Source of the DNA: a virus
Virus record (IMG/VR): IMGVR_UViG_3300025133_000024
Strand: one strand, 5' to 3'
DNA: 64,000 nucleotides
Shown here: piece after piece, positions 1 through 64,000 of the stretch
Numbering within the stretch: the stretch's first letter is position 1
How the letters are laid out: the number at the start of each line of letters is the position of its first letter
The notes under the pieces: generated by a model
Told to the model about the DNA's origin: nothing
Databases searched by the model: none
The model's input: the letters and a program-made list of their open reading frames with translations, nothing else
Position numbers and translations under genes: made by a program

Positions 1-530
1 GTTACTGGTAAAGGCTTAACATTAAACGAACCATCATGTTCAATCTCTATTGTGTTTAATCCACCGTGCACTGCCCAAATTTGGTCTTGAATTCCTCCAG
101 GTTCGTTTAATCTATTTCTTTCAATATCAATCGCATCTAGAGCCAAATCATCCCAGGTTATAAATTCATCCTGAAGTTGTCGGAGAGCATATAACAAAGA
201 AACACAAAAAGAAGAAGAACCTCCCAATCCTGTTCTAGAAGGAATATCTGCAAATGTATGTAAATCTACAGCCCTAGTTTCTCCATTATATTTTAATATT
301 TCCTTTATTAAGGGGTGTTTAATATCTCTGTTGGATATTACAACTTCTTGTTCTGAATAGGAGATAATTGACTTGTCTGAAACAATTTCTGGTCTGTACC
401 TTAAAGAGGTATAAACATATTTATCAATGGTTGTTCCAATAATAAAACAACCATGCTTCTGATAATAATCTTCAATATCCGCAGACCCGCCAAAAAAGCT
501 AACTCTCAATGGTGCCCTAGTGATTATCAT
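1..530 (-). CDS. hddA: GHMP kinase, D-glycero-D-manno-heptose-7-phosphate kinase-like (runs off window)
   Basis: Manual translation MIITRAPLRVSFFGGSADIEDYY...IPSRTGLGGSSSF (GHMP motif); not in ORF track; TAATG overlap with upstream gene. Confidence 0.85.
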   Translation of the reverse strand, partial: MIITRAPLRVSFFGGSADIEDYYQKHGCFIIGTTIDKYVYTSLRYRPEIVSDKSIISYSEQEVVISNRDIKHPLIKEILKYNGETRAVDLHTFADIPSRTGLGGSSSFCVSLLYALRQLQDEFITWDDLALDAIDIERNRLNEPGGIQDQIWAVHGGLNTIEIEHDGSFNVKPLPV

Positions 531-1528
531 TATACATTACCCCAAAGAGAACGAACTTGAGTTAACACTTCATAACCTTTTATCAATTCTTCAATTCCAT
601 CTTCAATCGAATATTTAGGTTCCCAGCCCAGAGATTCCAATTTTTCATTGGAAACAATATAATTCCTCTTGTCAATGTCTTTTTTGCCCTCTATATGAAA
701 AGTCTTAAGCTCAGGAACTTGCTCTTTTATCTTCTGACATAATTCAAACTTTGACAAGTTAGCTGAAGATAGGCCCATGTTATATGTCTCACCTTTCATT
801 TTATCAAAATTGTTAATCGCGAAAATAAATGACCTTACCACATCTTTAATGTGAACATAATTCCTCTTGAAATGAGGTTCAAACAATGTAATTGAGCCTT
901 CTGTGACCGCTTTATAAACAAAATCATTAACCAACAAATCCAATCTCATTCTAGGAGAAAGTCCAAACACCGTCGCCAATCTAAAACAAACCACATTCTC
1001 AGGGGCCTGCTCCAAACAAAAAACCTCAGCGTTAACTTTCCAAATTCCATATCCACTTAACGGACTCAAAGTAGACTCTTCTGTACAATAAGCTAACTCC
1101 CCATCAACAACATCCCCAACTCCATAACCACTATTCGTACAGAAATAAACCATCTTCTTGTTATACTCTCTAGACCACAAAGCACAATCAACAATGTGAG
1201 AAAAATTAACCTTTTGATAATTATTGTATTTCTCTTTGTTACAAGCTGGCATTCCAACAATACAAGCCAATGGCAACACCACATCACACCACTTCACCCA
1301 TTTATGAACAAATTCCTTATCCCTCACATCTCCATAAATAAATTGAATATTTTTCTTCCTCAGAAGACTCACAAGGGATGTTTGTTGATAATGAAGGTTA
1401 TCTATCACAACAATCTCCAAATCCTCTTGAAATTGATATTTGGGGTCTTCCTGGGTATCTGGGTTGAGAAGTGTTTCTAAAAGAACAGTTCCGATGTATC
1501 CTGCTCCGCCAGTTATTAAAAGCTTCAT
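530..1528 (-). CDS. NAD-dependent epimerase/dehydratase (extended SDR)
   Basis: LLITGGAGYIG, YGIWK (YxxxK), RLATVFG. Confidence 0.9.
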   Translation of the reverse strand: MKLLITGGAGYIGTVLLETLLNPDTQEDPKYQFQEDLEIVVIDNLHYQQTSLVSLLRKKNIQFIYGDVRDKEFVHKWVKWCDVVLPLACIVGMPACNKEKYNNYQKVNFSHIVDCALWSREYNKKMVYFCTNSGYGVGDVVDGELAYCTEESTLSPLSGYGIWKVNAEVFCLEQAPENVVCFRLATVFGLSPRMRLDLLVNDFVYKAVTEGSITLFEPHFKRNYVHIKDVVRSFIFAINNFDKMKGETYNMGLSSANLSKFELCQKIKEQVPELKTFHIEGKKDIDKRNYIVSNEKLESLGWEPKYSIEDGIEELIKGYEVLTQVRSLWGNV

Positions 1529-2313
1529 TGATTTTCTCCGATTGGGTATTTTTTAATCATTTGTTTGCTGAGGGTTGTGATTCCTTTTTGTTGTACAATT
1601 TCTGTGCAGCAATTATTGGCGAACTTTATTGATTTGATGACATCTTTTGAGTTTAAAATTCCGTAGACGAACGAAGCAATAAAGGAATCTTTGACTCCGA
1701 GTCTAGTTTTTGTTTCTACATCGGGAACAGGGTAGTTTGTTTTTTTATAATCTGTTCCATCTTTACCTTTTATAAAAACGAGTTTGTCATCCAGATATGG
1801 TGTATTGTATTTCTTTACATTAGAATTTTTCACTTCTTCTCTGCTCATAATGATATAAGAAGGTTTTTTGGTCCAATCATCATTAATGTCAATTACTTTT
1901 TTTGTAAAGACAAAAGGCATTGAAGCGACAGAAATAAAAGAGCAAATATCTCTTAAGGATAAAAATCCTTTGTCATAATCAACAATGACCACTGCGTCAT
2001 ATTGTCTAATAAATTCTTTGGATGGTATTTGTTTTATTCTTTCTGTTTTTTCTTTTTCCGAATCAACTCTTAAAAACATATGATGCGTTCTTTTATCAAT
2101 GAATCTTGTCTTTTTTACAACAGATTCATTAGACAACAATTCTGTTCCAGGAACAATTGCTTTTAAGTTTTCGTAAACATTTCCAGCCATTCCTTTATTT
2201 TGTTTTGTTTCTTCAGGAATGAAAATTGGAACAGGAACGTTGTTGGATAATGAATTTACAGAACCATAAATAATTTCATCAATACAAGAATCTCCAACCA
2301 CCAATATTTTCAT
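1525..2313 (-). CDS. PfkB/RfaE (HldE domain I)-like sugar kinase
   Basis: ILVVGDSCIDEIIYG..VPVPIF, GMAGNV, DYDKG; GAGD motif replaced by GVKD. Confidence 0.75.
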   Translation of the reverse strand: MKILVVGDSCIDEIIYGSVNSLSNNVPVPIFIPEETKQNKGMAGNVYENLKAIVPGTELLSNESVVKKTRFIDKRTHHMFLRVDSEKEKTERIKQIPSKEFIRQYDAVVIVDYDKGFLSLRDICSFISVASMPFVFTKKVIDINDDWTKKPSYIIMSREEVKNSNVKKYNTPYLDDKLVFIKGKDGTDYKKTNYPVPDVETKTRLGVKDSFIASFVYGILNSKDVIKSIKFANNCCTEIVQQKGITTLSKQMIKKYPIGENQ

Positions 2314-3335
2314 TATTTGTAAAGCCTTTCATGAATGTCCAAATAAGATTGCATAAGTCCAACATCAATTGATGTCTTTGGCTTCCAATCTAAAACATCA
2401 TAAGCCTCCGAACAATCGCAATATTGTCTCTCAAGATTCCCAGGTGTTTTTTCTGTTTCAATCTCGATATTTTCTTTTTGTGAAATCTTAACAATTTTTT
2501 CAACAATCGTTTTGATTTTATAATAATTGTTGTTTCCGATATTAAGAGGACCAATTACTTCTTTTTTTTCTGCGGATAACTCAATCATTTTGAAAATTGC
2601 TTCTAATGCATCATCAATGTAACAATAAGAGCGAACTTCTTTTCCGTTTGTCATAAGTTTGACAGGTAACACTGGATGTTCACAAACCCTTCTGCACATA
2701 ACTGGGATGAGGGATGATTTGTGGATTTGCATTGGTTGTCCAGGACCATAAATTCCATTCAACCTTGCAATAGAAATACCTTGAAATACATTTACATTCA
2801 TTTCAAGTTTCTTTTCCATGATTCTCTTTACCCATCCATAAGAAATATCATAATCCTCTAAAGAATATGGTTTCTCCAAAAGGTCTTTTTCCTTCAATGG
2901 AGACTCAAAATGTGGAGGATAAACATGAGATGAACTTGCATAAAAGAAATATTTCACTTTTTGGAGAATTGACAGTTTTAAAACTTGTGAATCAATATAA
3001 GAATTTTTTGCTGCAATAAGACCATCATTGTGTTTATAATAATGGTAGCCACCAACTAATGCAGCCAAATGAATAACAACATCGGCTTTGTGAAAAAAAT
3101 TAATAAATCTTTTATGTGAGTCTCTATACAAATCTGCATTACAGAAAGTCGGTGCTTTGTGTAAAGAACCTTCAAATGTATCAGCGTAATATAATCTTAA
3201 TGGTCGAAGTGATTCTGAATTGGACTCAATTGCTATAATCTCTGAACCTGCATCAAACAATGACCGGAAAATATGTTTACCGATAAATCCACCTGCACCT
3301 GTTAAGACTACTTTTTTATCTTTCCACCATTTCAT
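2313..3335 (-). CDS. NAD-dependent GDP-sugar epimerase
   Basis: VVLTGAGGFIG, HLAALVGG, YGWVK, R..GIYGP. Confidence 0.85.
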   Translation of the reverse strand: MKWWKDKKVVLTGAGGFIGKHIFRSLFDAGSEIIAIESNSESLRPLRLYYADTFEGSLHKAPTFCNADLYRDSHKRFINFFHKADVVIHLAALVGGYHYYKHNDGLIAAKNSYIDSQVLKLSILQKVKYFFYASSSHVYPPHFESPLKEKDLLEKPYSLEDYDISYGWVKRIMEKKLEMNVNVFQGISIARLNGIYGPGQPMQIHKSSLIPVMCRRVCEHPVLPVKLMTNGKEVRSYCYIDDALEAIFKMIELSAEKKEVIGPLNIGNNNYYKIKTIVEKIVKISQKENIEIETEKTPGNLERQYCDCSEAYDVLDWKPKTSIDVGLMQSYLDIHERLYK

Positions 3336-4318
3336 TTTCTTGCTCTATCCTGATTTTGTTTATACCACTCAATTGTTTCTTTTAATCCATCTGAGAGGGT
3401 GGTTGATGGGATGTTTGAAAAATCTTTTTTTAACTTTGTTAAATCATATACTCTTCGTTGCTGCCCATCAAGCTTTGGATATTTCCATAATATCTCACCT
3501 TCATATCCAACTTGTTTTTTAATTTCATTAATTAAATCAACAATAGACGTTTCAACACCTGTGCCAACATTATAAGGTCCAAGTTGGTTAACAGAAAATG
3601 ACTCTAAAATTACTTTCACCATGTCTTCAACATAAAGAAACTCTCTTGTTGCTTTACCAGAACCCCACACAACAACTTCTTTTTTATTTTCTTGTTTTGC
3701 TTCAATAAATTTTCTCACTAAAGCAGGAACAACATGACTGTCATGAATATGAAAATTATCATAAGGTCCATAAAGATTTGCTGGTAAAAGAACTGTAGAG
3801 TCGAAATTGTATTGTTCTTTATAGGACCACCCTTGGATGATTAGATTCTTTTTAGCCATAGAATATCCAAACGAATTTATTTCTGGCATACCTGAGAAGA
3901 AGTTTGATTCTTTATATGGAGGAATTAAAGAATTTGGGTATCCACATCCAGCACCCAACGAAACCATCTTTTTTACTTTGTTTTTTCGACAAGCTTCATA
4001 TAGAAAAATCCCCATAAGAGAATTTTCATAAAACTGTTGACCTTGAGATTGCTTGTTTAATAGAATCCCTCCAACCCTTCCAGCTAAATGAATAACATAA
4101 TCAACATTATTAAACTGGAAATATTGTTCAACTCGTTCTTGATTCGTTAAGTCTAATGTTTTGCTGGATGGGTGTAGAAGAAACTTGTGAGGAACATTCT
4201 CTTTGATATAATGAATAAGATTTCTTCCAACAAATCCACTTGCACCAGTTATAAGAATAGTGCTATTTTTAAAAAGGTAATAAAAATCATTACTGTAAGT
4301 TTGTATTTTATTGTTCAT
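3332..4318 (-). CDS. fcl: GDP-L-fucose synthase
   Basis: HLAGRVGGI, PANLYGPYDNF, HVVPALVRKF, VWGSGKATREFLYVED; start trimmed to MNNKIQ. Confidence 0.85.
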   Translation of the reverse strand: MNNKIQTYSNDFYYLFKNSTILITGASGFVGRNLIHYIKENVPHKFLLHPSSKTLDLTNQERVEQYFQFNNVDYVIHLAGRVGGILLNKQSQGQQFYENSLMGIFLYEACRKNKVKKMVSLGAGCGYPNSLIPPYKESNFFSGMPEINSFGYSMAKKNLIIQGWSYKEQYNFDSTVLLPANLYGPYDNFHIHDSHVVPALVRKFIEAKQENKKEVVVWGSGKATREFLYVEDMVKVILESFSVNQLGPYNVGTGVETSIVDLINEIKKQVGYEGEILWKYPKLDGQQRRVYDLTKLKKDFSNIPSTTLSDGLKETIEWYKQNQDRARK

Positions 4319-5255
4319 TTTGCATATACCATTCAATTGTTTTTTTAAGTCCTTGTTCAAGAGTTACCTGAGGGGACCAACTATATTTTTCTTTTGCTTT
4401 GGAAATATCTAATACTTTCTGTCTTGCCCCAACAAACCTATCTGTATTATAAAAAATTTCACCTTGATAGCCAACAGTTTCTTTGATTTTCTCTGCTAAA
4501 AACTTAATGGTTGTTTCCTGTCCAGAGCCAACATTAATCAAATCTCCGTCATAATCCGCAACCAACAAAATTCCTTTGATTTGGTCTTCAACATAAATTA
4601 ATTCTCTACTTTGTAAACCATCACCCCAAACCTCAACTTGTTTGGAGTTGTCTAACTTTCCATCACAAAACTTCTTTACCAAAGCAGAAACCACATGAAC
4701 CTTTTCCAAATCAAAAGAATCATGTGGTCCATATAATGTGGTTAAAACTGCAACAGTACCTTTTAACCCATATTGCTGCTTATATGCCTTGATTCCTTGC
4801 AGCATATTACATTTTGTTAATCCATATGTCTCAACTGATGGGTGCAATGGACCTGAAAAATAATCTTCTTCTTTTAGAATATGTTTAGAAGGGAAGAAAC
4901 ATGTTGTTCCTAGACCAACCATAATAGCCTGAGGTTGATATTTTTTCCAGTTTTCAAATGTGTAAACATGAATCAAATTGTTTTTGTAAAACTGTTCAGC
5001 AGGATATTTTAATGGATACTCTCCCGCACCCTGCACAGCAGCACCATGAAAAATATAATCAAACTTTATATTGCTGTTAAACAATGATTCTGCAAAAAAT
5101 GGTCTGGTCAAATCAATCTCAGAACCAACTGCAATAACCTTCGCACCATAACTCTCTAAAAGTGGGACAAAGTTTTTTCCAAGAAAACCGGTGCCACCTG
5201 TAATAAGAACTTTTTTTCCTTTATATTTTTTTTCTAAAATCTTGTCGTAGGACAT
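4308..5255 (-). CDS. GDP-L-fucose synthase-like paralogue
   Basis: ITGGTGFLG, YGLTK, TLYGPHDSF, HVVSALVKKF, VWGDGLQSRELIYVED. Confidence 0.8.
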   Translation of the reverse strand: MSYDKILEKKYKGKKVLITGGTGFLGKNFVPLLESYGAKVIAVGSEIDLTRPFFAESLFNSNIKFDYIFHGAAVQGAGEYPLKYPAEQFYKNNLIHVYTFENWKKYQPQAIMVGLGTTCFFPSKHILKEEDYFSGPLHPSVETYGLTKCNMLQGIKAYKQQYGLKGTVAVLTTLYGPHDSFDLEKVHVVSALVKKFCDGKLDNSKQVEVWGDGLQSRELIYVEDQIKGILLVADYDGDLINVGSGQETTIKFLAEKIKETVGYQGEIFYNTDRFVGARQKVLDISKAKEKYSWSPQVTLEQGLKKTIEWYMQNEQ

Positions 5256-5605
5256 ATTTCCCTCACTTTGTTTTTAAAATCTTCATATGATTCCAAAGAT
5301 ACCACTTTCATTTCATCACATGGAATATTATAAGAATAGCGTAAGATATAATGCTCTGTCTTTTCCTTAAAAACTGTATCTATATCATACAAAGTAATAT
5401 GAGTCTTTCCTTGTTTTGATATTTCACCCAATACATTCTCTAGCAATTGTTTTTCACACAAAGACATATTGTTTTCTAGTGACGTAAAAAAAGGTAGACT
5501 ACAGCCATACACAACCTTGATTCCGTTTTTATACAACGAGTTTAAAACTCTTTTGTGTTTTGTTATGCTCTCGTTTGCTTTTTGTATCCTATTAAAATAT
5601 TTCAT
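5234..5605 (-). CDS. hypothetical protein
   Basis: ORF in operon, overlaps neighbour. Confidence 0.5.
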   Translation of the reverse strand: MKYFNRIQKANESITKHKRVLNSLYKNGIKVVYGCSLPFFTSLENNMSLCEKQLLENVLGEISKQGKTHITLYDIDTVFKEKTEHYILRYSYNIPCDEMKVVSLESYEDFKNKVREICPTTRF

Positions 5606-5705
5606 TTTTTACATCCTGGTTGTCAAACATGACTCACCTTTTTTTATTATATTATAAATTGCCTCAGCATTATATTTAAAATATCTTTGATTGTTTTTTT
5701 CTGCT

Positions 5706-6626
5706 TTACTTTATATTCTCAATTTTTTTAAAAATCTTTTTTATTTCATATTCTTTGACTTTTTCATGAGCATTTTCTGTTATAAATTTATAATCTTCAA
5801 AATTGTTAATAATTTTTTTAATTTTTCTTTTTAAATCGGAAAAATCATCCCAATAAAGAAAATGTTTTCCTGGTTCAAACCATTTTTCTATCACATTCCA
5901 TTGGTCTCTTTTGCACAAAACCAATGTTTTTGTCACCATGGACTCTATGACTCTAGGTTTAAATTGGGGGAAGTAATTGGTGTCCAACCCTACAAAAGCT
6001 TCGTTTTGTTCCCACCCTTCATTTTTTTTTATTTCTTTAATTTGTTCTGGATTTGTAGGACATAAATTTAGAACAACAGAGATTTTTGATTTTGACAACA
6101 AATCCCATTTTTGTTCTATAGGGATATTAATATGTGTTGGTCTATATAATGAAAAAGTTGGAAACAACGCAGTATGAATATACTTAAAATTCCTCATAAC
6201 ATCAATAAGTTCACAATGTCTTTTATCCATCAATGTTCCCATATATATAACATCAAAAATTTTCCTATGATTGACATTAATATTTTTAAAATTGTTTTCA
6301 TTGTAAGGGAAAGGAATCGGAATATATTTCGTATCTTGAATCTTATTTAAAAAATTTGCTGTATACGGACAAATAGTGAAAACATGAGTAAAATAACTCT
6401 GTTCTTTTGCACAAGTAGTGGTGTTACAAAAAGCACAAGGGGATTCTAAATTTAAATAAGCTCTTTTCTTGTATTCCTTATATCTTTCCCGCAAAATTGG
6501 ATCTAAAGAAGTATTATAACCTTGAAACAACACTTCCTCTTCAGAATTATCACAATAATTTTCTAAATAATAATAACTGTTTACCACGTCATTATATTCC
6601 CCATCATGATTTACTATAATTTTCAT
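5706..6626 (-). CDS. glycosyltransferase-like (CgeB/GT1-type C-terminus)
   Basis: SKISVVLN, KPRVIESMVTKTLVL, FEPGKHFLYW. Confidence 0.65.
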   Translation of the reverse strand: MKIIVNHDGEYNDVVNSYYYLENYCDNSEEEVLFQGYNTSLDPILRERYKEYKKRAYLNLESPCAFCNTTTCAKEQSYFTHVFTICPYTANFLNKIQDTKYIPIPFPYNENNFKNINVNHRKIFDVIYMGTLMDKRHCELIDVMRNFKYIHTALFPTFSLYRPTHINIPIEQKWDLLSKSKISVVLNLCPTNPEQIKEIKKNEGWEQNEAFVGLDTNYFPQFKPRVIESMVTKTLVLCKRDQWNVIEKWFEPGKHFLYWDDFSDLKRKIKKIINNFEDYKFITENAHEKVKEYEIKKIFKKIENIK

Positions 6627-6640
6627 TTTTATACCCCAGT

Positions 6641-6880
6641 TTATTTTAAAACAGATAAATCTAAAGAATCCTTTAGATGTAAAAAATTTTTATTTATGTA
6701 GATTGCATCCAAAGAGGGTCCATGTTCTTCAATTTTCACAAACCCTTTATTCTTCAAAAAAAGATAAATATCCTCGACTTTATGACTGTTTTCATACCCT
6801 GTTACAAACTGTTCAATTTGCAAAGCTGCCACTCTCTTTGATAATAATTCGCCACAACCTTTCAAAATATCTAACCCCTT
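6641..6880 (-). pseudogene. C-terminal fragment of FkbM-family methyltransferase
   Basis: LDILKGCGELL..IE....YE....DIYLFLKNKGF; SAM-binding N-terminus absent. Confidence 0.5.
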
Positions 6881-7849
6881 TCATTTTTTTTCCTGTCTGT
6901 TTTTATCTATCCATGCGAATGTCCTCTTTAAGCCCTCATCCAAACTCACTGAGGGTTCCCAACCTAACTTTTCTTTTATGAGTTTGTTGTGAGAATTTCT
7001 CCCCATGACTCCTAATGGACCTTCAATGTTTTTAATTTTGATATTTTTGTTGGAGATTTTTATAACTTTTTTAGCAAGATTTTGAATAGAAATGATTTCT
7101 TCCGAACCTATATTAACAGGACCAACAAAATCAGAATTCATTAAGCGATATGTGGCATCAATACAATCATCAATAAACAGAAAAGAACGGGTCTGGGAGC
7201 CATCTCCCCAAACTTCAATACTAGTTTTGTCTTCCGCTTCTGAGACTTTTCTACAAAAAGCAGCAGGTGCTTTTTCTCTACCACCATCATAAACACCATA
7301 TGGGCCAAAAATATTATGATACCTAGCAACCCTAACATCCAAATTATGGTTCTTTTTGTGTGCTAGGTACAATCTTTCACTGAAAAGTTTTTCCCATCCA
7401 TATTCACTATCAGGAGCAGCAGGATAAGCGCTCGATTCTTCACAATTAGGGTTATTGGAGTCCATTTGGTTATGCTCTGGGTATATGCAAGCAGATGAAG
7501 AAAAGAAAATTCTTTTTACATTATTCTTCAGACTTTCATCTAAGACATTAAGGTTAATCATTGCAGAATTATACATAATATTTGCATCATTCTTTCCTGT
7601 AAAAATAAATCCTGCTCCACCCATATCTGCCGCAAATTGATAAACATAGTCAATGCCTTTACAAACTTGTTTTACAAAATCAGAATCTCTTAAATCCCCA
7701 AGGCAAAATTCATCACATGTTTCATCTACAGGCAAAAATAAATGTTTTTTAATATCTACTCCTCTAACCCAATACCCCAATTCCTTGAGTCTTTTAACCA
7801 TATGACCACCAATAAAGCCACCTGCTCCACAAACTAAAACCTTTTTCAC
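6881..7849 (-). CDS. GDP-mannose 3,5-epimerase
   Basis: [39 protein letters not shown]; GTG start overlapping upstream TGA. Confidence 0.9.
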
Positions 7850-8682
7850 TTTAAATCTCCTTTGAAATTCTTTTTTGCAACAACTAACGTATGCCAACCC
7901 ATTTCTTGACATAATTCCTTATATTCATCATTCTTCATATTTTTAAAACAATCTCTAACAACATATTCATAGTTTTTATACTCTTCAATTTTATATGGGA
8001 AAATGTGTTCTTTTTGGATAAGAACACATTTTAACTTATTTTCCTTCAAGATTTCTTGTATTTCCCTAGATGTGTAAGTTGATGCTTTTGGACAGTTCAA
8101 TTGAGCTTCTGCGAAATATTGAATCGTTTCATTTGATTTAGAAAAATCCCAATTATTTGTAATATGCATAAAATCAAATAATTTAAAACTATATTTGGAA
8201 TAAACCATAAACCTAAATTCTGCGTCTTTTTTTAAAAAAGGTACCACTTCATTTATAATTTTTTCAGGATATTCTGTATGATGAATAACACCAAAAGAAT
8301 ATACTAAATCAAACTTATCCTCTCCTTCCAACAAAGAGGATAAGTTTTCGGCATTACCTAAATAAAATTTTGCATTTAGCCCATAAATCTCAAATCTTTT
8401 CTTGCATAGCTCCAAAGAACTTTCAGATAACTCCACACATACTAATTCAGCACCGTTTCTTGCAAAATTAATACTGTCTGTTCCTATACCACACCCGATT
8501 TCTAAAACTCTCTTACCTTTCCAATTAGCAAAATTAGCAAAATCTTTAATGTGAGGTTCGACAAAATATTTTCTTTTTTCTACTTCATCAAAATACTCTC
8601 TACTTCCCACTTCTTTATTAGAATGCCTAATGTTACACGGACGCTCATCCCAAAAGTTTTTAATCTTTTCAGACAATTTCAT
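7846..8682 (-). CDS. class I SAM-dependent methyltransferase
   Basis: [21 protein letters not shown]. Confidence 0.9.
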
Positions 8683-9772
8683 ATTTAAACAAATCTCCAT
8701 ATAGCTTTTGAACCTTCTCAATTACATTTCTACCTTCTTTAATCGTAACGGGGAAACCTTCTTTCGCCAATCCTACAGCAAACTTTAGTTGTTGTGATTC
8801 TACAATTAAATTCGAATTCTTTTTGTACGTAACATCAGAAATTAAAATTTCTTTCGATTTGTCTGTATTGTTCTTTACAAAATTTCTTACTTGATATTCC
8901 AAATGTGAAAAATTTGAATCATCAGATGCCTTGCTAATATCATGATATATGCCATTTTCTTTACAACACAACCCTAAAGCCCTGTTGTCTCTTGGGAAAC
9001 AAGGGCCTCCAAAACCAAAACCATATCCCAGATATTTGTGGCCAACTCGTTGGTCTTGACCAATAGCTCTTAAAATCCTATCAGGATTGGAATTCATTTC
9101 TGTAGCCAAATCACCAATCATATTTGCAAATGCAATTTTTGTCGTCAAGAAACAATTTAAAGAAATTTTTGTTATTTCTGCTTCAGTTAAGGACATGGTG
9201 TGAGTAGGTGCATTATTTTTCACCATTTTATTGTAAATTTCTTCAACCAAGCCAGTTTCATTCTCTTTTTGTTTCCCAATTAAAACAAAATCAGGGTCAG
9301 TTTGCCCCTTAAGTATCTCTCCTTGGGCAATAAACTCTGGATTGTAAACTGTATAATAATTTATTTTTCTTAAACGTTCTTCAATAGTTTCACAATAACC
9401 CGGCATTGTAGTGCAACAAACAATAAAATGACCTGGGTTTTTCCTGGGAGGTAATTTTTCCAAACCTGACACAATTGACTCTACCTGAGTATGGTCATAA
9501 CCTCCATTTTTCAGAGAAGGTGTACTAACAACCACAAATAGAGTATCTGAAAAAGATACAGATTCTTCTAAAGAAGTTGTTGCAAAGAAATTTGTCGAGT
9601 TTTGCAACAAAGAATCAACGCCCGGTTCACAGGACTTTAAAGTTTTATCATTAACTTTTGCAACATAATCATCATTAATATCAACTCCACAAACATCAAA
9701 TCCAGAGTTTTCTAAATTTAGAGCCAAACATAAACCTAATTTTCCAATTCCGACAACACTTATTTTTTCCAC
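8669..9772 (-). CDS. ugd: UDP-glucose/GDP-mannose 6-dehydrogenase
   Basis: [37 protein letters not shown]. Confidence 0.85.
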
Positions 9773-9826
9773 ATCATCACCTATTATAAAATTGCTATTA
9801 TATATCTAAAGAATTATTATTCACAA

Positions 9827-10729
9827 TCACACTAAAAACCAATTATCAGGATAGAAGCCCTCTCGATACGTAAACCCTTTTGTATCAAGATGGTAATTTT
9901 TAGGAGCCACAATAATTTTATCTGGGGATTGGGTTTCTCCAATATAAGCAGCCCACCAACCAAACGAACTAATATGACTTAGAATATGATGGTCACACAA
10001 CATTATCATACAAAAGTCAATCATTGTATTATTTTTTGGTGCAAAAATGTATTCAGAGCCTAACAAATTCTTCTTGCACCATGTAATGTCACTCTTGTTT
10101 GGATTATTTTTTTCTCTTGAGCCGCCTGTAAAAACCAAATATTTTACTCTTTTACCAGAAAACTCTTTTTTACCTTTTTGAAGATATTTATAGAATACAC
10201 TATTTTTGGTTAACTTTGTTTTACCATAATAAAAACTTGATAAATTTGAATTATCCAAAACATCACCTCTTCTTAAATGCAAAGAAACAATCTCGTAACC
10301 TTCATTTTCTTGTCTTACTTTGTCAAGAATCTCCCGAGCTTTATCCAAGTATTCTTTTTTGGGAGTTAATTCACTTTTGATTATATCTTCAAACCCCTTA
10401 AAGTACAAAATACTTTGAAAGAAACCTTCAATATTGGAAAAAGGGTTTAACGACCAAAAGCCATCATCATATTTCATATGATGTGGCTCTTTATAACGAT
10501 GATTAATCATCATTGATTCTCGCCATGTTAGTGGCTTTATTTGAGTGTTAAAAGCTTCTTTCAGTAAACATTTTTGCCCATGCCATTCTTGATGGCTCAA
10601 GTAAGGAATCCTAACATCACAATCATGTTTTAGCGATAAAGCTCTTAAAGCAGCATACTGGAAGAGTTGATTCCCTAATCTTCCAAGCTCTCCTAACCTA
10701 TGAAATGAAAAAAACGGTCGCACTTCCAT
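9827..10729 (-). CDS. alpha-1,2-fucosyltransferase (GT11)
   Basis: GRLGNQLFQYA, HLRRGD, SSFGWWAAY. Confidence 0.9.
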   Translation of the reverse strand: MEVRPFFSFHRLGELGRLGNQLFQYAALRALSLKHDCDVRIPYLSHQEWHGQKCLLKEAFNTQIKPLTWRESMMINHRYKEPHHMKYDDGFWSLNPFSNIEGFFQSILYFKGFEDIIKSELTPKKEYLDKAREILDKVRQENEGYEIVSLHLRRGDVLDNSNLSSFYYGKTKLTKNSVFYKYLQKGKKEFSGKRVKYLVFTGGSREKNNPNKSDITWCKKNLLGSEYIFAPKNNTMIDFCMIMLCDHHILSHISSFGWWAAYIGETQSPDKIIVAPKNYHLDTKGFTYREGFYPDNWFLV

Positions 10730-10742
10730 GATTCCTCCTCAG

Positions 10743-11042
10743 CTAATAAACTTCATGTTTCTCAGAGTAAATTGTTCTTGTTTCGCCATCAGCGTCTTGC
10801 ATTTCTGTCCAACCTTGATTTCTGTCGAAATGAATAACTTCCCAACCAGCTAACTCATATTTGCTAATTCTTTGTCTGATTCTTCTTACTGCATCTCTAT
10901 TAGATGGTGAAGTTCCCCACACATCAATCTTCCAATCTCCATTTGTTTGCCAATCAGTGAATAAAACCCAAACAAAAACTGGTTTCTCTACTGTACTAAC
11001 TGGTACAATAAAAGGTTCTGGTTTTCTCTTCTTTTTCGCCAT
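10743..11042 (-). CDS. hypothetical protein
   Basis: ORF with SD, stop overlaps upstream-gene junction. Confidence 0.65.
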   Translation of the reverse strand: MAKKKRKPEPFIVPVSTVEKPVFVWVLFTDWQTNGDWKIDVWGTSPSNRDAVRRIRQRISKYELAGWEVIHFDRNQGWTEMQDADGETRTIYSEKHEVY

Positions 11043-11779
11043 TAAAGTTCTTGCTCCGTATTTCTTAAAACTGTTATAGGTTGATACATTGTTGACTTAG
11101 CATTATTAACCATATTGTCGAACGAATTTGAAGAAAATCCATATTGTTTTACTTTCTCCCAACCATCAATCAATAAAGGAAATCTAACTGCACCATAAAC
11201 ACGATGAACATTCCAAAATAACATATCCTTCCCAATTGGAACAGATAAAAATAAGAGGCCATCCTTTTTAAGATATGTTTTTAATTCTTTCATTGATTTT
11301 AAATCACCATTGGGGTTTATAGGGTCTCCACATCTTCCAAGTCCATCATGCTCAACAGAACTAATTGAAAAACATACATCATATTCATCTTCCTTTAGTT
11401 CCCACGGTTTAGTGTATTTTACTTTATCATTGAAGCTTTCTCTATTAGAATATTCAGAGACAATCACTTCTTTTGCTCCAAAATACAAAGCGATAGCTTC
11501 ATACCAAGGATAAGTCGAACCAACAATCAAGACTTTTTTATCTTTAATTGGATAGTCAAACAAAGATTGATACATCCAAGTGTCTGTCTTTCCATAATAA
11601 TTTGTTTCTCTTCGTTCAACTCTTTCCAGACTTTTTTGAAAGTTTTCCTCTGTAAAGTTTTGATTAATAATGTATTGAATAGACGACGAAGAATCATCTC
11701 TTATTTCAATCTCTACAGGAATCTCTCCATTACGTGTAAATTCCTGTAACATTTCTACAGGAAAATCTAAACCACTCAT
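11042..11779 (-). CDS. DUF268-like methyltransferase-fold protein
   Basis: VLIVGSTYPWYEAIAL, SISSVEHDGLGRCGDPINPNGDL, VHRVYGAVR. Confidence 0.75.
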   Translation of the reverse strand: MSGLDFPVEMLQEFTRNGEIPVEIEIRDDSSSSIQYIINQNFTEENFQKSLERVERRETNYYGKTDTWMYQSLFDYPIKDKKVLIVGSTYPWYEAIALYFGAKEVIVSEYSNRESFNDKVKYTKPWELKEDEYDVCFSISSVEHDGLGRCGDPINPNGDLKSMKELKTYLKKDGLLFLSVPIGKDMLFWNVHRVYGAVRFPLLIDGWEKVKQYGFSSNSFDNMVNNAKSTMYQPITVLRNTEQEL

Positions 11780-12411
11780 TACTTAACAACCTCATTCTTT
11801 TCAAATAATTTAAATTCTTTTAAATCTCTATAAGGAGGGTCTTCAATCAAATCATCCATATCTTCAGGGTAATTCTGAAGGAGCATTAAACCTCTTGCTG
11901 CATCAATAGGACTCATGTACATATTATATCCCATAAGTTCAATATCATCGTCGTGATATTTTACCTCAGACCGACCTTCATATCTCATTTTCTTAAACCA
12001 TTCATAAGCCTCTTTATCATCACAAAGAATCATTCCACCTTTTCCAATTGAAAGATGTTTCTTAATGTGAAAAGACAAACACATAAATGATTTTTCAATA
12101 TACATATTTGATGTTAATCTTTTTGCTGCATCATACACTGGAAGGGGGTCTAATTGATACACACCTTTCCATTCATAATCTTTAAAATTAACTCTATAAC
12201 CGGCTCTCATGATTGATTGAGGAACAGATAGATAAGTTCGCTGAGGGATGGTTACTTCTAAATGTGCAGTTTGTTTCTTTTGCCATTTACAACAAAGAAA
12301 TAAAGCATTTGTGCAAGAATCAAGAGCAACAGCATATTTTGCTCCGGTATAATCACACATTGCATCTTCGAACATCTTTACAATATTAAACGGATTATTT
12401 TTCTTTTTCAT
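11779..12411 (-). CDS. short DegT/DnrJ/EryC1/StrS PLP aminotransferase
   Basis: AVALDSCTNAL, YDAA, SFHIKKHLSIGKGGMIL, GYNMYM. Confidence 0.8.
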   Translation of the reverse strand: MKKKNNPFNIVKMFEDAMCDYTGAKYAVALDSCTNALFLCCKWQKKQTAHLEVTIPQRTYLSVPQSIMRAGYRVNFKDYEWKGVYQLDPLPVYDAAKRLTSNMYIEKSFMCLSFHIKKHLSIGKGGMILCDDKEAYEWFKKMRYEGRSEVKYHDDDIELMGYNMYMSPIDAARGLMLLQNYPEDMDDLIEDPPYRDLKEFKLFEKNEVVK

Positions 12412-12748
12412 TTCTTTCTTCCAAATGATTCTTTAATTCAACTGCTCTCATGTTAGCATCATAATTATACACACCAGTTAATTTAGGATACTTCTCTTTT
12501 GATTCTTTTTTATCAAAATACTTATGAACTTCATCAAGAGAACTAAACTTGAGAATATGTGTTGAGGGCATAGCATCAGGTGGCAGAAGAGTAGTCCTTG
12601 ATTCATATCCCCAGGGAATAATACCAAACAAATAATGCTTAACTAGATAAAAACAACTTCCATCCCAATTTTCATATCTTTCAAGTATCCTTGTTACCAT
12701 CATCTTTCTCCAAAACATAATATTTTGTTTTAAAACCACATTTCTCAA
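12395..12748 (-). CDS. hypothetical protein
   Basis: ORF in operon. Confidence 0.55.
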   Translation of the reverse strand: MRNVVLKQNIMFWRKMMVTRILERYENWDGSCFYLVKHYLFGIIPWGYESRTTLLPPDAMPSTHILKFSSLDEVHKYFDKKESKEKYPKLTGVYNYDANMRAVELKNHLEERNEKEK

Positions 12749-13124
12749 ACAGTTTCAAACTTGCTTCATTCGTGATTTTTACTTTTGCCGAGAATTTTTC
12801 TTCCATCTCCAAAAGAGATTTTACCATAAATTCACCAACACCTTTTCCTTTGTGGTCAGGATGAACAGCCAACCTTACATCACCATCAATAATTCCAATA
12901 AAGCCGACCGGGAAATCTAAAAAACCTTTTTCGTTACTCCATCTCCTCCTAATAAAGCAAATCCAGTAATCATCAATATGTTTTTTAAGATATTTTTTTT
13001 GCTCTCTGTCCGTTGGAATCTCTTGGTTAACAAAATTTTCAATATTTTCCTTACAATACCTCAAATTCTTGATAAAAGACCAATCATTAAATGTACAAGA
13101 TTTTAACACATACTTACCAGACAT
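12681..13124 (-). CDS. GNAT acetyltransferase
   Basis: AVHPDHKGKGVG, NEASLKLFEKCGF. Confidence 0.85.
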   Translation of the reverse strand: MSGKYVLKSCTFNDWSFIKNLRYCKENIENFVNQEIPTDREQKKYLKKHIDDYWICFIRRRWSNEKGFLDFPVGFIGIIDGDVRLAVHPDHKGKGVGEFMVKSLLEMEEKFSAKVKITNEASLKLFEKCGFKTKYYVLEKDDGNKDT

Positions 13125-13914
13125 CTATCTGCTCTCCATATCTGTTTTTTTCTCCAAACCAATATGCTCTCAAATAATCTCTTGTATGTTTCCAGCCTTC
13201 CATTTTACTACCCAAATAAGGATTCAATGCAGAACCAATATCAAGATAGGTGTTGCTTGGAAACTCCTTAAAACACTCATAGATAACAAAATTTGACAAT
13301 GAAGCAGCAGAACACAAAATCAAGTGGTTCTCTATTTTATTGTCTCTTATATAATCTTTAATCTCTTCTGTTATATCAAAGTTGTTGACCATGCAGTTTG
13401 AACCGATGTTAAATCTCTTTTTAACATTAAATGGTAAACCAGATAAATCAGCCCTTTCATTAACCACATACAATATATCATATTTAGGAAAAATCTTGGC
13501 TACAATTTCTTCAATAAATTTCTTATAATTTGCGTTAATAAAAAGATTGGCAAAAGTTAAGTTACCTTCATATTGCTCATTTGATAACTTAACCTGCAAA
13601 TCAAAGTCTTCTTCACCAACATCCACTTTACCTGAGAGTCCTTTAAAATATCCCTTTTGGACATACTGTAAGCACTCTTTTAATTTATTGTGAACATGGG
13701 GGTGGTGTTCAGGGTCAAAATGTTTTTGTTCTTCCGGTGTATAAACATTTGCACCGGCTCGTTGACCTGTAACAAAAAAATTAGAACCCAAAACAACCCT
13801 TTCGTTCTTCAAAATAAAAAGCTCTCCGTCTGAGAACCTTGAAAAGGCGAAGGGTTGTTTTGTTTCTAACTTATGCTTGAATTTATTAAATTCTTCTTTA
13901 AAATCTTTGGACAT
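13114..13914 (-). CDS. putative GT-D fold (DUF1792-like) glycosyltransferase
   Basis: FSRFSDGE motif, YLDIGSAL. Confidence 0.5.
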   Translation of the reverse strand: MSKDFKEEFNKFKHKLETKQPFAFSRFSDGELFILKNERVVLGSNFFVTGQRAGANVYTPEEQKHFDPEHHPHVHNKLKECLQYVQKGYFKGLSGKVDVGEEDFDLQVKLSNEQYEGNLTFANLFINANYKKFIEEIVAKIFPKYDILYVVNERADLSGLPFNVKKRFNIGSNCMVNNFDITEEIKDYIRDNKIENHLILCSAASLSNFVIYECFKEFPSNTYLDIGSALNPYLGSKMEGWKHTRDYLRAYWFGEKNRYGEQIDVW

Positions 13915-13923
13915 TTTCTTGCT

Positions 13924-14622
13924 TTATGCGGTCCAGGTTTTGTTATAATCTTCCACAATATCACCATTTACAACTTTAATACGACGAACTGTAAATGTAC
14001 TTTTAACCTTAGGTTTTTGAGCTTGTCCTGGGGGAGTGATGTCCACTTTATGAATTGTCTTTGTTTCAGACCTTGGACAAAATGAACATCCATCGCGAGG
14101 ACCACAATCACAAGTTCTTGTTGTTTGATTTTTTCGATTCAATCGCTCTTTAAGTTTATCAACAGTTTGAGAAAGGGTTTTTAATTGATTTAAAACTTCT
14201 TCTTTTTTCTTGTTAAATTCTTTGGTTTTTGGTCTTTGGGTTCGTTCATAATTTGGCACAACCTTCTCACAGTTCAAATAACATGGTCCTGCACCAACAG
14301 GACAATGGCCACATTTTTCAGAAGCAAGTTTAATGTGACCAGGGTCTACTTGTGATGCATCAAACCTTACCTTTTCACAATCCAAATCACATGGTTGACC
14401 TTCATTTGGACAAAGTGAGCATTTGCTGTGACCAACTTTCATGCTTCCATCTTTAATAGCTTTAGAGATTTTATCCATTTCTCTTTGCAAAGGTGTTGGC
14501 CTTGACAACCACCATGAAACACCGACCACCATTAAAACTGCTGTGGCGCACATTACTAAAGCGGCAACATCAGCTTGATGAGTTGACATCCAATGTACAA
14601 TTTGACTTAAAGTTTCTTTCAT
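13924..14622 (-). CDS. membrane-anchored cysteine-rich protein
   Basis: N-terminal TM helix; two KCxxCP-x4-PCxLxCEKV repeats. Confidence 0.7.
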   Translation of the reverse strand: MKETLSQIVHWMSTHQADVAALVMCATAVLMVVGVSWWLSRPTPLQREMDKISKAIKDGSMKVGHSKCSLCPNEGQPCDLDCEKVRFDASQVDPGHIKLASEKCGHCPVGAGPCYLNCEKVVPNYERTQRPKTKEFNKKKEEVLNQLKTLSQTVDKLKERLNRKNQTTRTCDCGPRDGCSFCPRSETKTIHKVDITPPGQAQKPKVKSTFTVRRIKVVNGDIVEDYNKTWTA

Positions 14623-14636
14623 TTTTGTTTCCTCTT

Positions 14637-15671
14637 TTAAATGATTTTCTTTAAAATTTCGTAAACTTTCTCAGCCGTATCTCCATCCCCATAAGGGCTA
14701 GACATATACTGATAATTTTCAAAGGTTCCTATTGATTTCTCAAATTCTGTTTTTAATTCTTGTGGGTCTTCAATAAAAGTTGTAAATTCATCAATCCTTT
14801 CAGATTCATTTTGTTTTCGACATAAAAATACTTTTTTTCCTAAAAACGTTGACTCTTCTTGAACACCTCCACTATCTGTTATAACACACATACAATTAGC
14901 AAGTTCTTCAATAAACCCTTCATGATTCAAAGGTTCACATACATTTACCTCCTTAAAGACGTCCTTGTGCTTTTGAACATTAGGATTCGGATGCATAGGT
15001 AATAAAAACTCATATTCAGGGAAAGAAACTGCCAAACCCTCAATAACCTCGAACAACTGCCTCATTATACCATGATTCTCCCTGCGATGCAAGGTCACTA
15101 GCACTTTTTTTCGGTAACAAGAAGTTTTGGCGTCTCTTATGTTGTTCAAGCAAGTGTTTCCGACAATATGTTTTTTCCCATCAATTTTTTCAAATTGGAG
15201 CTTTGTCACTTCAAACTTTGTTGGACAAAAATGATAATCTGCCATGACCGATATTGAACGACGATAAAATTCTTCTGGGAAGGGTGACTTATTATTGTTC
15301 GTCCTCATTCCGGCTTCCAAATGCAAAATTGGAATTTGCTTGTGAAATGTTGCCAATGCTATCGAAAAAGCCGATGCAGTGTCACCTTGAACCAAAACAT
15401 GTGTGACATCTTCCCAAATATCCTTTTGAAAATCAAATTCAGAAACAATCGAACATGTTAAATCATTTAATCGATTGGTATGCGACTCATTCCATTCATC
15501 TAAATTACCAATTGGCAATGTTATAAAATCATATTCAATCTCATCAACAATATCTTTATGTTGACCAGTAAACAAAAGCTTATAAGGAATGTCCCTTTTT
15601 TGTTCTAAAATGTTCACAACAGATTTAATTTTCAACCACTCGGGTCGCGTCCCAAAAGATATTAATAACAT
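14637..15671 (-). CDS. wecB: UDP-N-acetylglucosamine 2-epimerase
   Basis: FGTRPE, VQGDT, HLEAGMRT, PFPEE, TLHRREN, TDSGGVQEE. Confidence 0.95.
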   Translation of the reverse strand: MLLISFGTRPEWLKIKSVVNILEQKRDIPYKLLFTGQHKDIVDEIEYDFITLPIGNLDEWNESHTNRLNDLTCSIVSEFDFQKDIWEDVTHVLVQGDTASAFSIALATFHKQIPILHLEAGMRTNNNKSPFPEEFYRRSISVMADYHFCPTKFEVTKLQFEKIDGKKHIVGNTCLNNIRDAKTSCYRKKVLVTLHRRENHGIMRQLFEVIEGLAVSFPEYEFLLPMHPNPNVQKHKDVFKEVNVCEPLNHEGFIEELANCMCVITDSGGVQEESTFLGKKVFLCRKQNESERIDEFTTFIEDPQELKTEFEKSIGTFENYQYMSSPYGDGDTAEKVYEILKKII

Positions 15672-15674
15672 TTA
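15648..15674. repeat. 27-bp direct repeat, copy 1 (start of wecB)
   Basis: cgtcccaaaagatattaataacattta; 26/27 identical to 16398-16424. Confidence 0.9.
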
Positions 15675-16379
15675 TTAAACCATTTCGCTTTTATAAACCG
15701 ACATCATTTTCCTAACTTCATGTGCGGATAATTCTTTTACTTGTCTCAAAATTTCCTTTCTTTTTTCAGGTCCATGTTTTTTTACAGCAAGTTTTATTAA
15801 TAAACGACGGCTATCTTCAGGCATATCTGAAAGGGCATTATTTCTACGCAAAAATTTCATCATTTTGTTACCTGTCATCACAACATCCTGTGTTGTGCTT
15901 CCTTCAAAATAATAATCTCCTGGTTCAGTTGTCATTGGGTGTGTCTCATAATAACCCATATCTTTATATCCAGGATTTCGCCTCCAAGAACTATAATCAT
16001 CATAATCACCAACTTCAATATCGTGAAATATAATTAACATCCCATATTCTTTTACCATATCTTCCGTAACATCGTTCATATATATACCAAGTTTTTTGCC
16101 AATATGAAATCTCATAGCACCAACACACTTATCTAGCTCTTTCTTGTCTGCCGCAAAAATTAACTCGTATTTTCCACAACCTCCAAGTTCTTCATCTTCA
16201 AAATCTATTGAGCACCCATAGGCGTCTTTTACCCAATCACCTATATCACCTATAACTCCAATATCTTCAATTGATTTTTTATAATCAGTTATTGTTCCAT
16301 GATAAAGATGTCTCTCATTACCCTCCTCAGATAAAATAAATTTATTCCATTCCGATATAAAACTTTTTTTTGAATTCAT
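15675..16379 (-). CDS. putative ADP-ribosyltransferase-fold (Tpt1/KptA-like) protein
   Basis: LYHGT....KSIEDIG motif near N-terminus. Confidence 0.5.
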   Translation of the reverse strand: MNSKKSFISEWNKFILSEEGNERHLYHGTITDYKKSIEDIGVIGDIGDWVKDAYGCSIDFEDEELGGCGKYELIFAADKKELDKCVGAMRFHIGKKLGIYMNDVTEDMVKEYGMLIIFHDIEVGDYDDYSSWRRNPGYKDMGYYETHPMTTEPGDYYFEGSTTQDVVMTGNKMMKFLRRNNALSDMPEDSRRLLIKLAVKKHGPEKRKEILRQVKELSAHEVRKMMSVYKSEMV

Positions 16380-16397
16380 TTAGGTTTATCCTCTTTT

Positions 16398-16424
16398 CGT
16401 CCCAAAAGATATTAATAGCATTTA
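16398..16424. repeat. 27-bp direct repeat, copy 2
   Basis: cgtcccaaaagatattaatagcattta; encodes MLLISFGT stub identical to WecB N-terminus. Confidence 0.9.
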
Positions 16425-16579
16425 CCAAAAATCTCCTCTAACCATTTATCAACTTCATCATCAATTTCATCCCATTCAACACCTATTGGCTCCAATTCTA
16501 CAGGTTTATTAATAAATCTCTTTGGAATCTCGAATGTCTCTTACATATGTTTCAACCAATCACTTAAGTTATCAAACAT
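16412..16579 (-). pseudogene. small acidic ORF interrupted by in-frame TAA
   Basis: MFDNLSDWLKHM*ETFEIPKRF...LEEIFGKCY*. Confidence 0.4.
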
Positions 16580-17336
16580 TGTTAACTGTTTTCCAGATAG
16601 GATAAGGGTGATTTTGAGCTTTTTTAAATTTATTTTTAAATTCTTGGGGCCAATCATTGTTTATATAAGAATCTTTATCATTTCTTCCCGGTAAATAAAT
16701 TGTATATCCATATTCTTTACATAATTTGTAAACTTTATACACAAAATATTCATCAAGGTGTCTAGAAATCTTAACATCGATATTTGAATTTGGAGTTACT
16801 GTAATTCCAATCCTATTTTGCAACAATTTACAAAACAATTCTACGGTTACTTTATCACACAAATTACAAAAATCCTCCATTGAATCCTTTTTATCATAAC
16901 AAATTTGCTTTTTTAATAATATATTTCCATTGTCGATTTTTTCATTAAGTTCAAAAATCGACACTCCCCATTCACCTTCTGAAAATAGTTTTCCCCAAAC
17001 TAAAGACGCTCCTCCTTTCACATCTGGCAACAAAGCGCCATGATTACCAATGACATAAAATTCACTTATAATAAACTTAGGAACTATCCTTGAATCACCT
17101 GCACACAAAATCACATCAATTTGTTCTGATTTACAAAAAGAATATAAATCTTTCCAGCAATCATTATCAATATATTTAATTTCATTTATTAAACAAAAAT
17201 CTTTTAAATCAACAGAGTTTGTTTTTTTATTTTTTCTAAAAAGAGGTAAAGCAAAAAGACACACAACTTCTTTTTTAATATTTTCCAAAAGAAGTTGTGT
17301 GAGTTTGGTTTCCCCCGTAACAACTATTTTCCGCAT
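16572..17336 (-). CDS. formyltransferase (Fmt-like, probably sugar N-formyltransferase)
   Basis: GNHGALLP..GGASLVW, ELNEKIDNG. Confidence 0.8.
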   Translation of the reverse strand: MRKIVVTGETKLTQLLLENIKKEVVCLFALPLFRKNKKTNSVDLKDFCLINEIKYIDNDCWKDLYSFCKSEQIDVILCAGDSRIVPKFIISEFYVIGNHGALLPDVKGGASLVWGKLFSEGEWGVSIFELNEKIDNGNILLKKQICYDKKDSMEDFCNLCDKVTVELFCKLLQNRIGITVTPNSNIDVKISRHLDEYFVYKVYKLCKEYGYTIYLPGRNDKDSYINNDWPQEFKNKFKKAQNHPYPIWKTVNNV

Positions 17337-17875
17337 ATTGCTTCACACCATCTTTTTGCCATCTCTTTATAACCATCATTTGAAAAATGAACACCATCAA
17401 CATAAAACTTACCCACAGTTGTCATATCTACTACGTAACAACCATGTTCTTCTGCAACATTCTCAATAACTTTATTATATTCGGAAATATAATTTTTATT
17501 ATTAAAATAATGTGGAGAAAAACCAAGTTCCGGTAGCAACGCCATAAAGATATTTTTCTTGAAAATTTTTCCAATTTTAACAAGATACTCTAAATTTTTC
17601 TTATAAATATTAGTTGGTATAGGTAATTTAGTGTCATTTGTACCAACCATAATCGTTAGTATTTTAGAATCATTGTGCCTCCCAATGTCATTCCAAGCAC
17701 GGCGACACAAATCTGAACTTGTGTCGCCATTAATGCCATAATTATGACAAACATAAAATTCACCAGTTTGTTCTTCTAATTTCCTAGATAACTCTACCGG
17801 AAATGACAAGCCAAATTCATCCCTGGCTCCATATGTTAAAGAATCTCCAAGACAAACTACTTCATTCCAAATCAT
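17324..17875 (-). CDS. SGNH/GDSL hydrolase
   Basis: GDSLT, GING, GTND, DGVHF. Confidence 0.9.
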   Translation of the reverse strand: MIWNEVVCLGDSLTYGARDEFGLSFPVELSRKLEEQTGEFYVCHNYGINGDTSSDLCRRAWNDIGRHNDSKILTIMVGTNDTKLPIPTNIYKKNLEYLVKIGKIFKKNIFMALLPELGFSPHYFNNKNYISEYNKVIENVAEEHGCYVVDMTTVGKFYVDGVHFSNDGYKEMAKRWCEAICGK

Positions 17876-19557
17876 TTATTTTCTCCTACCAAATTCCAAT
17901 TATTTTTTTTACAAAATTTAACAACAAAATCCCTCTCTGAAAAAAATTGTTCATAAGATTTTATTGTGTTGTTTGATGTCGCAACTTTATCAACTCCTAA
18001 CTCATTACCTTTAACACTACCCCACCATCTCTTGTCATTCATAAAATGCGGAGGGACATAAGTCTTAACATTACCATATTTTTGAGCAGTATATGATAAA
18101 AACATGTCTTCTCCATTGTCCCAAGTAGGAGGTTTTTCTTTCCATAAATGAAGCAAATGGTCCCTTCTTAAAAACCACCCATGCCCAACATAATCAACTT
18201 CTTGAACTTTTTCATTAGAATTGGGCCATCCAACCCTATCATCTATTTTTGATGTTGACAAACGATTATCCAAATAATATCCAACTGCTCCCATAATTCC
18301 ATTGTGAGTTTTCATTGTTTTCAGACAATTTTCAAACCAATGAGTTCCAGGGATTGTATCATCATCAAACAACGCAACATATTTTGTATCTGTTAACAAA
18401 GCTGCCGCAAAACGACCATAAAATTTCCAATTATGATTATTGTCAAAAACTTTTATAGGAATTGAACATTGAACATCAGAATGAATTTTATAATTTTTGC
18501 ACCAATTAACAATTTTATCTCGTTCTGTTTTTAAACCATCAGGCATTTTTGAATAATCTGGTTCGTTACACCAAACCCAAATTTCTTTTGGTTTTACAGT
18601 CTGATTTAAAACAGAACAAATTTGTTCTTTTAGGTTTTGAGGTCTAGCATAAAGATTCAAAATAACTGTAATGTCTTCATTGCTTTGAACAATTGTATTA
18701 ACTTTAACATTTTGAACATTAAAGACTTCTTTCAATTTAGCAACAATTTCCTGTGGTTTTTGTTCCATATAATCAATTAAATCTTCTCCTTTGTACTCAG
18801 AGAACCATTTTTCATGAATAGCTCCAACATTAGATGACGTTCTTACTTTGACACCTAGCATCCTTGCTTCCACAATGACTCTAGATAAAGTCTCTAATGT
18901 CTGAGGGAGAAAGAGAAATTCTTTGCAGTTGGAAAGTTGTTCGATAAAAGATTCATAATCACCTTTTATTAGTCGGAATGGCTTTCCATTTCTGGTACAT
19001 GTTTCAACAGCCTTTAGCGTTCCTTTATGAGTAATGTTGGAATCCATGATGGCAACAACATCATCACATTGAACATTCTTAGCGTAGTGTCTGAGGAGGT
19101 TGATATGCTCTTTAGACCATAAATTTCCAGCACAATTATAAGTTTTAACTTGTGGAAGATTTTTGTTTAGAACTTTTTTGTGCAACTCAGATTGACAAAA
19201 CACACTTTTAGCATTATTGTATAATTCTTCGTTAATAATTGCATAGTGTGGGGCTTGATAATCTTTAAAAGCCGATGGATTTCTGTTTTTTAGATATTTG
19301 TGGTCATGCTCATAAATAATGTATTCTCTGTTCTTTTTAACATAAAAAATCACTTCCTGTTTAACATTAATAAAATTAGAGATAATAATTTTATGTTCAG
19401 GAAGTGATTTTAAAAAGTCAAGTGATGCTTCATGTGAACTCATTTTAATAACTTCATGTTTTTGTTCTAGAAGTTCTTCAATCAAAACATGATTACACAT
19501 TTCAGCACCACCTAAGACATTGGGATAAAAGAAATCAGAAATAAAAATAAATCTCAT
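17872..19557 (-). CDS. glycosyltransferase fusion (GT-B-like + GT2/GT-A)
   Basis: GGAE, ETLSRVIVEARMLG; C-terminal FDDD (DxD). Confidence 0.8.
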   Translation of the reverse strand: MRFIFISDFFYPNVLGGAEMCNHVLIEELLEQKHEVIKMSSHEASLDFLKSLPEHKIIISNFINVKQEVIFYVKKNREYIIYEHDHKYLKNRNPSAFKDYQAPHYAIINEELYNNAKSVFCQSELHKKVLNKNLPQVKTYNCAGNLWSKEHINLLRHYAKNVQCDDVVAIMDSNITHKGTLKAVETCTRNGKPFRLIKGDYESFIEQLSNCKEFLFLPQTLETLSRVIVEARMLGVKVRTSSNVGAIHEKWFSEYKGEDLIDYMEQKPQEIVAKLKEVFNVQNVKVNTIVQSNEDITVILNLYARPQNLKEQICSVLNQTVKPKEIWVWCNEPDYSKMPDGLKTERDKIVNWCKNYKIHSDVQCSIPIKVFDNNHNWKFYGRFAAALLTDTKYVALFDDDTIPGTHWFENCLKTMKTHNGIMGAVGYYLDNRLSTSKIDDRVGWPNSNEKVQEVDYVGHGWFLRRDHLLHLWKEKPPTWDNGEDMFLSYTAQKYGNVKTYVPPHFMNDKRWWGSVKGNELGVDKVATSNNTIKSYEQFFSERDFVVKFCKKNNWNLVGENK

Positions 19558-19571
19558 CTTTTACCCCTTTT

Positions 19572-19763
19572 TTAGTCTTGTTTGGTAAGTTTTTCCAGAA
19601 TGAAAACAAGTTTACCAGATTTTTGCCATTCTTTAACTTGATGAACAACATATCCTTGTTGGGCTGCACCATTAAGAACATTGGTAACTTCCATTTCATT
19701 CCAAGACTTCATGTCAAAAGTCTTTACTGCATACTTTCTTTCGTGTTTCATTTCTCTCTCCAA
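19572..19763 (-). CDS. small hypothetical protein (DUF4177-like)
   Basis: LNGAAQQGYVV...FILEK. Confidence 0.5.
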   Translation of the reverse strand: MEREMKHERKYAVKTFDMKSWNEMEVTNVLNGAAQQGYVVHQVKEWQKSGKLVFILEKLTKQD

Positions 19764-19781
19764 TAATATTATTTTGTTTTA

Positions 19782-21038
19782 TTAATCGAATTCTACAATA
19801 TCTTCAGTTTTTTCTTCTACCGAAATACCAAGAGATTCAACAAATTTACGATACATTTTTTGTTGTTCAAATTCTACATTCACCCACTCAGCAAGTTCTT
19901 CAGCTTTCTCAACATACTTTTCATATTCTTTATAAACTTTTCTGAGGGTCATTTTATAACTACCCGGTTTTGGAAAAGACCACTGTGAACCTCTTTCCAA
20001 AACCCCTTCCCACACATGATGGTCAGCAATTGGAGCAAGGTCATAATCAACCGCTGCAAATAATTGCTGAGGAGGAGCTTCACCCCTTTTATAAAGAAAA
20101 TCCAAATGTCCAGACCAATCAACAGCCAAAACAGGAAGTTTGTTTGAAGCTGATTCAAAGGCAGGAAGACCAAAACCCTCAGCATGTGATAGACTTACAA
20201 AACACTTAATCTGAGGGTGAGTGTATAATTCCGATAACTCTTTATCGTTCATGTCCCCATGGAGAAAATAAACTTTGCACTTTCTCCCTTCATATTGCTT
20301 TAGAAGACCTTTTAACTTTTCTTCTGTATAGGTTCTGTCAATATTAGAATTGTTTGATAAATTAGTTTTAACAACCAAACCAACATTTTCATTATCAAAA
20401 AACTCTTCAACCCACCAACAGATTGTGTTCTCCAGATTTTTTCTTGGAGACCATTGAGCCACAACCAAAAAATTAAAATCTGTTGTTAACTTTAACTTGG
20501 AATAATCAAGGTCATCATATGATTTTGCAAGAAGTGTAGGTTCCACAGGATAATTTACAACCTCAATTGGTGTGCCACATTTCATCATCCCGACAACTTC
20601 GTCCTTTTCGTTTCTAACTTGAAGTTTTGTATTTTCAAATGCATATTTTGCATGTTCAGAAACAACAACAATTCTGTCAACGACTTCATTTGATTTCTGC
20701 ATCCATTGCGGAGAAATATGTGTTGTTTCTGTTCCCGCTGTCACTCCAATGTTAACAGGAGCAAGTTTTTCCCACTCTCCAGGAATTGTCACTTGAATTG
20801 ACATATCAAATTGACCACCATTGTGAACATAATGATATGTCTCCTGAATCCTTTGGTCAATCCATTTTCTTTCTATAGTATCTTCCCATAAATAACCTGT
20901 TCGACCCCAATTAATATTCATAATATAAATGTCAAACAAATGTTCAAATTCCCTCAACGCTCTTAATACAAAACGAGCGTTAATTCCGTACCCACTGGTA
21001 CTTAAGGTTGGCCCACGAACCAAAATTTTTCTTCTCAT
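19782..21038 (-). CDS. GT4-family glycosyltransferase
   Basis: SGYG, RKNLE, EGFGLPAFE. Confidence 0.9.
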   Translation of the reverse strand: MRRKILVRGPTLSTSGYGINARFVLRALREFEHLFDIYIMNINWGRTGYLWEDTIERKWIDQRIQETYHYVHNGGQFDMSIQVTIPGEWEKLAPVNIGVTAGTETTHISPQWMQKSNEVVDRIVVVSEHAKYAFENTKLQVRNEKDEVVGMMKCGTPIEVVNYPVEPTLLAKSYDDLDYSKLKLTTDFNFLVVAQWSPRKNLENTICWWVEEFFDNENVGLVVKTNLSNNSNIDRTYTEEKLKGLLKQYEGRKCKVYFLHGDMNDKELSELYTHPQIKCFVSLSHAEGFGLPAFESASNKLPVLAVDWSGHLDFLYKRGEAPPQQLFAAVDYDLAPIADHHVWEGVLERGSQWSFPKPGSYKMTLRKVYKEYEKYVEKAEELAEWVNVEFEQQKMYRKFVESLGISVEEKTEDIVEFD

Positions 21039-21475
21039 TTTTTCTCCATTTTCTTTTCGTAAGTTGTCATTTCTTTTACAACTTTCATTTTAACAAAAGT
21101 TTCATTATTTTTCTCAAGAAACTTCTTGCTTCTTTTTAAAATTAATTCGATTTCTTGTTCACTTGGGCACTCATTCAGAAATACCCAATAAGACCACCAA
21201 TGTTTTTTGTTGTCTCCTGACTTGCAAATATTAGAATTAAAAACTTTATGCCCGTTCCATTCTAATATGTCAAGCCAATCAAGAAAAATACTTTCACCAT
21301 GTTCATTAACAAACAAAGGACATTCTTCTAAAAAATCAACAAGTTCTTCACCACCGGCTCCACAATCACTCATAACGCCTGTTGCATACGAGCATAACTC
21401 TCTATGCCATGAACCAGGATATTCTTTAGTTTCAACAATAAAAACATATCTCTCACTATCATGAAAGTCTGACAT
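21035..21475 (-). CDS. hypothetical protein
   Basis: ORF, ATGA overlap. Confidence 0.6.
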   Translation of the reverse strand: MSDFHDSERYVFIVETKEYPGSWHRELCSYATGVMSDCGAGGEELVDFLEECPLFVNEHGESIFLDWLDILEWNGHKVFNSNICKSGDNKKHWWSYWVFLNECPSEQEIELILKRSKKFLEKNNETFVKMKVVKEMTTYEKKMEKK

Positions 21476-21747
21476 TACTTCTCCAATTTCTTTTCATGGT
21501 GTTTTTGTCGCGATTGTTCAGATAAAAGTCTCTTTCTCATTTTTTCAAAATCTTTCTTGCCCATGTATTCTTTCAAAATATCACTAGAAAAAAAAGACTC
21601 AATATTATAAGATGGTTTGTCATCGGATGTGTTAGGGTCTTTGATTGCTACAAATACGACTGAGGGGTATAAATCATAACCCTCTAACATAGGCATTGTT
21701 GTTGGGGACGCTAACTTCCATGTATTTTTCTTTCGATGATTCTCCAT
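21475..21747 (-). CDS. hypothetical protein
   Basis: ORF, TAATG overlap. Confidence 0.55.
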   Translation of the reverse strand: MENHRKKNTWKLASPTTMPMLEGYDLYPSVVFVAIKDPNTSDDKPSYNIESFFSSDILKEYMGKKDFEKMRKRLLSEQSRQKHHEKKLEK

Positions 21748-22168
21748 TTGTTTTTTTCACTCTCTCTAGTTCAAATTTATTTACATGTTCGGCTCCCAAC
21801 CAAGGAACAAGTCTGGAAATATCTAATCCAGGTTCATCCTTTATTTGCTTCTTAATTTCATGAAGTGGGTTGTATCTGTTACTTGATAATATAGGTTTCA
21901 TCTCCAGCAACTGTTCTCTTGTTTTCTTTCTAAAGGGGTAAAACAACAAAAATTTAACAGTATAAAACAAAGATACAAAAAATTCAGGAATCAAATAAAA
22001 ATACAATTTAAATTGTTTAAAATGTTTTCTTTCCATATTATATTGGTGAAATTTTCCGTACCAATATCTCTTGTATTGTTCTTCTGCGATTTTATCTTCT
22101 GAATCCATAATTGAAACTTCAATAGGGCGCATAAAGTTTTTTTCAATGTTGCTTAAATTTTCTGTCAT
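21674..22168 (-). CDS. hypothetical protein
   Basis: ORF, start trimmed to MTENL after SD. Confidence 0.55.
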   Translation of the reverse strand: MTENLSNIEKNFMRPIEVSIMDSEDKIAEEQYKRYWYGKFHQYNMERKHFKQFKLYFYLIPEFFVSLFYTVKFLLFYPFRKKTREQLLEMKPILSSNRYNPLHEIKKQIKDEPGLDISRLVPWLGAEHVNKFELERVKKTNGESSKEKYMEVSVPNNNAYVRGL

Positions 22169-22182
22169 TTCATGTCCTCTTT

Positions 22183-23436
22183 TTAAAGCTCTTTCACTTC
22201 CCATGATTCATATCCTTTTCTATTTTCCCAAGAACCATGTTTTTCAACAACATCATCCATAATTTTAACCCATTTTTCTTCAAACTTGTTAAAATTATAG
22301 TTTTTATGCATATGCTTCATTCCGTTCAAACCCATCTTTTCATACTTTTCAGGCTTGTTTTTCCACATATCATAAAGTTCTTTGAGTTTTTTCAAAAATG
22401 TTTCTTTGTTAATCCTGTCTTCATAAATGTAAGGAACCTGCTGAGAGCCGACGACCATTTGTGAACATGGCCTAATTCCTCTTCCAAACCATTTCTTTCC
22501 ATCTGTCACTTGCTCTTGAAGTCCACCTGTCATCGTAACCAACACAGGAGTTGCACAATTAAGACTCTCCAAACAACTTAAACCAAAGCCCTCAGCATCA
22601 GAAATTGCAACTGTCAAGTCAACAGCGTTATACATTTGACATAAAGTTTCAGGAACAACAGCAGCCGTTGAAAACTTAACTTGTCCATCCATCAAATCAA
22701 AATCCACCACAATTTGTTCCAAATCAGGTCCATTAGGGTCTTTTGGGTTTGTATGCATCAACAACATTGCCTTGTCATGACCAACCATATCAAGAAAATC
22801 CTTGAACCAAACAATAAGATTCCCAGACATTTTTCTTCGTGCATTTCTACTATTAAAAAACAAGACAAACTTATCTTTGTCTTCCTTCAAAATATCTTCT
22901 TTCACTGCTTTCGAATTTAACCTGCAAAAAACATCTGGATTTGTTGTATGAGGAAGATATTCAGAGTCCACTGAGGGAGAGACTTCTTTCACAATATCAT
23001 GCGTTACTTTAGAAATACACACAATCTTGTCATTACTTTTGTAAAATTTGTCATTGTATTTGGGGGCATAATAGTTGTCCCACACATGGTAGTATACCAT
23101 CGGAATCAACGGGCGAACTTCGTTCTCAATCGTCCACAGCCATTCATAAAATCTTGGGTCTGTCATAAACCACAAAACATCCGGTCGCTCTGTTCTCAAA
23201 ATAGAGCGAATTGCATCTTGATTTCCATATCCATCAACAGGATAAACAATAAAGTCTTCTCCCCAGGGGTCAATTGCTTGTGGCTCATAAGATTGATGTT
23301 TGATTGCACCACCCAAACAAACAAATTTATAGCGGTCTGTTTTTAATAATGCTTCAATAAACATTTTTGTTTGAGTTCCAACTCCAGATGGACTCATGGG
23401 ATGGTCACTTATAACCAATACTTTTTTCTTATTCAT
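22183..23436 (-). CDS. GT4-family glycosyltransferase
   Basis: SGVG, RNARRK, EGFGLSCLE. Confidence 0.9.
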   Translation of the reverse strand: MNKKKVLVISDHPMSPSGVGTQTKMFIEALLKTDRYKFVCLGGAIKHQSYEPQAIDPWGEDFIVYPVDGYGNQDAIRSILRTERPDVLWFMTDPRFYEWLWTIENEVRPLIPMVYYHVWDNYYAPKYNDKFYKSNDKIVCISKVTHDIVKEVSPSVDSEYLPHTTNPDVFCRLNSKAVKEDILKEDKDKFVLFFNSRNARRKMSGNLIVWFKDFLDMVGHDKAMLLMHTNPKDPNGPDLEQIVVDFDLMDGQVKFSTAAVVPETLCQMYNAVDLTVAISDAEGFGLSCLESLNCATPVLVTMTGGLQEQVTDGKKWFGRGIRPCSQMVVGSQQVPYIYEDRINKETFLKKLKELYDMWKNKPEKYEKMGLNGMKHMHKNYNFNKFEEKWVKIMDDVVEKHGSWENRKGYESWEVKEL

Positions 23437-23449
23437 CTAAAACCTCTTT

Positions 23450-23827
23450 TTAATTTATCTCTTCTATACAGAGATGTCCCCCACGGTCTAAGCTATTTTT
23501 ATTCATAACTGATAGAACAAAATTATGAACCTCAGGGTCAAATGTAGAATTAATTACTGTAAAATATTTCTTAATAGATTCATCACTACTTTTCACATAA
23601 TAAGGAATAAGCTCTGCATGAGCCTCAACCATATAAACAACACAAAACTTTATTTCATCTTTGTATTTAGGTTCATAAAATAAATCGCTGCTAACATAAC
23701 CAATTGAATCACCATAATACGTTAATAAGTCTTTGAACATATCAGAACCATCATCACTTGCTGGGTCAACAATAACCGAATATCCTAACCAACAATCAAT
23801 TTCCATTTCTTTAACCTTACCACTCAT
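23450..23827 (-). CDS. hypothetical protein
   Basis: ORF. Confidence 0.55.
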   Translation of the reverse strand: MSGKVKEMEIDCWLGYSVIVDPASDDGSDMFKDLLTYYGDSIGYVSSDLFYEPKYKDEIKFCVVYMVEAHAELIPYYVKSSDESIKKYFTVINSTFDPEVHNFVLSVMNKNSLDRGGHLCIEEIN

Positions 23828-23882
23828 TTATTAAACACCATACACTTGAAATTGGATATTATCATACATTTATGTTTTTTTC

Positions 23883-24053
23883 TCATTTTTTTGCAAAATT
23901 ATTTTTCATAAGACAAAACTTCAGTGCAGCCATTAACATTATATTCAATTTCATTTCCTTTCTTTTTCGCAAAATTATCATGTTTGTATACAAACTCAGA
24001 GCTAAATTTCCCTTAGAAGTGTAAAAGTAATGACCTTTTTTAGCTATTTTCAT
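23883..24053 (-). pseudogene. frameshifted KG[DE]L small-protein family member
   Basis: MKIAKKGHYF start; family C-terminus EVLSYEK* lies in -1 frame after an A5 run. Confidence 0.5.
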
Positions 24054-24252
24054 CTTTGTCCTCATAAGAAATATATTTATAGTGATTATGGAGACATCTG
24101 TTCGTTACAATACTCGTATCCTCATACCTCTCTATACCAACTATAAAATATTTTGGGTCTTTATATATGACTAAAAATTCGTTTTTGTTTAGTCTAAGAT
24201 TTATGAGATATTCATAATCAAAGTTTGATATTGACAAAGCACCTTTACTCAT
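24040..24252 (-). CDS. small KG[DE]L...LxY family protein
   Basis: MSKGAL...YISYEDKDENS. Confidence 0.6.
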   Translation of the reverse strand: MSKGALSISNFDYEYLINLRLNKNEFLVIYKDPKYFIVGIERYEDTSIVTNRCLHNHYKYISYEDKDENS

Positions 24253-24430
24253 TTTCTTCCTCGTATGTTAAAATGTGAAAATAAGGGTTGTTATGAACAC
24301 TTGATTTCATTTCAATAATTTGCGATCCTGTGGGGATAATATACAACCTTTTATTATTTTTTAATATTAAATGAACAGAATTAAAAACCTTATCCAATAA
24401 AACAGTTCCATTATCATAAAGTGACTTCAT
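24245..24430 (-). CDS. small KG[DE]L...LxY family protein
   Basis: ends ILTYEEENE. Confidence 0.55.
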   Translation of the reverse strand: MKSLYDNGTVLLDKVFNSVHLILKNNKRLYIIPTGSQIIEMKSSVHNNPYFHILTYEEENE

Positions 24431-24431
24431 G

Positions 24432-25316
24432 TTACCACCTACAATATTCAGTTTTATAAAATGAACAGAATTTACAAGAATCTCGATTCTTTGGGAACAA
24501 ATTCAACTCATCACTTTTGATAACTTTGCTGAGGAGGGAGAGAGCGTTGCTTGTTTTTTTGTTGCCCGAAGAGATTCTTAACAACTCAACCTTTTCTTCC
24601 TTTGCTGTTCTCTTGAGAAGAATAAAATAAGTCTCAACGTCCTTTTTATCCCAGTTGTATTTGTTGCACAGAAAGTTCTTGTATAACGTCAATTGATAAG
24701 TTATTTTGGGGTCTGTTTTTTTCTTAAGGTTCCAGCCCCAAGATGTTGTTTTAAAATCGATAATATGAATTTTATTGTCTTTTTTGGTTTTTAGAATCAA
24801 ATCCACAAAACCTGTGAAAACATATCCCTTTTGCTTCAGGGGCGTATAAATTCTGTCTTCACATCCTAGAACTTCATAATCACCAAAGTATTCTTTCAAA
24901 CAAGGAAGAATCAAGTTTGAAATTTCTTGACCTTGAAGTCTCATCTCAGAAAGTAGTTTTTTATTAAAAGTTTTATAAAGATTGTCTTTGAAGTGTTTTA
25001 AGGTGGCAGGATAAGTGTTTAGTTTTTGTTCTGTCAGTTTCTTGTTATTGTAGAACTCGATGAAGAATTTTGAGGCTAGAAACAAAACAAGGCTTTTGTC
25101 ATAGTGTTCAACAAAAGCCTTATCAAAATTTTCTGTTAGGTTTTCTAATGCGATTTGCTCACATATATCATGAATTACATTTCCAAAAATAGTATATTCA
25201 TTAGCCGTGAACGAAGAAAGTTTTTCTCGATATGAGAGTTTATATCTGTATGGGCACTCAATCCATGTTTTTATCGCTGAGTATGATATTTTTCTTTTGG
25301 GTTTTTTTAGATTCAT
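24432..25316 (-). CDS. PD-(D/E)XK exonuclease (RecB/Cas4-like)
   Basis: ECPYRY, GFVDLIL, IIDFKT, QLTLY, C-terminal CKFC..C. Confidence 0.9.
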   Translation of the reverse strand: MNLKKPKRKISYSAIKTWIECPYRYKLSYREKLSSFTANEYTIFGNVIHDICEQIALENLTENFDKAFVEHYDKSLVLFLASKFFIEFYNNKKLTEQKLNTYPATLKHFKDNLYKTFNKKLLSEMRLQGQEISNLILPCLKEYFGDYEVLGCEDRIYTPLKQKGYVFTGFVDLILKTKKDNKIHIIDFKTTSWGWNLKKKTDPKITYQLTLYKNFLCNKYNWDKKDVETYFILLKRTAKEEKVELLRISSGNKKTSNALSLLSKVIKSDELNLFPKNRDSCKFCSFYKTEYCRW

Positions 25317-25569
25317 TTTTCTTCTTTTTACATAATTTTTCTTTCAACAAAAACTTAAAATTCCCTTCTAGTTTGTTCACATCCCAATTGCATACATAAT
25401 CAACCTCTCCAAGATAATTCTCAATGTTATAGCCTTTGTCTGTTAATTCTTTTTCTGCGTCCTTCCAGGAATACGCAAATTTCGCGTGCCTTGCTAGTAC
25501 TCGTGCTTTTAATATAACACGTAGGGACACCTCTTGGCAAGTCTTTTTTATTTTTTTTTCTTTAAACAT
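25258..25569 (-). CDS. hypothetical protein
   Basis: ORF. Confidence 0.5.
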   Translation of the reverse strand: MFKEKKIKKTCQEVSLRVILKARVLARHAKFAYSWKDAEKELTDKGYNIENYLGEVDYVCNWDVNKLEGNFKFLLKEKLCKKKKNESKKTQKKNIILSDKNMD

Positions 25570-26260
25570 TTTGGCCCGTTACCTCCATCTCTAAGTCCTT
25601 GATTCTATTGAACAAATTTGGACACACCACTTCAAGTCTCTCTTTACCGGCTAAATAATAATGCTCAAACCCATTGGCAAAATACTCTCTCAGAGATGTT
25701 GCAGCATAGGGAGAATAGAACAAATCTTGAGTAAAAGCTTCCAATTTATCATAACCGATGTGGTGATAAAACAACTCATCTATTTCTTCGTCATAATCAG
25801 GCGAATGGAACTTGTTATACAACTGTTTATTAAAGTTTAGCCCTTTATTTGACAAGGTTTGATAAAGATTATATCTTTTTTCAATAAATTCACCTTCAAG
25901 AGTTTTATCACCATAAATTAGGTTGTAATATCTTTCTTCTAGAGCATGACCCAATTCATGAACAACATCATCTAAAAAATCTGATTCTGATTCTTGTCGA
26001 TTTGTGACATAAATTGCATTATCTTTGAAGATAGCATTAATTTCTCGTTGTTCGAATTCTTTAATATGAGCAACATAAATCCCATCAATCGCATTAAAAT
26101 ATCTCGGCGGGATATTTTTTTTAACATAATCGACAATATAATTTATATTAAAGAATTCAGGAAGAGAATGAACAATCGTCATTTGACAATTATTAGTTAT
26201 TTCAACAATGCTTTGTTTGTTTTTTTCAGGAATTGCTTTCTTTATATATTCTAAAATCAT
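25562..26260 (-). CDS. zinc metallopeptidase-like (HExxH)
   Basis: VVHELGHALE, downstream REYFANGF. Confidence 0.7.
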   Translation of the reverse strand: MILEYIKKAIPEKNKQSIVEITNNCQMTIVHSLPEFFNINYIVDYVKKNIPPRYFNAIDGIYVAHIKEFEQREINAIFKDNAIYVTNRQESESDFLDDVVHELGHALEERYYNLIYGDKTLEGEFIEKRYNLYQTLSNKGLNFNKQLYNKFHSPDYDEEIDELFYHHIGYDKLEAFTQDLFYSPYAATSLREYFANGFEHYYLAGKERLEVVCPNLFNRIKDLEMEVTGQNV

Positions 26261-26517
26261 TATTTTTTACCTTCTTCATCTTTTACTTCTTCTTTATCTT
26301 GAAGGGCTTGATTGTATCCTCGAAAAAAATTCTCTTCAGCTAAAATCTGAAGAAACTCAGGAAATTCTTCTGAGAATATGTCGAAGACCATTTCAACATC
26401 AACTTTGTTATCTTCGGGTTTTAATTTTTCTCCTGTATATTCAACAATCAAATCTCGCAAAGTAATATTTTCTTCCGATGTTGTTAAAAGTTTTTTAAGC
26501 AATGGATGTTTAAGCAT
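26260..26517 (-). CDS. hypothetical protein
   Basis: ORF with SD. Confidence 0.6.
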   Translation of the reverse strand: MLKHPLLKKLLTTSEENITLRDLIVEYTGEKLKPEDNKVDVEMVFDIFSEEFPEFLQILAEENFFRGYNQALQDKEEVKDEEGKK

Positions 26518-26528
26518 GATATTTTCCT

Positions 26529-27848
26529 TTATAAAAGTTCTGCTGCTAGGGATGCCACTTCACTTCTGTGACCTTTAATCAAGTGAACATGTCCCGATAA
26601 TTTTTGTTCTTTAAATTTCTCTACAAGATATGTCAAGCCATTCGTTCTTTTGTTAATCTTGTGATTGTCAATTTGGTCAATATCTCCTGTGAAAATAATC
26701 TTAGAACCTTTACCAACCCTGGTTAAAATAGTCTTTATTTCATGTGGGTGAAGATTTTGACTTTCATCAATGATGATAATTGAATTTGCTAGTGAACGTC
26801 CACGAATATAAGTTGGAGCTTCAACTTCAATTATTCCCTCGACAATATATTCTTCAAATATAGATTTATCACCAAATAGAAACTCAAGATTATCTTTAAT
26901 AGGTGAAACCCAAGGAGATAATTTTTCTTGCATATTTCCTGGGAGGTAGCCAATGTCGTTCCCCATTGGTTGAATTGGTCTAGAAACAATGACCTTGTTG
27001 TACTGTTCTGTGACTAAAGTCTGATACAAAGCTGTAGAGAGAGCTAATAATGTCTTTCCACATCCACTTTTCCCGACCAATGTAACAACCGGAACATTTT
27101 TATCCAATAACAAGTTCATTGAAAAATTCTGTTCTTTGTTCAGAGGCACAGCCCAATCAACACTAAAATTATCAAAATCATATTTTTTAAAAGATTTTTT
27201 ATTATATTCTTTGATAAGTTGGAAAATGCCTGATTCTCGATGTCTTACCAAAGCAGATTTATTAGTTTTTGTTTTGAAAATTACAAAGTCATTTGGAAAT
27301 AAATCATATTTTGTTTCTTGGTGAATTTGTTTTTTAACAAATAATAAGTCCATATCTTCTTCTGAAATAGTGTGTGTTTTTGTAGTTTGCAAGGAATAAT
27401 CAAGGGTTTTTTCTTGGGAGACAGTATCTTCGTAATCAATACCTAAAAACATTGCTTTCAACTGGAGGTTGAAGTCGTTTGATAATAACACAACTTTTTT
27501 ATTTTTTTTCTTAAAAAACAAACAAACGTTCAAAATTTTATCATCTGGTTTGTTTAGGTCCAGTTCACCCGATAAATTATCCAAAATATCTTCTTGCAAA
27601 ATAAGAAAGCCATGCTGAGGGGATATTTTTGCTTTTTTCTTGTTGGGTGATTTTTCTATGATTTCTTTTATTAACCTTATGGATTGACGGGCATGATAGC
27701 CACTCTCCTTTTTGTTAGTTTTGTTGTTGTCGAGTTCTTTAATTACTTGATATGGGAGAATTAAGTTGTTTGTTTTGTAATCAAGAATACAGGAAGAATC
27801 GTTAAGGAGGGTGTTTGTGTCTAGAACATAGTAGGTTTTTTTAGCCAT
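26529..27848 (-). CDS. phoH: PIN domain-PhoH ATPase fusion
   Basis: VLDTN, DDKIL, SND (PIN); GKSGCGKT, YIRGRS, IIDESQN, TGDIDQID, HRSEVA. Confidence 0.95.
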   Translation of the reverse strand: MAKKTYYVLDTNTLLNDSSCILDYKTNNLILPYQVIKELDNNKTNKKESGYHARQSIRLIKEIIEKSPNKKKAKISPQHGFLILQEDILDNLSGELDLNKPDDKILNVCLFFKKKNKKVVLLSNDFNLQLKAMFLGIDYEDTVSQEKTLDYSLQTTKTHTISEEDMDLLFVKKQIHQETKYDLFPNDFVIFKTKTNKSALVRHRESGIFQLIKEYNKKSFKKYDFDNFSVDWAVPLNKEQNFSMNLLLDKNVPVVTLVGKSGCGKTLLALSTALYQTLVTEQYNKVIVSRPIQPMGNDIGYLPGNMQEKLSPWVSPIKDNLEFLFGDKSIFEEYIVEGIIEVEAPTYIRGRSLANSIIIIDESQNLHPHEIKTILTRVGKGSKIIFTGDIDQIDNHKINKRTNGLTYLVEKFKEQKLSGHVHLIKGHRSEVASLAAELL

Positions 27849-27937
27849 GTAACGTTTTTTAACTCCAACTTGCAAAAATTAATGGAAAAAAAGTTTCTCC
27901 GTAAAATAGGGAACTTACAGAAAATCGTAAAAAATAC

Positions 27938-27970
27938 TTTACAATAATTAGATTTTTGTGGTATTATAAT
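27938..27970 (+). promoter_or_regulatory. putative sigma70-type promoter for protease gene
   Basis: TTTACA-18-TATTAT (overlapping TATAAT). Confidence 0.45.
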
Positions 27971-28072
27971 TTTGCAAGGAGATGATAATTGGCTGTACAA
28001 GGGTGATAAAATATTTCTTTCTTAATATTATTTATATAAAGAATAGTACTAAGAATAAAAAGGAAAATCATT

Positions 28073-28879
28073 ATGTCTTATAAAACTTTATATAAATTAT
28101 TTATTATTATTTTTATGTTAAATATTTCTTGTTTATATAATATTAAAACTAAAAATATAATAAATAATAAAAAAACATATATACAATCTAGTATATTAAA
28201 ATTAGAAAATAAAGTATATCTAAAAATAATAAATAAAAAAAATAATAAACTTATAAATATTTTAAATTTTAATTCTTCTTCTACTGGTATATATATAAAA
28301 CATAAAAATAAGAAATATTATATTTTAACTGTATTTCATTCTATTAATCAATCTATAAAATATCTAAAAAAAATAAGAAAAGTATTATATCCCAATAAAA
28401 AGAAATATAAATTAAAATTTATATACAAAATTAATGGTATTTCTTATAACTTAAAAAATCATAAATTTAATATACAAAAAATATCTAAAAAATATGATTT
28501 AATGATTTTATATACAAAACAAAAAATAAATTATAAGCCTATGATAATAGCAAAACGAAAACCGAAACAATACACAAAAATTAGAACAGCTTCTGTTCCA
28601 CTTGGATACCATTTCGATAATTTTATTTATACATTTCAAGGAATTTATTTAGGAGAAAGAAAGAAAAAATCATACTTCTTCAGCAAAACAAAAAAATCCC
28701 CAAAAGGAGATTACTCAATATATACCTCAGTGATTTATCCAGGTTCTTCTGGAGGAGCTATCACTCAGAACAATAAATTAATTGGAGTTATTCTTGGTTA
28801 TGATATACGTATACGAAATTCAATGTTATCTGCCACACTAAAAGAAATACAAACCTTTACGAAATTCCTTTTTCAATAA
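28073..28879 (+). CDS. trypsin-like serine protease with signal/lipoprotein leader
   Basis: ILTVFH, YDLMIL, YPGSSGG catalytic triad motifs; only well-supported plus-strand gene. Confidence 0.85.
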   Translation: MSYKTLYKLFIIIFMLNISCLYNIKTKNIINNKKTYIQSSILKLENKVYLKIINKKNNKLINILNFNSSSTGIYIKHKNKKYYILTVFHSINQSIKYLKKIRKVLYPNKKKYKLKFIYKINGISYNLKNHKFNIQKISKKYDLMILYTKQKINYKPMIIAKRKPKQYTKIRTASVPLGYHFDNFIYTFQGIYLGERKKKSYFFSKTKKSPKGDYSIYTSVIYPGSSGGAITQNNKLIGVILGYDIRIRNSMLSATLKEIQTFTKFLFQ

Positions 28880-29207
28880 AGTCATCTCCTAAATCAAATT
28901 GACCTGCTAAATCCATCATCCCTTGTTCATCCAACTCCAATAGATTTAGCAGGTCTTCTCTACTCTGTGTTATTAATAATGCATACCTTAATACAGATTC
29001 ATAAATTATTGAATCCAAATTCTTCCAAATACCAAAGCAAAAAAACTTATCCTTCAGCACCTTCGATGTACACTCTAACTTTAAAGAAATTAACTCCTCC
29101 AAAGTTAAACCATTCAACATCGTTAAAAAATTTCTTGATATTTTCTTCTTCTTGATTAAATGCTCAATAAAAGAAAAATCATTGTACTTCTTAAACTTGT
29201 AAGCCAT
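28857..29207 (-). CDS. hypothetical protein
   Basis: start trimmed to MAYKF. Confidence 0.6.
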   Translation of the reverse strand: MAYKFKKYNDFSFIEHLIKKKKISRNFLTMLNGLTLEELISLKLECTSKVLKDKFFCFGIWKNLDSIIYESVLRYALLITQSREDLLNLLELDEQGMMDLAGQFDLGDDFIEKGIS

Positions 29208-30003
29208 CTTGACCCAACATGTTATCAACCTTATGCTTCTCTTCCTCATAACCAGGAATGTCAATTTTACTGTTAATATCAATGTCTTGAACTTCTTTAA
29301 AAGCTTTATCAGCATGAAGCCAAGTATTAATCAATAAATACCGAACAAACAACTCTTTATTTAAATTATCCGAAATTGAACGATATGCATTTAAAATTAC
29401 ATCATCTATCTCATTCATCATCTCAATTGATTGATTCCTTGCATCCGATTGACCAGAATCACCCTCCAATTCCATTTGCTGCCGTTTTTCAACTCTTTTG
29501 GAAGAATCATCAATATCGGCTGTTGGAAGCTCCAAGTGACCTATGTCCTCTTCTTCACCCTCCTCAGGAATATCAGCAAGCTCACTATCAATCGGTGAAC
29601 TATCAATATCATCAGGGTCTACATGCAGTTTTACCGATTCATTTAACGCGCCTTGAATCTGAGAGACTTCATTTTCAACATCTCTCATATCCAAACTAGT
29701 CTCAAACAAATCTTCCAAAAATAAAGCCGTATATTTTTTAAAATATTCAACCCACTTTTCATTACCACCTAACTTTTTAGTTCTATCATGAATCTTATCT
29801 TTAATTTGAGACAAAACATCATTCAAAACATTAATACCAAGATATTTTGAATATTGCTTGTCCTTTATCTTTTCTTCAACAATAATCTTTCGAACATAAG
29901 ACTTTAATAATGAAATCTCTTTTCTCTCTTTCAAAACCTTGTTCCTATATGTCCTTCTTATCTTTTGCCTTAGATAACTCTCTTGCAAAACATTCATATT
30001 CAC
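29191..30003 (-). CDS. acidic hypothetical protein, possibly virion-internal
   Basis: LQESYLRQKIRR...RKIIVEE N-terminus. Confidence 0.65.
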   Translation of the reverse strand: MNMNVLQESYLRQKIRRTYRNKVLKERKEISLLKSYVRKIIVEEKIKDKQYSKYLGINVLNDVLSQIKDKIHDRTKKLGGNEKWVEYFKKYTALFLEDLFETSLDMRDVENEVSQIQGALNESVKLHVDPDDIDSSPIDSELADIPEEGEEEDIGHLELPTADIDDSSKRVEKRQQMELEGDSGQSDARNQSIEMMNEIDDVILNAYRSISDNLNKELFVRYLLINTWLHADKAFKEVQDIDINSKIDIPGYEEEKHKVDNMLGQDGLQV

Positions 30004-30009
30004 AAACCC

Positions 30010-30231
30010 TTATTCATAAAATTTTTCTTTCAATTTATCCAACTTATCCACAATCTCACGTTTGGTCATCTCCTCCTCAACCTCAACCCCAAATCCCTCA
30101 GCAATCTCCATCAACTTCTCTTTTCTCATCGTCTTCTTATACTCAGCATCCAAAATATGAGGCTTTCCAACCTCCTTAACCTGCTTTCCCTTAACCCTAC
30201 TTAACCAAACCTTTTTCCATCGTTTTCCCAT
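30010..30231 (-). CDS. small protein with Rho-N/HeH-like domain
   Basis: KEKLMEIAEGFGVEV...TKREIVDKL. Confidence 0.6.
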   Translation of the reverse strand: MGKRWKKVWLSRVKGKQVKEVGKPHILDAEYKKTMRKEKLMEIAEGFGVEVEEEMTKREIVDKLDKLKEKFYE

Positions 30232-30282
30232 TTTATATTTTCTCCATAATGTTTTTTATATATCTCACAACCACCTCCGCGC

Positions 30283-30346
30283 CACAGCAGCACACCAAAG
30301 AGCAACGGAGAGAGGTTTTTAGAAGTTTATTGACCCCATGGTCATG
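30283..30346 (-). promoter_or_regulatory. repeated upstream motif (shared with 34797-34860)
   Basis: tctaaaaacctct...ctctttggtgtg(c/t)tgctg. Confidence 0.45.
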
Positions 30347-30395
30347 TGGTGTGTTCATGGCTCTCTGAGGGTCTAATAATTTGAATTAAAATTGT

Positions 30396-30713
30396 TTAAT
30401 CTACCGGGAAGTGTTTTCCAAAGATAGAATCATATAGTCCCGATTCGAATTCATCTAACGAACGTTTTATTTTTGTTGTTACTATTCTTACAATTTCTTC
30501 ATTTCTTTTTTTGCTATACTCGTCACCTGTTTTGAGAAAAGCCAATACAAGAGAGAAAAGTTCGGCTTTCATTCGAGTGATGTTTATTTTCTTTGCTTTG
30601 TATCTTTTATAAATCTTTTTTGCTGTTGATTCAATATCTTCGAAGCTTGGTTTTCTCCTGATAGTGGTGTCTAATATGTGAGGACGACTTTCTTTTAATA
30701 TTTTAATTTTCAT
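30396..30713 (-). CDS. hypothetical protein
   Basis: MKIKILKES N-terminus. Confidence 0.6.
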   Translation of the reverse strand: MKIKILKESRPHILDTTIRRKPSFEDIESTAKKIYKRYKAKKINITRMKAELFSLVLAFLKTGDEYSKKRNEEIVRIVTTKIKRSLDEFESGLYDSIFGKHFPVD

Positions 30714-30727
30714 TCTATATTTACCTT

Positions 30728-32332
30728 TTAATTAAATACTACATTAGCATCAATGCCGCTACCAGAATTATATAACTGAGAGACTTGATAAGATGATAGT
30801 TCAAAGTCCCAAATGCTCACTTCATCAACACTTCCACTTTTAAACGGACTATCACCATTTAAAGCACCAATTGATAATTGAGTTGAGCCAGTAACAATCG
30901 TGTTTGAAGCTAATGTGTCATATTCAGTTGTTGTTCCAATTACAGCACCATCTACATATAATGCTACGTCTGATGCAGAACCACTTCCATTATACGTTGC
31001 AACCAAGTGATGCCATGCATTGTTGTTTCTTGAACCAACTGAATCTCTTACTCCAATTCTTTGATTATCAGACCAATCATTAACTAAATGGAACACTAAA
31101 TCACCACCCTGTAAACCCATTCTCCAACCACGATAAGGTTCAGCAGATTCCATTTTGCTCACAATATATGATGTGTCTGAAGCTGCTGTCTTGAACCATG
31201 CACTAACCGAAAATGGAATATTATGTTCGAAGTTAACAATTTCGCTACCAGCCACAACATGACCATAAACAGTCGAGCCATCCATTGCCAAAGCTTTTGT
31301 TCCTGAAACAAATGTGTTGTCTTCGAAAGATGTAACTTCCATGTTTTGTGTTGTTCCTGGATGTGAACCCTGAACATCCGTGACTGTGGTGTCAATCCCA
31401 TCAGACATATCATAATATGCGACAAGATTTGATGGTGAAATCGTGGACGCTGGCTCTCCATTTCCACTATTGTATAGTGATGAAATTGAACCTGAGTCTA
31501 ATGGAGTGTCCCATAAAGCAACTTGTGTTATTTTTCCATTAAAAGGAGTTCCAGCATCAACACCCCTCGCTCCAATTTTCATTGTTCCCACTGAAGCCTT
31601 AGGGTTGACAGTTATGTTTTTCTCTCCATCGTGAGAACCATTTAAATATATTTTCCAAATAGAACCACTAGCAACTCCAATCACATGTTGCCAAGAAGAC
31701 TGAGGGATGTTAGTTCCACCAACCAAAGCTTGCGCTCCATCATCATCGTCCAAAGGTGTCCATTGTAACTTGTTGTCTCCTCGAATCCTCATGGACCAAC
31801 CACCATTATCAGTTGGATTTACATAATCAAATTTCTCCAACATCGAATGTTGCGTGTTTACAGCGTTTCTTTTTATCCACATAGAGATTGAAAAATTAGA
31901 ACCTGTAAATTCTAAATCATCATGCTCTGGAACATCCACATATTCATTCGAACCATCCATGTTCAGACTTTGATAGACACTGCCCCAAGGAATGTCTCTA
32001 GACCAATCTGAATAAACATTCATGACAATATTGCTTCCCGACAAACTTGTATCTGTCATTGTGTTTAAGGACTTTTCAACGTCATAATAAATAACAGGGT
32101 AAATTGGGTCTGGAGGTGGTGGAGCCGAAGCACTCTCAGCCAACGAACCACTAAAATATAATTCCAATTTATCACTTTGAGCAACAAGATATGGACGATA
32201 ATTTTTGTTTAAATGCATTGGAAAAGAAGAATATAAAAATAATGGAACACCAACACCATTCCAATCTGAAGAAACATCAACCGCATTTCTTAATGTAAAT
32301 TTATCGTCTTTTGAATTGTTTTGTTTTGCCAT
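30728..32332 (-). CDS. LamG/concanavalin A-like double-domain protein (probably virion)
   Basis: two FSISxW...WxHxxxxY...xYxDG...xDEVxIW domains. Confidence 0.9.
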   Translation of the reverse strand: MAKQNNSKDDKFTLRNAVDVSSDWNGVGVPLFLYSSFPMHLNKNYRPYLVAQSDKLELYFSGSLAESASAPPPPDPIYPVIYYDVEKSLNTMTDTSLSGSNIVMNVYSDWSRDIPWGSVYQSLNMDGSNEYVDVPEHDDLEFTGSNFSISMWIKRNAVNTQHSMLEKFDYVNPTDNGGWSMRIRGDNKLQWTPLDDDDGAQALVGGTNIPQSSWQHVIGVASGSIWKIYLNGSHDGEKNITVNPKASVGTMKIGARGVDAGTPFNGKITQVALWDTPLDSGSISSLYNSGNGEPASTISPSNLVAYYDMSDGIDTTVTDVQGSHPGTTQNMEVTSFEDNTFVSGTKALAMDGSTVYGHVVAGSEIVNFEHNIPFSVSAWFKTAASDTSYIVSKMESAEPYRGWRMGLQGGDLVFHLVNDWSDNQRIGVRDSVGSRNNNAWHHLVATYNGSGSASDVALYVDGAVIGTTTEYDTLASNTIVTGSTQLSIGALNGDSPFKSGSVDEVSIWDFELSSYQVSQLYNSGSGIDANVVFN

Positions 32333-32341
32333 ATCCGTATA

Positions 32342-32815
32342 TTATAACACCATTTTTGATTTTTGTTTAACTTTATTAACCCATTCTCGAAGAAGATTGT
32401 TTGTTCTTTTATACTCATCTTCCCAATCACGAAATGTCATGTTCCCTGATAAATACGCTTCTTTTTCCAATTTTCTCAAATGAGGGTCTTCCTGAGCATA
32501 TCCATCAAATGTCTCATGGTCCTCTTTAAAATGACCATCACAATTTTGCTTATGATGAATCAACTCATGTGCAAAAGAACGAAGCATGTCCTTAATATGA
32601 CGACCATCAGAAAATAAAATAATCAAGTTATTATCTGGTGAATAATAAGCCGTCCGACCCAAAGGGTTTTGATGGTTTGATATATCTGATTTGATATGAA
32701 GATGAACAGGTTTTGATAATTCAAGCTTATTTTTGGCAAAAGAAAAGAAATTATTTGCCAAACTTATCAAATCATCAAAGTTATTTTCTGTCTTATTCTT
32801 GATTGTCAATTTCAT
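32342..32815 (-). CDS. zinc metallopeptidase-like (HExxH)
   Basis: RSFAHELIHHKQ, EKEAY. Confidence 0.75.
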   Translation of the reverse strand: MKLTIKNKTENNFDDLISLANNFFSFAKNKLELSKPVHLHIKSDISNHQNPLGRTAYYSPDNNLIILFSDGRHIKDMLRSFAHELIHHKQNCDGHFKEDHETFDGYAQEDPHLRKLEKEAYLSGNMTFRDWEDEYKRTNNLLREWVNKVKQKSKMVL

Positions 32816-33138
32816 TAAAATATATCACCAAATTTCTTTTTAAATGTTCGTTTCTTCTTGCCTATGTCAACAGGCAAATCACAACCAATCAACCTACTTT
32901 TAATATAGTCAATATGCTGAGGAGATAGATTTTGCTCAACATAAACCCAAATTTCTTGTATACCCAACTCAGCATATTTACACATGTTATTTAATTCATA
33001 CACAATACTATCCAAAGACTTATCAATGTCCTCACCACGATTTATAGACATAATATCTTTTTTTATTTCTTGCTCCGAACCATGAACATCATAATGTCTG
33101 TTATATCCTCGTTGCTCTTTTATAATTCTAATTTTCAT
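32815..33138 (-). CDS. hypothetical protein
   Basis: MKIRIIKEQ N-terminus. Confidence 0.6.
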   Translation of the reverse strand: MKIRIIKEQRGYNRHYDVHGSEQEIKKDIMSINRGEDIDKSLDSIVYELNNMCKYAELGIQEIWVYVEQNLSPQHIDYIKSRLIGCDLPVDIGKKKRTFKKKFGDIF

Positions 33139-33139
33139 T

Positions 33140-33805
33140 TTATATCAATTGCTCCATAAACTTTGGATTGCCTTTGTTGCTTTTATATTGATTATTCGCG
33201 ACCATCACATAAACATAAGATTCCCCAGACTCAAAAGCACCTTTTACTCGGTGATTTCCATCTCGAACCTGAACAACCCACTCTCCACAATCACCCTCTT
33301 CATATTCTTCAACTTCTCTTAGTCTTTCATTCAATTTCATTTCAGCTTCTTTTTCATCTTCATCAGAATAATTATTCTCTATAAATTCCTTTCTGTCCCT
33401 TAAATATTCATCCAATTCATCATCACCAGTTGACCATTGACGATGACCCAAATCTTCCTCTGAAGATTGTTGAGCCTCCTTTATATCAGCAAGACCAATT
33501 TGTGACACCAAACCATAAGGTGCATAAAAATAAACTCTCTCTGGAGAATAATTTATCTTATCAACAACATTTTCAATTTTCTGAGGATAAAAAATATTTC
33601 CCCATATTGGATAATACTGCTCCTCCTTCACACGAATCATACGACCTTCCTGTCCAATCCAAATTACATTCCTTCCGTAATATAAATTGCCCCACTCCTT
33701 CTCTCTTTCTATCTCTTCTTTATCAATATCAGGAAAATCATAATCTTCATAACCCTCCATCATATTCATGATTTCTTCTTTAATGATGCTTTTTAATTTC
33801 ATCAT
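33140..33805 (-). CDS. ParB/Srx-like nuclease-domain protein
   Basis: VRDGNHRVKGA motif; MKLKSIIKEEI N-terminus. Confidence 0.55.
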   Translation of the reverse strand: MMKLKSIIKEEIMNMMEGYEDYDFPDIDKEEIEREKEWGNLYYGRNVIWIGQEGRMIRVKEEQYYPIWGNIFYPQKIENVVDKINYSPERVYFYAPYGLVSQIGLADIKEAQQSSEEDLGHRQWSTGDDELDEYLRDRKEFIENNYSDEDEKEAEMKLNERLREVEEYEEGDCGEWVVQVRDGNHRVKGAFESGESYVYVMVANNQYKSNKGNPKFMEQLI

Positions 33806-34746
33806 GTTGAATCTTCATCTCTTTTCGCTGGCTCCTGATTTCCCATGTTCAAATCATATGACATCTTTCTCAACTCATTCATCTCATCCAAATAACCCAT
33901 TCCCCTCAAAACCTTAAAAACCAAATTCTCCACACTCATCTCTCCACCATCTTCCAAACCAGCCCTGCGAAACCTCTTCAACTTCTGAAACAAATCATCC
34001 GTCTTCTTCTTCACCAAATCCCACTTGCCATCCTCAAACCAATCCGAAATCTTATCCATCTTTCCAACAATTGAACGAACCTTTTTCTCCACTTGCTTCT
34101 CATCAACCTGATATATCTTCTTCTTCGGCTTCACAACCCAATCATCATCCAATATTGAATAAACCCCCGTCGATGCATGAACCTCAGTCTTGTGCTGAAC
34201 ATAAATCTCAACCTCATGCTCATTCAAAAATATATCATGCTTCAAATTCCACTCACTCTTCTTCGCATTGAAATATTCCGCAACCAACTTAAAATTATCA
34301 TCAACATCATAATAATCAAGAATAATATGCAAATCAATGTCCGATAATGATGTCCAATTGTAATTCGCCAACGAACCCGTCAACACCACATCAAAAAACT
34401 CAACATCCAATCCCAAATCATTAATAAAATCTAACGCAATACCATATAACCTCTCCCTAACATCACCCAATAACCTATCATTCAACCAAAACTTATCATA
34501 CAACTCATCATTAATACTCAAATACTCCAAATCAACATACCTCGACTCACCCAAGGGCGGCGCACTTTTTGAACGCTCATACGATGGCAACGACAAACCA
34601 CTCTCACGATGCTTGTTACCACCCAAACCAATCAATTTCACCTTCCTTCCCTTGTGCTTCGCAATAACACCCCTCTGAAAAGGCTCAACCTCCTGCAATA
34701 TATCACCCGAACGAATCCTTAAACGCAACAATATAAACATCTCCAT
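33802..34746 (-). CDS. Pol-beta superfamily nucleotidyltransferase
   Basis: LTGSLANYNWTSLSDIDLH, EVEIYVQ. Confidence 0.85.
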   Translation of the reverse strand: MEMFILLRLRIRSGDILQEVEPFQRGVIAKHKGRKVKLIGLGGNKHRESGLSLPSYERSKSAPPLGESRYVDLEYLSINDELYDKFWLNDRLLGDVRERLYGIALDFINDLGLDVEFFDVVLTGSLANYNWTSLSDIDLHIILDYYDVDDNFKLVAEYFNAKKSEWNLKHDIFLNEHEVEIYVQHKTEVHASTGVYSILDDDWVVKPKKKIYQVDEKQVEKKVRSIVGKMDKISDWFEDGKWDLVKKKTDDLFQKLKRFRRAGLEDGGEMSVENLVFKVLRGMGYLDEMNELRKMSYDLNMGNQEPAKRDEDST

Positions 34747-34796
34747 CTGTCTTCTACTTCATAAATAGATTACACATAAAATAGAATATCCCCCCT

Positions 34797-34860
34797 CAGC
34801 AACACACCAAAGAGAGAGAACAAGAGGTTTTTAGATTTTTAACGACTGAAGGGTCATGGG
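34797..34860 (-). promoter_or_regulatory. repeated upstream motif (shared with 30283-30346)
   Basis: tctaaaaacctcttgttctctctctttggtgtgttgctg. Confidence 0.45.
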
Positions 34861-34907
34861 AAGGACTTGGAGGGGAATAGGAGGGACTGAGGAGGAAATA
34901 ATTTTAT

Positions 34908-35099
34908 TTATTTGGAATATGTGAGTCTTTTTGTGCTTGTTAAGAATAGAGGGCTTTGTTCTTTAAAAACAAAGATTTCTTTGGTTCTGGTGTATATTTC
35001 GATGCTTGTTCTGTTGTCAAGATAAAGAATACAAACACCAGAACCAAGAAATAATTCACCCTTTTTTACTTCTGATTCAACTTCTTTTGTCGTTAACAT
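34908..35099 (-). CDS. small KG[DE]L...LxY family protein
   Basis: KKGELF...LTYSK. Confidence 0.6.
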   Translation of the reverse strand: MLTTKEVESEVKKGELFLGSGVCILYLDNRTSIEIYTRTKEIFVFKEQSPLFLTSTKRLTYSK

Positions 35100-35104
35100 T
35101 TTTT

Positions 35105-35323
35105 TTATTGCTCCTTTGGATATACAAGTCGATGATGTTTATATGCTAGAATATCTGATAACTTTTTAATAATCTCCACTGTATTTGAATTTTTATAGAA
35201 AATAAATTTTGTTTTAGAATCAAGATATAAAACAATAATGTTTTTTTGAAAAGCATTTTTCGAGTTTTCATCTTTTAACCACATTTCACCTTTTTTTACT
35301 GTTGATACTCCTATCGAAAACAT
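35105..35323 (-). CDS. small KG[DE]L...LxY family protein
   Basis: KKGEMW...LVYPK. Confidence 0.6.
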   Translation of the reverse strand: MFSIGVSTVKKGEMWLKDENSKNAFQKNIIVLYLDSKTKFIFYKNSNTVEIIKKLSDILAYKHHRLVYPKEQ

Positions 35324-35565
35324 CTTGGACTCCCATCCTCGTATGTTAAAAGCTCTCTTTCGTACCCTTTCCTTTCCAAAAACAACCTCACCGGCAACTT
35401 AACATTTAATTTCCGAATACTTGAATGAACATTCCTTAATGTATTTTCCAAAATAATAAACATATCTTCGGTTAAATGCAAAACCATATAAGAATCGCCC
35501 CTTCTTATGTTCCTACTTAACCCGACATCACCACATTTAAATGTTTTATCCGTCATATTTTTCAT
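35311..35565 (-). CDS. small KG[DE]L...LxY family protein
   Basis: FKCGDV...LLTYED. Confidence 0.6.
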   Translation of the reverse strand: MKNMTDKTFKCGDVGLSRNIRRGDSYMVLHLTEDMFIILENTLRNVHSSIRKLNVKLPVRLFLERKGYERELLTYEDGSPRCFR

Positions 35566-35740
35566 AACTCAATTTATTGCCTCCATTAATAAAATCAAGA
35601 GCTTTCGACTCATTTTGGGAATGAATTCTACCAGAAACCAAAGAAATCCTTATATATTGACCTGGACGGAGATAAAGAAGCAAATTCTTATTATAATGTC
35701 TTATAAATCCTTTGTGAGACCTAACGAATTTTTTTAACAT
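35546..35740 (-). CDS. small KG[DE]L...LxY family protein
   Basis: HKGFI...LSYEK. Confidence 0.55.
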   Translation of the reverse strand: MLKKFVRSHKGFIRHYNKNLLLYLRPGQYIRISLVSGRIHSQNESKALDFINGGNKLSYEKYDG

Positions 35741-36290
35741 ATTCCACTCCTTTTAAAACCCATTTCAAAGGACATACAATAGCAAACCATTCCAATCCCT
35801 TGTGAAGAACCCTATCCGTCAATGAATACCCTTTATTATGCATCATCAATGCCAAAATACAATAATTAATGCCATCCATTAACGTATCCTCAATCTTCTC
35901 ACCCACAACTGATAACTTTTCATTCTTTTCAACCAATGTCTCCATTCTCTTCAATTTGTCATATAAACGAACCATAATTCCTGGAATGCCCATGGCAACA
36001 AACGAATCACCATAATCATTGTTCTTTTTCTCAAACAAATCTTGCAACTCATCCAAAACCTGCCCCACAGACATACCAGAACGAATCACCAAATCCTGCA
36101 TCTGCGATTCAAATAAAGTTGATAAAACCTCGAAGACTTCATTGGGTTTTGTTCCAACCCATGTCTTGTTATACAACCTCGTGCATGTCTCCAATAACTC
36201 AACCCTACCATTAACAAGAACATGACGGCTTCTGTTTCTTCTCAACTCGTCTTTCAATTGTTTCGACACTTCTTTATACTTTTTAATCAT
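35721..36290 (-). CDS. DUF1599 / nucleotide-modification-associated domain protein
   Basis: FEKKNNDYGDSF, VRLYDKLKRM, IEDTLMDGINY. Confidence 0.8.
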   Translation of the reverse strand: MIKKYKEVSKQLKDELRRNRSRHVLVNGRVELLETCTRLYNKTWVGTKPNEVFEVLSTLFESQMQDLVIRSGMSVGQVLDELQDLFEKKNNDYGDSFVAMGIPGIMVRLYDKLKRMETLVEKNEKLSVVGEKIEDTLMDGINYCILALMMHNKGYSLTDRVLHKGLEWFAIVCPLKWVLKGVEYVKKIR

Positions 36291-36522
36291 CTTTTTTATA
36301 CTCCAATATAATACAATGAGAATCAATTATCTCTTGTTTGTTCCGAAATAATAGTTCTACTATCATCACCTGTTTATCGTATATTGTTAATGTACTTTGA
36401 CGTTGGTAACTTCCCATTGCATTTTTATTTTTGTTATTTAAAATTATTCTACAATATTTATATCTATTATGAGAATGCTTCCCTTCATCATACAATATCA
36501 TGTCTCCCTTAGAAAGTTTCAT
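36283..36522 (-). CDS. small KG[DE]L...LxY family protein
   Basis: SKGDMILY...LEYKK. Confidence 0.6.
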   Translation of the reverse strand: MKLSKGDMILYDEGKHSHNRYKYCRIILNNKNKNAMGSYQRQSTLTIYDKQVMIVELLFRNKQEIIDSHCIILEYKKDD

Positions 36523-36713
36523 TTTTTATCTCCATAAAATAAACATGCCTCTTTCATGTCTCTCGGCACTGCCAATGTTCTGCCTTGAACCCCTATCCTT
36601 CTTTTTATATGAACATCAATATACAAATAAGAGTCTCCCATAGACAAAGCAATAAAATTAGAAATTGGAGAACAATATAAGTTGCCATATCCCAAACGAA
36701 ACATTTTATTCAT
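36519..36713 (-). CDS. small KG[DE]L...LxY family protein
   Basis: YGNLY...LFYGDKK. Confidence 0.55.
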   Translation of the reverse strand: MNKMFRLGYGNLYCSPISNFIALSMGDSYLYIDVHIKRRIGVQGRTLAVPRDMKEACLFYGDKK

Positions 36714-36864
36714 ATCTTAAAAGTCCCTTACTTGACCAATACGCGCCTCTTTTTATTTTTACTGGATGACCCAGAGAATGATATATAATCAATTCATAAC
36801 CACCATCCAAAAATAAAATTGTTAAAATCTTTGCTGGACACATACGAACAGTTCCTTTTTTCAT
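36706..36864 (-). pseudogene. frameshifted small-family member
   Basis: MKKGTVRM... in one frame, GLLRYE* in +1 frame. Confidence 0.5.
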
Positions 36865-36874
36865 AATCTTTTTT

Positions 36875-37075
36875 TTAATCATATTTTAGAATATCTCCAC
36901 TAATTTCTCTATAATATAAATCCCAACGACACTTCTGGATATATGATGCATTATGAGAAATATAAAGAATTTTGTTATTCTCTAATTTTAATTCTATAAA
37001 GTTATGAAATAGAGAATAATATAACGAGCCTTTTTTAATTTTGCCTTTACTTCTTTTATAAACTTTGTCTTTCAT
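36875..37075 (-). CDS. small KG[DE]L...LxY family protein
   Basis: KKGSLY...ILKYD. Confidence 0.6.
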   Translation of the reverse strand: MKDKVYKRSKGKIKKGSLYYSLFHNFIELKLENNKILYISHNASYIQKCRWDLYYREISGDILKYD

Positions 37076-37533
37076 CCTGCTGACTCCAATCCATCCGACC
37101 AATCTCTGTTGCAAAACCATTCAAAATAAGTTCCAATATACCTGGACATTTGTTTTTTATAATTATTAATGTTTGCTGAGGATAGATTTAATCTCTTTGA
37201 TAACCTCCATCCACGCTCCCATGCATCAAACTCTTCCCTAATCACCTCCATCCGATAAACATATGAACGCTCCTTTCTATAATCCTCCAATGCCTCAACC
37301 TGCTTGTGATAAACAAAATTACCCTTCTTCATAGAATTCTTGTCAATCAAATAATGACCGCACTCATGCAATAACTCATATAATTGGTTTTCAAAAGAAT
37401 ATGATGTGTTATATTTTATATAACCATGATGAGGATTATACTCACCCTCAGTCTTCTTGTCAGAATATAAATCAATTCCCTTTTTACCAATCCAACACTT
37501 CAAAACCTCAATGTCATTTTTGAAATTACTCAT
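37072..37533 (-). CDS. HExxH metallopeptidase-like (ImmA/IrrE-like)
   Basis: LLHECGHY, EEFDAWERG. Confidence 0.7.
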   Translation of the reverse strand: MSNFKNDIEVLKCWIGKKGIDLYSDKKTEGEYNPHHGYIKYNTSYSFENQLYELLHECGHYLIDKNSMKKGNFVYHKQVEALEDYRKERSYVYRMEVIREEFDAWERGWRLSKRLNLSSANINNYKKQMSRYIGTYFEWFCNRDWSDGLESAG

Positions 37534-37741
37534 ATGATAACACCAAAATATTACATCCCTCAAAAGATTCTTTATCATTTCGAAAATAATACAAATGCAA
37601 ATCCTCAACTCGAAGAATATTAAGCCCACTAGCATAAACAAACACAGAAGAAGCATTATCAGTTAAAAATAAATCAAGATAATCATCTGATTTGAAAATA
37701 ACCAAATCTCCCTTCTTAAAATCATTTTTATTATTGCTCAT
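37526..37741 (-). CDS. small KG[DE]L...LxY family protein
   Basis: KKGDLV...VLSYE. Confidence 0.65.
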   Translation of the reverse strand: MSNNKNDFKKGDLVIFKSDDYLDLFLTDNASSVFVYASGLNILRVEDLHLYYFRNDKESFEGCNILVLSYE

Positions 37742-37928
37742 CTTTATCTCCATATGTCAAAACTTTTGGGTCATCCTCATCAACCCATGTTCTCTTAACA
37801 GAATCGAATACATAAACACATTTACTTGATATTTTTACAAAAGATGTTTCGCTTAATAATAAAGATATAACGTGCCTAGAACCACCAACCAAATAAACAT
37901 CACCCTTCTTCAAAATCTGATATTTCAT
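37731..37928 (-). CDS. small KG[DE]L...LxY family protein
   Basis: KKGDVY...VLTYGDKDEQ. Confidence 0.65.
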   Translation of the reverse strand: MKYQILKKGDVYLVGGSRHVISLLLSETSFVKISSKCVYVFDSVKRTWVDEDDPKVLTYGDKDEQ

Positions 37929-38128
37929 GTCTCACCTTCATATGTTAAAATTTCATAATCATTTTCAATCAAAACCCACTTTTTACGGTTTTCATAGAAT
38001 AATGCCTTTTCCAAAATAACATGACCGGGACCTTGAAAAGAAAGCATAAACTTTTCCGAAATTATCAAATCAAATTTTACAAATCCATTCAAAATACAAA
38101 GGTCTCCTTTAGTCCACTCAGTTTTCAT
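37925..38128 (-). CDS. small KG[DE]L...LxY family protein
   Basis: TKGDLC...ILTYEG. Confidence 0.65.
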   Translation of the reverse strand: MKTEWTKGDLCILNGFVKFDLIISEKFMLSFQGPGHVILEKALFYENRKKWVLIENDYEILTYEGET

Positions 38129-38288
38129 GAGATAATTGTCCCACAGGAATGTTATTGATTTTTATTTCAAATCCTTTTGTAAAATCCATAATATCAACCA
38201 ACCAATCCCTTTCTGATGGACCCAATATTAACGAAAATATAAAAATAGAATCAATGTCATGAAAAATTAACTCTCCCTTCCTATTCAT
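38118..38288 (-). CDS. small KG[DE]L...LxY family protein
   Basis: RKGELI...LSHEN. Confidence 0.55.
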   Translation of the reverse strand: MNRKGELIFHDIDSIFIFSLILGPSERDWLVDIMDFTKGFEIKINNIPVGQLSHEN

Positions 38289-38490
38289 CAACTTTATCTC
38301 CATATTTTAAAAGTTCACATTCTGTATCTCTATAATAACTCTTTAAATATTCATCTCTCTTCCATGAATAAAAACCAATACAAGACTTCACTAAATTAAT
38401 CTCTAATGACATCCCATTATCAGACAAACAAAGGTCAATAATTCCTTCATACGCAATACAAACATCTCCCTTTCTTAAAAACTTTCTCAT
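38281..38490 (-). CDS. small KG[DE]L...LxY family protein
   Basis: RKGDVC...LLKYGD. Confidence 0.65.
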   Translation of the reverse strand: MRKFLRKGDVCIAYEGIIDLCLSDNGMSLEINLVKSCIGFYSWKRDEYLKSYYRDTECELLKYGDKVDE

Positions 38491-38602
38491 CCACTTTCAT
38501 ACCTCAAAAATTTATAAAACCTTTCTTTTTATACAAATAAAGAAACATCCCACACAATATATCCGATACACACACCATCGAACCCTTTCCTTCAGCTTTC
38601 AT
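38487..38602 (-). pseudogene. shortened, frameshifted duplicate of 38592-38792
   Basis: MKAEGKGSMV...; FLRYESG* in -1 frame. Confidence 0.45.
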
Positions 38603-38804
38603 ATCTTAAAATCCCACTCTCATCTACCCAAGGCCAGTTCTTCGGTTGTCGTTTTGATATTTTTGTATAAACAACCTTATTATCTTCAATCTTTAAATAA
38701 AATGTCATATTGGAATGCTCACTCGTTTCACCCAATATAAGGTTAACAAAAACGTTGTTCAAAACCATCGAACCCTTTCCTTCAACTTTCATATCTTAAA
38801 ATCC
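38574..38804. repeat. 41-bp direct repeat (38574-38614, 38764-38804) spanning stop/start junctions
   Basis: 40/41 identical. Confidence 0.85.
38592..38792 (-). CDS. small KG[DE]L...LxY family protein
   Basis: GKGSMV...ILRYES. Confidence 0.6.
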   Translation of the reverse strand: MKVEGKGSMVLNNVFVNLILGETSEHSNMTFYLKIEDNKVVYTKISKRQPKNWPWVDESGILRYES

Positions 38805-38813
38805 TTTTCTCGC

Positions 38814-39023
38814 TATATTTTTGTCCTTTTCAAAACCTTGGAAAAATTTTGCTGTTATATTTTTGTCCTTTTCAAAACCTTGGAAAAATTTTGCTGTTAT
38901 ATTTTTGTCCTTTTCAAAACCTTGGAAAAATTTTGCTGTTATATTTTTGTCCTTTTCAAAACCTTGGAAAAATTTTGCTGTTATATTTTTGTCCTTTTCA
39001 AAACCTTGGAAAAATTTTGCTGT
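38814..39023. repeat. 5 x 42-bp perfect tandem repeat (iteron-like)
   Basis: unit tatatttttgtccttttcaaaaccttggaaaaattttgctgt. Confidence 0.95.
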
Positions 39024-39113
39024 GTGTTATTTGTGGGTCTGGCCCCCGCCACCCCCTAAAAGCCCAACCAAAGACTCATATTCCGGCCTATGCCACATAG
39101 GGGGAGGGGGGGG

Positions 39114-39147
39114 TGGCACGTTCCTTGCTTTGCCAAGGAACGTGCCA
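39114..39147. repeat. perfect 14-bp-stem hairpin
   Basis: tggcacgttccttg-ctttgc-caaggaacgtgcca. Confidence 0.85.
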
Positions 39148-39152
39148 AGTTT

Positions 39153-39239
39153 TTAATAGCCAAACATCTCGCAGAAGAAAATTTTTCCAAGCGCGATTGC
39201 AAGGCCCGTGCCAAACATTACCAAGCCAAACGTAAACAT
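39153..39239 (-). CDS. 28-aa hydrophobic peptide
   Basis: MFTFGLVMFGTGLAIALGKIFFCEMFGY; leader/SD near-identical to that of 41988-42209. Confidence 0.45.
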   Translation of the reverse strand: MFTFGLVMFGTGLAIALGKIFFCEMFGY

Positions 39240-39282
39240 GTGTCACCTATTCAGAGGGGAGGCATCATTGCCTCATGTTTAT

Positions 39283-39311
39283 AATATGGGGATGAGTGAC
39301 AGAAAAGTCAA
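39283..39311 (-). promoter_or_regulatory. sigma70-type promoter
   Basis: TTGACT-17-CATATT + GAGGC/GCCTC leader hairpin. Confidence 0.65.
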
Positions 39312-39366
39312 GAGGCAGGGGGAAGAAAGTCAAGAAAACTTTCTGTGATGTTTGGCACGGCTTGTG

Positions 39367-39624
39367 CTAGATACAGCACATTCCCAGCAGGAACATGGCA
39401 TAGCCAAAGCCAGAGGTGAGAGTCACCGCACAAGCACAAGCCGCCAGACCTTCCTTGTGGCGAGCGAGCTTATGGGCAAGGAAGGTGAACGCGCCCACAA
39501 CATAGTACGCACAGCCAAAGAGAGCAACAGGAGCAACGGGGATAAGGGAGCCGGGACAAAGAGTGTTAGAGGTCAGGATAGTCAAGCAGAGAATAAGAGT
39601 CAAAATGGTGTGCCGAGCTTTCAT
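39367..39624 (-). CDS. small hydrophobic membrane protein
   Basis: AGGAG SD; mostly hydrophobic. Confidence 0.55.
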   Translation of the reverse strand: MKARHTILTLILCLTILTSNTLCPGSLIPVAPVALFGCAYYVVGAFTFLAHKLARHKEGLAACACAVTLTSGFGYAMFLLGMCCI

Positions 39625-39693
39625 GTTTTTTTCTCCTTATAGGGTATAGGGGGTCACTCAACCTATAACAAAGCAGAGCATTTACCTTAGTCC

Positions 39694-39717
39694 AACAACA
39701 AAGCCCCGCTAGGGGGC
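39694..39717 (-). terminator. putative intrinsic terminator (duplicated near 40078-40092)
   Basis: GCCCC-CTAGC-GGGGC then TTTGTTGTT. Confidence 0.5.
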
Positions 39718-39726
39718 TAGCTAGGG

Positions 39727-39999
39727 TTAGCGGGGGGCGGCGCTCATAAGCGGCCCCATTGCGTGGCGGCTATCATAATAAAAGCCCTTGGTCGCCTGGT
39801 GGATGAAGTAGGCGAGGGGTTTTTTGCCGTTAAAGGCATAGCGGGGGAAGATCCGGTCAAAAATGATAGGATAGTTGATATCGGCTTGTTTGTGTTGTTT
39901 TTGTTGTTTAAACATTGCTAGCTCCTTATAGGGTATAGAGTTGATGAGGTTCGTGAGGGGGGCGGCTGCTATCAATTTCAAAATTTCTTGAGCTTTCAT
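39727..39999 (-). CDS. hypothetical protein, paralogue of 40102-40359
   Basis: near-identical duplicate with SD. Confidence 0.7.
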   Translation of the reverse strand: MKAQEILKLIAAAPLTNLINSIPYKELAMFKQQKQHKQADINYPIIFDRIFPRYAFNGKKPLAYFIHQATKGFYYDSRHAMGPLMSAAPR

Positions 40000-40101
40000 G
40001 TTTTTTTCTCCTTATAGGGTATAGGGGGTCACTCAACCTATAACAAAGCAGAGCATTTACCTTAGTCCAACAACAAAGCCCCGCTAGGGGGCTAGCTAGG
40101 G

Positions 40102-40359
40102 TTAGCGGGGGGCGGCGCTCATAAGCGGCCACATTGCGTGGCGGCTATCATAATAAAAGCCTTTGACGGGGTTGTCCTTAGAGATCCGGTCAAAGGCATA
40201 GCGGGGAAAGATCCGGTCAAAAATGATAGGATAGTTGATAGCGGCTTGTTTGTGTTGTTTTTGTTGTTTAAACATTGCTAGCTCCGTATAGGGTATAGAG
40301 TTGATGAGGCTCGTGAGGGGGGCGGCTGCTATCAATTTCAAAATTTCTTGAGCTTTCAT
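40102..40359 (-). CDS. hypothetical protein, paralogue of 39727-39999
   Basis: near-identical duplicate with SD. Confidence 0.7.
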   Translation of the reverse strand: MKAQEILKLIAAAPLTSLINSIPYTELAMFKQQKQHKQAAINYPIIFDRIFPRYAFDRISKDNPVKGFYYDSRHAMWPLMSAAPR

Positions 40360-40400
40360 GTTTTTTTCTCCTATGGTGGGCTTGATTGCCCTGTAGATAT

Positions 40401-40429
40401 AATATGGGGATGAGTGACAGAAAAGTCAA
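40401..40429 (-). promoter_or_regulatory. sigma70-type promoter
   Basis: TTGACT-17-CATATT + GGGC-AATCAA-GCCC. Confidence 0.65.
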
Positions 40430-40455
40430 GAGGCAGGGGGAAGTTTTTTACATAT

Positions 40456-40701
40456 TTAGGAGTTGTAGATAATGTCGTCAAGAGCATGCGACGGGGCTTT
40501 GTCCATCCCCTGTTCTGCAAGCTTGCGAACCCAAGGAAGCTGCTTTGCAGACAAGGGGCGATATTTGGCATGAGTGAGCAGGGATTCTGCGAATCCCTGA
40601 GCAGAACGAGGAACCCAACGCTGGACTTTTGCCAGCGTTGTCAACCATCCTTTGCAGTTGTTGTCGTTCTCACAAAAGCAGTCACGTTGTTTGTCAGTCA
40701 T
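40456..40701 (-). CDS. hypothetical early protein
   Basis: own promoter; SLLTHAKYRPLSAKQ. Confidence 0.65.
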   Translation of the reverse strand: MTDKQRDCFCENDNNCKGWLTTLAKVQRWVPRSAQGFAESLLTHAKYRPLSAKQLPWVRKLAEQGMDKAPSHALDDIIYNS

Positions 40702-40746
40702 CTGGTTTCACCTGTTACAAGTGGGGCATCATTGCCCTGTAAATAC

Positions 40747-40775
40747 AAGATAGGTTCTGAGAAGTGGAATGTCAA
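40747..40775 (-). promoter_or_regulatory. sigma70-type promoter
   Basis: TTGACA-17-TATCTT. Confidence 0.75.
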
Positions 40776-40800
40776 GAGGTTTTTGAAAAAAGATGAATAA

Positions 40801-40863
40801 TTTTTCATTCCCCCTATTAGAAGAAAGCTTATAAAAAGCCTGTAGAATAGGGGGAATGAAAAA
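40801..40863. repeat. inverted repeat CCCTATT-N27-AATAGGG (inverted orientation)
   Basis: 18-bp perfect arms, 27-nt spacer. Confidence 0.85.
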
Positions 40864-40867
40864 TTGG

Positions 40868-41128
40868 TTAGGAGTTGTTGTTGCGGCGCTTGATAAGGAA
40901 CTGAGGCTTGTGCTTGTACAACTCGCCGCTAACCTGAAAAGTCCTGTCAGTGAGCAGAGCTGTACGAATCATAGACGGCTTGACCTTCCGGCGGAGGGAT
41001 TTGTACTGTTCGGAGTGATTCTGTCGGAGGTAGTTGTTAACGTTCCCCCGCACTTCACTGAGGAAACCTGACGGGGTTGTTTGTGCGATGGCGCGAATGA
41101 GGGCACGGGTGACGATGGCTTTGCTCAT
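40868..41128 (-). CDS. basic hypothetical early protein
   Basis: own promoter and AGGAG SD. Confidence 0.7.
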   Translation of the reverse strand: MSKAIVTRALIRAIAQTTPSGFLSEVRGNVNNYLRQNHSEQYKSLRRKVKPSMIRTALLTDRTFQVSGELYKHKPQFLIKRRNNNS

Positions 41129-41170
41129 GTGGTTTTTCTCCTATTGTGGGCTTTATTGCCCTGTAGATAT

Positions 41171-41199
41171 AACTTAGTAACTGAGGGATGGAATGTCAA
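41171..41199 (-). promoter_or_regulatory. sigma70-type promoter
   Basis: TTGACA-17-TAAGTT. Confidence 0.75.
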
Positions 41200-41217
41200 G
41201 GGTTATTTTGAGAAAGT

Positions 41218-41463
41218 TTAAAAATCATGCCTGCCCATTTGTTGTCTCTCCATTCGGCGCAGGTACTCATCGCTCATGTAGTAATCACCCGTATCATCAC
41301 ATTCGTCATAACACTTTCGACAAACCCAGTTGTATTTGGTTTCATACACATCTTTGCCTTCCAAACGGAAGCCGCAGCTCTCACAGGCTGCTTGTTGGGA
41401 GTTGCCTGTGAGAGCTGCCCATTTTTTCAGAAGCCAATTGTACTCTTCGTTTTTCGTTGGCAT
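41218..41463 (-). CDS. small zinc-finger protein
   Basis: CESC...CRKC. Confidence 0.7.
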   Translation of the reverse strand: MPTKNEEYNWLLKKWAALTGNSQQAACESCGFRLEGKDVYETKYNWVCRKCYDECDDTGDYYMSDEYLRRMERQQMGRHDF

Positions 41464-41507
41464 GTTTCTTTACCTCTTGTGTGTGGGCTTGATTGCCCTG
41501 TAGATAT

Positions 41508-41536
41508 AACTTAGTAACTGAGGTATGGAATGTCAA
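41508..41536 (-). promoter_or_regulatory. sigma70-type promoter
   Basis: TTGACA-17-TAAGTT. Confidence 0.75.
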
Positions 41537-41569
41537 GGGTTATTTTGAAAAAAAGGTGATTTTCTGTAA

Positions 41570-41614
41570 CTCCCTATTTTGCGACGTTTTTATGACGTTT
41601 CTTCTAATAGGGAG
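41570..41614. repeat. inverted repeat CTCCCTATT-N27-AATAGGGAG
   Basis: direct inspection. Confidence 0.85.
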
Positions 41615-41633
41615 AATGATTTTTTTTTGGGGT

Positions 41634-41906
41634 CTAGAAGGGGTTGAGTTGATAGCCCAAATTGCAGATAAGGATTTCCAGAGCCTCGTCTTTTTCGGGA
41701 TAGATGTTAGAGGAGTGTCTTTCTAAGTCGTCAAGGGCAAGGCGGAGGGTGTCACCGTCGATACCGCCACCGGAAATCCAAGTGCTCCCGACACTGTAAA
41801 TGGGACACCATTGACCCCCATGATAGTGCATCAACTCTCTTGCTTGATTGTTGATGTCGTAGTAGAGATTGTTCTCAGGACACTTGCCGGTCAATTCGCA
41901 AATCAT
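41634..41906 (-). CDS. hypothetical early protein
   Basis: own promoter and SD; HGGQWCPIYSVGS. Confidence 0.7.
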   Translation of the reverse strand: MICELTGKCPENNLYYDINNQARELMHYHGGQWCPIYSVGSTWISGGGIDGDTLRLALDDLERHSSNIYPEKDEALEILICNLGYQLNPF

Positions 41907-41949
41907 CTTTTCACCTCTTTGGGAGTGGGCTTGATTGCCCGATGTTTAT

Positions 41950-41978
41950 AACTTAGTAACTGAGGGATGGAATGTCAA
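41950..41978 (-). promoter_or_regulatory. sigma70-type promoter
   Basis: TTGACA-17-TAAGTT. Confidence 0.75.
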
Positions 41979-41987
41979 GGGCGAAGG

Positions 41988-42209
41988 TTAAACTTTTTTC
42001 TTGTCCCAAAAGTGTATCAAAGCCAGTTCGATTTTCTTGTGAGTTTCCATGGCTCTATCATACAACCTGTTCAATTTTTTTCTTGTTCTTTGTTCCTCTG
42101 GTGTGAGTGTGTCTTTGTCCAATTCCTCTAGTTGGGTGTGTAACCCTCTTAAAACCTTTTCCGAAAAGTATTCTTGACTTTGAAGCTCATCAATTGTCAA
42201 CATTTTCAT
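41988..42209 (-). CDS. helical hypothetical early protein
   Basis: own promoter and SD. Confidence 0.7.
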   Translation of the reverse strand: MKMLTIDELQSQEYFSEKVLRGLHTQLEELDKDTLTPEEQRTRKKLNRLYDRAMETHKKIELALIHFWDKKKV

Positions 42210-42252
42210 GTGTCACCTATTCAAAGGGGAGGCATCATTGCCTCATGTGTAT

Positions 42253-42281
42253 AATCTAGTAACTGAGGTATGGAATGTCAA
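42253..42281 (-). promoter_or_regulatory. sigma70-type promoter
   Basis: TTGACA-17-TAGATT. Confidence 0.75.
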
Positions 42282-42312
42282 GGGTTATTTTGAGAAAAGA
42301 CTGTTTTTCTAT

Positions 42313-42361
42313 AACTCCCTATTCTACGTCATTTTTATGACGTTTTCTCTAATAGGGAGTT
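42313..42361. repeat. inverted repeat AACTCCCTATT-N27-AATAGGGAGTT
   Basis: nested inner ACGTCAT/ATGACGT. Confidence 0.85.
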
Positions 42362-42367
42362 AGAATT

Positions 42368-42607
42368 TTATCGGGTCATGAGATAGACCTCGATTGCTCT
42401 GCTTTCGTCTTGACCTCGATAGAGTAAATTGTCCATGTTGTCTCTCACCTCCCATCGCACGGGGCACCCTCTCATTTGTCTGTGGAGTAGGGCATTAAGA
42501 GAACCTTGCTTCTCGTCTGTTTCTACAGGTACTCTGACGATATCCTTCCAGCAATTCAACATTCGGCTTCTCAGGTTCAGTCTCTTGAGTTTTTCCTCGA
42601 TTTTCAT
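42368..42607 (-). CDS. hypothetical early protein
   Basis: own promoter and SD. Confidence 0.7.
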   Translation of the reverse strand: MKIEEKLKRLNLRSRMLNCWKDIVRVPVETDEKQGSLNALLHRQMRGCPVRWEVRDNMDNLLYRGQDESRAIEVYLMTR

Positions 42608-42650
42608 TATTGCTTTCTCCTATTATTGGGCTTGATTGCCCTGTGAATTC

Positions 42651-42679
42651 AATATAGGTTCTGAGAAGTGGTTTGTCAA
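42651..42679 (-). promoter_or_regulatory. sigma70-type promoter
   Basis: TTGACA-17-TATATT. Confidence 0.8.
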
Positions 42680-42761
42680 GAGGTTTTTTGGAAAAAGTGC
42701 AAAAATAAAATTTGCGGATATAAGGGAGAAGTAATGACCTCTCGCCTTAGCGTACAATGAT

Positions 42762-42938
42762 TTATTTTTGCAAATCAGGTTGTTCTCTCAAGAGTTGATT
42801 TGTTGTTTGGGTTGGATTCATATCATCCATGAACGAATTCCAAAAATCAAATTCAATGTCATCGATATTGAAAGTCCCTTCTGTTCGGTTGTTCAGTTTT
42901 TCTTCTACTTTCTTAAGCCAGTTTTGAAACTCGTTCAT
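42762..42938 (-). CDS. 58-aa hypothetical early protein (below ORF-track cutoff)
   Basis: MNEFQNWLKKVEEKL...; AAGGA SD and own promoter. Confidence 0.65.
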   Translation of the reverse strand: MNEFQNWLKKVEEKLNNRTEGTFNIDDIEFDFWNSFMDDMNPTQTTNQLLREQPDLQK

Positions 42939-42961
42939 TGTTTTTTTCCTTCTGTGAATTC

Positions 42962-42990
42962 AAGGTAAGAATTCAAGTTTTGTTTGTCAA
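42962..42990 (-). promoter_or_regulatory. sigma70-type promoter
   Basis: TTGACA-17-TACCTT. Confidence 0.7.
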
Positions 42991-43023
42991 GACTGTTTTT
43001 GAAAAAAAGGTGATTTTCTGTAA

Positions 43024-43068
43024 CTCCCTATTTTGCTTGCTTTTTATAAGCTTTCTTCTAATAGGGAG
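43024..43068. repeat. inverted repeat CTCCCTATT-N27-AATAGGGAG
   Basis: direct inspection. Confidence 0.85.
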
Positions 43069-43303
43069 AATGATTTTTTTTGCTCCTTTTTGTTGTTAGA
43101 ATTTTGTTCTGTTTTGGTGGGTTGTGGCTGCTTGTTTTTGTCGTTTTTTTCGGATGATTCGGGCTTTATACCACATCCCTACACAAAAACTCCACATCGA
43201 TTTTTGCATTATTCCACATTATCTTTCTATTTTGTTCCTCTTTGGTTTTTGTTATTTGTTTGATTTTCTTTTGTGTTTGTGGGCTTGATTGCCCGATGAA
43301 TAT

Positions 43304-43332
43304 AACTTAGTAACTGAGGGATGGAATGTCAA
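43304..43332 (-). promoter_or_regulatory. sigma70-type promoter
   Basis: TTGACA-17-TAAGTT. Confidence 0.75.
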
Positions 43333-43407
43333 GGGATTGTTTCGTTTTTTCTTGTTTAAAAAGTCATTTGAAAACGAAACAACCGATGTTATGGGGGTTT
43401 TGTGGAA

Positions 43408-43632
43408 TTATTGTAAGAGTAGTATCATGTTACAATATAGTTCCACAATTTGATGTCTATCGTGAGATGTAAAGATATTGGAGTCATGTTTTGTAATTTG
43501 GAATAAGAGGGTATCAGTTAAGGAAAGGGAAAGATTGTTTTGAGTGTGTATGGTCTTAGGGTTTTTTCTTCTTTTGTTTCTGTTCAGACTTGCTCGGAGT
43601 TTTGCTTTCCATCTTTCCAATTTGGGAATCAT
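43408..43632 (-). CDS. basic hypothetical early protein
   Basis: GAGG SD before MIPKL. Confidence 0.5.
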   Translation of the reverse strand: MIPKLERWKAKLRASLNRNKRRKNPKTIHTQNNLSLSLTDTLLFQITKHDSNIFTSHDRHQIVELYCNMILLLQ

Positions 43633-43680
43633 TGTTTTTCCTCGCATGTTTTTGTTATTGGTGTCTTGTCTCATGTTTAT

Positions 43681-43709
43681 AACATGGTGACTGAGGTTAG
43701 GAATGTCAA
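43681..43709 (-). promoter_or_regulatory. sigma70-type promoter
   Basis: TTGACA-17-CATGTT. Confidence 0.6.
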
Positions 43710-43716
43710 GGGATGA

Positions 43717-43932
43717 TTAGAAGTTTTTTTTGCATAGGATGTAGGATGTGTGGAAAGAGATTCGATATATTACCCCATGTTGATTCTTGACAAAGATTTG
43801 TTCTTTTATTTTGTATAGTTTATGTTTTTGCATGTATTGAAAGGTGAAAGATGTTCTTCGAATATGTTTTGTGTGTGGGGATTGAAAAAGGAGAGTGCTA
43901 ATACAAGTTACCAGGAAAGCTTTTTTTGTCAT
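43717..43932 (-). CDS. hypothetical early protein
   Basis: leader shared with 44965-45183. Confidence 0.5.
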   Translation of the reverse strand: MTKKAFLVTCISTLLFQSPHTKHIRRTSFTFQYMQKHKLYKIKEQIFVKNQHGVIYRISFHTSYILCKKNF

Positions 43933-43974
43933 GTTTGCTCACAATGTTTTGTTATTGGTGACTGCCATGTGTTC

Positions 43975-44002
43975 AATATAAGCAGTCAAAGAGAGTTGTC
44001 AA
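43975..44002 (-). promoter_or_regulatory. sigma70-type promoter
   Basis: TTGACA-16-TATATT. Confidence 0.7.
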
Positions 44003-44159
44003 GAGGTTTTTGAATCTTTTTGGTGTTAGGGGTTGTGTTGGGTGTTGAAAATGGATTGTGGGGAATGTGAGAGAGGATTATTTTGATTTATTGTTGTTGA
44101 TGTGCGAGAAGCAATGTTTTGACAGCAACGGTGTAATTGGTTCATTGCCCGATGAATAC

Positions 44160-44188
44160 AGCTTGATAACTGTGAGAATGATTGTCAA
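44160..44188 (-). promoter_or_regulatory. promoter module with weak -10; no clear downstream ORF
   Basis: TTGACA-17-CAAGCT; homologous to 46671-46699. Confidence 0.45.
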
Positions 44189-44205
44189 GGTTTTTTACAA
44201 ATTAT

Positions 44206-44859
44206 TTAATGTTTTTTAAATGCAATTCCGAGTTGTCGTTCGAAAAGAAAGTTAGGTTTAAGGCATAGTTGGCAATCGGCGCAAACAATGCCTTGCGTTT
44301 GTTCAAGACAGGGGATGAAGGTAATTTGGGGGTATTCTTCGAAAGTGAAGGCTTTATTTTGATTTGGGAAGTCATCAACGACAATGGCAGGCGAGTAACC
44401 TTGCTCAAGAGCTTGTGGGATTTCCTCGGGATTTTGAATGGAAGCGAGAACATTGACTGCTGAGTTCCAGAAGTGGCGTGAAACATCCATCCAGGCATGT
44501 GTATAAGTCCAGGCGTAGGTTTTTTCTGGACTTCTTTTGATAAAGCGCGAAGCTGCGTTGGAAACCATCATCGCAGCCATGGGAGTTTTGCAATCGCCCA
44601 CAACATGCAAGCGAAGGTGTTGCCCGTTGGAACGAAGGTTATCAATCTCTACGGTCTCGCGGTGTGCGATGTCAGTGGAGCTTTTTGTTATGGATTTGTT
44701 GAGTCTATGAGTTGTGAATCCAGTAAACCCTTTCTCAGCGTAACAGCCATTGTTGTAGAAGGGACAAGAACTAGGGCAAGAAGTTTGGGATGCGTAGGTC
44801 GCGCTGACACGACCAGTTTTTCTGTTGTTGGATTGTTGAACTGCAATTGCTGGTTTCAT
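44206..44859 (-). CDS. Cys-rich phage protein (gp88/DUF7227-like)
   Basis: CPSSCPF..GCYA, LRLHVVGD, WTYTH, C..CADCQLC. Confidence 0.65.
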   Translation of the reverse strand: MKPAIAVQQSNNRKTGRVSATYASQTSCPSSCPFYNNGCYAEKGFTGFTTHRLNKSITKSSTDIAHRETVEIDNLRSNGQHLRLHVVGDCKTPMAAMMVSNAASRFIKRSPEKTYAWTYTHAWMDVSRHFWNSAVNVLASIQNPEEIPQALEQGYSPAIVVDDFPNQNKAFTFEEYPQITFIPCLEQTQGIVCADCQLCLKPNFLFERQLGIAFKKH

Positions 44860-44910
44860 TCTTTTTGTTCCTCTTTGGTTTTTGTTATTGGTGTCTTGTT
44901 TCGTATAACC

Positions 44911-44938
44911 AACATAAGCAGTATTGAGAGAATGTCAA
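44911..44938 (-). promoter_or_regulatory. sigma70-type promoter
   Basis: TTGACA-16-TATGTT. Confidence 0.7.
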
Positions 44939-44964
44939 GGTTTGTTTGGAAGTTTTTTTATTTT

Positions 44965-45183
44965 TTATTCTGGGAAGGAGTCAAATATTTGCGTCAAGTA
45001 ATACGTTTCAGTCTTATAACAAAAGCTGAACATATGAGCGATATTGTTTATGTAAGTCGGATATAGGATGGATGGTTTCAAGCCTATGACTCTAACCAAG
45101 AAAAACAACAATTTCTTATGTTGGAGTTTCAGCCCATTTTCTTTTGCAAAAATCAAAAGCTCTTTCAATCTCATCTTGTGCAT
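44965..45183 (-). CDS. 72-aa hypothetical protein, paralogue of 46726-46944
   Basis: differences between copies mostly synonymous. Confidence 0.7.
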   Translation of the reverse strand: MHKMRLKELLIFAKENGLKLQHKKLLFFLVRVIGLKPSILYPTYINNIAHMFSFCYKTETYYLTQIFDSFPE

Positions 45184-45226
45184 GTTTGCCTCGCAATGTT
45201 TTGTTATTGGTGACTGCCATGTGTTC

Positions 45227-45254
45227 AATATAAGCAGTCAAAGAAGGATGTCAA
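45227..45254 (-). promoter_or_regulatory. sigma70-type promoter
   Basis: TTGACA-16-TATATT. Confidence 0.7.
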
Positions 45255-45339
45255 GAGGTTTTTGAAAGTTTTTGATATGTGGGGTTGTGTTGGGTGTTGA
45301 AAATGGATTGAGGGGGATGTGAGAGGGAATAAAAATGTT

Positions 45340-45993
45340 TTATTGTTGTTGATGTGCGAGAAGCAAGGTTTTGATGGTAATGGTGTAGATGTCAATGTCG
45401 GTTTGAGAGTAACCGTTGTCGAGGCCAATTTGTTGACCTTGTTTCTCCCATTCATCCCATGTTAGGGATTGACAGCCAATGATAACCTTGTCATCTGTGA
45501 TGGTTATTTGGTGTTTGTGGAGTTTTGCGGTTAGTGGGGATTTTGTGACATAGGAGTTGTTTGTGACAGTGGAGTTGTTTATGACATAGGAGTTTATGAC
45601 ATTGGAGTTTATGACATAGGAGCTGTTTGTGACATTGGAGTTTATGACATTGGAGTTGTTTGTGACAGTGGAGTTGTTTGTGACATTGGAGTTGTTTGTG
45701 ACATTGGAGTTGTTTATGACATTGGAGTTTATGACATAGGAGTTGTTTGTGACATTGGAGTTGTTTATGACATTGGAGTTTATGACATTGGAGTTGTTTG
45801 TGACAGTGGAGTTGTTTGTGACATTGGAGTTGTTGAAAACGTGTGATGTGTCATCAATCCAGCTTCCATCTTGAGAAAGGGTCGATGTGTCATCAATCCA
45901 ACCACCGATTTTGTTGTCGGATATTCTTTTGATTTGATGGAGTGTGAAGCCGTTCCATTCTTTTGTTTCTCCGGTGAACGTCCAATATTGCAT
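45340..45993 (-). CDS. hexa/pentapeptide-repeat beta-helix phage protein
   Basis: LHQIKRISDNKIGGWID then about 17 (N)NSxV[TI] repeats. Confidence 0.8.
   Translation of the reverse strand: MQYWTFTGETKEWNGFTLHQIKRISDNKIGGWIDDTSTLSQDGSWIDDTSHVFNNSNVTNNSTVTNNSNVINSNVINNSNVTNNSYVINSNVINNSNVTNNSNVTNNSTVTNNSNVINSNVTNSSYVINSNVINSYVINNSTVTNNSYVTKSPLTAKLHKHQITITDDKVIIGCQSLTWDEWEKQGQQIGLDNGYSQTDIDIYTITIKTLLLAHQQQ
45540..45837. repeat. 15/18-bp coding minisatellite
   Basis: tgacattggagtt(gtttg|ta) units. Confidence 0.9.
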
Positions 45994-46041
45994 GTTTTGT
46001 TTCCTCTTGTTTTTGTTATCGGTGTCTTGCTTTGTATAACC

Positions 46042-46069
46042 AACATAAGCAGTATTGAGAGAATGTCAA
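46042..46069 (-). promoter_or_regulatory. sigma70-type promoter
   Basis: TTGACA-16-TATGTT; module near-identical to 44870-44960. Confidence 0.7.
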
Positions 46070-46115
46070 GGTTTGTTTGGAAGTTTTTTTATTTTTGCTG
46101 TGGAGGTTTTTGTTA

Positions 46116-46622
46116 TTAGTAGTGTCGGATGATTTGGAGTATAAAGCGTTCATCCCACTTGCCACGATTATATTGATTGCAGCATTGATTACAAGCTTTT
46201 CTGCCTGTTTTCCATTGTTTGCCCATTCTGGAAAAGTGGAATTGATAATTGCATGTTTGGCAAACAGCAGAGTACTTATAACCCATTGTTGCCGGTGTCA
46301 AAAGATGTCTGTATTCTTCTACATTTGCGCATCTTTCAGGTTTTGCGCCCACCAACAGAGCATATTCTTGCCACTCCAAGTCATGACCCGCGTGAAATCC
46401 AGCCAGAGCGTGTGCTACCTCATGTAAGCTAGTGTTTTCCATGACTTCCATCGGAAGAACAGACGCAAACAAAATCGACAATTCAATCTGGCGTGTTCGA
46501 AAATGTGTTAATCCAAGTGCAGTCGTCCTTTTATTCCAGTGAAAGCTCCAGCCTTCACTCTTACACAGGTATTCCGCAATGTGACTTTCTACCATTCTTT
46601 GAATTTCCAGAGTTTTGCTCAT
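46116..46622 (-). CDS. SprT-like zinc metalloprotease
   Basis: LGLT..R..IELS, HEVAHAL, GHDLEW, CQTC. Confidence 0.9.
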   Translation of the reverse strand: MSKTLEIQRMVESHIAEYLCKSEGWSFHWNKRTTALGLTHFRTRQIELSILFASVLPMEVMENTSLHEVAHALAGFHAGHDLEWQEYALLVGAKPERCANVEEYRHLLTPATMGYKYSAVCQTCNYQFHFSRMGKQWKTGRKACNQCCNQYNRGKWDERFILQIIRHY

Positions 46623-46670
46623 GTTTTGTTTCCTCTTGTTTTTGTTATGGACTTGTTGTCCGATGAATAC

Positions 46671-46699
46671 AACTTGATAACTGTGAGAATGATTGTCAA
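46671..46699 (-). promoter_or_regulatory. promoter module with weak -10
   Basis: TTGACA-17-CAAGTT. Confidence 0.5.
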
Positions 46700-46725
46700 G
46701 GTTTATTTGGAAGTTTTTTTATTTT

Positions 46726-46944
46726 TTATTCTGGAAAGGAGTCAAATATTTGTGTCAAGTAATATGTTTCAGTCTCATAACAAAAGCTGAACATATGAGC
46801 GACCTTATTGATATACGTTGGATACAAGATGGATGGCTTCAAGCCAATGATTCGAACCAAAAAAAACAGCAACTTCTTATGTTGGAGTTTCAGCCCATTT
46901 TCTTTCGCAAAAATCAAAAGCTCTTTCAATCTCATCTTGTGCAT
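46726..46944 (-). CDS. 72-aa hypothetical protein, paralogue of 44965-45183
   Basis: near-identical protein. Confidence 0.7.
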   Translation of the reverse strand: MHKMRLKELLIFAKENGLKLQHKKLLFFLVRIIGLKPSILYPTYINKVAHMFSFCYETETYYLTQIFDSFPE

Positions 46945-46987
46945 GTTTGCCTCGCAATGTTTTGTTATTGGTGACTGCCATGTGTTC

Positions 46988-47015
46988 AATATAAGCAGTC
47001 AAAGAAGGATGTCAA
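46988..47015 (-). promoter_or_regulatory. sigma70-type promoter
   Basis: TTGACA-16-TATATT. Confidence 0.7.
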
Positions 47016-47143
47016 GAGGTTTTTGAAAGTTTTTGATATGTGGGGTTGTGTTGGGTGTTGTGTTGGGTGTTGAAAATGGATTGAGGGGGATGTGAGAGGG
47101 AATAAAAATTGTTTTATTTGGAGGGTTTATGCAAACGAAGAAA

Positions 47144-47172
47144 GCCCCATGAGACAAAGCTTCTCATGGGGC
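47144..47172 (-). terminator. intrinsic terminator
   Basis: GCCCCATGAGA-7nt-TCTCATGGGGC + T-rich tail. Confidence 0.8.
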
Positions 47173-47266
47173 GGATAAAAGGATATTAGGTTTGGTCTCT
47201 AATGTTATTCATAAGGTACCTTTGTAGGTATGGGGTTGTTGGGAAGTTTTTTTTTGGGGTTATTGT

Positions 47267-47929
47267 TTATTTGTCGTAAAGAGTACCAAAAGTCTCGAAA
47301 GGAGTAGTTGCGGTGATACAGGCGACGCACACATATTCATCGGAGTTGTTTTTGTTTTCGGCTTTCCAGACATTGGAAGAGACTTCCGTCCAAGCGGTCA
47401 ACTCGATGTCTTTGTAGCGGCGCTCCGCGTTCTTTTTGAGTTGTTGGATGCGAACATCCTTTTGCTCTTGTTGTTGTTGAGAGAGATAGGTACGGACGGC
47501 GCTTTCTTTGATTTCTTTCCCATCCTCTTGTTGCGGGAATTGTTCATTGATAGCTTCGGTGAGAAGCGGGATGTTCCAGGATTTATTTTCGGTGGTTTCG
47601 CCTTTGTCGTTTTCGGTGACGGGGGGTGTTTGGCTCAGGAGGGTTGCGACGTAGGCTTTGTGTTCATCCGAGAAGTTGCTGGTACGGCCACGGTGTTTGG
47701 ATTCGAGAGCGGCGTAACCTTCTTCTTCAAACTTCTTTTTGAGGCTGTAGACCGTGTTCATCTGAACACCGTTGTGAAAAGCGACAGCGAGGGCCTTTTG
47801 ACCTTCCGCCAGTTCGAGGAGGATTTTGGCACGGGTTCGTTTTTTCGGGTGGTTTCCTTCGTCGTTCATGATTTGGGTGAGAGTGTCGATTTGAGTCTGG
47901 GTCAGGTCGAATTGGCTTTTCTTGCTCAT
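47267..47929 (-). CDS. HTH protein resembling IS630 transposase N-terminus (no DDE domain)
   Basis: RAKILL..AEG...TVY..KKKFEEEG..AL...RGR..F......L...P...SW....L. Confidence 0.7.
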   Translation of the reverse strand: MSKKSQFDLTQTQIDTLTQIMNDEGNHPKKRTRAKILLELAEGQKALAVAFHNGVQMNTVYSLKKKFEEEGYAALESKHRGRTSNFSDEHKAYVATLLSQTPPVTENDKGETTENKSWNIPLLTEAINEQFPQQEDGKEIKESAVRTYLSQQQQEQKDVRIQQLKKNAERRYKDIELTAWTEVSSNVWKAENKNNSDEYVCVACITATTPFETFGTLYDK

Positions 47930-47981
47930 GGTTTTTCTATCCTATGGTCTTTGTTGTTGGGCTTTATTGCCCGATGAATTC

Positions 47982-48010
47982 AAGATAAGAATTCAAGTTT
48001 TGTTTGTCAA
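47982..48010 (-). promoter_or_regulatory. sigma70-type promoter
   Basis: TTGACA-17-TATCTT + GGGC-AATAAA-GCCC. Confidence 0.75.
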
Positions 48011-48076
48011 CTCTTTTTCAAAACTTTTTTCAAGTTTTTTTGAGTTGCTGAGACTTGTTGTCTCTGTTGTGGTTGC

Positions 48077-48105
48077 AAGATGGTAACTGTGAGAGTGATT
48101 GTCAA
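48077..48105 (-). promoter_or_regulatory. sigma70-type promoter (tandem upstream)
   Basis: TTGACA-17-CATCTT. Confidence 0.55.
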
Positions 48106-48118
48106 GAGTTTTTGTGAA

Positions 48119-48613
48119 TTATTTTTCTTTTTTATATGATTCCAGGAAAGTTTGGAGTTCATCAAGTTTGACAGGGTTGTTCGTTCTATAATGGATATTG
48201 ACAAAAGAATACATGCCATGTTCATCAATGATAACAGGGATTTCCATTTCCACAGCCAACTCTCGTCGTTTCTCACTCAAAAATCTGTTCACATCCACAA
48301 CTTCAGCCCGTGTAAGTTCCTCCGTTGCATCAACAAACCATGGCCCCCAAAATTGAGAACCCACTTGTGTTCCATGAACAGCAATCAGGGCTTGTCCTGA
48401 CAATTGAGTATAGAGGAACAGAATTTTGTTTGGGGGAAGAGTGGAAAAGAATACTGACAAATTCTCTGCTTGTTTTTTGGTTAGAGTGTTGCTTCGGAGC
48501 CAATTAGAATAATAAAAAGATTTGAGGAGTTGGTCTCTTTCTTGTCTTCTCATACGAGATATGTAAAACGATTCAGTGTCAAAAAACAAGTCAATAATTT
48601 GATTGTAAGTCAT
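48119..48613 (-). CDS. protein with distant similarity to AAA ATPase C-terminal domain
   Basis: LTKKQAENLSVFFSTLPPNKILFLYTQL. Confidence 0.6.
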   Translation of the reverse strand: MTYNQIIDLFFDTESFYISRMRRQERDQLLKSFYYSNWLRSNTLTKKQAENLSVFFSTLPPNKILFLYTQLSGQALIAVHGTQVGSQFWGPWFVDATEELTRAEVVDVNRFLSEKRRELAVEMEIPVIIDEHGMYSFVNIHYRTNNPVKLDELQTFLESYKKEK

Positions 48614-48677
48614 CTGTTTTTCCTTTTCCCAAAATTGTTTGGGCGTTTTTGTTTTGGACTTGTTGTCCGATGTGTTC

Positions 48678-48705
48678 AATATAAGCAGTGTTGAATGAAT
48701 GTCAA
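48678..48705 (-). promoter_or_regulatory. sigma70-type promoter
   Basis: TTGACA-16-TATATT. Confidence 0.7.
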
Positions 48706-48724
48706 GGGTTTTTCGTTTTTTATT

Positions 48725-49123
48725 TTACAGATTTTCTAGAGCTTTCATTACAACCCCTTCTTCGTATTTATTTATAATGTCAGCAATTGCAACACCTGGA
48801 GGTTTTTTAGAAGTTGGCATGTTTTTACCATACAATAATTTGAGGTTGCGATAATCGGTATCTTTTGGAACAAGGGCCGAGAACAAGCCAACAAAATGAA
48901 AATCAGGCAATTGTTCCCAAAAAATTTTAAGGTTATCCATTTGCTCAGAGGTGAGTTGTTGGTTCAAAAGATTGGAGTTTTTGAAGCCGTCGTACACAGC
49001 CATGACATAAGCTTCAGGTGTCATGGCAAGTGGTCTTTCTGGACCTTCTTTCAATACCTTTTTTGCAAAAAGATAATTTGAGACACTTGCTTGGCCTTGC
49101 TCTTGTTTATCGATTTTTGACAT
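48725..49123 (-). CDS. stand-alone paralogue of AAA ATPase C-terminal domain
   Basis: FKNS.LL..QLT.EQMDNL..FWEQLP...KDTDYRNLKLLYGK. Confidence 0.8.
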   Translation of the reverse strand: MSKIDKQEQGQASVSNYLFAKKVLKEGPERPLAMTPEAYVMAVYDGFKNSNLLNQQLTSEQMDNLKIFWEQLPDFHFVGLFSALVPKDTDYRNLKLLYGKNMPTSKKPPGVAIADIINKYEEGVVMKALENL

Positions 49124-49154
49124 TTTTGTTTCCTCGGTTTATTATTGTGATATG

Positions 49155-49183
49155 AACATAAGCACTGAGAGTTGTTGTGTCAA
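49155..49183 (-). promoter_or_regulatory. sigma70-type promoter
   Basis: TTGACA-17-TATGTT. Confidence 0.75.
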
Positions 49184-49211
49184 GAGCCTTGTTAACTTAT
49201 TTTTCGTTTTT

Positions 49212-49445
49212 TTATTCACAAGTTTTTTGTTCCTTTATATACCTTTTTACTTTGGAAGTGCAAGGAACATTCGCAAGCTCCTTTCCATAATCCTTGCAAA
49301 AACACAAGTCCGTTTCTTTGTGATAAAAACAGGATAATCTTGTGACTATTTTGCTACATCTTTTGTTTTTTACAATACACCCTTCATTTGTATTTCCAAA
49401 CAAAAAAGAAGAGCCAATAATCAACATCAAAAATAGTTTTTTCAT
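49212..49445 (-). CDS. small secreted Cys-rich protein
   Basis: signal-like MKKLFLMLIIG; 7 Cys. Confidence 0.6.
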   Translation of the reverse strand: MKKLFLMLIIGSSFLFGNTNEGCIVKNKRCSKIVTRLSCFYHKETDLCFCKDYGKELANVPCTSKVKRYIKEQKTCE

Positions 49446-49864
49446 TAACTTGGCGACCAGGCAATTTCTTCCGTGAGATTTGGATTTTCCTCGCAAATTC
49501 TAGCCATAAAAGCTCCTGCTTTTTCACCAGAAGTTGGCATGTTTTTACCATACCATAGTTTGATGTTGCGATAAACGGTATCCTTTGAAGCAAGATAAGT
49601 GAACAAAAGAATCATATCTTTATTACTCAAAGTTTCCCAAAAAACGAGCAAATTTTCCATTTCTTCATGTGTTAGTTCTTTTTCCAACAAATCACTGTTT
49701 TTGAATTGCTCCAAAACAGAATTTTTAACGTCGTTTGTTTGGGGTTGAATACGACCAGCCAACACTCCTTTGGCTACATTATAATAGTTTACTCCTTCAG
49801 ATGGCTTTCTTGATTTTGGTCGCGAATTTGGTTGAAGGATTTTTCTCATATCATCTGAGTTCAT
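49445..49864 (-). CDS. stand-alone paralogue of AAA ATPase C-terminal domain
   Basis: NSVLEQFKN...EMENLLVFWETL..ILLFTYLASKDTVYRNIKLWYGK. Confidence 0.8.
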   Translation of the reverse strand: MNSDDMRKILQPNSRPKSRKPSEGVNYYNVAKGVLAGRIQPQTNDVKNSVLEQFKNSDLLEKELTHEEMENLLVFWETLSNKDMILLFTYLASKDTVYRNIKLWYGKNMPTSGEKAGAFMARICEENPNLTEEIAWSPS

Positions 49865-49912
49865 CTGTCTTTCCTTTTTGTTTTTGTTTTGGGTTCATTG
49901 TCCGATGTGTTC

Positions 49913-49940
49913 AATATAAGCAGTGTTGAAAGATTGTCAA
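49913..49940 (-). promoter_or_regulatory. sigma70-type promoter
   Basis: TTGACA-16-TATATT. Confidence 0.7.
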
Positions 49941-50845
49941 GGGTTTTTGAAATATTTTTCGAGTTTTTTTGCTGTTTTGTTTTTGATTTTCAGTTTTGCA
50001 AAAATTGTTTTCATTCTCGATTTCCAATTGTTCCTGGGAATCGTGACTTGATTGAGAATGAAAGTGTTGTCTGTAATGATGATTTGATAATCATCAATAT
50101 TGCGAACAATGACCTCACTTTCTACATGAGAGTCCTTGATGACCGGAACAATATTGATGGTTGGTGCGCTGTCTTTGGATTCAAATTCAACCCAACAGTT
50201 TTGAATTTTGGAGGCACCAATTCTAGAACCAAGGATTGTTGAACCATTGGCAATTGCTGACTCAGAAAATTCAGAATTTCTCGCAACAGAATTAAAAAAC
50301 CTTGTGTTTTCCAAAGAAGAATCGAGAACACTGGAGTTTAAAATGTGAGAATCATAAATATCACAACCGAGAATCAAGGTATCAGATATTTTACATCCAT
50401 CCATGTTGTTTTCGGTTAGAGTTGCTTGAAAAATTTGAGAGTTGTCAATTGTTGAATTATCAATTTTTGATTTGTCAATTATTGAATTGAAAATTGATGA
50501 CTCACCTTCAATTTTGGAACAAAAAACAAAAGAGTTTCCATAAACAGCAACATCCCTTTCAATCCAGCTTCCATCTTGAGCTAATTGATATTCATGTTCA
50601 ATCCAACCACCAAGTTCATCATCCGAAATTCTTTTGATTTGGTACAAGATTCTGTCACCTTGTTTCTTGCTTTCTCCTGAAAACTCCCAAAACTTTTCTT
50701 CAATCTTCAAAAGTTTTATCATCCGAATCATAGAAAGCGATAAATGACCTGCAATTGCTTGCTCAAAACATGAAAAACAAATACCCTCAGATACAGATTT
50801 TAAACTTACTCCCTTTCCACAGACATCACAAGAAAAAGTAGCCAT
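49937..50845 (-). CDS. Zn-ribbon + pentapeptide beta-helix protein, paralogue of 45340-45993
   Basis: CDVC..CFSC; YQIKRISDDELGGWIE..QDGSWI; xSxIx repeats. Confidence 0.75.
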   Translation of the reverse strand: MATFSCDVCGKGVSLKSVSEGICFSCFEQAIAGHLSLSMIRMIKLLKIEEKFWEFSGESKKQGDRILYQIKRISDDELGGWIEHEYQLAQDGSWIERDVAVYGNSFVFCSKIEGESSIFNSIIDKSKIDNSTIDNSQIFQATLTENNMDGCKISDTLILGCDIYDSHILNSSVLDSSLENTRFFNSVARNSEFSESAIANGSTILGSRIGASKIQNCWVEFESKDSAPTINIVPVIKDSHVESEVIVRNIDDYQIIITDNTFILNQVTIPRNNWKSRMKTIFAKLKIKNKTAKKLEKYFKNP

Positions 50846-50895
50846 CTTTGATTTTCCTTTTCCCAAAATTGTTTGGGCGTTTTTATTATGACATA

Positions 50896-50924
50896 AACAT
50901 AAGCACTGACGGTTGATGTGTCAA
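50896..50924 (-). promoter_or_regulatory. sigma70-type promoter
   Basis: TTGACA-17-TATGTT. Confidence 0.75.
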
Positions 50925-50937
50925 GAGCTTTGTTATT

Positions 50938-51123
50938 TTATTTTTCCTTATTTTCTTCATAATTCAACGAAAAATAAACTACATCATTCTCTTCAAGTTC
51001 TCTATTGATAACAGTAGCACTTCCAAATTTACGAACATTCAAAAGTGCTTTTGGACCCAAAAATAAACAAATATAGTTAGCTCCAAACTCATGTCGCAAA
51101 AGCCTCATATTCCCTTTTTTCAT
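50938..51123 (-). CDS. small KG[DE]L...LxY family protein
   Basis: MKKGNM...LNYEE. Confidence 0.6.
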   Translation of the reverse strand: MKKGNMRLLRHEFGANYICLFLGPKALLNVRKFGSATVINRELEENDVVYFSLNYEENKEK

Positions 51124-51332
51124 TTTTGCTTCTCCTCTTTATAGTCAAGTTGAGTATAATAACCCAATATTGATTTCATTTCTGAAATATAATCATAATA
51201 AATTCCTACAAATCCAGAATGTTTTTGAAAACCCAAATACCAATATCGTTCTGAATCTGTTTTTAAAACCAATTCAAGCCTTTCATCGGTGTCGCATAAA
51301 AACACCATTCCCTTTTCAAAGTCACTTATCAT
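51120..51332 (-). CDS. small family protein, close paralogue of 51829-52059
   Basis: SDFEKGM...YTQLDYK. Confidence 0.7.
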   Translation of the reverse strand: MISDFEKGMVFLCDTDERLELVLKTDSERYWYLGFQKHSGFVGIYYDYISEMKSILGYYTQLDYKEEKQK

Positions 51333-51640
51333 TATTGTTTCTCCTCATAAGTTAATAAAGTTTCATCTTCAAGAACATTAATCGAATATTTATCTATTTT
51401 TGTTTTTTTTCTATCAACATAAAGAGAAGTTAAACCCCTAGATTCATCTTCGTAATTCTTAGCGTATAAAAAAGAATAATCAAACTCTCTAAAGCCATCC
51501 TCCAATTTAATATAGCAACAACCTGTCCCCAAATCAATCACTAAAGCTTCAAGATGGTCATTTTTATTTGACAATACTAATTGAAGATCTGGTGCAGAAA
51601 AAACATACTCTTCAATTTGCAAACTACCTTTTGTTGTCAT
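51332..51640 (-). CDS. small KG[DE]L...LxY family protein
   Basis: TKGSL...LLTYEE. Confidence 0.65.
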   Translation of the reverse strand: MTTKGSLQIEEYVFSAPDLQLVLSNKNDHLEALVIDLGTGCCYIKLEDGFREFDYSFLYAKNYEDESRGLTSLYVDRKKTKIDKYSINVLEDETLLTYEEKQ

Positions 51641-51842
51641 AATCCAACCTCAGTAAAACTTTTGGATGTGGAGCAGTCACAAAGTTATCTTCATCGAAAC
51701 AAAAACTTTGGTCTCTGTCAATTTCGTCTTGAATAAAAAGAAAATGAAAATTCTCAAGCAAAAGAACCTTTCCATCCAATTGCAAATAAATCTTTGCTAA
51801 AATCTTGTCATTTCTTCTTATATACAAATCACCCTTTTTCAT
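51624..51842 (-). CDS. small KG[DE]L...LxY family protein
   Basis: MKKGDLY...LDYD. Confidence 0.65.
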   Translation of the reverse strand: MKKGDLYIRRNDKILAKIYLQLDGKVLLLENFHFLFIQDEIDRDQSFCFDEDNFVTAPHPKVLLRLDYDNKR

Positions 51843-52059
51843 CTTGTTTCTCCTTTTTGTAATCAAGTTGTGTGTAAAATTCCAATATTCCTTTCATCGA
51901 TTTTATAGGGTAAAACGAAATCGCCACTTCGACATCATGTTCCGGGTTGGTGCCAATACCAAGAAATGTATAACGATTTGATTCTACTTCCAAAACCAAT
52001 TCAATGCGAGAACCCTTATTTGAAAGAAACATCATTCCCTTTTCAAAGTCACTTTTCAT
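51829..52059 (-). CDS. small family protein, close paralogue of 51120-51332
   Basis: SDFEKGM...YTQLDYK. Confidence 0.7.
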   Translation of the reverse strand: MKSDFEKGMMFLSNKGSRIELVLEVESNRYTFLGIGTNPEHDVEVAISFYPIKSMKGILEFYTQLDYKKEKQDEKG

Positions 52060-52102
52060 TTTTGCCTCAAATGTTTTTGTTAAAAGCTATGACCATAGGT
52101 GC

Positions 52103-52130
52103 AATATAAGGTGCCAAAGGGGAATGTCAA
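52103..52130 (-). promoter_or_regulatory. sigma70-type promoter
   Basis: TTGACA-16-TATATT. Confidence 0.7.
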
Positions 52131-52211
52131 GGGGTTTTTGAATTTTTTTTGAGGGGACATACGGAAGAGGGTGATTGAGGAGGTTATGGTGAGGATGAGA
52201 GGGAAATAATT

Positions 52212-52400
52212 TTATTTATTGCGTTTATATTGTTGGGTGTGGATGTTGTAGAATGATATGTCGTTTAGATATGTTAAAATTTCTATATGGTCGTTTTTTT
52301 CAAAGAAAATCATTTGAACAATGTCACCTGAGGATGTTACTAGACACAGAGTAGGAAGAGTTGTGTTTCTATACAGAATATCGCCCTTTTGAATTTTCAT
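52212..52400 (-). CDS. small KG[DE]L family protein
   Basis: QKGDILY. Confidence 0.55.
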   Translation of the reverse strand: MKIQKGDILYRNTTLPTLCLVTSSGDIVQMIFFEKNDHIEILTYLNDISFYNIHTQQYKRNK

Positions 52401-52438
52401 TTTGTACAGAGAAGATTTGGAGAAATAACTTTTCTTTA

Positions 52439-52642
52439 TCATTTGTTTTCCAAAAATTGTTTGTTATCAGGATTTTCGAAAAATTGAATCATTTGTTTCA
52501 GAAAGTCTTTGGAGATTTCAACATAACCCTCAGAATTATATGAAAATATGTTCTTTTTGTTCAAATCAAAAAATTCAACACTCTCTTTTCTAATGTTTAT
52601 CCCAACTTTCCCAGATTGAGCTTCTTTAACAATTACACTCAT
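52439..52642 (-). CDS. hypothetical protein
   Basis: ORF, ATGA overlap. Confidence 0.55.
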   Translation of the reverse strand: MSVIVKEAQSGKVGINIRKESVEFFDLNKKNIFSYNSEGYVEISKDFLKQMIQFFENPDNKQFLENK

Positions 52643-52770
52643 TTTTTGTCACCATTTTCCCAGGTTGGTGATGTTTTACTAGTCCCCAAAAACAGAACAA
52701 AATGAAATGGCTCTATTGTATATTCTTTGGGAATTGTGAAAATTGCTCCTTTCATATCTTCAAATTTCAT
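52639..52770 (-). CDS. 43-aa truncated small-family member
   Basis: MKFEDMKGAIF...; GGAG SD. Confidence 0.4.
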   Translation of the reverse strand: MKFEDMKGAIFTIPKEYTIEPFHFVLFLGTSKTSPTWENGDKK

Positions 52771-52801
52771 GATATGGTTTCTCCAGTGATTGTGTTGAAA
52801 T

Positions 52802-52878
52802 TGGTGGTTCCAGTGGGATTCGAACCCACATTCGTTCGCTTATGAGGCGAATGCTTTAACCAATTTAGCTATGGAACC
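52802..52878 (-). tRNA. tRNA with CAT anticodon (Ile2 or elongator Met), CCA encoded
   Basis: GGTTCCA/TGGAACC acceptor, TTCGC-CTCATAA-GCGAA, TTCGAAT loop. Confidence 0.9.
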
Positions 52879-52911
52879 ATTCTAAAGTTATTTGAAATCA
52901 TGAATTTAAAG

Positions 52912-52985
52912 TGACCCCGGTGGGATTCGAACCCACACTTGAAGGATTTTAAGTCCTTTGTCTCTGCCAATTGGACTACGAGGTC
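52912..52985 (-). tRNA. tRNA-Leu(TAA), short variable loop
   Basis: GACCTCG/CGGGGTC, AAGGA-CTTAAAA-TCCTT, TTCGAAT loop. Confidence 0.85.
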
Positions 52986-53035
52986 AAGATAAGACAAACC
53001 CGTTATGAGGAGGCAGGTTGTTGTCTTGTGGGTAT

Positions 53036-53064
53036 AGTATAATCACCCTGAGAGATATTGTCAA
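53036..53064 (-). promoter_or_regulatory. sigma70-type promoter for tRNAs
   Basis: TTGACA-17-TATACT. Confidence 0.85.
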
Positions 53065-53218
53065 GGGCTTGAGAAAAGAAATTTTCTATTTTTCATGCTA
53101 TCAATTTGATAAGAAGTCAATCTTTTTATCCTAACTTTTTTCCTTCTATTTCCAGAACAACATTATTTGAAATAAACAAAGATAGCCATAAATTACCTGT
53201 GTGAATCGCTCCTTTCAT
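53061..53218 (-). pseudogene. frameshifted small-family member
   Basis: MKGAIHTG...; continuation in -1 frame at A_AAA_AAG. Confidence 0.4.
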
Positions 53219-53219
53219 A

Positions 53220-53432
53220 TTATGGGAACCTCTTTCTATTTTTGTATTCTAATGTATCATAATTCCTTTCCAATATTTCCTTGTCATCCCCACTATCAAA
53301 AACAATACTAATATAGTTATTTGCAACTTCTAATTCAATAACTTCATCGTCACTCCTTATGTCAGCCCTCAAAAATATTGAGTTACCTTCTCTTAACAAT
53401 AATAATGTTCCTTTTTTATAATTTTCACTCAT
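53220..53432 (-). CDS. small KG[DE]L...LxY family protein
   Basis: KKGTLL...LEYK. Confidence 0.6.
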   Translation of the reverse strand: MSENYKKGTLLLLREGNSIFLRADIRSDDEVIELEVANNYISIVFDSGDDKEILERNYDTLEYKNRKRFP

Positions 53433-53640
53433 CCTCATACCCCATAACATGATAAGCTTTATCTTCTCTACGTTTTAATCTCTTTAAAAAATTTGGAAGG
53501 AGACAAGAAGCATTCCAATCAAAAATATCCACACAAATGTTCTGAGAAATCACACGAAAAGCCAACTTTTCCCTTCCTAAAAGCAAATGAATAACATTTT
53601 CATGTCCATTGTATAAAAGCAACATTCCTTTATTTTTCAT
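53425..53640 (-). CDS. small KG[DE]L...LxY family protein
   Basis: NKGMLL...MGYEDE. Confidence 0.6.
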   Translation of the reverse strand: MKNKGMLLLYNGHENVIHLLLGREKLAFRVISQNICVDIFDWNASCLLPNFLKRLKRREDKAYHVMGYEDE

Positions 53641-53641
53641 C

Positions 53642-53791
53642 CTATTCATCCTCATATGTCAATATGTGATAATCATTTTTCAAAGACTCTAAGTCACCAG
53701 CGTCAAAAATCAACTCAATTCTCAAATAAAGAACATTTCGGTCTTTAAACAAAAATAATGTTCCTTTCTCAAAATTTCTGACCATCTTCAT
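53642..53791 (-). pseudogene. doubly frameshifted small-family member
   Basis: FEKGTLF start; ILTYEDE* end in another frame. Confidence 0.45.
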
Positions 53792-53792
53792 T

Positions 53793-54113
53793 TTAAACCT
53801 CGATTAACATAAATTGCAAATGATAGAGGATGATTGCAAGGTAACACAAAAAAGCAATAACAATACAAATGATTGACAAAACTCTATGATGATATTTCCA
53901 AAGAATCCATGCACCAATATTAACCAAAAATACCTTCACAGCCATAAACACTATTGGAGAATATTGCAAAAACATTTTCATGATTGGATTGGCCTCCTCA
54001 GCCATTTGCATCCAAACCCAATATATTGTAAAAATTCCATCAATAACATTCATAAGAATAATCAAGATTATCAACTGTCTCAAAACCATGCTCTTTTCTT
54101 TTTTTTCTCTCAT
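53793..54113 (-). CDS. DUF5658-like membrane protein
   Basis: LMNVIDGIFT...EEANPIM, three TM segments. Confidence 0.75.
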   Translation of the reverse strand: MREKKEKSMVLRQLIILIILMNVIDGIFTIYWVWMQMAEEANPIMKMFLQYSPIVFMAVKVFLVNIGAWILWKYHHRVLSIICIVIAFLCYLAIILYHLQFMLIEV

Positions 54114-54152
54114 GAAACTCTCCTTGCTGCTACAATTTTCACCAACACCACC

Positions 54153-54181
54153 ATCATAGACATTCACACCACCCATGTCAA
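54153..54181 (-). promoter_or_regulatory. sigma70-type promoter
   Basis: TTGACA-17-TATGAT. Confidence 0.85.
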
Positions 54182-54285
54182 GAGGAAAAGAAAAATAATT
54201 GCTTCTAGGGCACTTCTAGTGGGATATAAAGAAGGGAAACAAGGGTAGGGGTTAGGAGGAGTAACAGGCTTGTCTTGCCGTTACT

Positions 54286-54504
54286 TCAGGGGTCTTTGTG
54301 AAAGGGATATGAAAGGTGGGAGCATATAGACCTGTCAATGTCTTGCATTGAATCTTCTACAGTATATTTTGCCATTCTAGTTTCGTTTTCATAAAGTTCA
54401 ATTGAATAATGGTTATCGTAGGTATTTGGTCGAGTAGATTTGATAGTATTACAAACCAACTCAATTCTTTCATTATAGAGGATTAAACTGCCTTTTTTAA
54501 TCAT
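54286..54504 (-). CDS. small KG[DE]L...LxY family protein
   Basis: MIKKGSLILY...LSYP. Confidence 0.65.
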   Translation of the reverse strand: MIKKGSLILYNERIELVCNTIKSTRPNTYDNHYSIELYENETRMAKYTVEDSMQDIDRSICSHLSYPFHKDP

Positions 54505-54691
54505 TTGTTAAATGCTCACATTCTTTATATTCAATATGCAATAAGGAAACCTCGATAGAATAGTTTTGAAGATATATGGCATCAAAAGAAATATCAAAAT
54601 CAAAAGAGATGTGGCTATCTTCTTGTTTGTTACAAGATAATACAATTTCTAGACTATTATTATATAACAACATGTCACCTTTTTTAATCAT
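54497..54691 (-). CDS. small family protein, tandem paralogue of 54684-54878
   Basis: MIKKGDMLLY...KECEHLTND. Confidence 0.7.
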   Translation of the reverse strand: MIKKGDMLLYNNSLEIVLSCNKQEDSHISFDFDISFDAIYLQNYSIEVSLLHIEYKECEHLTND

Positions 54692-54878
54692 TTGTTAAAT
54701 GCTCACATTCTTTAGAGCCAATATGTGACAAAGTGACATTAACAGAATAATCTTGAAGTACTCCACGTAATAAAGGAATACTATAATCAAATGAAAGGTG
54801 ATTTCTTTCATTCTTTTCACAAGATAAAATAATTTCCAGATTATTATCGTACAATAACAAGTCACCTTTTTTAATCAT
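54684..54878 (-). CDS. small family protein, tandem paralogue of 54497-54691
   Basis: MIKKGDLLLY...KECEHLTND. Confidence 0.7.
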   Translation of the reverse strand: MIKKGDLLLYDNNLEIILSCEKNERNHLSFDYSIPLLRGVLQDYSVNVTLSHIGSKECEHLTND

Positions 54879-55423
54879 TGTTGCAAGCCCTTTATATAAT
54901 AATAAAATTCATGCCAATTGGAAACACAATGCGAACCATCTGTTTCTCTGTTCCAGGGTCTTTTCATAACAACTGAAATGCCCTTGTTTGCTTTCCATGC
55001 TTTTAAAGTTTCTGATTTATCTTCTAAAATGATTTCTCCAGGTTTTGCCAACAAATGTTTTTTACAACAAAAGATAACATTTTCCTGAGGGATGAATGGA
55101 AGATGTTCTCTTAACCATTCTCTTTTATCCCTTTCACAAGTTTCAGCAGCAATGTGGGGGGCTGTTACAATATAAACTTCATGTTCTTCATCAAGTTGTT
55201 GGATAATTTCAATTGCATTTTCATATGGTTTTAAATTTGGTCCAAAAAATCCAGGTTCACGCAAATAATTCCTTATTGCATCTCCAATTTTAACATGATT
55301 TCCAAGGTTGAAAGTTGTTATCTCTTCTCTTGTTACATTGTCATCAAAGTCTTTATTGTACCTTGATAACCAAGGCTCAACAAGATTAACAATGACCCCA
55401 TCCATATCCAAATATATTCTCAT
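54875..55423 (-). CDS. 5'(3')-deoxyribonucleotidase (HAD, NT5C)
   Basis: YLDMDGV, IVTAP, KREWLREHLPF, LED, PWN. Confidence 0.9.
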   Translation of the reverse strand: MRIYLDMDGVIVNLVEPWLSRYNKDFDDNVTREEITTFNLGNHVKIGDAIRNYLREPGFFGPNLKPYENAIEIIQQLDEEHEVYIVTAPHIAAETCERDKREWLREHLPFIPQENVIFCCKKHLLAKPGEIILEDKSETLKAWKANKGISVVMKRPWNRETDGSHCVSNWHEFYYYIKGLQQ

Positions 55424-55638
55424 GTGATTCCTTTCTTTTTGTACCTTAGCTTTATTAAATCAAGTTCATGATAACGTCGATAATCTGGTATTAATTGAAC
55501 CCTATCTTTATCACCTCTATTATGAATTGTTAAAGTTTTACCATTGTGTAATATTAACCTTATCTCCATATAATAACTTTTGTCCTGAATATAAGGGTAG
55601 CAAATTACTGTTCCTGGTTCAAAATAATGCATTTTCAT
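55420..55638 (-). CDS. small KG[DE]L-like family protein
   Basis: EPGTVI...LRYK. Confidence 0.55.
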   Translation of the reverse strand: MKMHYFEPGTVICYPYIQDKSYYMEIRLILHNGKTLTIHNRGDKDRVQLIPDYRRYHELDLIKLRYKKKGIT

Positions 55639-55870
55639 GTTTACTATAACTCAAGTATAATATATGTTTGTAAACTTCTTGTCCTTCATTTACACCTATT
55701 CTAGGATTTATATCCAATCGAGGAAATGATTTGCTATAGTTGAAAAATAAATCATGTTCATTACCGAGATATAATCTTAAGAAACAAAAGTCTTTATTCA
55801 CTAGTATATCACCTTTGTTTCCTAAGGTTATTTTTTTAAAGGGTTTACGAGGTTTCATCAACTTCAACAA
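55619..55870 (-). CDS. small KG[DE]L...LxY family protein
   Basis: NKGDIL...LSYSK. Confidence 0.6.
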   Translation of the reverse strand: MLKLMKPRKPFKKITLGNKGDILVNKDFCFLRLYLGNEHDLFFNYSKSFPRLDINPRIGVNEGQEVYKHILYLSYSKHENALF

Positions 55871-56249
55871 CTACCTCATGTTCTTCTTCAACAGTCAAAA
55901 GGTCGAGAAGTTCTTCACCTGTAATCTGAGAGGAATCAATCAGAGCTTTGATAGACGTAAGAGCATATTTTTTGCTTTTTTCCTTTTGCTCTTTTTCGAT
56001 TTCTTTCCGAAGTCCTTTCTCTTCATCTGTTTCTGGTCTTGTTCCCCAAATGTTATATTTGGCTTTTGAACCTTGATTTGTATCAGCCATCACAAACTCA
56101 ACAAGTCTTGCTTTATGAGACTCTTCAGTGCTTTTCCAATCTTTCTTTAGCTCTTTCATAAGAAGGTCAAAATCGTCTTCGGTCTTGACATCCACAAAAC
56201 TTAGAAACGCAACTTTTTCTCGGATAATATCGTTCTTGTTATTGCTCAT
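55845..56249 (-). CDS. hypothetical protein
   Basis: start MSNNKND shared with 37526-37741. Confidence 0.65.
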   Translation of the reverse strand: MSNNKNDIIREKVAFLSFVDVKTEDDFDLLMKELKKDWKSTEESHKARLVEFVMADTNQGSKAKYNIWGTRPETDEEKGLRKEIEKEQKEKSKKYALTSIKALIDSSQITGEELLDLLTVEEEHEVVVEVDETS

Positions 56250-56430
56250 CTTTGTCTCCATATGAGTTAATATATTTTGGTTCTATAAAGGTTTCAACTT
56301 CTGTGTCATACTTATCTTCAAAGGCTAACTCTATGTTCTCTTCTTTTAATAATATTAAGGAAAGGTTTCCTTTTAAAGCTAATTCAATAGAATCACTCCA
56401 TAGAATTAAAGTCCCTTTGTTTATCTTCAT
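56239..56430 (-). CDS. small KG[DE]L...LxY family protein
   Basis: NKGTLI...NSYGDKDEQ. Confidence 0.65.
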   Translation of the reverse strand: MKINKGTLILWSDSIELALKGNLSLILLKEENIELAFEDKYDTEVETFIEPKYINSYGDKDEQ

Positions 56431-56457
56431 GTTCTGGGTTTTCCCTTGTGGGAGTAC

Positions 56458-56517
56458 ATAACAATAAAAGCCCTTGAAATCAACACAAAGTATAGTCTCA
56501 AGGGCTTTTATTGTTAT
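56458..56517. terminator. bidirectional terminator-like inverted repeat
   Basis: 20-bp perfect arms, 20-nt loop. Confidence 0.75.
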
Positions 56518-56540
56518 CTGTTATAGACTAATAATCCAGA

Positions 56541-58322
56541 TTACTGGAAAACGTAATATCTAATTGCCATACCGATGGCAAGAAGGACCGTTGCAAACAT
56601 TAGGATGGACAGTGGTTTGATTTTTTGAATAGAAACTGACTTGCTTGTTGAATATTCAATTGCGGGCTTCTCTCGTGGGTCCACAACCGTCATTTCTTTT
56701 GTCTCTTCTTCCAGTTCTTCAGCAACAACAATTTCAGTGCAAGCATCCAGGTTATGGTCTTCACACACTTCAACATCATATCCCATTAGAGAATGAGAAA
56801 CATCACCTTCTCGGAACAAGGAGAGAGACACAAGTTGATTGTAAAAACTTACTTTCATTTTGACATAAAGGATTAATTCACCTTCTTCTTCAAGAGAAAC
56901 AATATGCTCCATGATGTCTTTAAGAGTTGAATACACTCTTGTTGTTTTTCGGAGTTGAATCACTTGTTGCTCATAATCTTCAGCCTTTGTCAAAAGAATA
57001 TCATTTGCAGAATGAAGATTATTTTTATCAGCATCAAGTTTTCTTACTTGTTTTTCAAAGTCACTAATTCGTTGATAAAGAGACTTAATGCCAGACGATT
57101 GCTTGATAAGTTGACCTTCTTGGTCTTTGATGACATGAGTTGCATCAATCAAAGCTCGACCTTCAGTTTCACGCTTTCTTTTCTCTTGTTCAAGTTTGGT
57201 TTGATGTTGGATTAAAACCTGTTGAGTCCCTTTCAATGTCTCTGAAAGGATTTTTCTTTCCTTTTTATCCCTTGAAATCCTTTCCATTCTTTCTTTGAGT
57301 TTTTGCTTCAAGTCAACAATGGATTTTTTGGATTGTTCTAGTTGCTGAGAGAATTCAGATACTTCAATCTGCTTTGATTTAATATCCGAAGCAAGTTTTT
57401 TTCTCTCCATAACCAGCTTTTCTTTCAAATTGCCAATTCTGTTGTCTGTCGAGATTCTCAACTTTCGAAGTTGTTCTTTCGCAGTCTCAGATTCAGCAGT
57501 AAGCTCCAGAACTGTCTTAGCAAGCTTTGTTTTTTGCTCCTGAGAGTTAGATTCTTTCTTTCGCAGATTGGAAACTTCTGTTTCAAGAAGACGAATTCTT
57601 GCTTGTTCTCTAGTTGGAGGTTGAACAGTATCAAGCACAGGCTTCTTTTTCATCACCTTTGCTTTGGGAAGTGAACTTGCTCCGGGAGGAGATTGATTTT
57701 CTGCCATATACCTTTCAACATCTTCTCTTTTCAAAACTCGAAAGGATTCTTGACCATCTTTGGTGAATTTTCGACCAAAATGACAACATCCAACTCGACG
57801 GTACTCAACACAATATGACTTGCAAGTTTGCCACAAGCCATGTTTGATAAGTTGTTCCTTCATTTCAGGAGAAACATAGCACATGATAACGGAACCTGCA
57901 TACTGAGGCGTTCTAAGTTCTTTTAAAACAATTTCAAACAAAGCTTGCAGTTCTTTTTTGGTTGCTCCAGAAGGATTGAAACCGATTCTTTTTGGAGCCT
58001 TCGGCTGTGCTTTGGTTTTAGGTTGGGTTGGTGTAATTTGATTTTTGTTGTTTTCTTTCTCTAGTTTTGCTCGAATAGCTTTCAGAACTTGTTCCAAATT
58101 TAGAGGCTCAAGTTGTTGTTGAAGTTGTTGACGTGGTGTTTGGGGTTTTGTTGTTTGTGGGTGAACTTTCCACCGTTTTGTTGGAAGGGGACGAGGGGGA
58201 ATCATTGCAACACCTCTTTCTTTTTTTGTTGAAGGAAGTTGACCAAAGATTCGTTCAAAATCTTCCAATAGTTGGTCAAAAGGTTCTTGTTTCTTTTTGT
58301 TGTCTTTACTGTTCACTTTCAT
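56541..58322 (-). CDS. long coiled-coil protein with C-terminal membrane anchor
   Basis: heptad-rich middle; LSILMFATVLLAIGMAIRYY tail. Confidence 0.8.
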   Translation of the reverse strand: MKVNSKDNKKKQEPFDQLLEDFERIFGQLPSTKKERGVAMIPPRPLPTKRWKVHPQTTKPQTPRQQLQQQLEPLNLEQVLKAIRAKLEKENNKNQITPTQPKTKAQPKAPKRIGFNPSGATKKELQALFEIVLKELRTPQYAGSVIMCYVSPEMKEQLIKHGLWQTCKSYCVEYRRVGCCHFGRKFTKDGQESFRVLKREDVERYMAENQSPPGASSLPKAKVMKKKPVLDTVQPPTREQARIRLLETEVSNLRKKESNSQEQKTKLAKTVLELTAESETAKEQLRKLRISTDNRIGNLKEKLVMERKKLASDIKSKQIEVSEFSQQLEQSKKSIVDLKQKLKERMERISRDKKERKILSETLKGTQQVLIQHQTKLEQEKRKRETEGRALIDATHVIKDQEGQLIKQSSGIKSLYQRISDFEKQVRKLDADKNNLHSANDILLTKAEDYEQQVIQLRKTTRVYSTLKDIMEHIVSLEEEGELILYVKMKVSFYNQLVSLSLFREGDVSHSLMGYDVEVCEDHNLDACTEIVVAEELEEETKEMTVVDPREKPAIEYSTSKSVSIQKIKPLSILMFATVLLAIGMAIRYYVFQ

Positions 58323-58551
58323 TTTCTCCTGTTTCTTGTGTTTGCCATGCGGGTTTCGCTAATGGTGGAAACTTAATTTTCCCAGAATCCACCAATTTAC
58401 TGAAAAAGTTATTGTATTGAGGTTGAAGTCTGTACAAAATTCCTTTATTATATAAGTTGATAAAAAGGTTCACAATTTGAGTGTCTTCTAACTCTCCTTG
58501 TTCTAGTAAAAAAATTTGATTTAATATCTCTTCAGGAATTTCGACTTGCAT
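58306..58551 (-). CDS. hypothetical protein
   Basis: GAGG SD. Confidence 0.6.
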   Translation of the reverse strand: MQVEIPEEILNQIFLLEQGELEDTQIVNLFINLYNKGILYRLQPQYNNFFSKLVDSGKIKFPPLAKPAWQTQETGENESEQ

Positions 58552-58599
58552 TGATTAACCTCATGTTTGCTATAAATAGTTTTTTTTGTTTTTCAAAAA

Positions 58600-58992
58600 T
58601 TATTTATTCTTTTTAATTCGAATCCAGATAAATTTACCTCTCATGCTCGAATATTGCACTTTAGACTTCTCTACATAAAACCGATAATCACATTTCAATC
58701 CGATTTCCGACTTATAACTCTTCTTATACCAATTCGAAATTCGTTTCAAATTCTTGTATAATGAACTAGCTTTAAATCGAACCCAATTCTTCCTCCTTTT
58801 GCATCTTTGTTGGTACATTGAATATAAGTTTTCTCTTTGTTTGGTTCCATTGGCCTTATATGAAACTTGACATCTTTGTAAAATAACAACTTTCAACGTT
58901 TCATGTTTTGGTTTCCTTTTTTTTGCCAAAATGTTTTTAGGAACAAACACCATACAAATCATCATAACACAGAACCAAAGTCTTTTCAACAT
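58600..58992 (-). CDS. basic secreted/membrane hypothetical protein
   Basis: N-terminal signal-like segment. Confidence 0.6.
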   Translation of the reverse strand: MLKRLWFCVMMICMVFVPKNILAKKRKPKHETLKVVILQRCQVSYKANGTKQRENLYSMYQQRCKRRKNWVRFKASSLYKNLKRISNWYKKSYKSEIGLKCDYRFYVEKSKVQYSSMRGKFIWIRIKKNK

Positions 58993-59044
58993 CTTTTTTT
59001 CTCCAACCTAAATATTTTTTGTGATTAAAACGTGCAAGACATAT

Positions 59045-59263
59045 TCAGTCTCTTTTTGTTTTTGTTGGTTTGTATACCACGCCTATCCAACTCATGGGAA
59101 TCCACAACATTTCTCTTGTCTCAAAAAAAACAAAACAATGGTCCATGTGCAAATCAAACTTGATAATGATACCAGAAAGAGCTTGACCCATAGCGTCAGG
59201 ATACATACGACAAAGCATATCACCAACTTTAACTTGACAATCATTGCCAGTGATATACTTCAT
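59045..59263 (-). CDS. small SH3/Tudor-like protein
   Basis: KVGDM...GIIIK...CFVFF...WIP. Confidence 0.6.
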   Translation of the reverse strand: MKYITGNDCQVKVGDMLCRMYPDAMGQALSGIIIKFDLHMDHCFVFFETREMLWIPMSWIGVVYKPTKTKRD

Positions 59264-59267
59264 TTTG

Positions 59268-60455
59268 TTATCGGATTGGAACAACTTGTTCATTTGTCGC
59301 AAAATAAGGACGTTCAAAGTTTTCTTCGTCCGTCAACCAAAGACGCTGAACTTTGCACGGACCCGGTGCTGGAGCTTGCATATCAGTCAAAATGATAAGT
59401 CCATCATAATGACCTTCATTTGCAAAGTCCGTAATGCAGTTGAAACAAGTTCCTCCACATTTCACACGCTCCAAGTTTGGAATCGTTCCACGTTTCCACT
59501 CATATACAAGCTCAGTCAAAACTTCCGTATCAAAAGGCGCAACAGTGAAAGTTGCGAATTTCGAAAGAGCAATCAATTCCGCGAAAAACATCTGAAGGAG
59601 TTTGTCAGAAACCGACCCACTCATATCAACACCAATCAAGAGTTTTGCATGGCGAACAGTCTTTTTTCCAGGGTGCTGATAGGGGAACCTTCGGTTCAAA
59701 CGGCGCATGGTTCCACGCTTTTCACCACGTTGGGAAGTTTTGATGAAATATCGCAACACTCCCTTCCAATCAACAAAGTTCTGAAGTGCTGCCAAAATCT
59801 GCTTCTGAAGTTCAGATGGGACAGAGCCCCAACCTCGTTCTGCACTTTCCTTTGCAGCTTCTTCCATAAGGTCTCTTGCTCTTTTTGCAACCATTCTTTT
59901 CATGATGTCTTTTGCTTCGTTGGACAAGTTTTCCATATTTTGACCCCATTGAGAGTGGTCACCCATATTTCCAACTTGCGAGAACTTCTCTTTTTCTTGC
60001 AAAATTCTCAAGAAATAAGCTTCCGACATTAACTTTCTGGGGAAAGTGCTGAACGGACCTTCACCAGGGACACAACCACCTTCTGGAAGTTCTTCGTGAG
60101 GAATCCAAGAATTGATGGCAAGGTCGGTTGCAAGGTTCCAAAAATGATGTTGGTCTTCTTCTTTTTTCCGAGAAGTGACATGCTCCCAAATAATGTGCAA
60201 GAATTCATGTTTCAACAAACCACGCCTTTGGTCAGGATTCAAAGACAATATGAATTTAGGGTTGTAAATAAGCTCAAAGTAACCTCTTTCGTTCACCCGA
60301 ACACCAGCAGTCGGAATCGACATAGAAGCTTTCTTCGAAATGTGCCTTGAAATACAAGCATAAAAAGGCTCATCTTTCAAAAGTTGAAACACATCATAAT
60401 TCAAATCATAATTCACTCTCGGTTTTCTAACAGGAACCAAAGTCTCTTCAGACAT
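59268..60455 (-). CDS. DUF2201 metallopeptidase + VWA domain protein
   Basis: TAGV, LKHEFLH, NLATDLAIN; DMSGS MIDAS, GGT, ILTD. Confidence 0.9.
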   Translation of the reverse strand: MSEETLVPVRKPRVNYDLNYDVFQLLKDEPFYACISRHISKKASMSIPTAGVRVNERGYFELIYNPKFILSLNPDQRRGLLKHEFLHIIWEHVTSRKKEEDQHHFWNLATDLAINSWIPHEELPEGGCVPGEGPFSTFPRKLMSEAYFLRILQEKEKFSQVGNMGDHSQWGQNMENLSNEAKDIMKRMVAKRARDLMEEAAKESAERGWGSVPSELQKQILAALQNFVDWKGVLRYFIKTSQRGEKRGTMRRLNRRFPYQHPGKKTVRHAKLLIGVDMSGSVSDKLLQMFFAELIALSKFATFTVAPFDTEVLTELVYEWKRGTIPNLERVKCGGTCFNCITDFANEGHYDGLIILTDMQAPAPGPCKVQRLWLTDEENFERPYFATNEQVVPIR

Positions 60456-60496
60456 TTTTCTCTCTCCAAGAATATTGTAAATAAAAAATGAACTAG

Positions 60497-60534
60497 AAAA
60501 TGAACCCGGAATGTGATAGTTCCGGGTTCATTTT
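60497..60534. terminator. terminator-like hairpin between ATPase and VWA genes
   Basis: 15-bp perfect arms aaaatgaacccggaa/ttccgggttcatttt. Confidence 0.7.
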
Positions 60535-60549
60535 GAGCGAAAGCTTTAT

Positions 60550-61701
60550 TTAGCTTTCGTCATCTTCGCCTTGAAGTTCCTTAAGCTTCTCAGTGAGTTC
60601 ATCTTGGTCAAAGCCACTCACAATGTCAGCCATCCAAATACCAGACCATTTGTTGGCTTTGGGATATTTCTTGCCGTGCCACAGTTTGATGTTGTGGTAA
60701 CCGGTATCTTTCGCGGCCAAAGAAGTGAACAGAAGGATGGCATTTTCGGGGGGCAAGTATTCCCAATACTCCATCAAGTTGCCCATTTCAGCATCACTCA
60801 AGTCTTTCGCAAGATGAGAGCCATTTTTGAACTTGTTGAGAATGCTGTTATGCTCGTTCAATTCCATCGTCGGATAACGGTCACGACGCTCACCAGCGAG
60901 AACTTGAGCAGGACTAACTTCGTATTCCAAAGTCTCTGCATAATTTCTCAGAGCGATTGCAGCCTCCTCACCAACGAAACCAGCAGCCAAGCTGTAAAGC
61001 TGGAGGGTTGTCTCTTTCGTGAAGAAACCAGCACGGTCAGCACACTCGGAAAGACGGAACCAAGAACGACGGGAAGGATAGATTTTGCTCGGGTCATAAG
61101 TGCCCTTGTGCTCAAGATGCTCAAAGTGCCCCGCAATGAAGTCCCAAACGGTTTGGTGAACTTTACCAGCAGCGTATTGAAGCCAATCATCCACGGACGG
61201 CTCCACATCCACAATCCACCAACGGTCACTCTCGGCAGGGTCCATTTCGCTCACTTGGTAATGGGGTGCGTTCTTCCCACCATTCACAGCAGCGAAAATC
61301 TTGGTTCCAGGGTGAAGGACTTGACCGAAAATCTTGCGAGAATCAGCCAGTTCGAAGAAACCTTGACGAACCTCAGGGATTGCGCGGTCCAATTCATCCA
61401 TGAAGAGAACAACGGGCTTGGAACAAGCTTCGTAAAACCAATCCGGCGGGTTGAAAGAGGTGGTTTTCTTTTTCTCGTTCATTCGAGGCAGACCAATCAA
61501 GTCACCCTCGGTCATCTGTGAAGCACGACGCTCAACCACCGGAAGACCAAGGTCTCTGGCGATTTGATAAACGACTTCCGATTTGCCGACGCCGTGGGCA
61601 CCACGAATCAAAACCGGAAAACCTTCAGGGTCTTTCTTTTTGGAGGTGATTTTGGGGCCGATGATTCCGGCTGCAACGATACGAAAAGTTTGAAAATCCA
61701 T
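60550..61701 (-). CDS. MoxR/dynein-related AAA+ ATPase
   Basis: GAHGVGKS Walker A, LFMDELDRA Walker B, AAVN, DPAESDR, SRRSW. Confidence 0.9.
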   Translation of the reverse strand: MDFQTFRIVAAGIIGPKITSKKKDPEGFPVLIRGAHGVGKSEVVYQIARDLGLPVVERRASQMTEGDLIGLPRMNEKKKTTSFNPPDWFYEACSKPVVLFMDELDRAIPEVRQGFFELADSRKIFGQVLHPGTKIFAAVNGGKNAPHYQVSEMDPAESDRWWIVDVEPSVDDWLQYAAGKVHQTVWDFIAGHFEHLEHKGTYDPSKIYPSRRSWFRLSECADRAGFFTKETTLQLYSLAAGFVGEEAAIALRNYAETLEYEVSPAQVLAGERRDRYPTMELNEHNSILNKFKNGSHLAKDLSDAEMGNLMEYWEYLPPENAILLFTSLAAKDTGYHNIKLWHGKKYPKANKWSGIWMADIVSGFDQDELTEKLKELQGEDDES

Positions 61702-61781
61702 GAATAAGCTCCTTATCATGAAATAAATATTGCCATAGTGGCAGGGGATGGGCGAAATGCCCGGTGAATCAATCTAGAAAC

Positions 61782-61810
61782 AAGTTAGTAACGAGAGGTT
61801 TGTTTGTCAA
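61782..61810 (-). promoter_or_regulatory. sigma70-type promoter for AAA ATPase
   Basis: TTGACA-17-TAACTT + GGGC-ATTTC-GCCC. Confidence 0.75.
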
Positions 61811-62056
61811 GGGTCATCACTAATTTTTTTTTCAATTTTTTTTCTCTCCTTAGGTTTATTCTGAGTCTTTTGACATCATAATTGTGCCACCAACTATCAT
61901 GGCGCTCTTGCTGAAGTTGCATAGTAAAAACGTTCAACAAAAGTGCTGGTGAGGTGCGTGATGGGTTGTGTTCACATTGTAACAAAAGTAACTTTGTTTT
62001 TTTCCAATAACAAGTTCACCATATTTTACTTGTTTTGTGTGAATGTAATTTTTCAT
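61785..62056 (-). pseudogene. frameshifted small ORF
   Basis: MKNYIH..KYGELVIGK; continues in -1 frame after A7 run. Confidence 0.4.
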
Positions 62057-62099
62057 TCTCTAGTGTCCTCCTTTCAAGGTTTTCTTCGCTTGTATTCTC

Positions 62100-62128
62100 A
62101 ATATGGTCACTCGATGTTCTGTTGTCAA
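62100..62128 (-). promoter_or_regulatory. sigma70-type promoter
   Basis: TTGACA-17-CATATT. Confidence 0.6.
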
Positions 62129-62150
62129 CCCCTTTCAAAGTTTTTTTTGA

Positions 62151-62225
62151 CACACCCGATAGGATTTGAACCTATGACAAATGAATTAGAAAACCGATGC
62201 TCTATCCTGACTGAGCTACGAGTGC
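62151..62225 (-). tRNA. tRNA-Arg(TCT)-like gene with unpaired anticodon stem (possible pseudo-tRNA)
   Basis: acceptor, D and T arms pair; anticodon stem TCGGT/TTCAT has 1 WC + 1 GU pair. Confidence 0.6.
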
Positions 62226-62236
62226 TTTCATTAACC

Positions 62237-62264
62237 AATATAAGCATCAATCAGTCAATGTCAA
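62237..62264 (-). promoter_or_regulatory. sigma70-type promoter for tRNA-like gene
   Basis: TTGACA-16-TATATT. Confidence 0.7.
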
Positions 62265-62278
62265 GAGCTTGGAGGGAA

Positions 62279-62479
62279 TTATTTTTTCTTTTTTTTATTG
62301 TAAGTTCCTAAGAGTTTTATAGAGGGATGACAATACACATCTGGGGATTCTATAGAAAGCCCTGTTAAACTTTTAGAAACATAAAGAACGATGTATTGTC
62401 CATCCTTAGTGCCCAATATTAAATCACAAAACCTATCCATTTTAATTAAGTCACCTTTTGAACGCTTTAGTTTAGACAT
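62279..62479 (-). CDS. small KG[DE]L family protein
   Basis: SKGDLI...LGTY. Confidence 0.6.
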   Translation of the reverse strand: MSKLKRSKGDLIKMDRFCDLILGTKDGQYIVLYVSKSLTGLSIESPDVYCHPSIKLLGTYNKKKKK

Positions 62480-62813
62480 TTTTTCTTGGTCTCCCTCTTT
62501 TCTTTTTCATATTCCAAGGAACTTCTTTGTTGTTTCTATCAATATAAAAAGTTTTATAAGGAAACTTTCTCACCCAATGTTTGGCTTCTTTGGCATCTTC
62601 AAAAGATTTTTCATATAAAAATTTATCTTCGCCGGTTGAACCTGAACAATAGGTTTCTCCACAATCTGACCAACCTTCTTCTTCCAAAACTCTCCTCACT
62701 GTTCTAACAACTCGACCATCAAAGCCACACACTTCAAAGCGAAATCTGGTCTCATCGCGATTCTTGGCTTCACCCATTTGCCAAATATAACAAACACCGT
62801 TTTTATCAGACAT
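62472..62813 (-). CDS. hypothetical protein with C-terminal AT-hook
   Basis: KKRGRPRK; start trimmed to MSDKNG. Confidence 0.7.
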   Translation of the reverse strand: MSDKNGVCYIWQMGEAKNRDETRFRFEVCGFDGRVVRTVRRVLEEEGWSDCGETYCSGSTGEDKFLYEKSFEDAKEAKHWVRKFPYKTFYIDRNNKEVPWNMKKKRGRPRKNV

Positions 62814-63018
62814 CTTCTTTCTCCTCTGTGTTATTGTATATACACATCTTTTCTCTACACTGATGAACATAAACACCATCATACATGAACAAATGACGAA
62901 TATATTTATCACCAATTCTAAGCATATTATAACTCTTATTATCAGGATTGTGTGATATTACTAATTCTATTGCCTCAGCAAATCTATATAAATTTCCTTT
63001 TCTATTTTTCAACTTCAT
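62806..63018 (-). CDS. small KG[DE]L family protein
   Basis: RKGNLY. Confidence 0.6.
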   Translation of the reverse strand: MKLKNRKGNLYRFAEAIELVISHNPDNKSYNMLRIGDKYIRHLFMYDGVYVHQCREKMCIYNNTEEKEDV

Positions 63019-63217
63019 TCTCATCCTCATCTTCATACTGTAAATGTTGACCAACTCCAGAACCATCCAACCAAAACCTTAAAATCTCTTTTTCGTCGGT
63101 CCAAGAACCCATTGAAACCCTTTTAAAATAGGATATATTAAAAATTCTGGAATCTCCGATGTAAAGGCTAATTAGAAATCTATTTTTTCGTAAAAATAAC
63201 TCACCCTTCTTTATCAT
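63002..63217 (-). CDS. small KG[DE]L...LxY family protein
   Basis: KKGELF...LQYEDED. Confidence 0.65.
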   Translation of the reverse strand: MIKKGELFLRKNRFLISLYIGDSRIFNISYFKRVSMGSWTDEKEILRFWLDGSGVGQHLQYEDEDENEVEK

Positions 63218-63383
63218 CTTCATCCTCATACTGTAAAACTAATTTACTCGATTTCACATAATAACTTAAATTAACCCAAGGATGCAAAACGAGGATGTTC
63301 CCACCAAAGGATAAAGTTATGTTGTCATCCAAACACAGTTCAAAAAGATTTTTGTTTGGAAAAAATATCAATTGACCTTTCAT
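63201..63383 (-). CDS. small KG[DE]L...LxY family protein
   Basis: MKGQLI...LQYEDED. Confidence 0.65.
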   Translation of the reverse strand: MKGQLIFFPNKNLFELCLDDNITLSFGGNILVLHPWVNLSYYVKSSKLVLQYEDEDDKEG

Positions 63384-63462
63384 TTCATGTTTCCTTGCAA
63401 CCTTTTTATTATGATGAAAGAGTGAGACCCTCTCAGAGACACCAGTGAGGCATCACATGAGC

Positions 63463-63491
63463 AATATAAGTCAGGCGAAGGGCAATGTCAA
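63463..63491 (-). promoter_or_regulatory. sigma70-type promoter
   Basis: TTGACA-17-TATATT. Confidence 0.8.
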
Positions 63492-63539
63492 GGGGGTTGG
63501 TCAAAAAAGGTTGTGCGAGGGGCTTAGAGAGGAATATTT

Positions 63540-64000
63540 TTATTTATTTGTGATATGGTCTTCAACTTTGGAGATGGATAGGACTTTGGGGAATTCATCA
63601 AGTTTTTGAATGGTGGGAATTAAAAGTTTGTTAACAAATTGTTCAGGTTTGTTAAAGCCTTCGTAATATAGATTTTTTGTATTGAATTTAATTTTTGCTG
63701 TTACAAGTTTTTTTGTTTCTGTTGTTTTTGTTTTGAGTGAGGAGACAACAGTGACTCTTGTTATTGCGCGAATGTCTGTTAATAGATTTGTAATGAGTGC
63801 CTGAATGTTGGTCTTTCTTTTATCAACAGAAAGTTTGACAATGACCTCGAACACATTATCACCAATTAGTGGGTTTTTTTTTTCTGTTAGGAAATCTTTG
63901 AATTGTTTGTGTGGGTTTTTGGAGATATATTCTTCTTCTTCGATTTGTGGCGGCTCATCATTGTAGAAAATATGTTTTAAGAATTGTTTATGAGTTTTTT
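63540..64000 (-). CDS. hypothetical protein (5' end outside window)
   Basis: frame is open beyond the tracked GTG to window end; contains KQFKDFLTE. Confidence 0.65.
   Translation of the reverse strand, partial: KTHKQFLKHIFYNDEPPQIEEEEYISKNPHKQFKDFLTEKKNPLIGDNVFEVIVKLSVDKRKTNIQALITNLLTDIRAITRVTVVSSLKTKTTETKKLVTAKIKFNTKNLYYEGFNKPEQFVNKLLIPTIQKLDEFPKVLSISKVEDHITNK

Follow-up and report, generated by a model that had tools for sequence, protein, structure and literature searches.

A divergent family of small proteins in tandem arrays of an uncultured marine phage

The small open reading frames (ORFs) of four gene arrays in a 64-kb stretch of DNA (hereafter the window), apparently from an uncultured marine phage of approximately 180 kb, are supported by their sequences as one real and very divergent paralogous family. 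A total of 36 ORFs of 49–102 amino acids, co-directional on the minus strand, share three features: a K-G-x-h-x-h motif close to the N-terminus, a strand of the form h-x-L-x-L and, at the C-terminus, L-x-Y. Together they fill 11.7% of the window. We consider it an even prospect that they represent a lineage-specific multigene family of small, constrained proteins, arrayed by old duplication and acting as target binders early in infection.

Membership and specificity of the family

The four clusters reported in a preliminary description of this DNA (23.9–24.4, 34.9–38.8, 50.9–56.4 and 62.3–63.4 kb) were present as described, on the minus strand throughout. A three-part regular expression (a KG motif in the first 32 amino acids, h-x-L-x-h no more than 24 amino acids later and h-x-[YF] in the last 16) matched 26 of 114 small minus-strand ORFs and none of 165 plus-strand ORFs; the expectation from shuffling was 0.56 ± 0.77 matches, and an unrelated 50-kb phage yielded 2 matches among 188 small ORFs. 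An HMM built from 19 hand-picked seeds matched no plus-strand ORF and none of 2,045 shuffled ORFs at E ≤ 0.01, and converged on 23 members, 22 of which were recovered at E < 0.01 when left out. Using an alignment of 36 sequences (A2), each member left out was scored against 501 control ORFs; 30 of 36 scored above the best control and 33 above the fifth best. A profile built from the members, the check first proposed for the family, was thus specific against plus-strand, shuffled, unrelated-phage and 501-ORF controls. The earlier count of about 35 paralogues is fair if read as 30 supported by the HMM plus 6 that are only possible. Most members are indeed very divergent: the median pairwise identity is 21.7%, and 3 of 630 pairs exceed 40%. 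Half of the members are acidic, and the spread of isoelectric points, between 4.3 and 10.6, indicates no single obvious ligand class.

Scores in brackets below are leave-one-out scores in bits (alignment A2 against control ORFs), and all coordinates refer to the minus strand. Cluster 1 comprises 24245–24430 (19.6 against a control maximum of 7.8; included in A2), 24040–24252 (14.6 against 9.0) and the borderline 23883–24065 (5.4, under the control maximum), which lies in the array, carries the KG and h-x-L motifs and has its likely true start at an internal MKIAKKG.

Cluster 2 opens with 38592–38792 (15.9 against 7.1), which adjoins a 42-bp repeat array, and continues with 38281–38490 (20.7), the weak member 38118–38303 (7.5 against 6.4), 37925–38128 (26.9), 37731–37928 (21.2; tail junction common to 56239–56430), 37526–37741 (22.7), 36875–37075 (14.6), 36283–36522 (25.2) and 35105–35323 (16.3). 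Its last member, 34908–35099 (18.7), is uncoupled, ends in TYSK and is followed by 161 nt without a gene. The ORF at 36706–36882 is borderline (4.3, above the fifth-best control only; motif present). Three possible members scored under the controls and have no HMM support, their membership resting on motif and position only: 36519–36713 (2.0), 35546–35740 (4.3) and 35311–35565 (2.7; KCGD and LLTYED present).

Cluster 3 contains 56239–56430 (11.4 against 9.4), 55619–55858 (16.7), 55420–55638 (12.4), 54684–54878 (17.9), its tandem duplicate 54497–54691 (26.0) and the uncoupled 54286–54504 (21.7), whose 5’ 48 nt match the region around the start of 54497–54691 at 94% identity. These are followed by 53642–53791 (24.1), the shortest member at 49 amino acids, 53425–53640 (19.5), the uncoupled 53220–53432 (14.8), with tRNA genes downstream, and the borderline 52212–52442 (7.1, above the fifth-best control only). 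The remainder are 51829–52059 (26.8), the first gene behind a candidate promoter at 52130, 51624–51842 (11.4), 51332–51640 (10.5 against 8.1), extended to 102 amino acids by a long insertion, 51120–51332 (20.5), a paralogue of 51829–52059, and 50938–51123 (18.3). An ORF inside this cluster, 52439–52642, lacks the family motif. Cluster 4 consists of 63201–63383 (27.7), its first gene, 63002–63217 (32.5), 62806–63018 (15.2) and the uncoupled 62279–62479 (12.1), with a tRNA gene downstream.

The family extends beyond the window, with 4–5 more copies forming a fifth array within 10 kb upstream; 2 of them score E ≤ 0.01, and the rest are weak HMM matches with the motif. No copies were found in the 10-kb stretch just left of the window, which holds tail/lysis-type and other larger genes.

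Gene junctions, promoters and age of the copies

The C-terminal signature was originally given as LxY[EG]. Its [EG] is largely an out-of-frame reading of the ribosome-binding site of the cistron that follows: the [EG][DE] behind the tyrosine mostly corresponds to that overlapping gene's Shine-Dalgarno site (GAGG/GGAG), later acidic codons often contain its ATG, and [EG][DE] is mostly absent from uncoupled members. For 28 of 36 members the distance from the end to the next start is −26 to +5 nt, and in most of these 28 the final codons include GAGG or GGAG; three junctions fit only with a later in-frame ATG than that of the longest ORF, the start being read by eye. From these overlaps, most copies appear to be translationally coupled to the next gene. 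An apparent protein motif in tight phage operons can be, in part, the next gene's ribosome-binding site in another frame, a point of method.

Some junctions are conserved at the nucleotide level. The stop/Shine-Dalgarno/start junction at 37717–37756 is 87.5% identical over 40 nt to a second copy approximately 18 kb away at 56225–56264, also on the minus strand, which leads into a non-family gene of 134–138 amino acids; the flanking gene bodies are unrelated at nucleotide level. Similarly, 54491–54538 and 54678–54725 are 94% identical over 48 nt, and 52027–52064 and 51300–51337 are 92% identical over 38 nt.

Consensus promoters within the arrays were found only at array heads. Minus-strand sigma70-type candidates, each matching 11 of 12 positions and identified by consensus match only, lie at the head of cluster 4 (63463–63491, TTGACA-17-TATATT) and of the 52059–50938 sub-array (52103–52130, TTGACA-16-TATATT). 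Being of the type used by host RNA polymerase, they are probably early. More than 12 further promoters of the same TTGACA-16/17-TATATT type lie in the adjacent 40–50 kb cassette region, and a field resembling promoter-early stem-loop (PeSL) motifs at 40.3–48 kb of the window holds at least 12 promoter-plus-stem-loop repeats.

Two pairs had been described as recent duplicates. They are the closest pairs in the family, yet they are old: 54684–54878 and 54497–54691 share 62.5% amino acid identity with a dS of 0.79 and dN/dS of 0.34, and 51120–51332 and 51829–52059 share 53–54% with a dS of 1.14 and dN/dS of 0.31. Across the four closest pairs dN/dS was 0.31–0.66, and the best BLASTP partners of members were mostly neighbours. 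The conserved residues are encoded by mixed codons (G by GGA 15, GGT 14, GGC 4 and GGG 2; K by AAA 18 and AAG 14; Y by TAT 26 and TAC 7). Mixed synonymous codons together with a dN/dS of approximately 0.3 in the closest pairs argue for real proteins under constraint.

Predicted fold and alternative explanations

AlphaFold models, which drew on the same paralogue alignment as the family, were obtained for members of different clusters, 37925–38128 (model 1, pLDDT 76) and 63002–63217 (model 2, pLDDT 79.7). Both gave the same order of secondary-structure elements, E-E-E-E-H-E. The SH3/KOW-like fold suggested at the outset is unproven because no fold search passed noise: VIA Z did not exceed 4.7, and Foldseek searches with the models gave no match at E ≤ 0.001. 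At sequence level, KOW, SH3, Sm and Tudor profiles were absent when 23 members were run through hmmscan against Pfam (E ≤ 1), which yielded only 8 single-member chance matches, and the A2 profile found nothing relevant among PDB sequences.

The conserved junctions could suggest that the terminal motifs are maintained by nucleotide-level constraint on a reusable stop/Shine-Dalgarno/start cassette, with captured bodies that are unrelated and have no single fold. This would account for junction segments of 32–51 nt that are 80–94% identical where the bodies are not, for the Shine-Dalgarno site behind the tyrosine and for the junction copy at 56225–56264 leading out of the family. After removal of the N- and C-terminal motifs, moreover, leave-one-out scores were 1.5–9.9 bits against a background top of 6.4, barely above background, and with so weak a body-only signal homology of the middle part rests mainly on the L-x-L column, the strand pattern and the AlphaFold models. 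However, synonymous sites of the K, G, L and Y columns are free to vary, conservation far from the junctions extends to the internal L-x-L (30 and 27 of 36) and to another L/I/V column, the tyrosine persists in 7 of the 8 members lacking a coupled downstream gene, and the two models are confident and concordant; such an artefact is therefore judged very unlikely. It is also quite unlikely that the copies are selfish or near-neutral filler, harmless mini-genes with their own coupling signals and no host-directed function, spread in early regions by unequal crossing-over. The very many copies with no detectable function, the shared junctions, which would favour in-register recombination, and the position of the arrays among regions otherwise full of unrelated small ORFans are all consistent with filler, but the duplicates are intact at a dS of approximately 1 with dN/dS near 0.3, no pseudogenised copy was seen among the 36, and core residues are conserved at approximately 22% identity. 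The share of the window occupied would also be a real cost, because the capsid limits phage genome size.

Alternatively, the proteins may bind nucleic acids as small beta-barrels of the Sm, KOW, Tudor or FeoA-like kind. They would then tune transcription, translation or RNA decay in the host or the phage, and defence proteins would not be their targets. Both models predict a short helix between the fourth and the last of five strands, which we take to be the element order of SH3-like small barrels, and the weak structural matches of both repeatedly include FeoA, Lsm4, a Tudor domain and EF-P domain I (Z 3.3–4.4, within noise). The N-terminal K-K-G-D-h-V-h presumably resembles the start of the KOW motif, which serves as a lead only. 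Set against this, every structural match lies below the tool's stated noise level, the Pfam and PDB profile searches returned no such domain, and the acidic half of the members, with isoelectric points down to 4.3, is a poor fit for general nucleic-acid binding. Nucleic-acid binding is accordingly regarded as unlikely.

Relation to known systems and possible role

Searches of Pfam, PHROGs, NCBIfam, PDB and two multi-billion-protein collections returned the phage's own proteins only, members this divergent being undetectable there. No family in Pfam, PHROGs or NCBIfam was matched by more than one member or below E 1e-3, with no significant match to known anti-defence or host-takeover families, and the best BFVD match (E = 0.11) was to uncharacterised proteins. 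On sequence comparison the family would be an orphan. SH3-like small beta-barrels (FeoA, KOW, Sm/Lsm, Tudor) are similar in size and predicted element order, but without a sequence-profile match.

Capsid size limits phage genomes, which seldom keep more than a handful of paralogues, and the size of the family is unusual for a phage. The MGF100/110/360/505 families of ASFV and the "genomic accordions" of poxviruses are tandem divergent paralogues that have generally been associated with host range and with evasion of immunity. The phage arrays, four inside the window and one more just upstream, are alike in form, although these viruses belong to another realm and the sequences are unrelated. 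Strains differ in how many copies of the eukaryotic-virus families they carry, whereas the strain contigs compared here were 99.3–100% identical, too close to show copy-number differences, and there is consequently no evidence of ongoing turnover.

Gene duplication inside a large phage genome is also seen in the 356-kb jumbo phage vB_PcaM_CBB, where only 22 ORFs have any paralogue (PMC5259590); here, in contrast, a single family reaches 30–36 copies in 64 kb, with more outside. PeSL motifs flank ORFan cassettes in hyperplastic regions of T4-type phages (PMC2839356, PMC4122927). Like these cassettes, the arrays hold small genes without annotated function in variable regions behind sigma70-like early promoters, and the short conserved boundaries common to distant cassettes found here could mediate modular shuffling. 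In PeSL cassettes, however, the ORFans are unrelated to one another and each has a promoter and stem-loop to itself, whereas the present ORFs are mutually homologous. As 28 of 36 members overlap or abut the next gene, there is no intergenic spacer for a promoter and stem-loop, and the conserved boundary is a coding stop/Shine-Dalgarno/start overlap, not a promoter.

The preferred reading, of constrained target binders, envisages a minimal scaffold kept by all copies, in which K-G precedes strand 1, strand 2 contains L-x-L, strand 3 has a hydrophobic residue and the last strand bears L-x-Y, nearly all other positions and several loop lengths being free to vary. The genes would be expressed from head-to-tail, operon-like arrays, at least two of them behind the sigma70-type candidates and probably early, most copies being coupled to the next gene through acidic or glycine codons after the tyrosine that spell GAGG/GGAG, with the next ATG usually in the following codons in another frame. 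Growth would have occurred mainly by old local tandem duplication, some exchange seems to have happened at the short conserved junctions, and copies would since have been kept by purifying selection. Each copy may fold into a small module with a target of its own, bound at an early stage of infection, with host takeover or counter-defence as the most likely role. More doubtful, and rather unlikely, is the specific proposal that the phage possesses a germline-encoded binder library on one diversified beta scaffold (30–36 copies in the window and 4–5 just upstream), in which every copy would act early in infection to neutralise its own host defence or hub protein.

That an orphan family fills approximately 12% of 64 kb and is intact after a dS of approximately 1 implies that every copy repays its cost. 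If the proteins are target-specific binders, they would provide a natural library in which new activities for host takeover or counter-defence in marine bacteria could be sought, a small scaffold new among proteins, and a test case for the growth of a phage family by tandem duplication and exchange at coding junctions rather than promoter cassettes. Were the binder-library proposal true, the family would correspond, in a phage, to the multigene families with which large eukaryotic viruses evade immunity, built on a scaffold without known relatives.

The tandem family of small proteins

The family comprises 36 minus-strand ORFs of 49 (53642-53791) to 102 aa (median 68 aa) in four arrays at approximately 23.9-24.4, 34.9-38.8, 50.9-56.4 and 62.3-63.4 kb (clusters 1 to 4), totalling 7,512 nt or 11.7% of the window. 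The shared motifs, a K-G near the N-terminus, an h-x-L-x-L strand and a C-terminal L-x-Y, are visible directly on reading the small minus-strand ORFs. An HMM seeded with 19 sequences converged on 23 members and yielded no match on the plus strand or among 2045 shuffled ORFs (E<=0.01). When members were left out in turn, near-duplicates being left out together, 22 of 23 were recovered at E<0.01. Of 114 small minus-strand ORFs, 26 matched a strict regular expression in three parts, against none of 165 plus-strand ORFs and 0.56 ± 0.77 in shuffles. In a control of 50 kb from the unrelated T4-like cyanophage S-CRM01 the expression matched 2 of 188 ORFs, and the top HMM match there, at 11.7 bits, was spurious. 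The 36-sequence alignment, A2, was formed by adding 13 weaker candidates to the earlier set; in the leave-one-out test with A2, 30 of the 36 scored above the best of 501 control ORFs and three more above the fifth best, a level not exceeded by the possible members 35311, 35546 and 36519. These results bear out the tandem family of about 35 small proteins proposed in the preliminary description, and an HMM made from its members proved specific.

The early-cassette ORFs at 39-50 kb were considered as members and rejected. At 59045-59263 (-), directly after the VWA gene, lies a 72-aa ORF that carries V-K-V-G-D-M-L close to its start and G-V-V-Y-K towards its end; it scores only 7.7 bits and may be a very remote member in which V-G replaces K-G.

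Median pairwise identity among members was 21.7%, exceeding 40% in only 3 of 630 pairs. Best partners by BLASTP were mostly physical neighbours (34908/35105, 51120/51829, 53220/53642, 54286/54497/54684 and 63002/63201), a sign of tandem duplication in place. Although the pairs 54497/54684 and 51120/51829, the closest of all, had been described as recent duplicates, their dS values of 0.79 and 1.14 show that none of the duplications is recent. Every copy of the family is intact.

Conservation in the proteins and at the gene junctions

For 28 members the stop codon lies -26 to +5 nt from the start of the next gene. In these coupled members the Y-E-D or Y-G-D codons read TAT-GAG-GA or TAT-GGA-GA, placing GAGG or GGAG a few nucleotides ahead of the next ATG, which often falls within the GAT-GAx codons that come after; at junctions 24040, 38281 and 56239 this reading assumes a later in-frame ATG for the next gene, picked by eye. 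The eight members without a coupled downstream gene mostly lack [EG][DE], and seven of them keep the tyrosine. L-x-Y is therefore a feature of the protein, and [EG][DE] is mainly the translation signal of the neighbour, so that the C-terminal LxY[EG] motif first described stands as a protein motif mainly in its LxY part. That the family is real, arose in tandem and is organised in coupled operons is, taken jointly, held with high confidence.

As judged from the sequences, conservation is at both the protein and the DNA level, each in different places. Short junction segments are kept in nucleotide sequence between loci and the gene bodies are not: 37717-37756 and 56225-56264 are 87.5% identical over 40 nt, the second copy leading into a non-family gene, while 54491-54538 and 54678-54725 share 94% over 48 nt and 52027-52064 and 51300-51337 share 92% over 38 nt. 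Within the proteins, synonymous codons are mixed in the conserved K, G, L and Y columns (K: AAA 18, AAG 14; G: GGA 15, GGT 14, GGC 4, GGG 2; Y: TAT 26, TAC 7). The K-G codons (AAR GGN) were also considered as an internal Shine-Dalgarno site for a start at the following M, L or V; this was rejected on account of the short spacing, about 3-4 nt, and the variable G codons.

Were the end motifs merely a reusable cassette of stop, Shine-Dalgarno site and start, the bodies between them would be unrelated. This explanation is kept alive by the leave-one-out scores, which drop to between 1.5 and 9.9 bits, with the background reaching 6.4, once the N- and C-terminal motifs are removed; the detectable signal thus resides mostly in the K-G strand, the L-x-L strand and L-x-Y. 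The mixed codons of the conserved columns, together with dN/dS values of 0.31-0.66 for the four closest pairs, indicate that selection acts on a folded protein, and the cassette explanation is assigned a low probability.

Predicted fold and distribution

AlphaFold2 models were built with paralogue alignments for 37925-38128 (pLDDT 76.0, pTM 0.64; E10-13, E18-22, E27-32, E37-41, H51-55, E58-61) and 63002-63217 (pLDDT 79.7, pTM 0.61; E7-10, E15-21, E24-29, E35-38, H42-50, E56-59). The order of elements is identical in both, the two models sharing most of their input alignment and so not being independent. For the 37925-38128 protein, the single-sequence model from ESM Atlas was poor (pLDDT 0.41), and the ESM Atlas search returned scores of 0.80-0.82, at chance level. 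Foldseek gave no match at E<=0.001 against PDB and BFVD, and VIA-align against 48,161 chains gave best Z scores of 4.7 and 4.2, under the tool's own meaningful level. Recurring among the weak structural rows are FeoA (several entries), Lsm4, a capped Tudor domain, EF-P domain I and the IdeR SH3-like domain. The SH3/KOW-like barrel suggested earlier agrees with the element order common to the two models and found no fold-search match above noise; on the models, an SH3-like fold for family members is at most a reasonable lead.

No family was found in sequence-profile searches of Pfam, PHROGs, NCBIfam and PDB. A profile search of 1.84 billion representatives returned this phage's own proteins and two long matches, probably spurious, and a word-indexed search of 5.8 billion returned only the phage's own proteins. 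Such searches require approximately 36 bits, and true members, when left out, scored 2-40 bits, mostly 10-30, in two leave-one-out tests; lying so far below this requirement, they make the searches a weak test of absence outside this phage. An HMM trained solely on window members detected four or five further members in the 10-kb stretch immediately upstream of it, at L007 8370-8570 (14.5 bits), 5851-6078, 7689-7928, 7909-8187 and 8153-8377, most of which show the L-x-Y[EG] ending typical of the family. Genes for a DpnI-family nuclease and a patatin-like protein lie amid these further members at L007 7141-7689 (about 65.7-66.2 kb in window numbering, outside it). Immediately left of the window, a 10-kb stretch gave no members and carries larger genes, e.g. 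those for an M23 peptidase and a 1690-aa protein.

Genomic setting and putative function

Several metagenomes yielded this uncultured marine phage in contigs of 179,423 and 180,676 bp, the longest reaching 188,329 bp. The complete contig of 180 kb corresponds to JGI 3300008050 Ga0098052_1000001 or ENA ERZ27249009 k141_79560. Strain contigs are 99.3-100% identical, too close for estimates of orthologue divergence or dN/dS between strains. The window is AT-rich (G+C about 26-46% in 2-kb blocks), with essentially all genes on the minus strand. Recognisable genes of the phage include a sugar-nucleotide and glycosyltransferase block and those for a PD-(D/E)XK nuclease, a PIN-PhoH protein, a LamG-domain protein, a MoxR-type AAA ATPase with a VWA/metallopeptidase partner, and NT5C and DUF1599 proteins; in the DNA covered, a gp55-type late sigma factor was matched only weakly (E 4e-4). 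No close cultured phage was found by tblastn of a 561-aa neighbour protein, which matched no phage record, or by searching with a 314-aa nucleotidyltransferase, which matched only distant phages (Lak, S-CRM01, Cr30 and Molly) at 34-40% identity. An IMG/VR viral-contig scan and a metagenome scan with the MoxR ATPase yielded no related phages, and neighbour proteins of 593 and 189 aa had only themselves as homologues.

Consensus TTGACA-16/17-TATATT sequences immediately precede cluster 4 (at 63491-63463) and the 52059-50938 sub-array (at 52130-52103). Taking these consensus matches as promoters, we infer that the family arrays are probably expressed early. At 40371-48010 (-), an element of 59-71 nt, made up of a promoter of the same type and a GGGC-loop-GCCC stem-loop, occurs at least 12 times, each copy preceding an unrelated ORF of 58-90 aa. 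The repeats at 40.3-48 kb agree with the published PeSL cassettes of T4-type phages (PMC2839356); unlike these, the family arrays have no internal spacers, only overlaps between genes.

Other repeats were observed in this region. Five or six 42-bp tandem units (38763-39034) lie directly upstream of and into the first gene of cluster 2, differing by one unit between strain contigs (42-43 gap positions), and a hairpin with a perfect 14-bp stem lies at 39114-39147. The cassette field contains near-identical duplicates of early ORFs, of 85-90 aa at 39727-39999 and 40102-40359 (97-99% identity) and of 87 aa at 44965-45228 and 46726-46989 (92% over 300 nt). The proteins of 45340-45993 and 49937-50866 (-) have a common N-terminal segment, ...IKRISD..GGWI....L.QDGSWI..., after which both carry long stretches of N-S-[NTY]-V-[IT]-N repeats, five or six residues each, with DNA periods of 15 and 18 nt at 45508-45852; the two proteins may belong to a second small family of paralogues, of beta-helix type. 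Two independent assemblies of about 180 kb break inside the repeat-rich 39-48 kb, that of ENA beginning near 39755 and that of JGI stopping at 47714, which could reflect assembly breakage at repeats or mark genome termini. Inside cluster 2, 37072-37533 (-) encodes a protein of 153 aa that bears an H-E-C-G-H (HExxH) motif and has no PHROG match. A tRNA-like gene at 62151-62225 (-), with its own candidate TTGACA promoter (62264-62237), scored 48.9 bits with the Rfam tRNA model; ARAGORN assigned it no amino acid and an odd two-base anticodon.

Members of the family conserve a hydrophobic core, with free surfaces and variable loops, and their pI spans 4.3 to 10.6. Combined with the probably early expression, the purifying selection acting on every old copy and the company of other host-directed early genes, this pattern is best fitted by a repertoire of small putative binding modules. 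A role specifically in host takeover or counter-defence may be proposed only tentatively, at rather less than even confidence.

Follow-up and report, generated by a model that had tools for sequence, protein, structure and literature searches.

The window analysed here is a 64,000-nt stretch of DNA from an uncultured marine phage. Along ~12 kb of it, nearly every small gene of unknown function is preceded by a separate copy of a strong promoter of host type (Table 1). Near-consensus sigma-70 modules in minus-strand intergenic positions numbered 31 across the window when CATATT/CAAGTT-type −10 boxes were admitted, and 24/31 had their −35 box within 39311–50924, forming an array at 39.2–51 kb; a motif scan with these relaxed boxes reproduced exactly the counts given in a first-pass annotation, and confirmed its observation of a promoter/hairpin array as a whole. 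The pattern TTGACW-N16/17-TANNNT matched 29 times in the window, compared with 5.8 ± 2.4 times in shuffles (maximum 12), and 25/29 matches fell within 39.5–63.5 kb of the minus strand. An A-rich, UP-like tract precedes each promoter, and the leader that follows (35–46 nt) is A/C-rich, as annotated, and G-poor, with a strong Shine–Dalgarno (SD) site after it. Promoter activity, early timing and the positions of the transcript starts are predictions from sequence. Only four clear intrinsic terminators were found in the array, at 40077–40093, 39702–39718 and 39114–39147 in addition to the one tabulated.

Table 1. Promoter modules, stem-loops, duplicated units and a terminator, in window coordinates.
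Feature	Coordinates	Strand	Details
Outlying module 63491	63381–63516	−	5′ hairpin of a different kind, −7.0 kcal/mol
Outlying module 61810	61699–61835	−	GGGC-AUUUC-GCCC 17 nt past −10 box; MoxR-type ATPase gene
Outlying module 52130	52057–52155	−	TTGACA-16-TATATT; no hairpin; 76-aa gene
Module 50924	50843–50949	−	TTGACA-17-TATGTT; CCCAAA/UUUGGG hairpin immediately 5′ of SD; 302-aa LbH-like gene, ATG
Module 49940	49862–49965	−	TTGACA-16-TATATT; degenerate hairpin GGACAAUGAACCC; SD; 139-aa gene, ATG
Module 49183	49121–49208	−	Promoter; short, unstructured leader; 132-aa gene, ATG
Module 48705, chimera	48611–48730	−	GGAC-AACAA-GUCC; promoter 91% similar to 49940, distal leader 93% to 50924; 164-aa gene
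Module 48105, cargo-less	48037–48130	−	GAGAC-AACAA-GUCUC; next promoter abuts directly
Module 48010	47927–48036	−	GGGC-AAUAAA-GCCC; 220-aa HTH-only protein, ATG
Terminator	47144–47172	−	Intrinsic; from terminator scan
~500-bp unit, copy B	46624–47118	−	Counterpart of copy A
Module 47015	46942–47040	−	GGCAGUCACC leader, no stable hairpin; 72-aa gene, copy 1
Module 46699	46620–46724	−	−10 box CAAGTT; GGAC-AACAA-GUCC; 168-aa SprT-like gene
Module 46069	45991–46094	−	A/C-rich leader; 94% identity to 44938; 217-aa LbH-like repeat protein, ATG
Module 45254	45181–45279	−	Duplicate of 47015; 72-aa gene, copy 2 (94% aa identity)
~500-bp unit, copy A	44863–45344	−	Module, 72-aa gene, module; 88% to copy B; unrelated flanking genes
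Module 44938	44857–44963	−	Same module as 46069; unrelated 217-aa DUF7227/GP88 gene
Module 44188, cargo-less	44092–44213	−	Decayed hairpin, then final ~45 nt of LbH-like gene (deletion remnant)
Module 44002	43930–44027	−	Third copy of 47015 type; unrelated 71-aa gene
Module 43709	43630–43734	−	−10 box CATGTT; non-pairing GAGACAAGACACC leader; 74-aa gene, ATG
Module 43332, effectively cargo-less	43215–43357	−	GGGC-AAUCAA-GCCC; long leader; only a 17-codon ORF downstream
Stem-loop	43024–43068	−	CUCCCUAUU...AAUAGGGAG family; upstream of promoter 42990
Module 42990	42936–43015	−	Promoter 90% identical to that of 48010; no hairpin; 17-nt leader; 58-aa gene
Module 42679	42605–42704	−	TATATT; GGGC-AAUCAA-GCCC; 79-aa gene
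Stem-loop	42313–42361	−	CUCCCUAUU...AAUAGGGAG family; upstream of promoter 42281
Module 42281	42207–42306	−	GAGGC-AAUGAU-GCCUC; 73-aa gene
Module 41978	41904–42003	−	GGGC-AAUCAA-GCCC; 90-aa gene
Stem-loop	41570–41614	−	CUCCCUAUU...AAUAGGGAG; upstream of promoter 41536
Module 41536	41461–41561	−	GGGC-AAUCAA-GCCC; 81-aa gene
Module 41199	41126–41224	−	GGGC-AAUAAA-GCCC; 96% to 41536 over 71 nt; unrelated 86-aa gene
Large stem-loop	40801–40863		20-bp stem, −32.6 kcal/mol; directly upstream of promoter 40775, the classical PeSL position
Module 40775	40699–40800	−	GGGC(A)-AUGA-(U)GCCC; 81-aa gene
Module 40429	40357–40454	−	TTGACT-17-CATATT; GGGC-AAUCAA-GCCC; 85-aa gene (MKAQ copy 1)
Tandem duplication	39615–40372	−	Leader, MKAQ gene, terminator; 398 nt, 91%
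Module 39311, chimera	39238–39336	−	Promoter 46/46 from 40429; leader 47/49 from 42281; 28-codon membrane-peptide ORF

In 13 modules a GC hairpin of 4–6 bp with an AAY loop begins 8–9 nt past the −10 box, at about +3/+4 of the predicted transcript when the seventh base after the −10 box is taken as +1 (module 48105, unlike the others, starts at +7). Folding energies were −5.2 to −8.8 kcal/mol, with z-scores of −2.7 to −8.6 against shuffles. The motif of a 4-bp stem and AAY loop occurred 11 times on the minus strand of the window and never on the plus strand (shuffles: mean 0.7, maximum 3), and 10 of the 11 lay 8–9 nt after a −10 box. The covarying stems that had been annotated were all recovered (GGGC/GCCC, (G)AGGC/GCCU(C), GGAC/GUCC and GAGAC/GUCUC), with two of the four pairs changed on both sides and not one one-sided break among the 13 hairpins; the annotated GGGC-ATTTC-GCCC of module 61810 is a real hairpin but lies off the usual offset. 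The leader hairpin has no U-tract, making the upstream-terminator role of PeSLs impossible. About ten modules of the array lack it altogether, and it must therefore be dispensable for predicted expression.

Near-identical modules precede unrelated genes, as had been noted for three repeat pairs, all of which held (44863–44965 vs 45995–46096, 94% over 104 nt; 43926–44135 vs 45176–45387, 88% over 212 nt; 39237–39285 vs 42207–42255, 96% over 49 nt). The modules are mosaics, in which promoter, hairpin-leader and distal-leader segments are variously combined before ~20 unrelated, mostly orphan genes. Chimeras such as 39311 and 48705 require crossovers inside modules, and the identity across five modules of spacer sequences with no known function favours recent conversion over convergence. 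Besides duplicated units, the array holds three cargo-less modules and one 3′ gene remnant, the latter, at 44188, reflecting illegitimate deletion rather than module-to-module crossover; the SD region of cargo-less module 43332 resembles its counterpart at gene 44859 (92%). A metagenome fragment of 97–99% identity lacks one 375-bp cassette of the 39615–40372 tandem duplication. The junction of this indel is the repeated terminator-leader-ATGAAAGCTC unit and includes no sigma-70 module, and repeat collapse in assembly may be an alternative source of the difference.

Cargo GC3 ranged from 0.29 to 0.69 in the whole array and from 0.35 to 0.69 in a compositional island at 39.3–48 kb, which has a 42-bp tandem repeat at its boundary, compared with about 0.2–0.35 for the majority of remaining window genes (an exception being the MoxR ATPase, at 0.51); modules were shared across this boundary. 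Only five paralogue pairs were found among 24 cargo proteins. In a collection of 15 billion proteins, cargo proteins were singletons. Family matches were limited to an HTH-only IS630-like protein, a SprT-like protein, DUF7227/GP88 and left-handed beta-helix-like (LbH-like) repeat proteins, and with so nearly orphan a set the proposed host-takeover and anti-defence cargo found no support.

The hairpin and SD element recurs in >120 unrelated viral contigs. Among the uncultured phages with GGGC-AAYNRN-GCCC followed by an SD are podoviral relatives of HTVC010P, Rhodoferax phage P26218 and Ochrobactrum phage vB_OspP_OH. As in the window, these elements show the identical 14-nt hairpin, a 9-nt offset from the −10 box and 5–12 nt to the SD, and also form arrays, here of 2–5 units (L033, L085, L129, L140), but their loci have no proteins in common with the window array. 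Many add a second, RB49-like hairpin in the promoter spacer, and some copies are promoter-less, including copies between cistrons far from any promoter. The L033 array again showed stem changes on both sides (AGGC/GCCU), together with a G-U intermediate, GGGC/GCCU.

The minus-strand block at 39.2–51 kb is probably a hyperplastic early-gene block of recombining PeSL-type expression cassettes, with the hairpin acting at the RNA level. Each cassette combines an UP-like A-rich tract, a near-consensus host sigma-70 promoter and an A/C-rich leader with a strong SD and a small gene that is usually an orphan, and 13 of them have a predicted transcript start 2–3 nt before the GC hairpin. At that position a 5′ stem-loop would most likely serve as a stabiliser, shielding the message from 5′-end-dependent decay (RppH/RNase E, or RNase J), and would also keep the ribosome site independent of whichever cargo is inserted; the constrained loop suggests an additional reader. 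Protection from RppH/RNase E with three unpaired 5′ nt would be borderline. The ompA 5′UTR and T7 phi10 leader are 5′-terminal stem-loop stabilisers of this layout, with a hairpin a few nt from the 5′ end, an unstructured leader and an SD, but they have no conserved loop, whereas the window-type hairpin has a constrained one and in other phages also lies inside operons. As direct repeats of 60–140 bp, the cassettes would recombine homologously, which would keep them near-identical (concerted evolution), create chimeric modules, duplicate or delete single genes and place one module before compositionally foreign genes; cassettes may also be exchanged between genomes.

Possibly, though we would put this only tentatively, the hairpin serves mainly as an RNA site for specific protein binding rather than as a passive 5′ stabiliser, by which one phage or host factor would switch the early set together; it could be a translational operator resembling the Aca2/acr 5′UTR stem-loops, an antitermination site of the boxB/nut type or a signal for processing. 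The constraint on the loop does not depend on the choice of locus, 19/28 unselected GGGC-N6-GCCC+SD hairpins beginning AAY where ~3.5 were expected, a constraint that a generic stabiliser does not predict. The 14-mer occurs in contigs of 35–72% GC, a loop-swapped control pattern gave 0 matches compared with 4 for the real one, the spacing to the SD in other phages is kept even in promoter-less copies, and a small XRE-type HTH co-occurs at 23 such loci. However, no homologue of that protein was found in the window and no RNA-binding candidate emerged; in addition, the hairpin is small (4 bp) and without a match in Rfam, and ten modules of the same array go without it. A DNA operator at +3 to +17, where a dimeric phage repressor would shut all early promoters together, is improbable: a 14-bp palindrome-like site does occupy a fixed position over the start of 13 promoters, and podovirus-like contigs have a second palindrome, GGGCC-N3-GGNCC, between −35 and −10 with an XRE HTH gene in the same operon, but the arms vary on both sides while the centre is kept, which indicates RNA pairing and is the opposite of what an operator predicts. 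The 11-to-0 strand specificity and the copies lying between cistrons also argue against it. That the hairpins terminate antisense transcription is scarcely credible, since, although a few precede T-rich sequence on the plus strand and register in the terminator scan, stems are just 4–6 bp, T-runs are weak and the plus strand of the array has no genes and a single strong promoter-like site.

It is unlikely that there is no cassette system at all, and that a higher-GC foreign island was acquired in a single event, promoters included, and later underwent local tandem duplication and deletion, module likeness then stemming from recent duplication with no gene exchange between genomes through modules. 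The bounded compositional island would fit such a history, as would the local nature of every event documented (duplications, the single indel and remnants), and, the cargo proteins being singletons, no donor or recipient is visible. On the other hand, identical segments stand before unrelated genes whose GC3 differs widely, and occur on both sides of the island boundary (for example types 48010/42990 and 49940/48705/46069), chimeric modules need their internal crossovers, and the spread of cargo GC3 in the array fits several acquisitions better than one.

Read as recombining cassettes, the array is a positional variant of known PeSL gene-shuffling cassettes and no new kind of system, a putative assignment in which its cassette architecture matches that of the PeSLs of T4-type phages. 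In published PeSLs the stem-loop acts as a terminator and either precedes the promoter or sits between, or over, its −35 and −10 boxes (PMC2839356, PMC4122927). In RB49/phi1 (Arbiol et al. 2010, PMC2839356), dense ~100-bp direct repeats likewise lie between small ORFans and are sites of homologous recombination giving insertions, deletions and chimeric elements; RB49 elements read directly share with the window the AT-rich upstream tract, near-perfect TTGACA-17-TATAAT, A/C-rich leader, AGGAG-type SD and ATG. Their G(n)-loop-C(n) stem-loop, however, lies between −35 and −10 or over the −10 box and terminates upstream transcription, whereas the window hairpin follows the −10 box within the transcript, with a stem of only 4–6 bp and its AAY loop. 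The annotated PeSL analogy, and with it the shuffling system, is upheld for self-contained cassettes that recombine (chimeras, duplicated units, cargo-less modules, a gene remnant and a natural variant differing by one whole cassette) but not for the conserved leader hairpin, which is not the PeSL terminator. In PST/T4 and nt-1/KVP40 (Comeau et al. 2014, PMC4122927) the stem-loop of PeSLs/PmSLs sits right upstream of the promoter, as in window modules 40775, 41536, 42281 and 42990, the only four with a large upstream stem-loop, and degraded or ‘half’ elements adjoin indels, resembling the cargo-less modules; most window modules lack that stem-loop, and no Mot-box variants were seen. The S-PM2 ORFanage (Puxty et al. 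2015, PMC4503421) is similarly a contiguous, dispensable and loss-prone orphan-gene block in a marine myovirus, but has few promoters or stem-loops, and its authors judged ORF acquisition via PeSLs unlikely. Cassettes of phAPEC8-like and jumbo coliphages, phages of enterobacteria without sequence or protein similarity to the window phage, follow the same order of sigma-70 promoter, ~10 nt, GC hairpin at the predicted transcript 5′ terminus, SD and tiny gene, as read in the early genes of phAPEC8 (NC_020079). They form arrays of ~20 units, with loops containing CAA/AAU as in the window but with longer, different stems (GCGGC.../GGGGCG...). The hairpin 20-mers appear in the phAPEC8 record as PHIRE ‘promoters’.

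The window holds 29 matches to TTGACW-N16/17-TANNNT, against 5.8 ± 2.4 in dinucleotide shuffles, and 25/29 of these are minus-strand matches at 39.5–63.5 kb. When each TTGAC[ATC] was scored for its best −10 box, so that CATATT, CAAGTT and CATCTT variants were included, 31 intergenic minus-strand modules (promoter-leader units, named here by −35 box position) were recovered, 24 of them in an array whose genes are on the minus strand throughout. This is exactly the tally of the first-pass annotation, and the three pairs of near-identical modules that it had placed before unrelated genes were all confirmed by self-comparison. Read in sequence, a module comprises an A-rich tract, C(C/T)(C/T)TTGACA, a 16–17 nt spacer, TAnnTT and 8–9 nt closing in CA(T/C), after which some modules have a short GC hairpin and others an unstructured A/C-rich leader; AGGAG/GAGG/AAGG comes next, and then ATG, placed 35–46 nt from the predicted start. 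Clear intrinsic terminators in the array number only four.

The promoter-early stem-loop cassettes (PeSLs) of T4-type phages are composites of an AT-rich tract, sigma-70 promoter, stem-loop, SD and ATG, cluster between ORFans, and undergo recombination that yields indels, chimeric elements and mini-circles (PMC2839356, PMC4122927). The modules match this description part by part: all 24 have a predicted early sigma-70-type promoter (TTGAC[AT], 16–17 nt spacer, TAnnTT/CAnnTT); the 25 nt upstream are A-rich, as the AT-rich tract of a PeSL should be; 13 carry a leader hairpin at fixed offset within the conserved composite element; 21/24 have an SD (mainly AGGAG, GAGG or AAGG, with a few weaker) 5–9 nt before the ATG; and recombination between elements is seen in chimeric modules (39311 and 48705), in duplicated and cargo-less units, and in an indel in a metagenomic variant, L019. 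Likewise, 26 upstream regions read in RB49 had the UP/−35/−10 layout of the window, an A/C-rich leader and AGGAGAATCAA-ATG. The two systems differ in the stem-loop. In PST and nt-1 it lies just upstream of the promoter (PMC4122927), and that of RB49/phi1, which terminates transcription, either occupies the stretch between the −35 and −10 boxes or overlaps the −10 box (PMC2839356); in the RB49 regions read, the promoter itself contained G(n)/C(n) stems. In the window, by contrast, the conserved hairpin (stem 4–6 bp, without a U-tract) lies 8–9 nt downstream of the −10 box, and is not a terminator stem-loop upstream of or within the promoter. In four modules a large stem-loop (−16 to −33 kcal/mol) does directly precede the promoter, in the PeSL-type position, but its U-run begins ~15 nt after the stem.

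Judged on sequence, then, the window appears to agree with the PeSLs in all architectural features but two: where the conserved hairpin lies and what it presumably does. The array is a real feature, and a positional variation on PeSL-type cassettes in which the hairpin lies in the mRNA leader; that placement is what is new here. The idea that repeated cassettes both express orphan genes and act as shuffling seams had been drawn from a small number of cultured T4-type phages, and now takes in a marine phage that is uncultured. No T4 core genes were found in the window, TATAAATA late-promoter motifs were not enriched in it, and matches to PD-(D/E)XK nucleases were uninformative on T4-likeness. 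The first 14 upstream regions of phAPEC8 showed the same order of parts as the window, with different stems and with loops of CAAUGG, ACAA or CAA. Four 20-mers annotated in phAPEC8 as PHIRE ‘promoters’ are leader hairpins (GGGCGGCAAUGGUGCCGC) lying ~10 nt downstream of sigma-70 −10 boxes, and are no promoters themselves.

With +1 predicted at the A of the conserved CA(T/C), which is the seventh base 3′ of the −10 box, the leader hairpin begins at +3/+4 in 13 modules (+7 in module 48105). The 13 hairpins have dG of −5.2 to −8.8 kcal/mol and, relative to shuffles, z of −2.7 to −8.6. The minus strand of the window contained 11 occurrences of a 4-bp GC-rich stem with an AAY-type loop and the plus strand none, and 10/11 occurrences were directly 3′ of a −10 box (block shuffles: mean 0.7, maximum 3); the regular expression used missed three hairpins with AACAA loops, which are additional to the 11. 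Stems among the 13 modules were GGGC/GCCC (8), GAGGC/GCCUC (2), GGAC/GUCC (2) and GAGAC/GUCUC (1), such that both sides were altered at 2/4 pairs and no pair was broken; these pairs were counted by hand, as MAFFT misaligned hairpins with 5-nt loops. Since module copies are paralogues, the changes represent perhaps two or three independent compensatory events. Decayed versions were seen in modules 49940 and 44188. Rfam returned only three tRNA matches at gathering score in the window, and nothing credible at E≤5 in 39–51.2 kb.

Self-comparison and a segment table revealed a mosaic, with upstream tract, promoter, hairpin-leader and distal leader variously combined before ~20 different coding sequences; the 24 cargo proteins (those encoded behind modules) include only five paralogue pairs. 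Module 39311 is an exact chimera, matching the promoter of 40429 at 46/46 positions and the leader of 42281 at 47/49, module 48705 combines a promoter of the 49940 type with the distal leader seen in 50924, and the promoter type of 48010/42990 is found both with and without a hairpin. A 17-nt spacer was identical, or differed by one mismatch, in five modules and, as its bases have no known function, this indicates recent conversion, not convergence. A unit of ~500 bp (module, 72-aa gene, module) is present twice at 88% identity, each copy flanked by unrelated genes, and modules 48105, 44188 and 43332 lack cargo, 44188 being followed by the last ~45 nt of a gene for a left-handed beta-helix-like (LbH-like) repeat protein. 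An integron-type array was rejected, given that integrase or recombinase was absent from the 20 cargo proteins scanned and that every cassette has its own promoter.

One natural variant was recovered by a pattern scan of JGI metagenomes: L019, a single 1,769-bp contig from a different sample, is 97–99% identical to window 41044–38901 and carries SNPs of its own. It has one copy of the small MKAQ gene where the window has two, a difference of exactly one 375-bp repeat unit. The indel junction is a repeated terminator-leader-ATGAAAGCTC segment, common to three neighbouring genes and containing no sigma-70 module; these genes (starting at 40359, 39999 and 39624) have in common one terminator, one 70-nt promoter-less leader and their first 10 coding bases, ATGAAAGCTC. 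Close relatives were found in neither INPHARED nor IMG/VR: none of 50,697 phage records matched 39–51 kb by megablast, and IMG/VR scans seeded with proteins or exact modules gave nothing close. The first-pass annotation had proposed a shuffling system carrying host-takeover and anti-defence genes. Gene content is indeed not fixed, as L019 attests, but the case comprises one event, recorded in a short contig and away from any sigma-70 module. The suggested cargo functions found no support: cargo proteins are small and mostly orphan, 15/20 of those scanned lacking Pfam matches, and nine of ten looked up were present in a collection of 15 billion proteins, eight as singleton clusters and one in a cluster of two. 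Named cargo comprises an HTH-only IS630-like protein, a SprT-like protein, DUF7227/GP88 and two LbH-like repeat proteins.

The array overlaps a compositional island of 40–45% GC, with C>G and A>T on the coding strand, in a phage of ~32% GC. Genes at 39.3–48 kb have GC3 of 0.35–0.69 and C-over-G skew, compared with GC3 of ~0.2–0.35 in most other window genes, and module types are common to both sides of this boundary; together these fit either resident modules in front of foreign genes or a spread of modules by conversion. The MoxR ATPase gene is a second high-GC gene (GC 0.49, GC3 0.51). A tRNA array as the source of the GC and skew shift was rejected, as there are only three tRNA genes, none of them inside the array.

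The hairpin recurs in other phages. A promoter-N9-GGGCAATNANGCCC pattern matched 4 IMG/VR contigs and 12 non-self JGI contigs (41–61% GC), nearly all with an SD and ATG 8–37 nt after the hairpin and before orphan genes; a loop-swapped control (TTANTN) gave no matches in IMG/VR. A scan for hairpin, AGGA and ATG, with no promoter required, matched at least 120 contigs of 33–72% GC. Among the matches listed, many belong to one family, TTGACx-N3-GGGCC-NNN-GGNCC-TATATT-N9-GGGCAATGAAGCCC-SD-ATG, which combines the leader hairpin with an RB49-like hairpin (5-bp stem, 3-nt loop) in the promoter spacer. Arrays of 2–5 hairpin units were found in seven contigs (L033, L085, L129, L140, L034, L070 and L089), with stems in L033 of GGGC/GCCC, AGGC/GCCU and GGGC/GCCU. 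Promoter-less copies follow a terminator-like GGGGCUUCGGCCCC or merely a stop codon. Among the matches listed, 18 loci have a terminase related to those of Ochrobactrum phage vB_OspP_OH, Rhodoferax phage P26218 and Pelagibacter phage HTVC010P; the motif was absent from vB_OspP_OH itself, the nearest cultured relative of the podovirus-like contigs. An XRE-type HTH of 60–70 aa, found in 23 loci among the matches listed, has no homologue in the window (best E 0.011); in contigs with hairpin arrays it is encoded at the end of the same operon, an acr-aca-like arrangement. No protein common to the window's array and the other hairpin contigs was found, the only window-wide overlap being MoxR ATPase and VWA proteins in one contig, L029. 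A search of the literature yielded no paper with the 14-mer strings.

Repeat architecture, mosaic, stem covariation and one natural indel are direct observations. As a mechanism, host RNA polymerase may start at each module soon after infection, the hairpin (predicted at +3/+4) would form at the 5′ end of the message and protect or insulate it, the G-poor leader would leave the ribosome site open whichever gene follows, and recombination between direct repeats could duplicate, delete and re-pair genes. The leader inverted repeat is unlikely to act instead as a DNA operator, given its co-varying arms around a conserved centre and the strand specificity of the motif; a terminator scan led to rejection of the leader hairpins as antisense terminators. 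Harder to set aside is a specific reader of the hairpin. In 28 GGGC-N6-GCCC+SD hairpins (those in the listed loci other than the ones selected for), 19 loops began AAY where ~3.5 were expected, and this constrained loop, together with the promoter-less copies in other phages, makes such a reader a serious alternative, albeit a somewhat improbable one. We would suggest, tentatively and with more doubt than conviction, that the GGGC-AAYNRN-GCCC leader hairpin before an SD is a distinct, undescribed early-gene RNA element of unrelated lineages (this phage, HTVC010P/P26218-like podoviruses and contigs of 35–72% GC), its loop read by a common host or phage factor, and that with promoter and ribosome site it forms a portable expression plug, exchanged or repeatedly re-invented. 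Because the stems co-vary, the loop is constrained and one 14-nt hairpin recurs before ribosome sites in >100 unrelated viral contigs, the role of a 5′ hairpin in phage early expression is directly testable, and the modules offer compact natural parts (promoter, insulating hairpin, unstructured leader and SD) for expressing arbitrary genes.

Positions of features in the window, in phAPEC8 and in other hairpin-bearing contigs
Sequence	Position	Feature
Window	25562-26260	Gene for 232-aa protein
Window	38763-39034	Tandem repeat of 42 bp (ACAGCAAAATTTTTCCAAGGTTTTGAAAAGGACAAAAATATA) in five to six copies, some of which are 100% identical
Window	39300-48000	Compositional island
Window	39311-50924	−35 boxes of the 24 array modules
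Window	39367-40359	Three genes with common terminator and leader
Window	44092-44135	3′ remnant, third LbH-like copy
Window	44863-45344, 46624-47118	~500-bp repeated unit
Window	45340-45993, 49937-50845	Paralogous LbH-like genes
Window	47267-47929	Gene for 220-aa HTH-only protein
Window	60550-61701	MoxR ATPase gene
Window	62151-62225	tRNA-like gene
phAPEC8 NC_020079	556-575, 937-956, 1787-1806, 3202-3221	Annotated PHIRE ‘promoters’
L033	230-10740	Hairpin array
L085	2250-3010	Hairpin array
L129	6500-7970	Hairpin array
L140	5110-5450	Hairpin array

The tandem 42-bp repeats sit exactly at the downstream end of both the array and the high-GC island, and also at the end of L019; possible roles are as iteron/origin, as injection-stop-like signal or as recombination boundary. 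The two LbH-like proteins share 35% identity and have LbH/antifreeze-like repeats, the gene at 45340 containing ~15 tandem 15/18-nt DNA repeats that encode NSNVTNN-type units; a third copy survives as a 3′ remnant only. The 220-aa protein encoded inside the array, whose gene has the region's strongest terminator just downstream, consists of IS630-type transposase N-terminal HTH domains only (HTH_32/29/23), the catalytic domain being absent, and is possibly a regulator or a transposase remnant. The tRNA-like gene has its own consensus promoter (62264) and scores 48.9 bits against Rfam tRNA, its anticodon loop being non-canonical and its two-base anticodon (tc) reported as undetermined by ARAGORN. 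A weak HTH lead brought up the 232-aa protein, residues 179–222 of which match ATLF (anthrax lethal factor N/C-terminal domain family) below threshold, at 25.8 bits where the cut-off is 27.4 (E 1e-5).

Follow-up and report, generated by a model that had tools for sequence, protein, structure and literature searches.

Free-standing copies of the C-terminal domain of a MoxR-class ATPase in a marine phage

Described MoxR/VWA pairs and stand-alone accessory domains

The pairing of a MoxR AAA+ ATPase with a vWA-metallopeptidase, as chaperone and co-chaperone, has been described in large phages, where a role in virion assembly with proteolytic processing was proposed (Iyer et al. 2021, PMC7824862). 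The locus considered here holds a pair of this type, in which an AAA_5 ATPase adjoins a VWA protein whose N-terminal part is a HExxH peptidase domain. Its AAA+ module can be superposed on NorQ and CbbQ, the ATPases of the NorQ-NorD and CbbQ-CbbO systems; unlike these, however, the phage ATPase carries an extra C-terminal domain. The locus also differs from the phage pair of Iyer et al. by free-standing copies of this C-terminal (tail) domain, which are absent from that paper and from all contigs examined.

Small single-domain proteins that derive from a larger multi-domain protein, of which just the interaction domain is retained, are also known in plants and animals as microProteins (e.g., miP1a/b); these demonstrably trap their relatives in inactive complexes (PMC4807768). 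The present copies resemble them in descent and single-domain make-up. They differ in being phage genes with a putative binding role rather than eukaryotic developmental regulators, and in the loss of residues that are invariant in the parent domain. ClpT1 and ClpT2 are stand-alone relatives of the N-domain of Clp chaperones. Their association with the ClpP ring has been shown experimentally in plastids (PMC7966870). As in the phage, the accessory domain of an AAA+ chaperone occurs there as separate small paralogues, and the ClpTs associate with and modulate a partner protease. The resemblance stops at this point, since MoxR is not part of the Clp/Hsp100 clade, the copied domain is C-terminal rather than N-terminal, and the folds are unrelated.

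The ATPase/VWA pair and the copies of its tail domain

The source is an uncultured marine phage of ~180 kb, and the window is the whole stretch of 64,000 nucleotides analysed (IMG/VR record IMGVR_UViG_3300025133_000024), which four public contigs match at 99.97-100% identity. The ATPase, the VWA-metallopeptidase and three small genes (ORF139, ORF132 and ORF164) all lie on its minus strand, the small genes being located ~11 kb downstream of the pair (Table 1). The ORF positions and peptides given in an earlier sequence-only reading of this DNA both agree with the window.

Table 1. Features of the locus (positions in the window)
Feature	Position	Strand	Basis
MoxR-class AAA+ ATPase, 383 aa	60550..61701	-	Pfam AAA_5, phrog_1297, NorQ/CbbQ fold
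C-terminal helical domain of the ATPase, residues ~262-383	60550..60918	-	family conservation, AF2 model
VWA-metallopeptidase partner, 395 aa (DUF2201_N + DUF2201)	59268..60455	-	Pfam PF13203, PF09967
Copy 1, ORF139, 139 aa	49445..49864	-	BLASTP to ATPase, foreign family profile, AF2 model
Copy 2, ORF132, 132 aa	48725..49123	-	BLASTP to ATPase, foreign family profile, tree
Copy 3, ORF164, 164 aa	48119..48613	-	BLASTP to ATPase, foreign family profile, public gene calls
77-aa ORF, hydrophobic N-terminus, Cys-rich	49212..49445	-	called as gene on public contigs
Sigma70-type promoter of ORF139, TTGACA-16-TATATT	49913..49940	-	sequence
Sigma70-type promoter of ORF132, TTGACA-17-TATGTT	49155..49183	-	sequence
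Sigma70-type promoter of ORF164, TTGACA-16-TATATT	48678..48705	-	sequence

The AAA+ core and lid of the ATPase span residues ~30-260. The protein matches Pfam AAA_5 (34.1 bits, cut-off 22) and phrog_1297 (1.5e-45), and the best Foldseek matches of its AF2 model (pLDDT 84) are NorQ (9qh4/9qh8; E 1e-10, TM by target 0.63) and CbbQ (6l1q). Walker A (GxxGxGKS), Walker B (hhhhDE), the sensor Asn and the arginine-finger Arg are invariant in an alignment of 56 relatives. The VWA gene starts 95 nt downstream of the ATPase gene, and its product matches PF13203 (2.8e-17) followed by PF09967 (9.5e-9), both passing the cut-offs; the HExxH (H83, E84, H87) and MIDAS DxSxS (D277, S279, S281) residues are invariant among 42 relatives. 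The assignment of the pair to the MoxR AAA+ type with a VWA partner, made initially from the letters of the DNA, is thus borne out by Pfam, by the NorQ/CbbQ fold and by the adjoining VWA gene with its MIDAS. Matches at E<=1e-10 number more than 3,800 clusters for the ATPase and more than 4,100 for the VWA protein, and the pair is found in thousands of metagenomic phage contigs as well as in N4-like and other phages.

The tail domain is conserved across the whole ~350-aa ATPase family and is all-helical in the AF2 model of the ATPase. Because the NorQ and CbbQ structures cover only ~255 residues and lack this domain, and because the ORF139 model forms a confident seven-helix bundle, the tail can be regarded as a module added to the motor.

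The three small genes are homologous to the last ~120 residues of the ATPase. In pairwise BLASTP, ORF139 aligns with ATPase residues 258-379 at 41% identity (E=2e-23) and ORF132 with residues 292-382 at 35% (E=8e-19), while the two are 51% identical to each other (E=1e-25). The third copy, read as ORF164 or as a longer 186-codon frame (48119-48613/48679), is 24% identical to the ATPase and weak by this measure (E=4e-4), which taken alone would leave room for a similarity due to chance or composition. A profile of the C-terminal domain was also built from 55 foreign family ATPases, with zero local sequences, and run on the full set of 691 stop-to-stop ORFs in the window. It retrieved the ATPase (8e-16), ORF139 (1.5e-8), ORF132 (4.4e-5) and ORF164 (5.3e-5), and ranked exactly these three copies above the 687 other ORFs, the best of which reached 0.086. 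Selection by a profile devoid of local sequences indicates that the third copy is real too. Together with pairwise E-values down to 2e-23 for the other two, the profile result already refutes chance similarity, the probability of which is negligible. Both methods agree with the proposal that all three genes resemble the ATPase tail, the third more distantly.

The copies were also said to lack the ATPase core. Consistently, they have no P-loop match in Pfam or NCBIfam, and tblastn with the ATPase core detects no core remnant elsewhere in the window. Since, in addition, the alignment of ORF139 with the ATPase begins at residue ~258, i.e., at the end of the lid helix, the duplication was domain-only. 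The presence of the ATPase tail domain in three motor-less small genes is confirmed, and these comparisons show, at the level of sequence, that the tail alone, without the motor, was duplicated three times in the phage lineage into an array of small genes. None of the copies has a name in PHROGs, NCBIfam, PADLOC or Pfam.

In the third copy, the domain is diverged and is extended at its C-terminus by ~60 aa for which no relatives were detected. Gene calls on the public contigs give it 164 aa from the ATG at 48613, the start also taken in the sequence-only reading; a TTG at 48679 was rejected as its start, as it falls in the -10 region of the gene's own promoter. The ATG of the 77-aa ORF overlaps the stop codon of ORF139 (TAATG), and the two genes are therefore probably co-transcribed and translationally coupled.

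A TTGACA-N16/17-TAT(A/G)TT site lies 50-90 nt upstream of each copy, and AAGGA or GAGGA (Shine-Dalgarno) precedes each ATG. In total, 13 such promoter sites occur in the window, where chance would give 0.2, and every one is on the gene strand. These figures support the attribution of a promoter to each copy in the sequence-only reading, and show each gene to be served by its own predicted host-RNA-polymerase promoter.

No free-standing copy beyond these three was found in an exhaustive profile search of 1.84 billion representative proteins. Besides the three copies, its hits were one ATPase (P0005) and two short proteins. The latter were rejected as free-standing copies: they start at the lid helix and are located either at the end of a contig or downstream of a probable frameshift, and are thus ATPase fragments. 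With ORF139 as query, a sequence search of 5.8 billion proteins gave only the self-match, and tblastn against 50,697 GenBank phages gave no match. Nor was any match obtained by megablast of window positions 47-62 kb against phages, or by a scan of IMG/VR with the profile of the 1.84-billion search. In four related large-phage loci (L010-L013), a small sample with short flanks (±10 kb of the ATPase/VWA pair), the domain occurs on the ATPase only. In the databases searched, the arrangement is confined to one phage population. The suggestion that it had not been described stands, as no description of free-standing ATPase-tail copies was found in the literature and no second example in protein databases; the arrangement is apparently unreported.

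Descent, fold and constraint of the copies

In the tree, the domain of the local ATPase and the three copies fall on one side of a branch with support 100/99, and ORF132 is the sister of ORF139 (99/83). The local ATPase and the copies share residues that are absent in the family, namely F291, K292, N293, W313, E314, K331 and D332, and further T333, Y335, K339, L340, G343 and K344. The tree suggests that the copies evolve faster than the ATPase domain; Tajima relative-rate tests between them were not significant.

Positions conserved in the family have been lost preferentially in the copies. The polar residues H284, K290 and E319 are 100% invariant when the domain is part of an ATPase, yet none of the three copies has kept any of them. 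Among 12 conserved positions (H284, K290, E319, P317, N308 and others), the copies keep 4, 5 and 4 and the local ATPase 10 (pooled Fisher p=0.007). Because H284, K290 and E319 are replaced in every copy, the copies probably no longer do the ancestral job of the domain, which would leave room for a role unrelated to the ATPase/VWA machine. The hydrophobic core positions N308, L316 and L324 are conserved in the copies. The motif KDTxY(H/R)NxKLxxGK, which is variable across the wider family, is kept in the local ATPase and two copies, and would fit a lineage-specific partner common to them.

ORF139 is the sole copy that was modelled. Its AF2 model (pLDDT 87, pTM 0.76) contains seven helices across residues 27-136 (27-36, 44-56, 66-76, 81-94, 99-105, 116-126 and 130-136), which parallel helices 264-376 of the ATPase, the input alignment having included ATPases. 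An Atlas fold search with this model retrieved an AAA_5 phage ATPase cluster (TM 0.59) and two clusters of viral "hypothetical proteins" of 202 and 211 aa, without identifiers (TM 0.63 and 0.50). In three of the related loci (L011-L013), ORFs of ~200 aa lie upstream of the ATPase; they were rejected as members of these two clusters, since they are CCHC zinc-knuckle proteins. Foldseek against the PDB gave no match at E<=0.001, and a PDB sequence profile search for ORF139 gave none either. The best match in BFVD was a 357-aa phage G protein, with a length as in the ATPase family (E=0.07). A wide VIA fold search peaked at Z 6.2 with generic ARM/HEAT-like helical repeats, which is below the meaningful level for helical bundles. 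The copies are members of the domain family by descent and fold, not by a conserved site.

The early region around the copies holds several other paralog families, so that duplication is commonplace there, and further recent duplicates and repeats are close by: repeats of 97-99% identity at 39.6-40.4 kb and a 300-bp repeat of 92% identity at 44.9/46.7 kb. Copies that arise in a duplication-prone region, lose conserved family residues and have no homologue outside the source phage in the databases searched could be functionless by-products, i.e., drifting remnants still open by chance. Between ORF139 and ORF132, dN/dS is ~0.8 over 76 codons, which is compatible with relaxed constraint. The sequence-only reading had named decaying fragments with dN/dS near 1 as evidence against itself; this ratio goes part of the way there, but the open frames and the conserved motif oppose simple decay. 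Indeed, frames of 132-164 codons remain open despite identities of 24-51% and saturated synonymous sites (pS 0.71-0.80 and dN 0.46-0.58 between ATPase and copies). In simulations of neutral change by substitutions only, the frame was still open in 2.6% of runs at 20% change and in 0.2% at 40-50%, hence in at most 2.6% of runs per gene. A 17-residue motif has a pN of 0.07 vs 0.36-0.53 in the flanking segments and is conserved along with the three core positions. Furthermore, a near-consensus promoter and ribosome-binding site precede each copy, ORF139 is modelled with confidence, and the boundaries of the copies coincide with that of the domain. A by-product origin is accordingly improbable, and we infer with fair confidence that selection maintains the copies as expressed proteins with the fold of the parent domain.

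Possible roles and significance

The most likely reading, still tentative, is that the copies are selected motor-less binding modules that would compete with or redirect the ATPase/VWA-peptidase machine. The sequence-only reading, partly supported overall, proposed them as diversified adaptors, decoys or dominant-negative regulators of this machine, roles that they may have. The copies would keep the binding scaffold without the motor and might occupy the site of the ATPase tail on a substrate or partner that the tail recognises. Through this occupation, the remodelling machine could be titrated, timed or redirected, an action comparable to that of eukaryotic microProteins on the multi-domain proteins from which they originate. 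Fast-changing surfaces combined with the strictly kept KDTxYRNxKLxYGKNMP would fit a common docking site with diversified specificity. A complex prediction for the VWA-peptidase with ORF139 scored 0.00, which gives no verdict for or against binding. As H284, K290 and E319 are replaced and only four or five of the 12 conserved positions are kept, the ancestral interaction may be lost in the copies.

Almost equally likely is a new role directed at the host. Here, the copies would be neofunctionalised early proteins whose helical scaffold binds other targets, with host proteins at takeover as the likeliest, independently of the ATPase/VWA machine; this possibility is plausible, though below even chances. 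Besides the loss of the three invariant residues, it draws on the strong amino acid divergence of the two closest copies, reflected in their dN/dS, and on the weak likeness of the fold to generic ARM/HEAT-like binding scaffolds (Z ~6). The copies belong to a series of small genes that each follow a strong sigma70-type promoter, a layout typical of host-takeover regions in large lytic phages. New contexts would likewise be suggested by the coupling of ORF139 to a small protein, Cys-rich and hydrophobic at its N-terminus, and by the new 60-aa tail on ORF164. However, the motif common to the ATPase and two copies, variable in the family, hints at a shared partner, and no host target can be predicted.

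The stronger version of the binding-module reading, in which the copies act as viral microProteins, i.e., diversifying domain-only paralogues of the ATPase's recognition domain, expressed from host-type early promoters, that would compete for or retarget the clients of the machine, is likewise plausible but below even chances; if true, neither viruses nor the MoxR class would have an earlier example.

Few conserved modules are as widespread in marine and large phages as the MoxR/VWA-peptidase pair. The existence of separate tail proteins marks the ATPase tail as an independent unit, probably one that binds clients or partners, and the copies, as small soluble baits of 130-160 residues, could help to find the binders of the tail domain. 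Should they modulate the machine, viruses would join the systems regulated by domain-only paralogues; should they not, they still exemplify the recycling of a conserved enzyme's accessory domain into fast-evolving early genes.

The ATPase/VWA-peptidase module and its phage

The window, with a G+C of about 32%, belongs to a contig of ~180-188 kb, near-identical assemblies of which (99.97-100%) occur in several marine metagenomes (JGI 3300008050 and 3300025066, ENA ERZ27249009 and a Logan run). Almost all genes of the window lie on the minus strand, and phage-typical genes are present, such as those for PhoH, glycosyltransferases, a 5'-nucleotidase and virion-protein-like ORFs; a search of GenBank phages found no close relative of the window. 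The tandem 42-bp repeats (see table) are located at the turn of the cumulative GC skew (about 38-40 kb) and adjoin the end points of two public assemblies of the phage.

The MoxR-class ATPase encoded in the window matches phrog_1297 over almost its entire length. Its metagenomic relatives form more than 3,800 clusters (~350 aa, about 50% identical), and more distant relatives are carried by N4-like and other phages. In its AlphaFold model (pLDDT 84), an AAA+ core (residues 30-165) and a lid (170-258) are followed by eight more helices (264-376). The MoxR-class proteins NorQ and CbbQ are the nearest to this model (Foldseek); because they span the motor alone in ~255 residues, the last ~120 residues of the phage ATPase are, on the model, an additional C-terminal domain. 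This tail domain is conserved family-wide in alignments, with H284, P317 and E319 invariant (ATPase numbering) and N282, K290, N308, Y312, L316, L324 and N337 near-invariant. The next gene downstream encodes a DUF2201_N/DUF2201 protein with invariant HExxH and MIDAS DxSxS motifs. The ATPase/VWA pair has already been noted in large phages, where a role as assembly chaperone and peptidase was hypothesised (PMC7824862).

Both genes are rich in GC3 (0.51 for the ATPase and 0.38 for the VWA gene, against 0.22-0.31 in neighbouring genes). The homologous pair also exceeds its neighbours in three of four related large-phage loci (L010-L012), and high GC3 therefore belongs to the module itself and does not mark a recent import. 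In related large phages, a ~205-aa protein that bears two CCHC zinc-knuckle-like motifs (C..C..GHN.RTC) is the product of the gene directly upstream of the ATPase (L011 7977-8585, L012 7591-8214). The window also contains a tRNA-like gene with a consensus promoter directly ahead of it.

Features of the window
Feature	Position	Strand	Description
ORF139 (copy)	49445-49864	-	BLASTP to ATPase 41%, E=2e-23; foreign profile 1.5e-8
ORF132 (copy)	48725-49123	-	BLASTP to ATPase 35%, E=8e-19; foreign profile 4.4e-5
ORF164 (copy)	48119-48613	-	BLASTP to ATPase 24%, E=4e-4; foreign profile 5.3e-5
AAA_5 ATPase	60550-61701	-	383 aa
VWA-peptidase gene	59268-60455		DUF2201_N/DUF2201
tRNA-like gene	62151-62225	-	Rfam 48.9 bits; no anticodon assigned by ARAGORN ('tRNA-???', tc)
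Promoter of tRNA-like gene	62237-62264		consensus
Tandem 42-bp repeats	38763-39034		five, 91-100% identity
Promoter-hairpin elements	39261-52150	-	at least 12
Second paralogue pair	49937-50866; 45340-45993	-	beta-helix-like repeats
Adjoining twin units	39615-40372		~360-375 bp each, 97-99% identical
Twin ORFs	39727-39999; 40102-40359		85 and 90 aa
Consecutive small ORFs	37526-38792	-	six, 61-75 aa
Dispersed direct repeats	44930-45229 and 46691-46990; 43938-44135, 45190-45387 and 46951-47148		200-300 bp, 88-92% identical
HTH protein	47267-47929	-	220 aa; GC3 0.575
Promoter of HTH gene	47982-48010
Terminator of HTH gene	47144-47172		strong
ORFs with HExxH-type motif	46116-46622; 37072-37656	-	HEVAH; HECGH

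Free-standing copies of the tail domain

Three small ORFs homologous to the tail domain lie ~11 kb beyond the module on the same strand. A tail-domain profile made from 55 foreign ATPases only, searched against all 691 ORFs of the window, retrieved exactly these three, the next ORF standing at 0.086. Together with BLASTP, this profile makes the homology advanced by the sequence-only reading solid for all three copies, the distant ORF164 included; a chance similarity of small ORFs to the ATPase tail is excluded. The ORF-to-ATPase alignment begins at residue ~258, where the lid ends, and no trace of an ATPase core or of VWA gene remnants was found elsewhere in the window, so that the copies do lack a core, as had been claimed. 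On these two observations, either the tail domain would itself be the unit of duplication or it alone survived.

A maximum-likelihood tree places the three copies together with the local ATPase domain on one side of a branch with support 100/99 and joins ORF139 and ORF132 as sisters, both placements carrying a long-branch caveat. The copies share with the local ATPase many residues absent from the wider family; their origin lies within this phage lineage. Their GC3 (0.31-0.35) is genome-typical, compared with 0.51 for the ATPase. The model of ORF139, in whose alignment ATPases were included, is a confident seven-helix domain (pLDDT 87, pTM 0.76). Among solved structures, it comes closest to generic ARM/HEAT-like repeats, with a Z of about 6 that carries no information. 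When the ESM Atlas was searched by fold, two viral clusters (202 and 211 aa) with a comparable shape were listed, which are candidates for further free-standing tail domains.

Among 12 tail-domain positions at least 90% conserved in the ATPase family, the local ATPase keeps 10 and the copies 4, 5 and 4 (pooled Fisher p=0.007). H284, K290 and E319 are lost in all three copies, and the positions kept are mostly core-like (N308, L316, L324); the copies thus appear to retain the fold but not the conserved polar site of the family. This site may either dock the domain onto the motor, in which case it would be dispensable in free copies, or bind a partner.

A search for relatives of ORF139 among 5.8 billion proteins returned itself only, and 1.84 billion representatives, searched exhaustively with a profile, yielded the three copies, one ATPase and nothing else apart from two short proteins, rejected as free-standing copies because they are ATPase fragments. 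In the four related large-phage loci, the tail domain was found in the ATPase only, and no description of such copies was found in the literature on DUF2201 and on MoxR/vWA in phages. The arrangement is a lineage-specific variant on a known phage module.

Expression signals, selection and the surrounding array

A TTGACA-N16/17-TAT(A/G)TT site is present 50-90 nt upstream of every copy, and AAGGA or GAGGA precedes each ATG. The window holds 13 such promoter sites against a chance expectation of 0.2, all on the gene strand and within 42.6-63.5 kb; the proposal that each copy has its own promoter is upheld in the form of a sigma70-type sequence site. The copies are part of an array of promoter-plus-small-gene cassettes (39-52 kb), which, on the model of other large lytic phages, may be read as an early region transcribed by the host polymerase.

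When the copies are compared with the ATPase tail, synonymous sites are saturated (pS 0.71-0.80) and dN is 0.46-0.58; a relative-rate test found no significant difference between the copies and the parent domain. When substitutions alone were simulated, ORF139 kept an open frame at 20% change in 2.6% of the runs, and at 40-50% change in about 0.2%. Comparison of ORF139 with ORF132 gives a dN/dS of about 0.8 over a 76-codon core, uneven and drawn from few codons, and a pN of 0.07 in the motif KDTxYRNxKLxYGKNMP against 0.36-0.53 in its flanks, likewise on few codons. The three open frames and the kept expression signals argue for selection maintaining the copies, and both speak against functionless duplicates in drift, which we regard as improbable.

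The array has further features. The promoter-hairpin elements, conserved over ~60-70 nt and each ahead of a small ORF, consist of TTGACA-16/17-TATATT and then, at the 5' end predicted for the transcript, a short hairpin of the GGGC...GCCC type; between 40.3 and 44.2 kb they are spaced 300-650 bp. The second paralogue pair has a common N-terminal segment (...QIKRISD..GGWI....SQDGSWI...) before its repeats, and in the 45.3-kb member NS(N/T)V(T/I)NN runs are encoded by about 15 tandem 15/18-nt units. The twin units, which give the twin ORFs, are a very recent tandem duplication, and the six consecutive small ORFs, several with the motif (K)KGD(L/V)x(I/V) in the N-terminal region, appear to be diverged tandem paralogues. 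Dispersed direct repeats flank cassettes of the early array and probably explain the breaks of public contigs there. The HTH protein has IS630-type domains (HTH_32, HTH_29) without a transposase core, and its gene, with its own promoter and terminator, clearly exceeds the genome-typical GC3 of 0.22-0.31. The two small ORFs of the early array with HExxH-type motifs may be SprT- or zincin-like.

Possible functions of the copies

With descent, domain-level architecture, fold and expression signals established, the function of the copies is what we infer. We tentatively prefer to see them as motor-less binding modules, by analogy with microProteins (PMC4807768) and ClpT accessory proteins (PMC7966870). 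Free copies would bind whatever the ATPase tail binds, without a motor, and their occupancy of this target would titrate the ATPase/VWA-peptidase machine or direct it elsewhere. The main hint is a motif common to the parent and two copies yet variable in the wider family. Almost as likely, the tail scaffold could have been recruited for other, probably host, targets, to which the loss of invariant residues, the high amino-acid divergence of the copies, the tail newly gained by ORF164 and the small Cys-rich ORF coupled to ORF139 all point. Competition for the target of the ATPase tail remains our preferred reading. The copies offer a handle on the binding target of the tail domain of a very common, uncharacterised phage ATPase.
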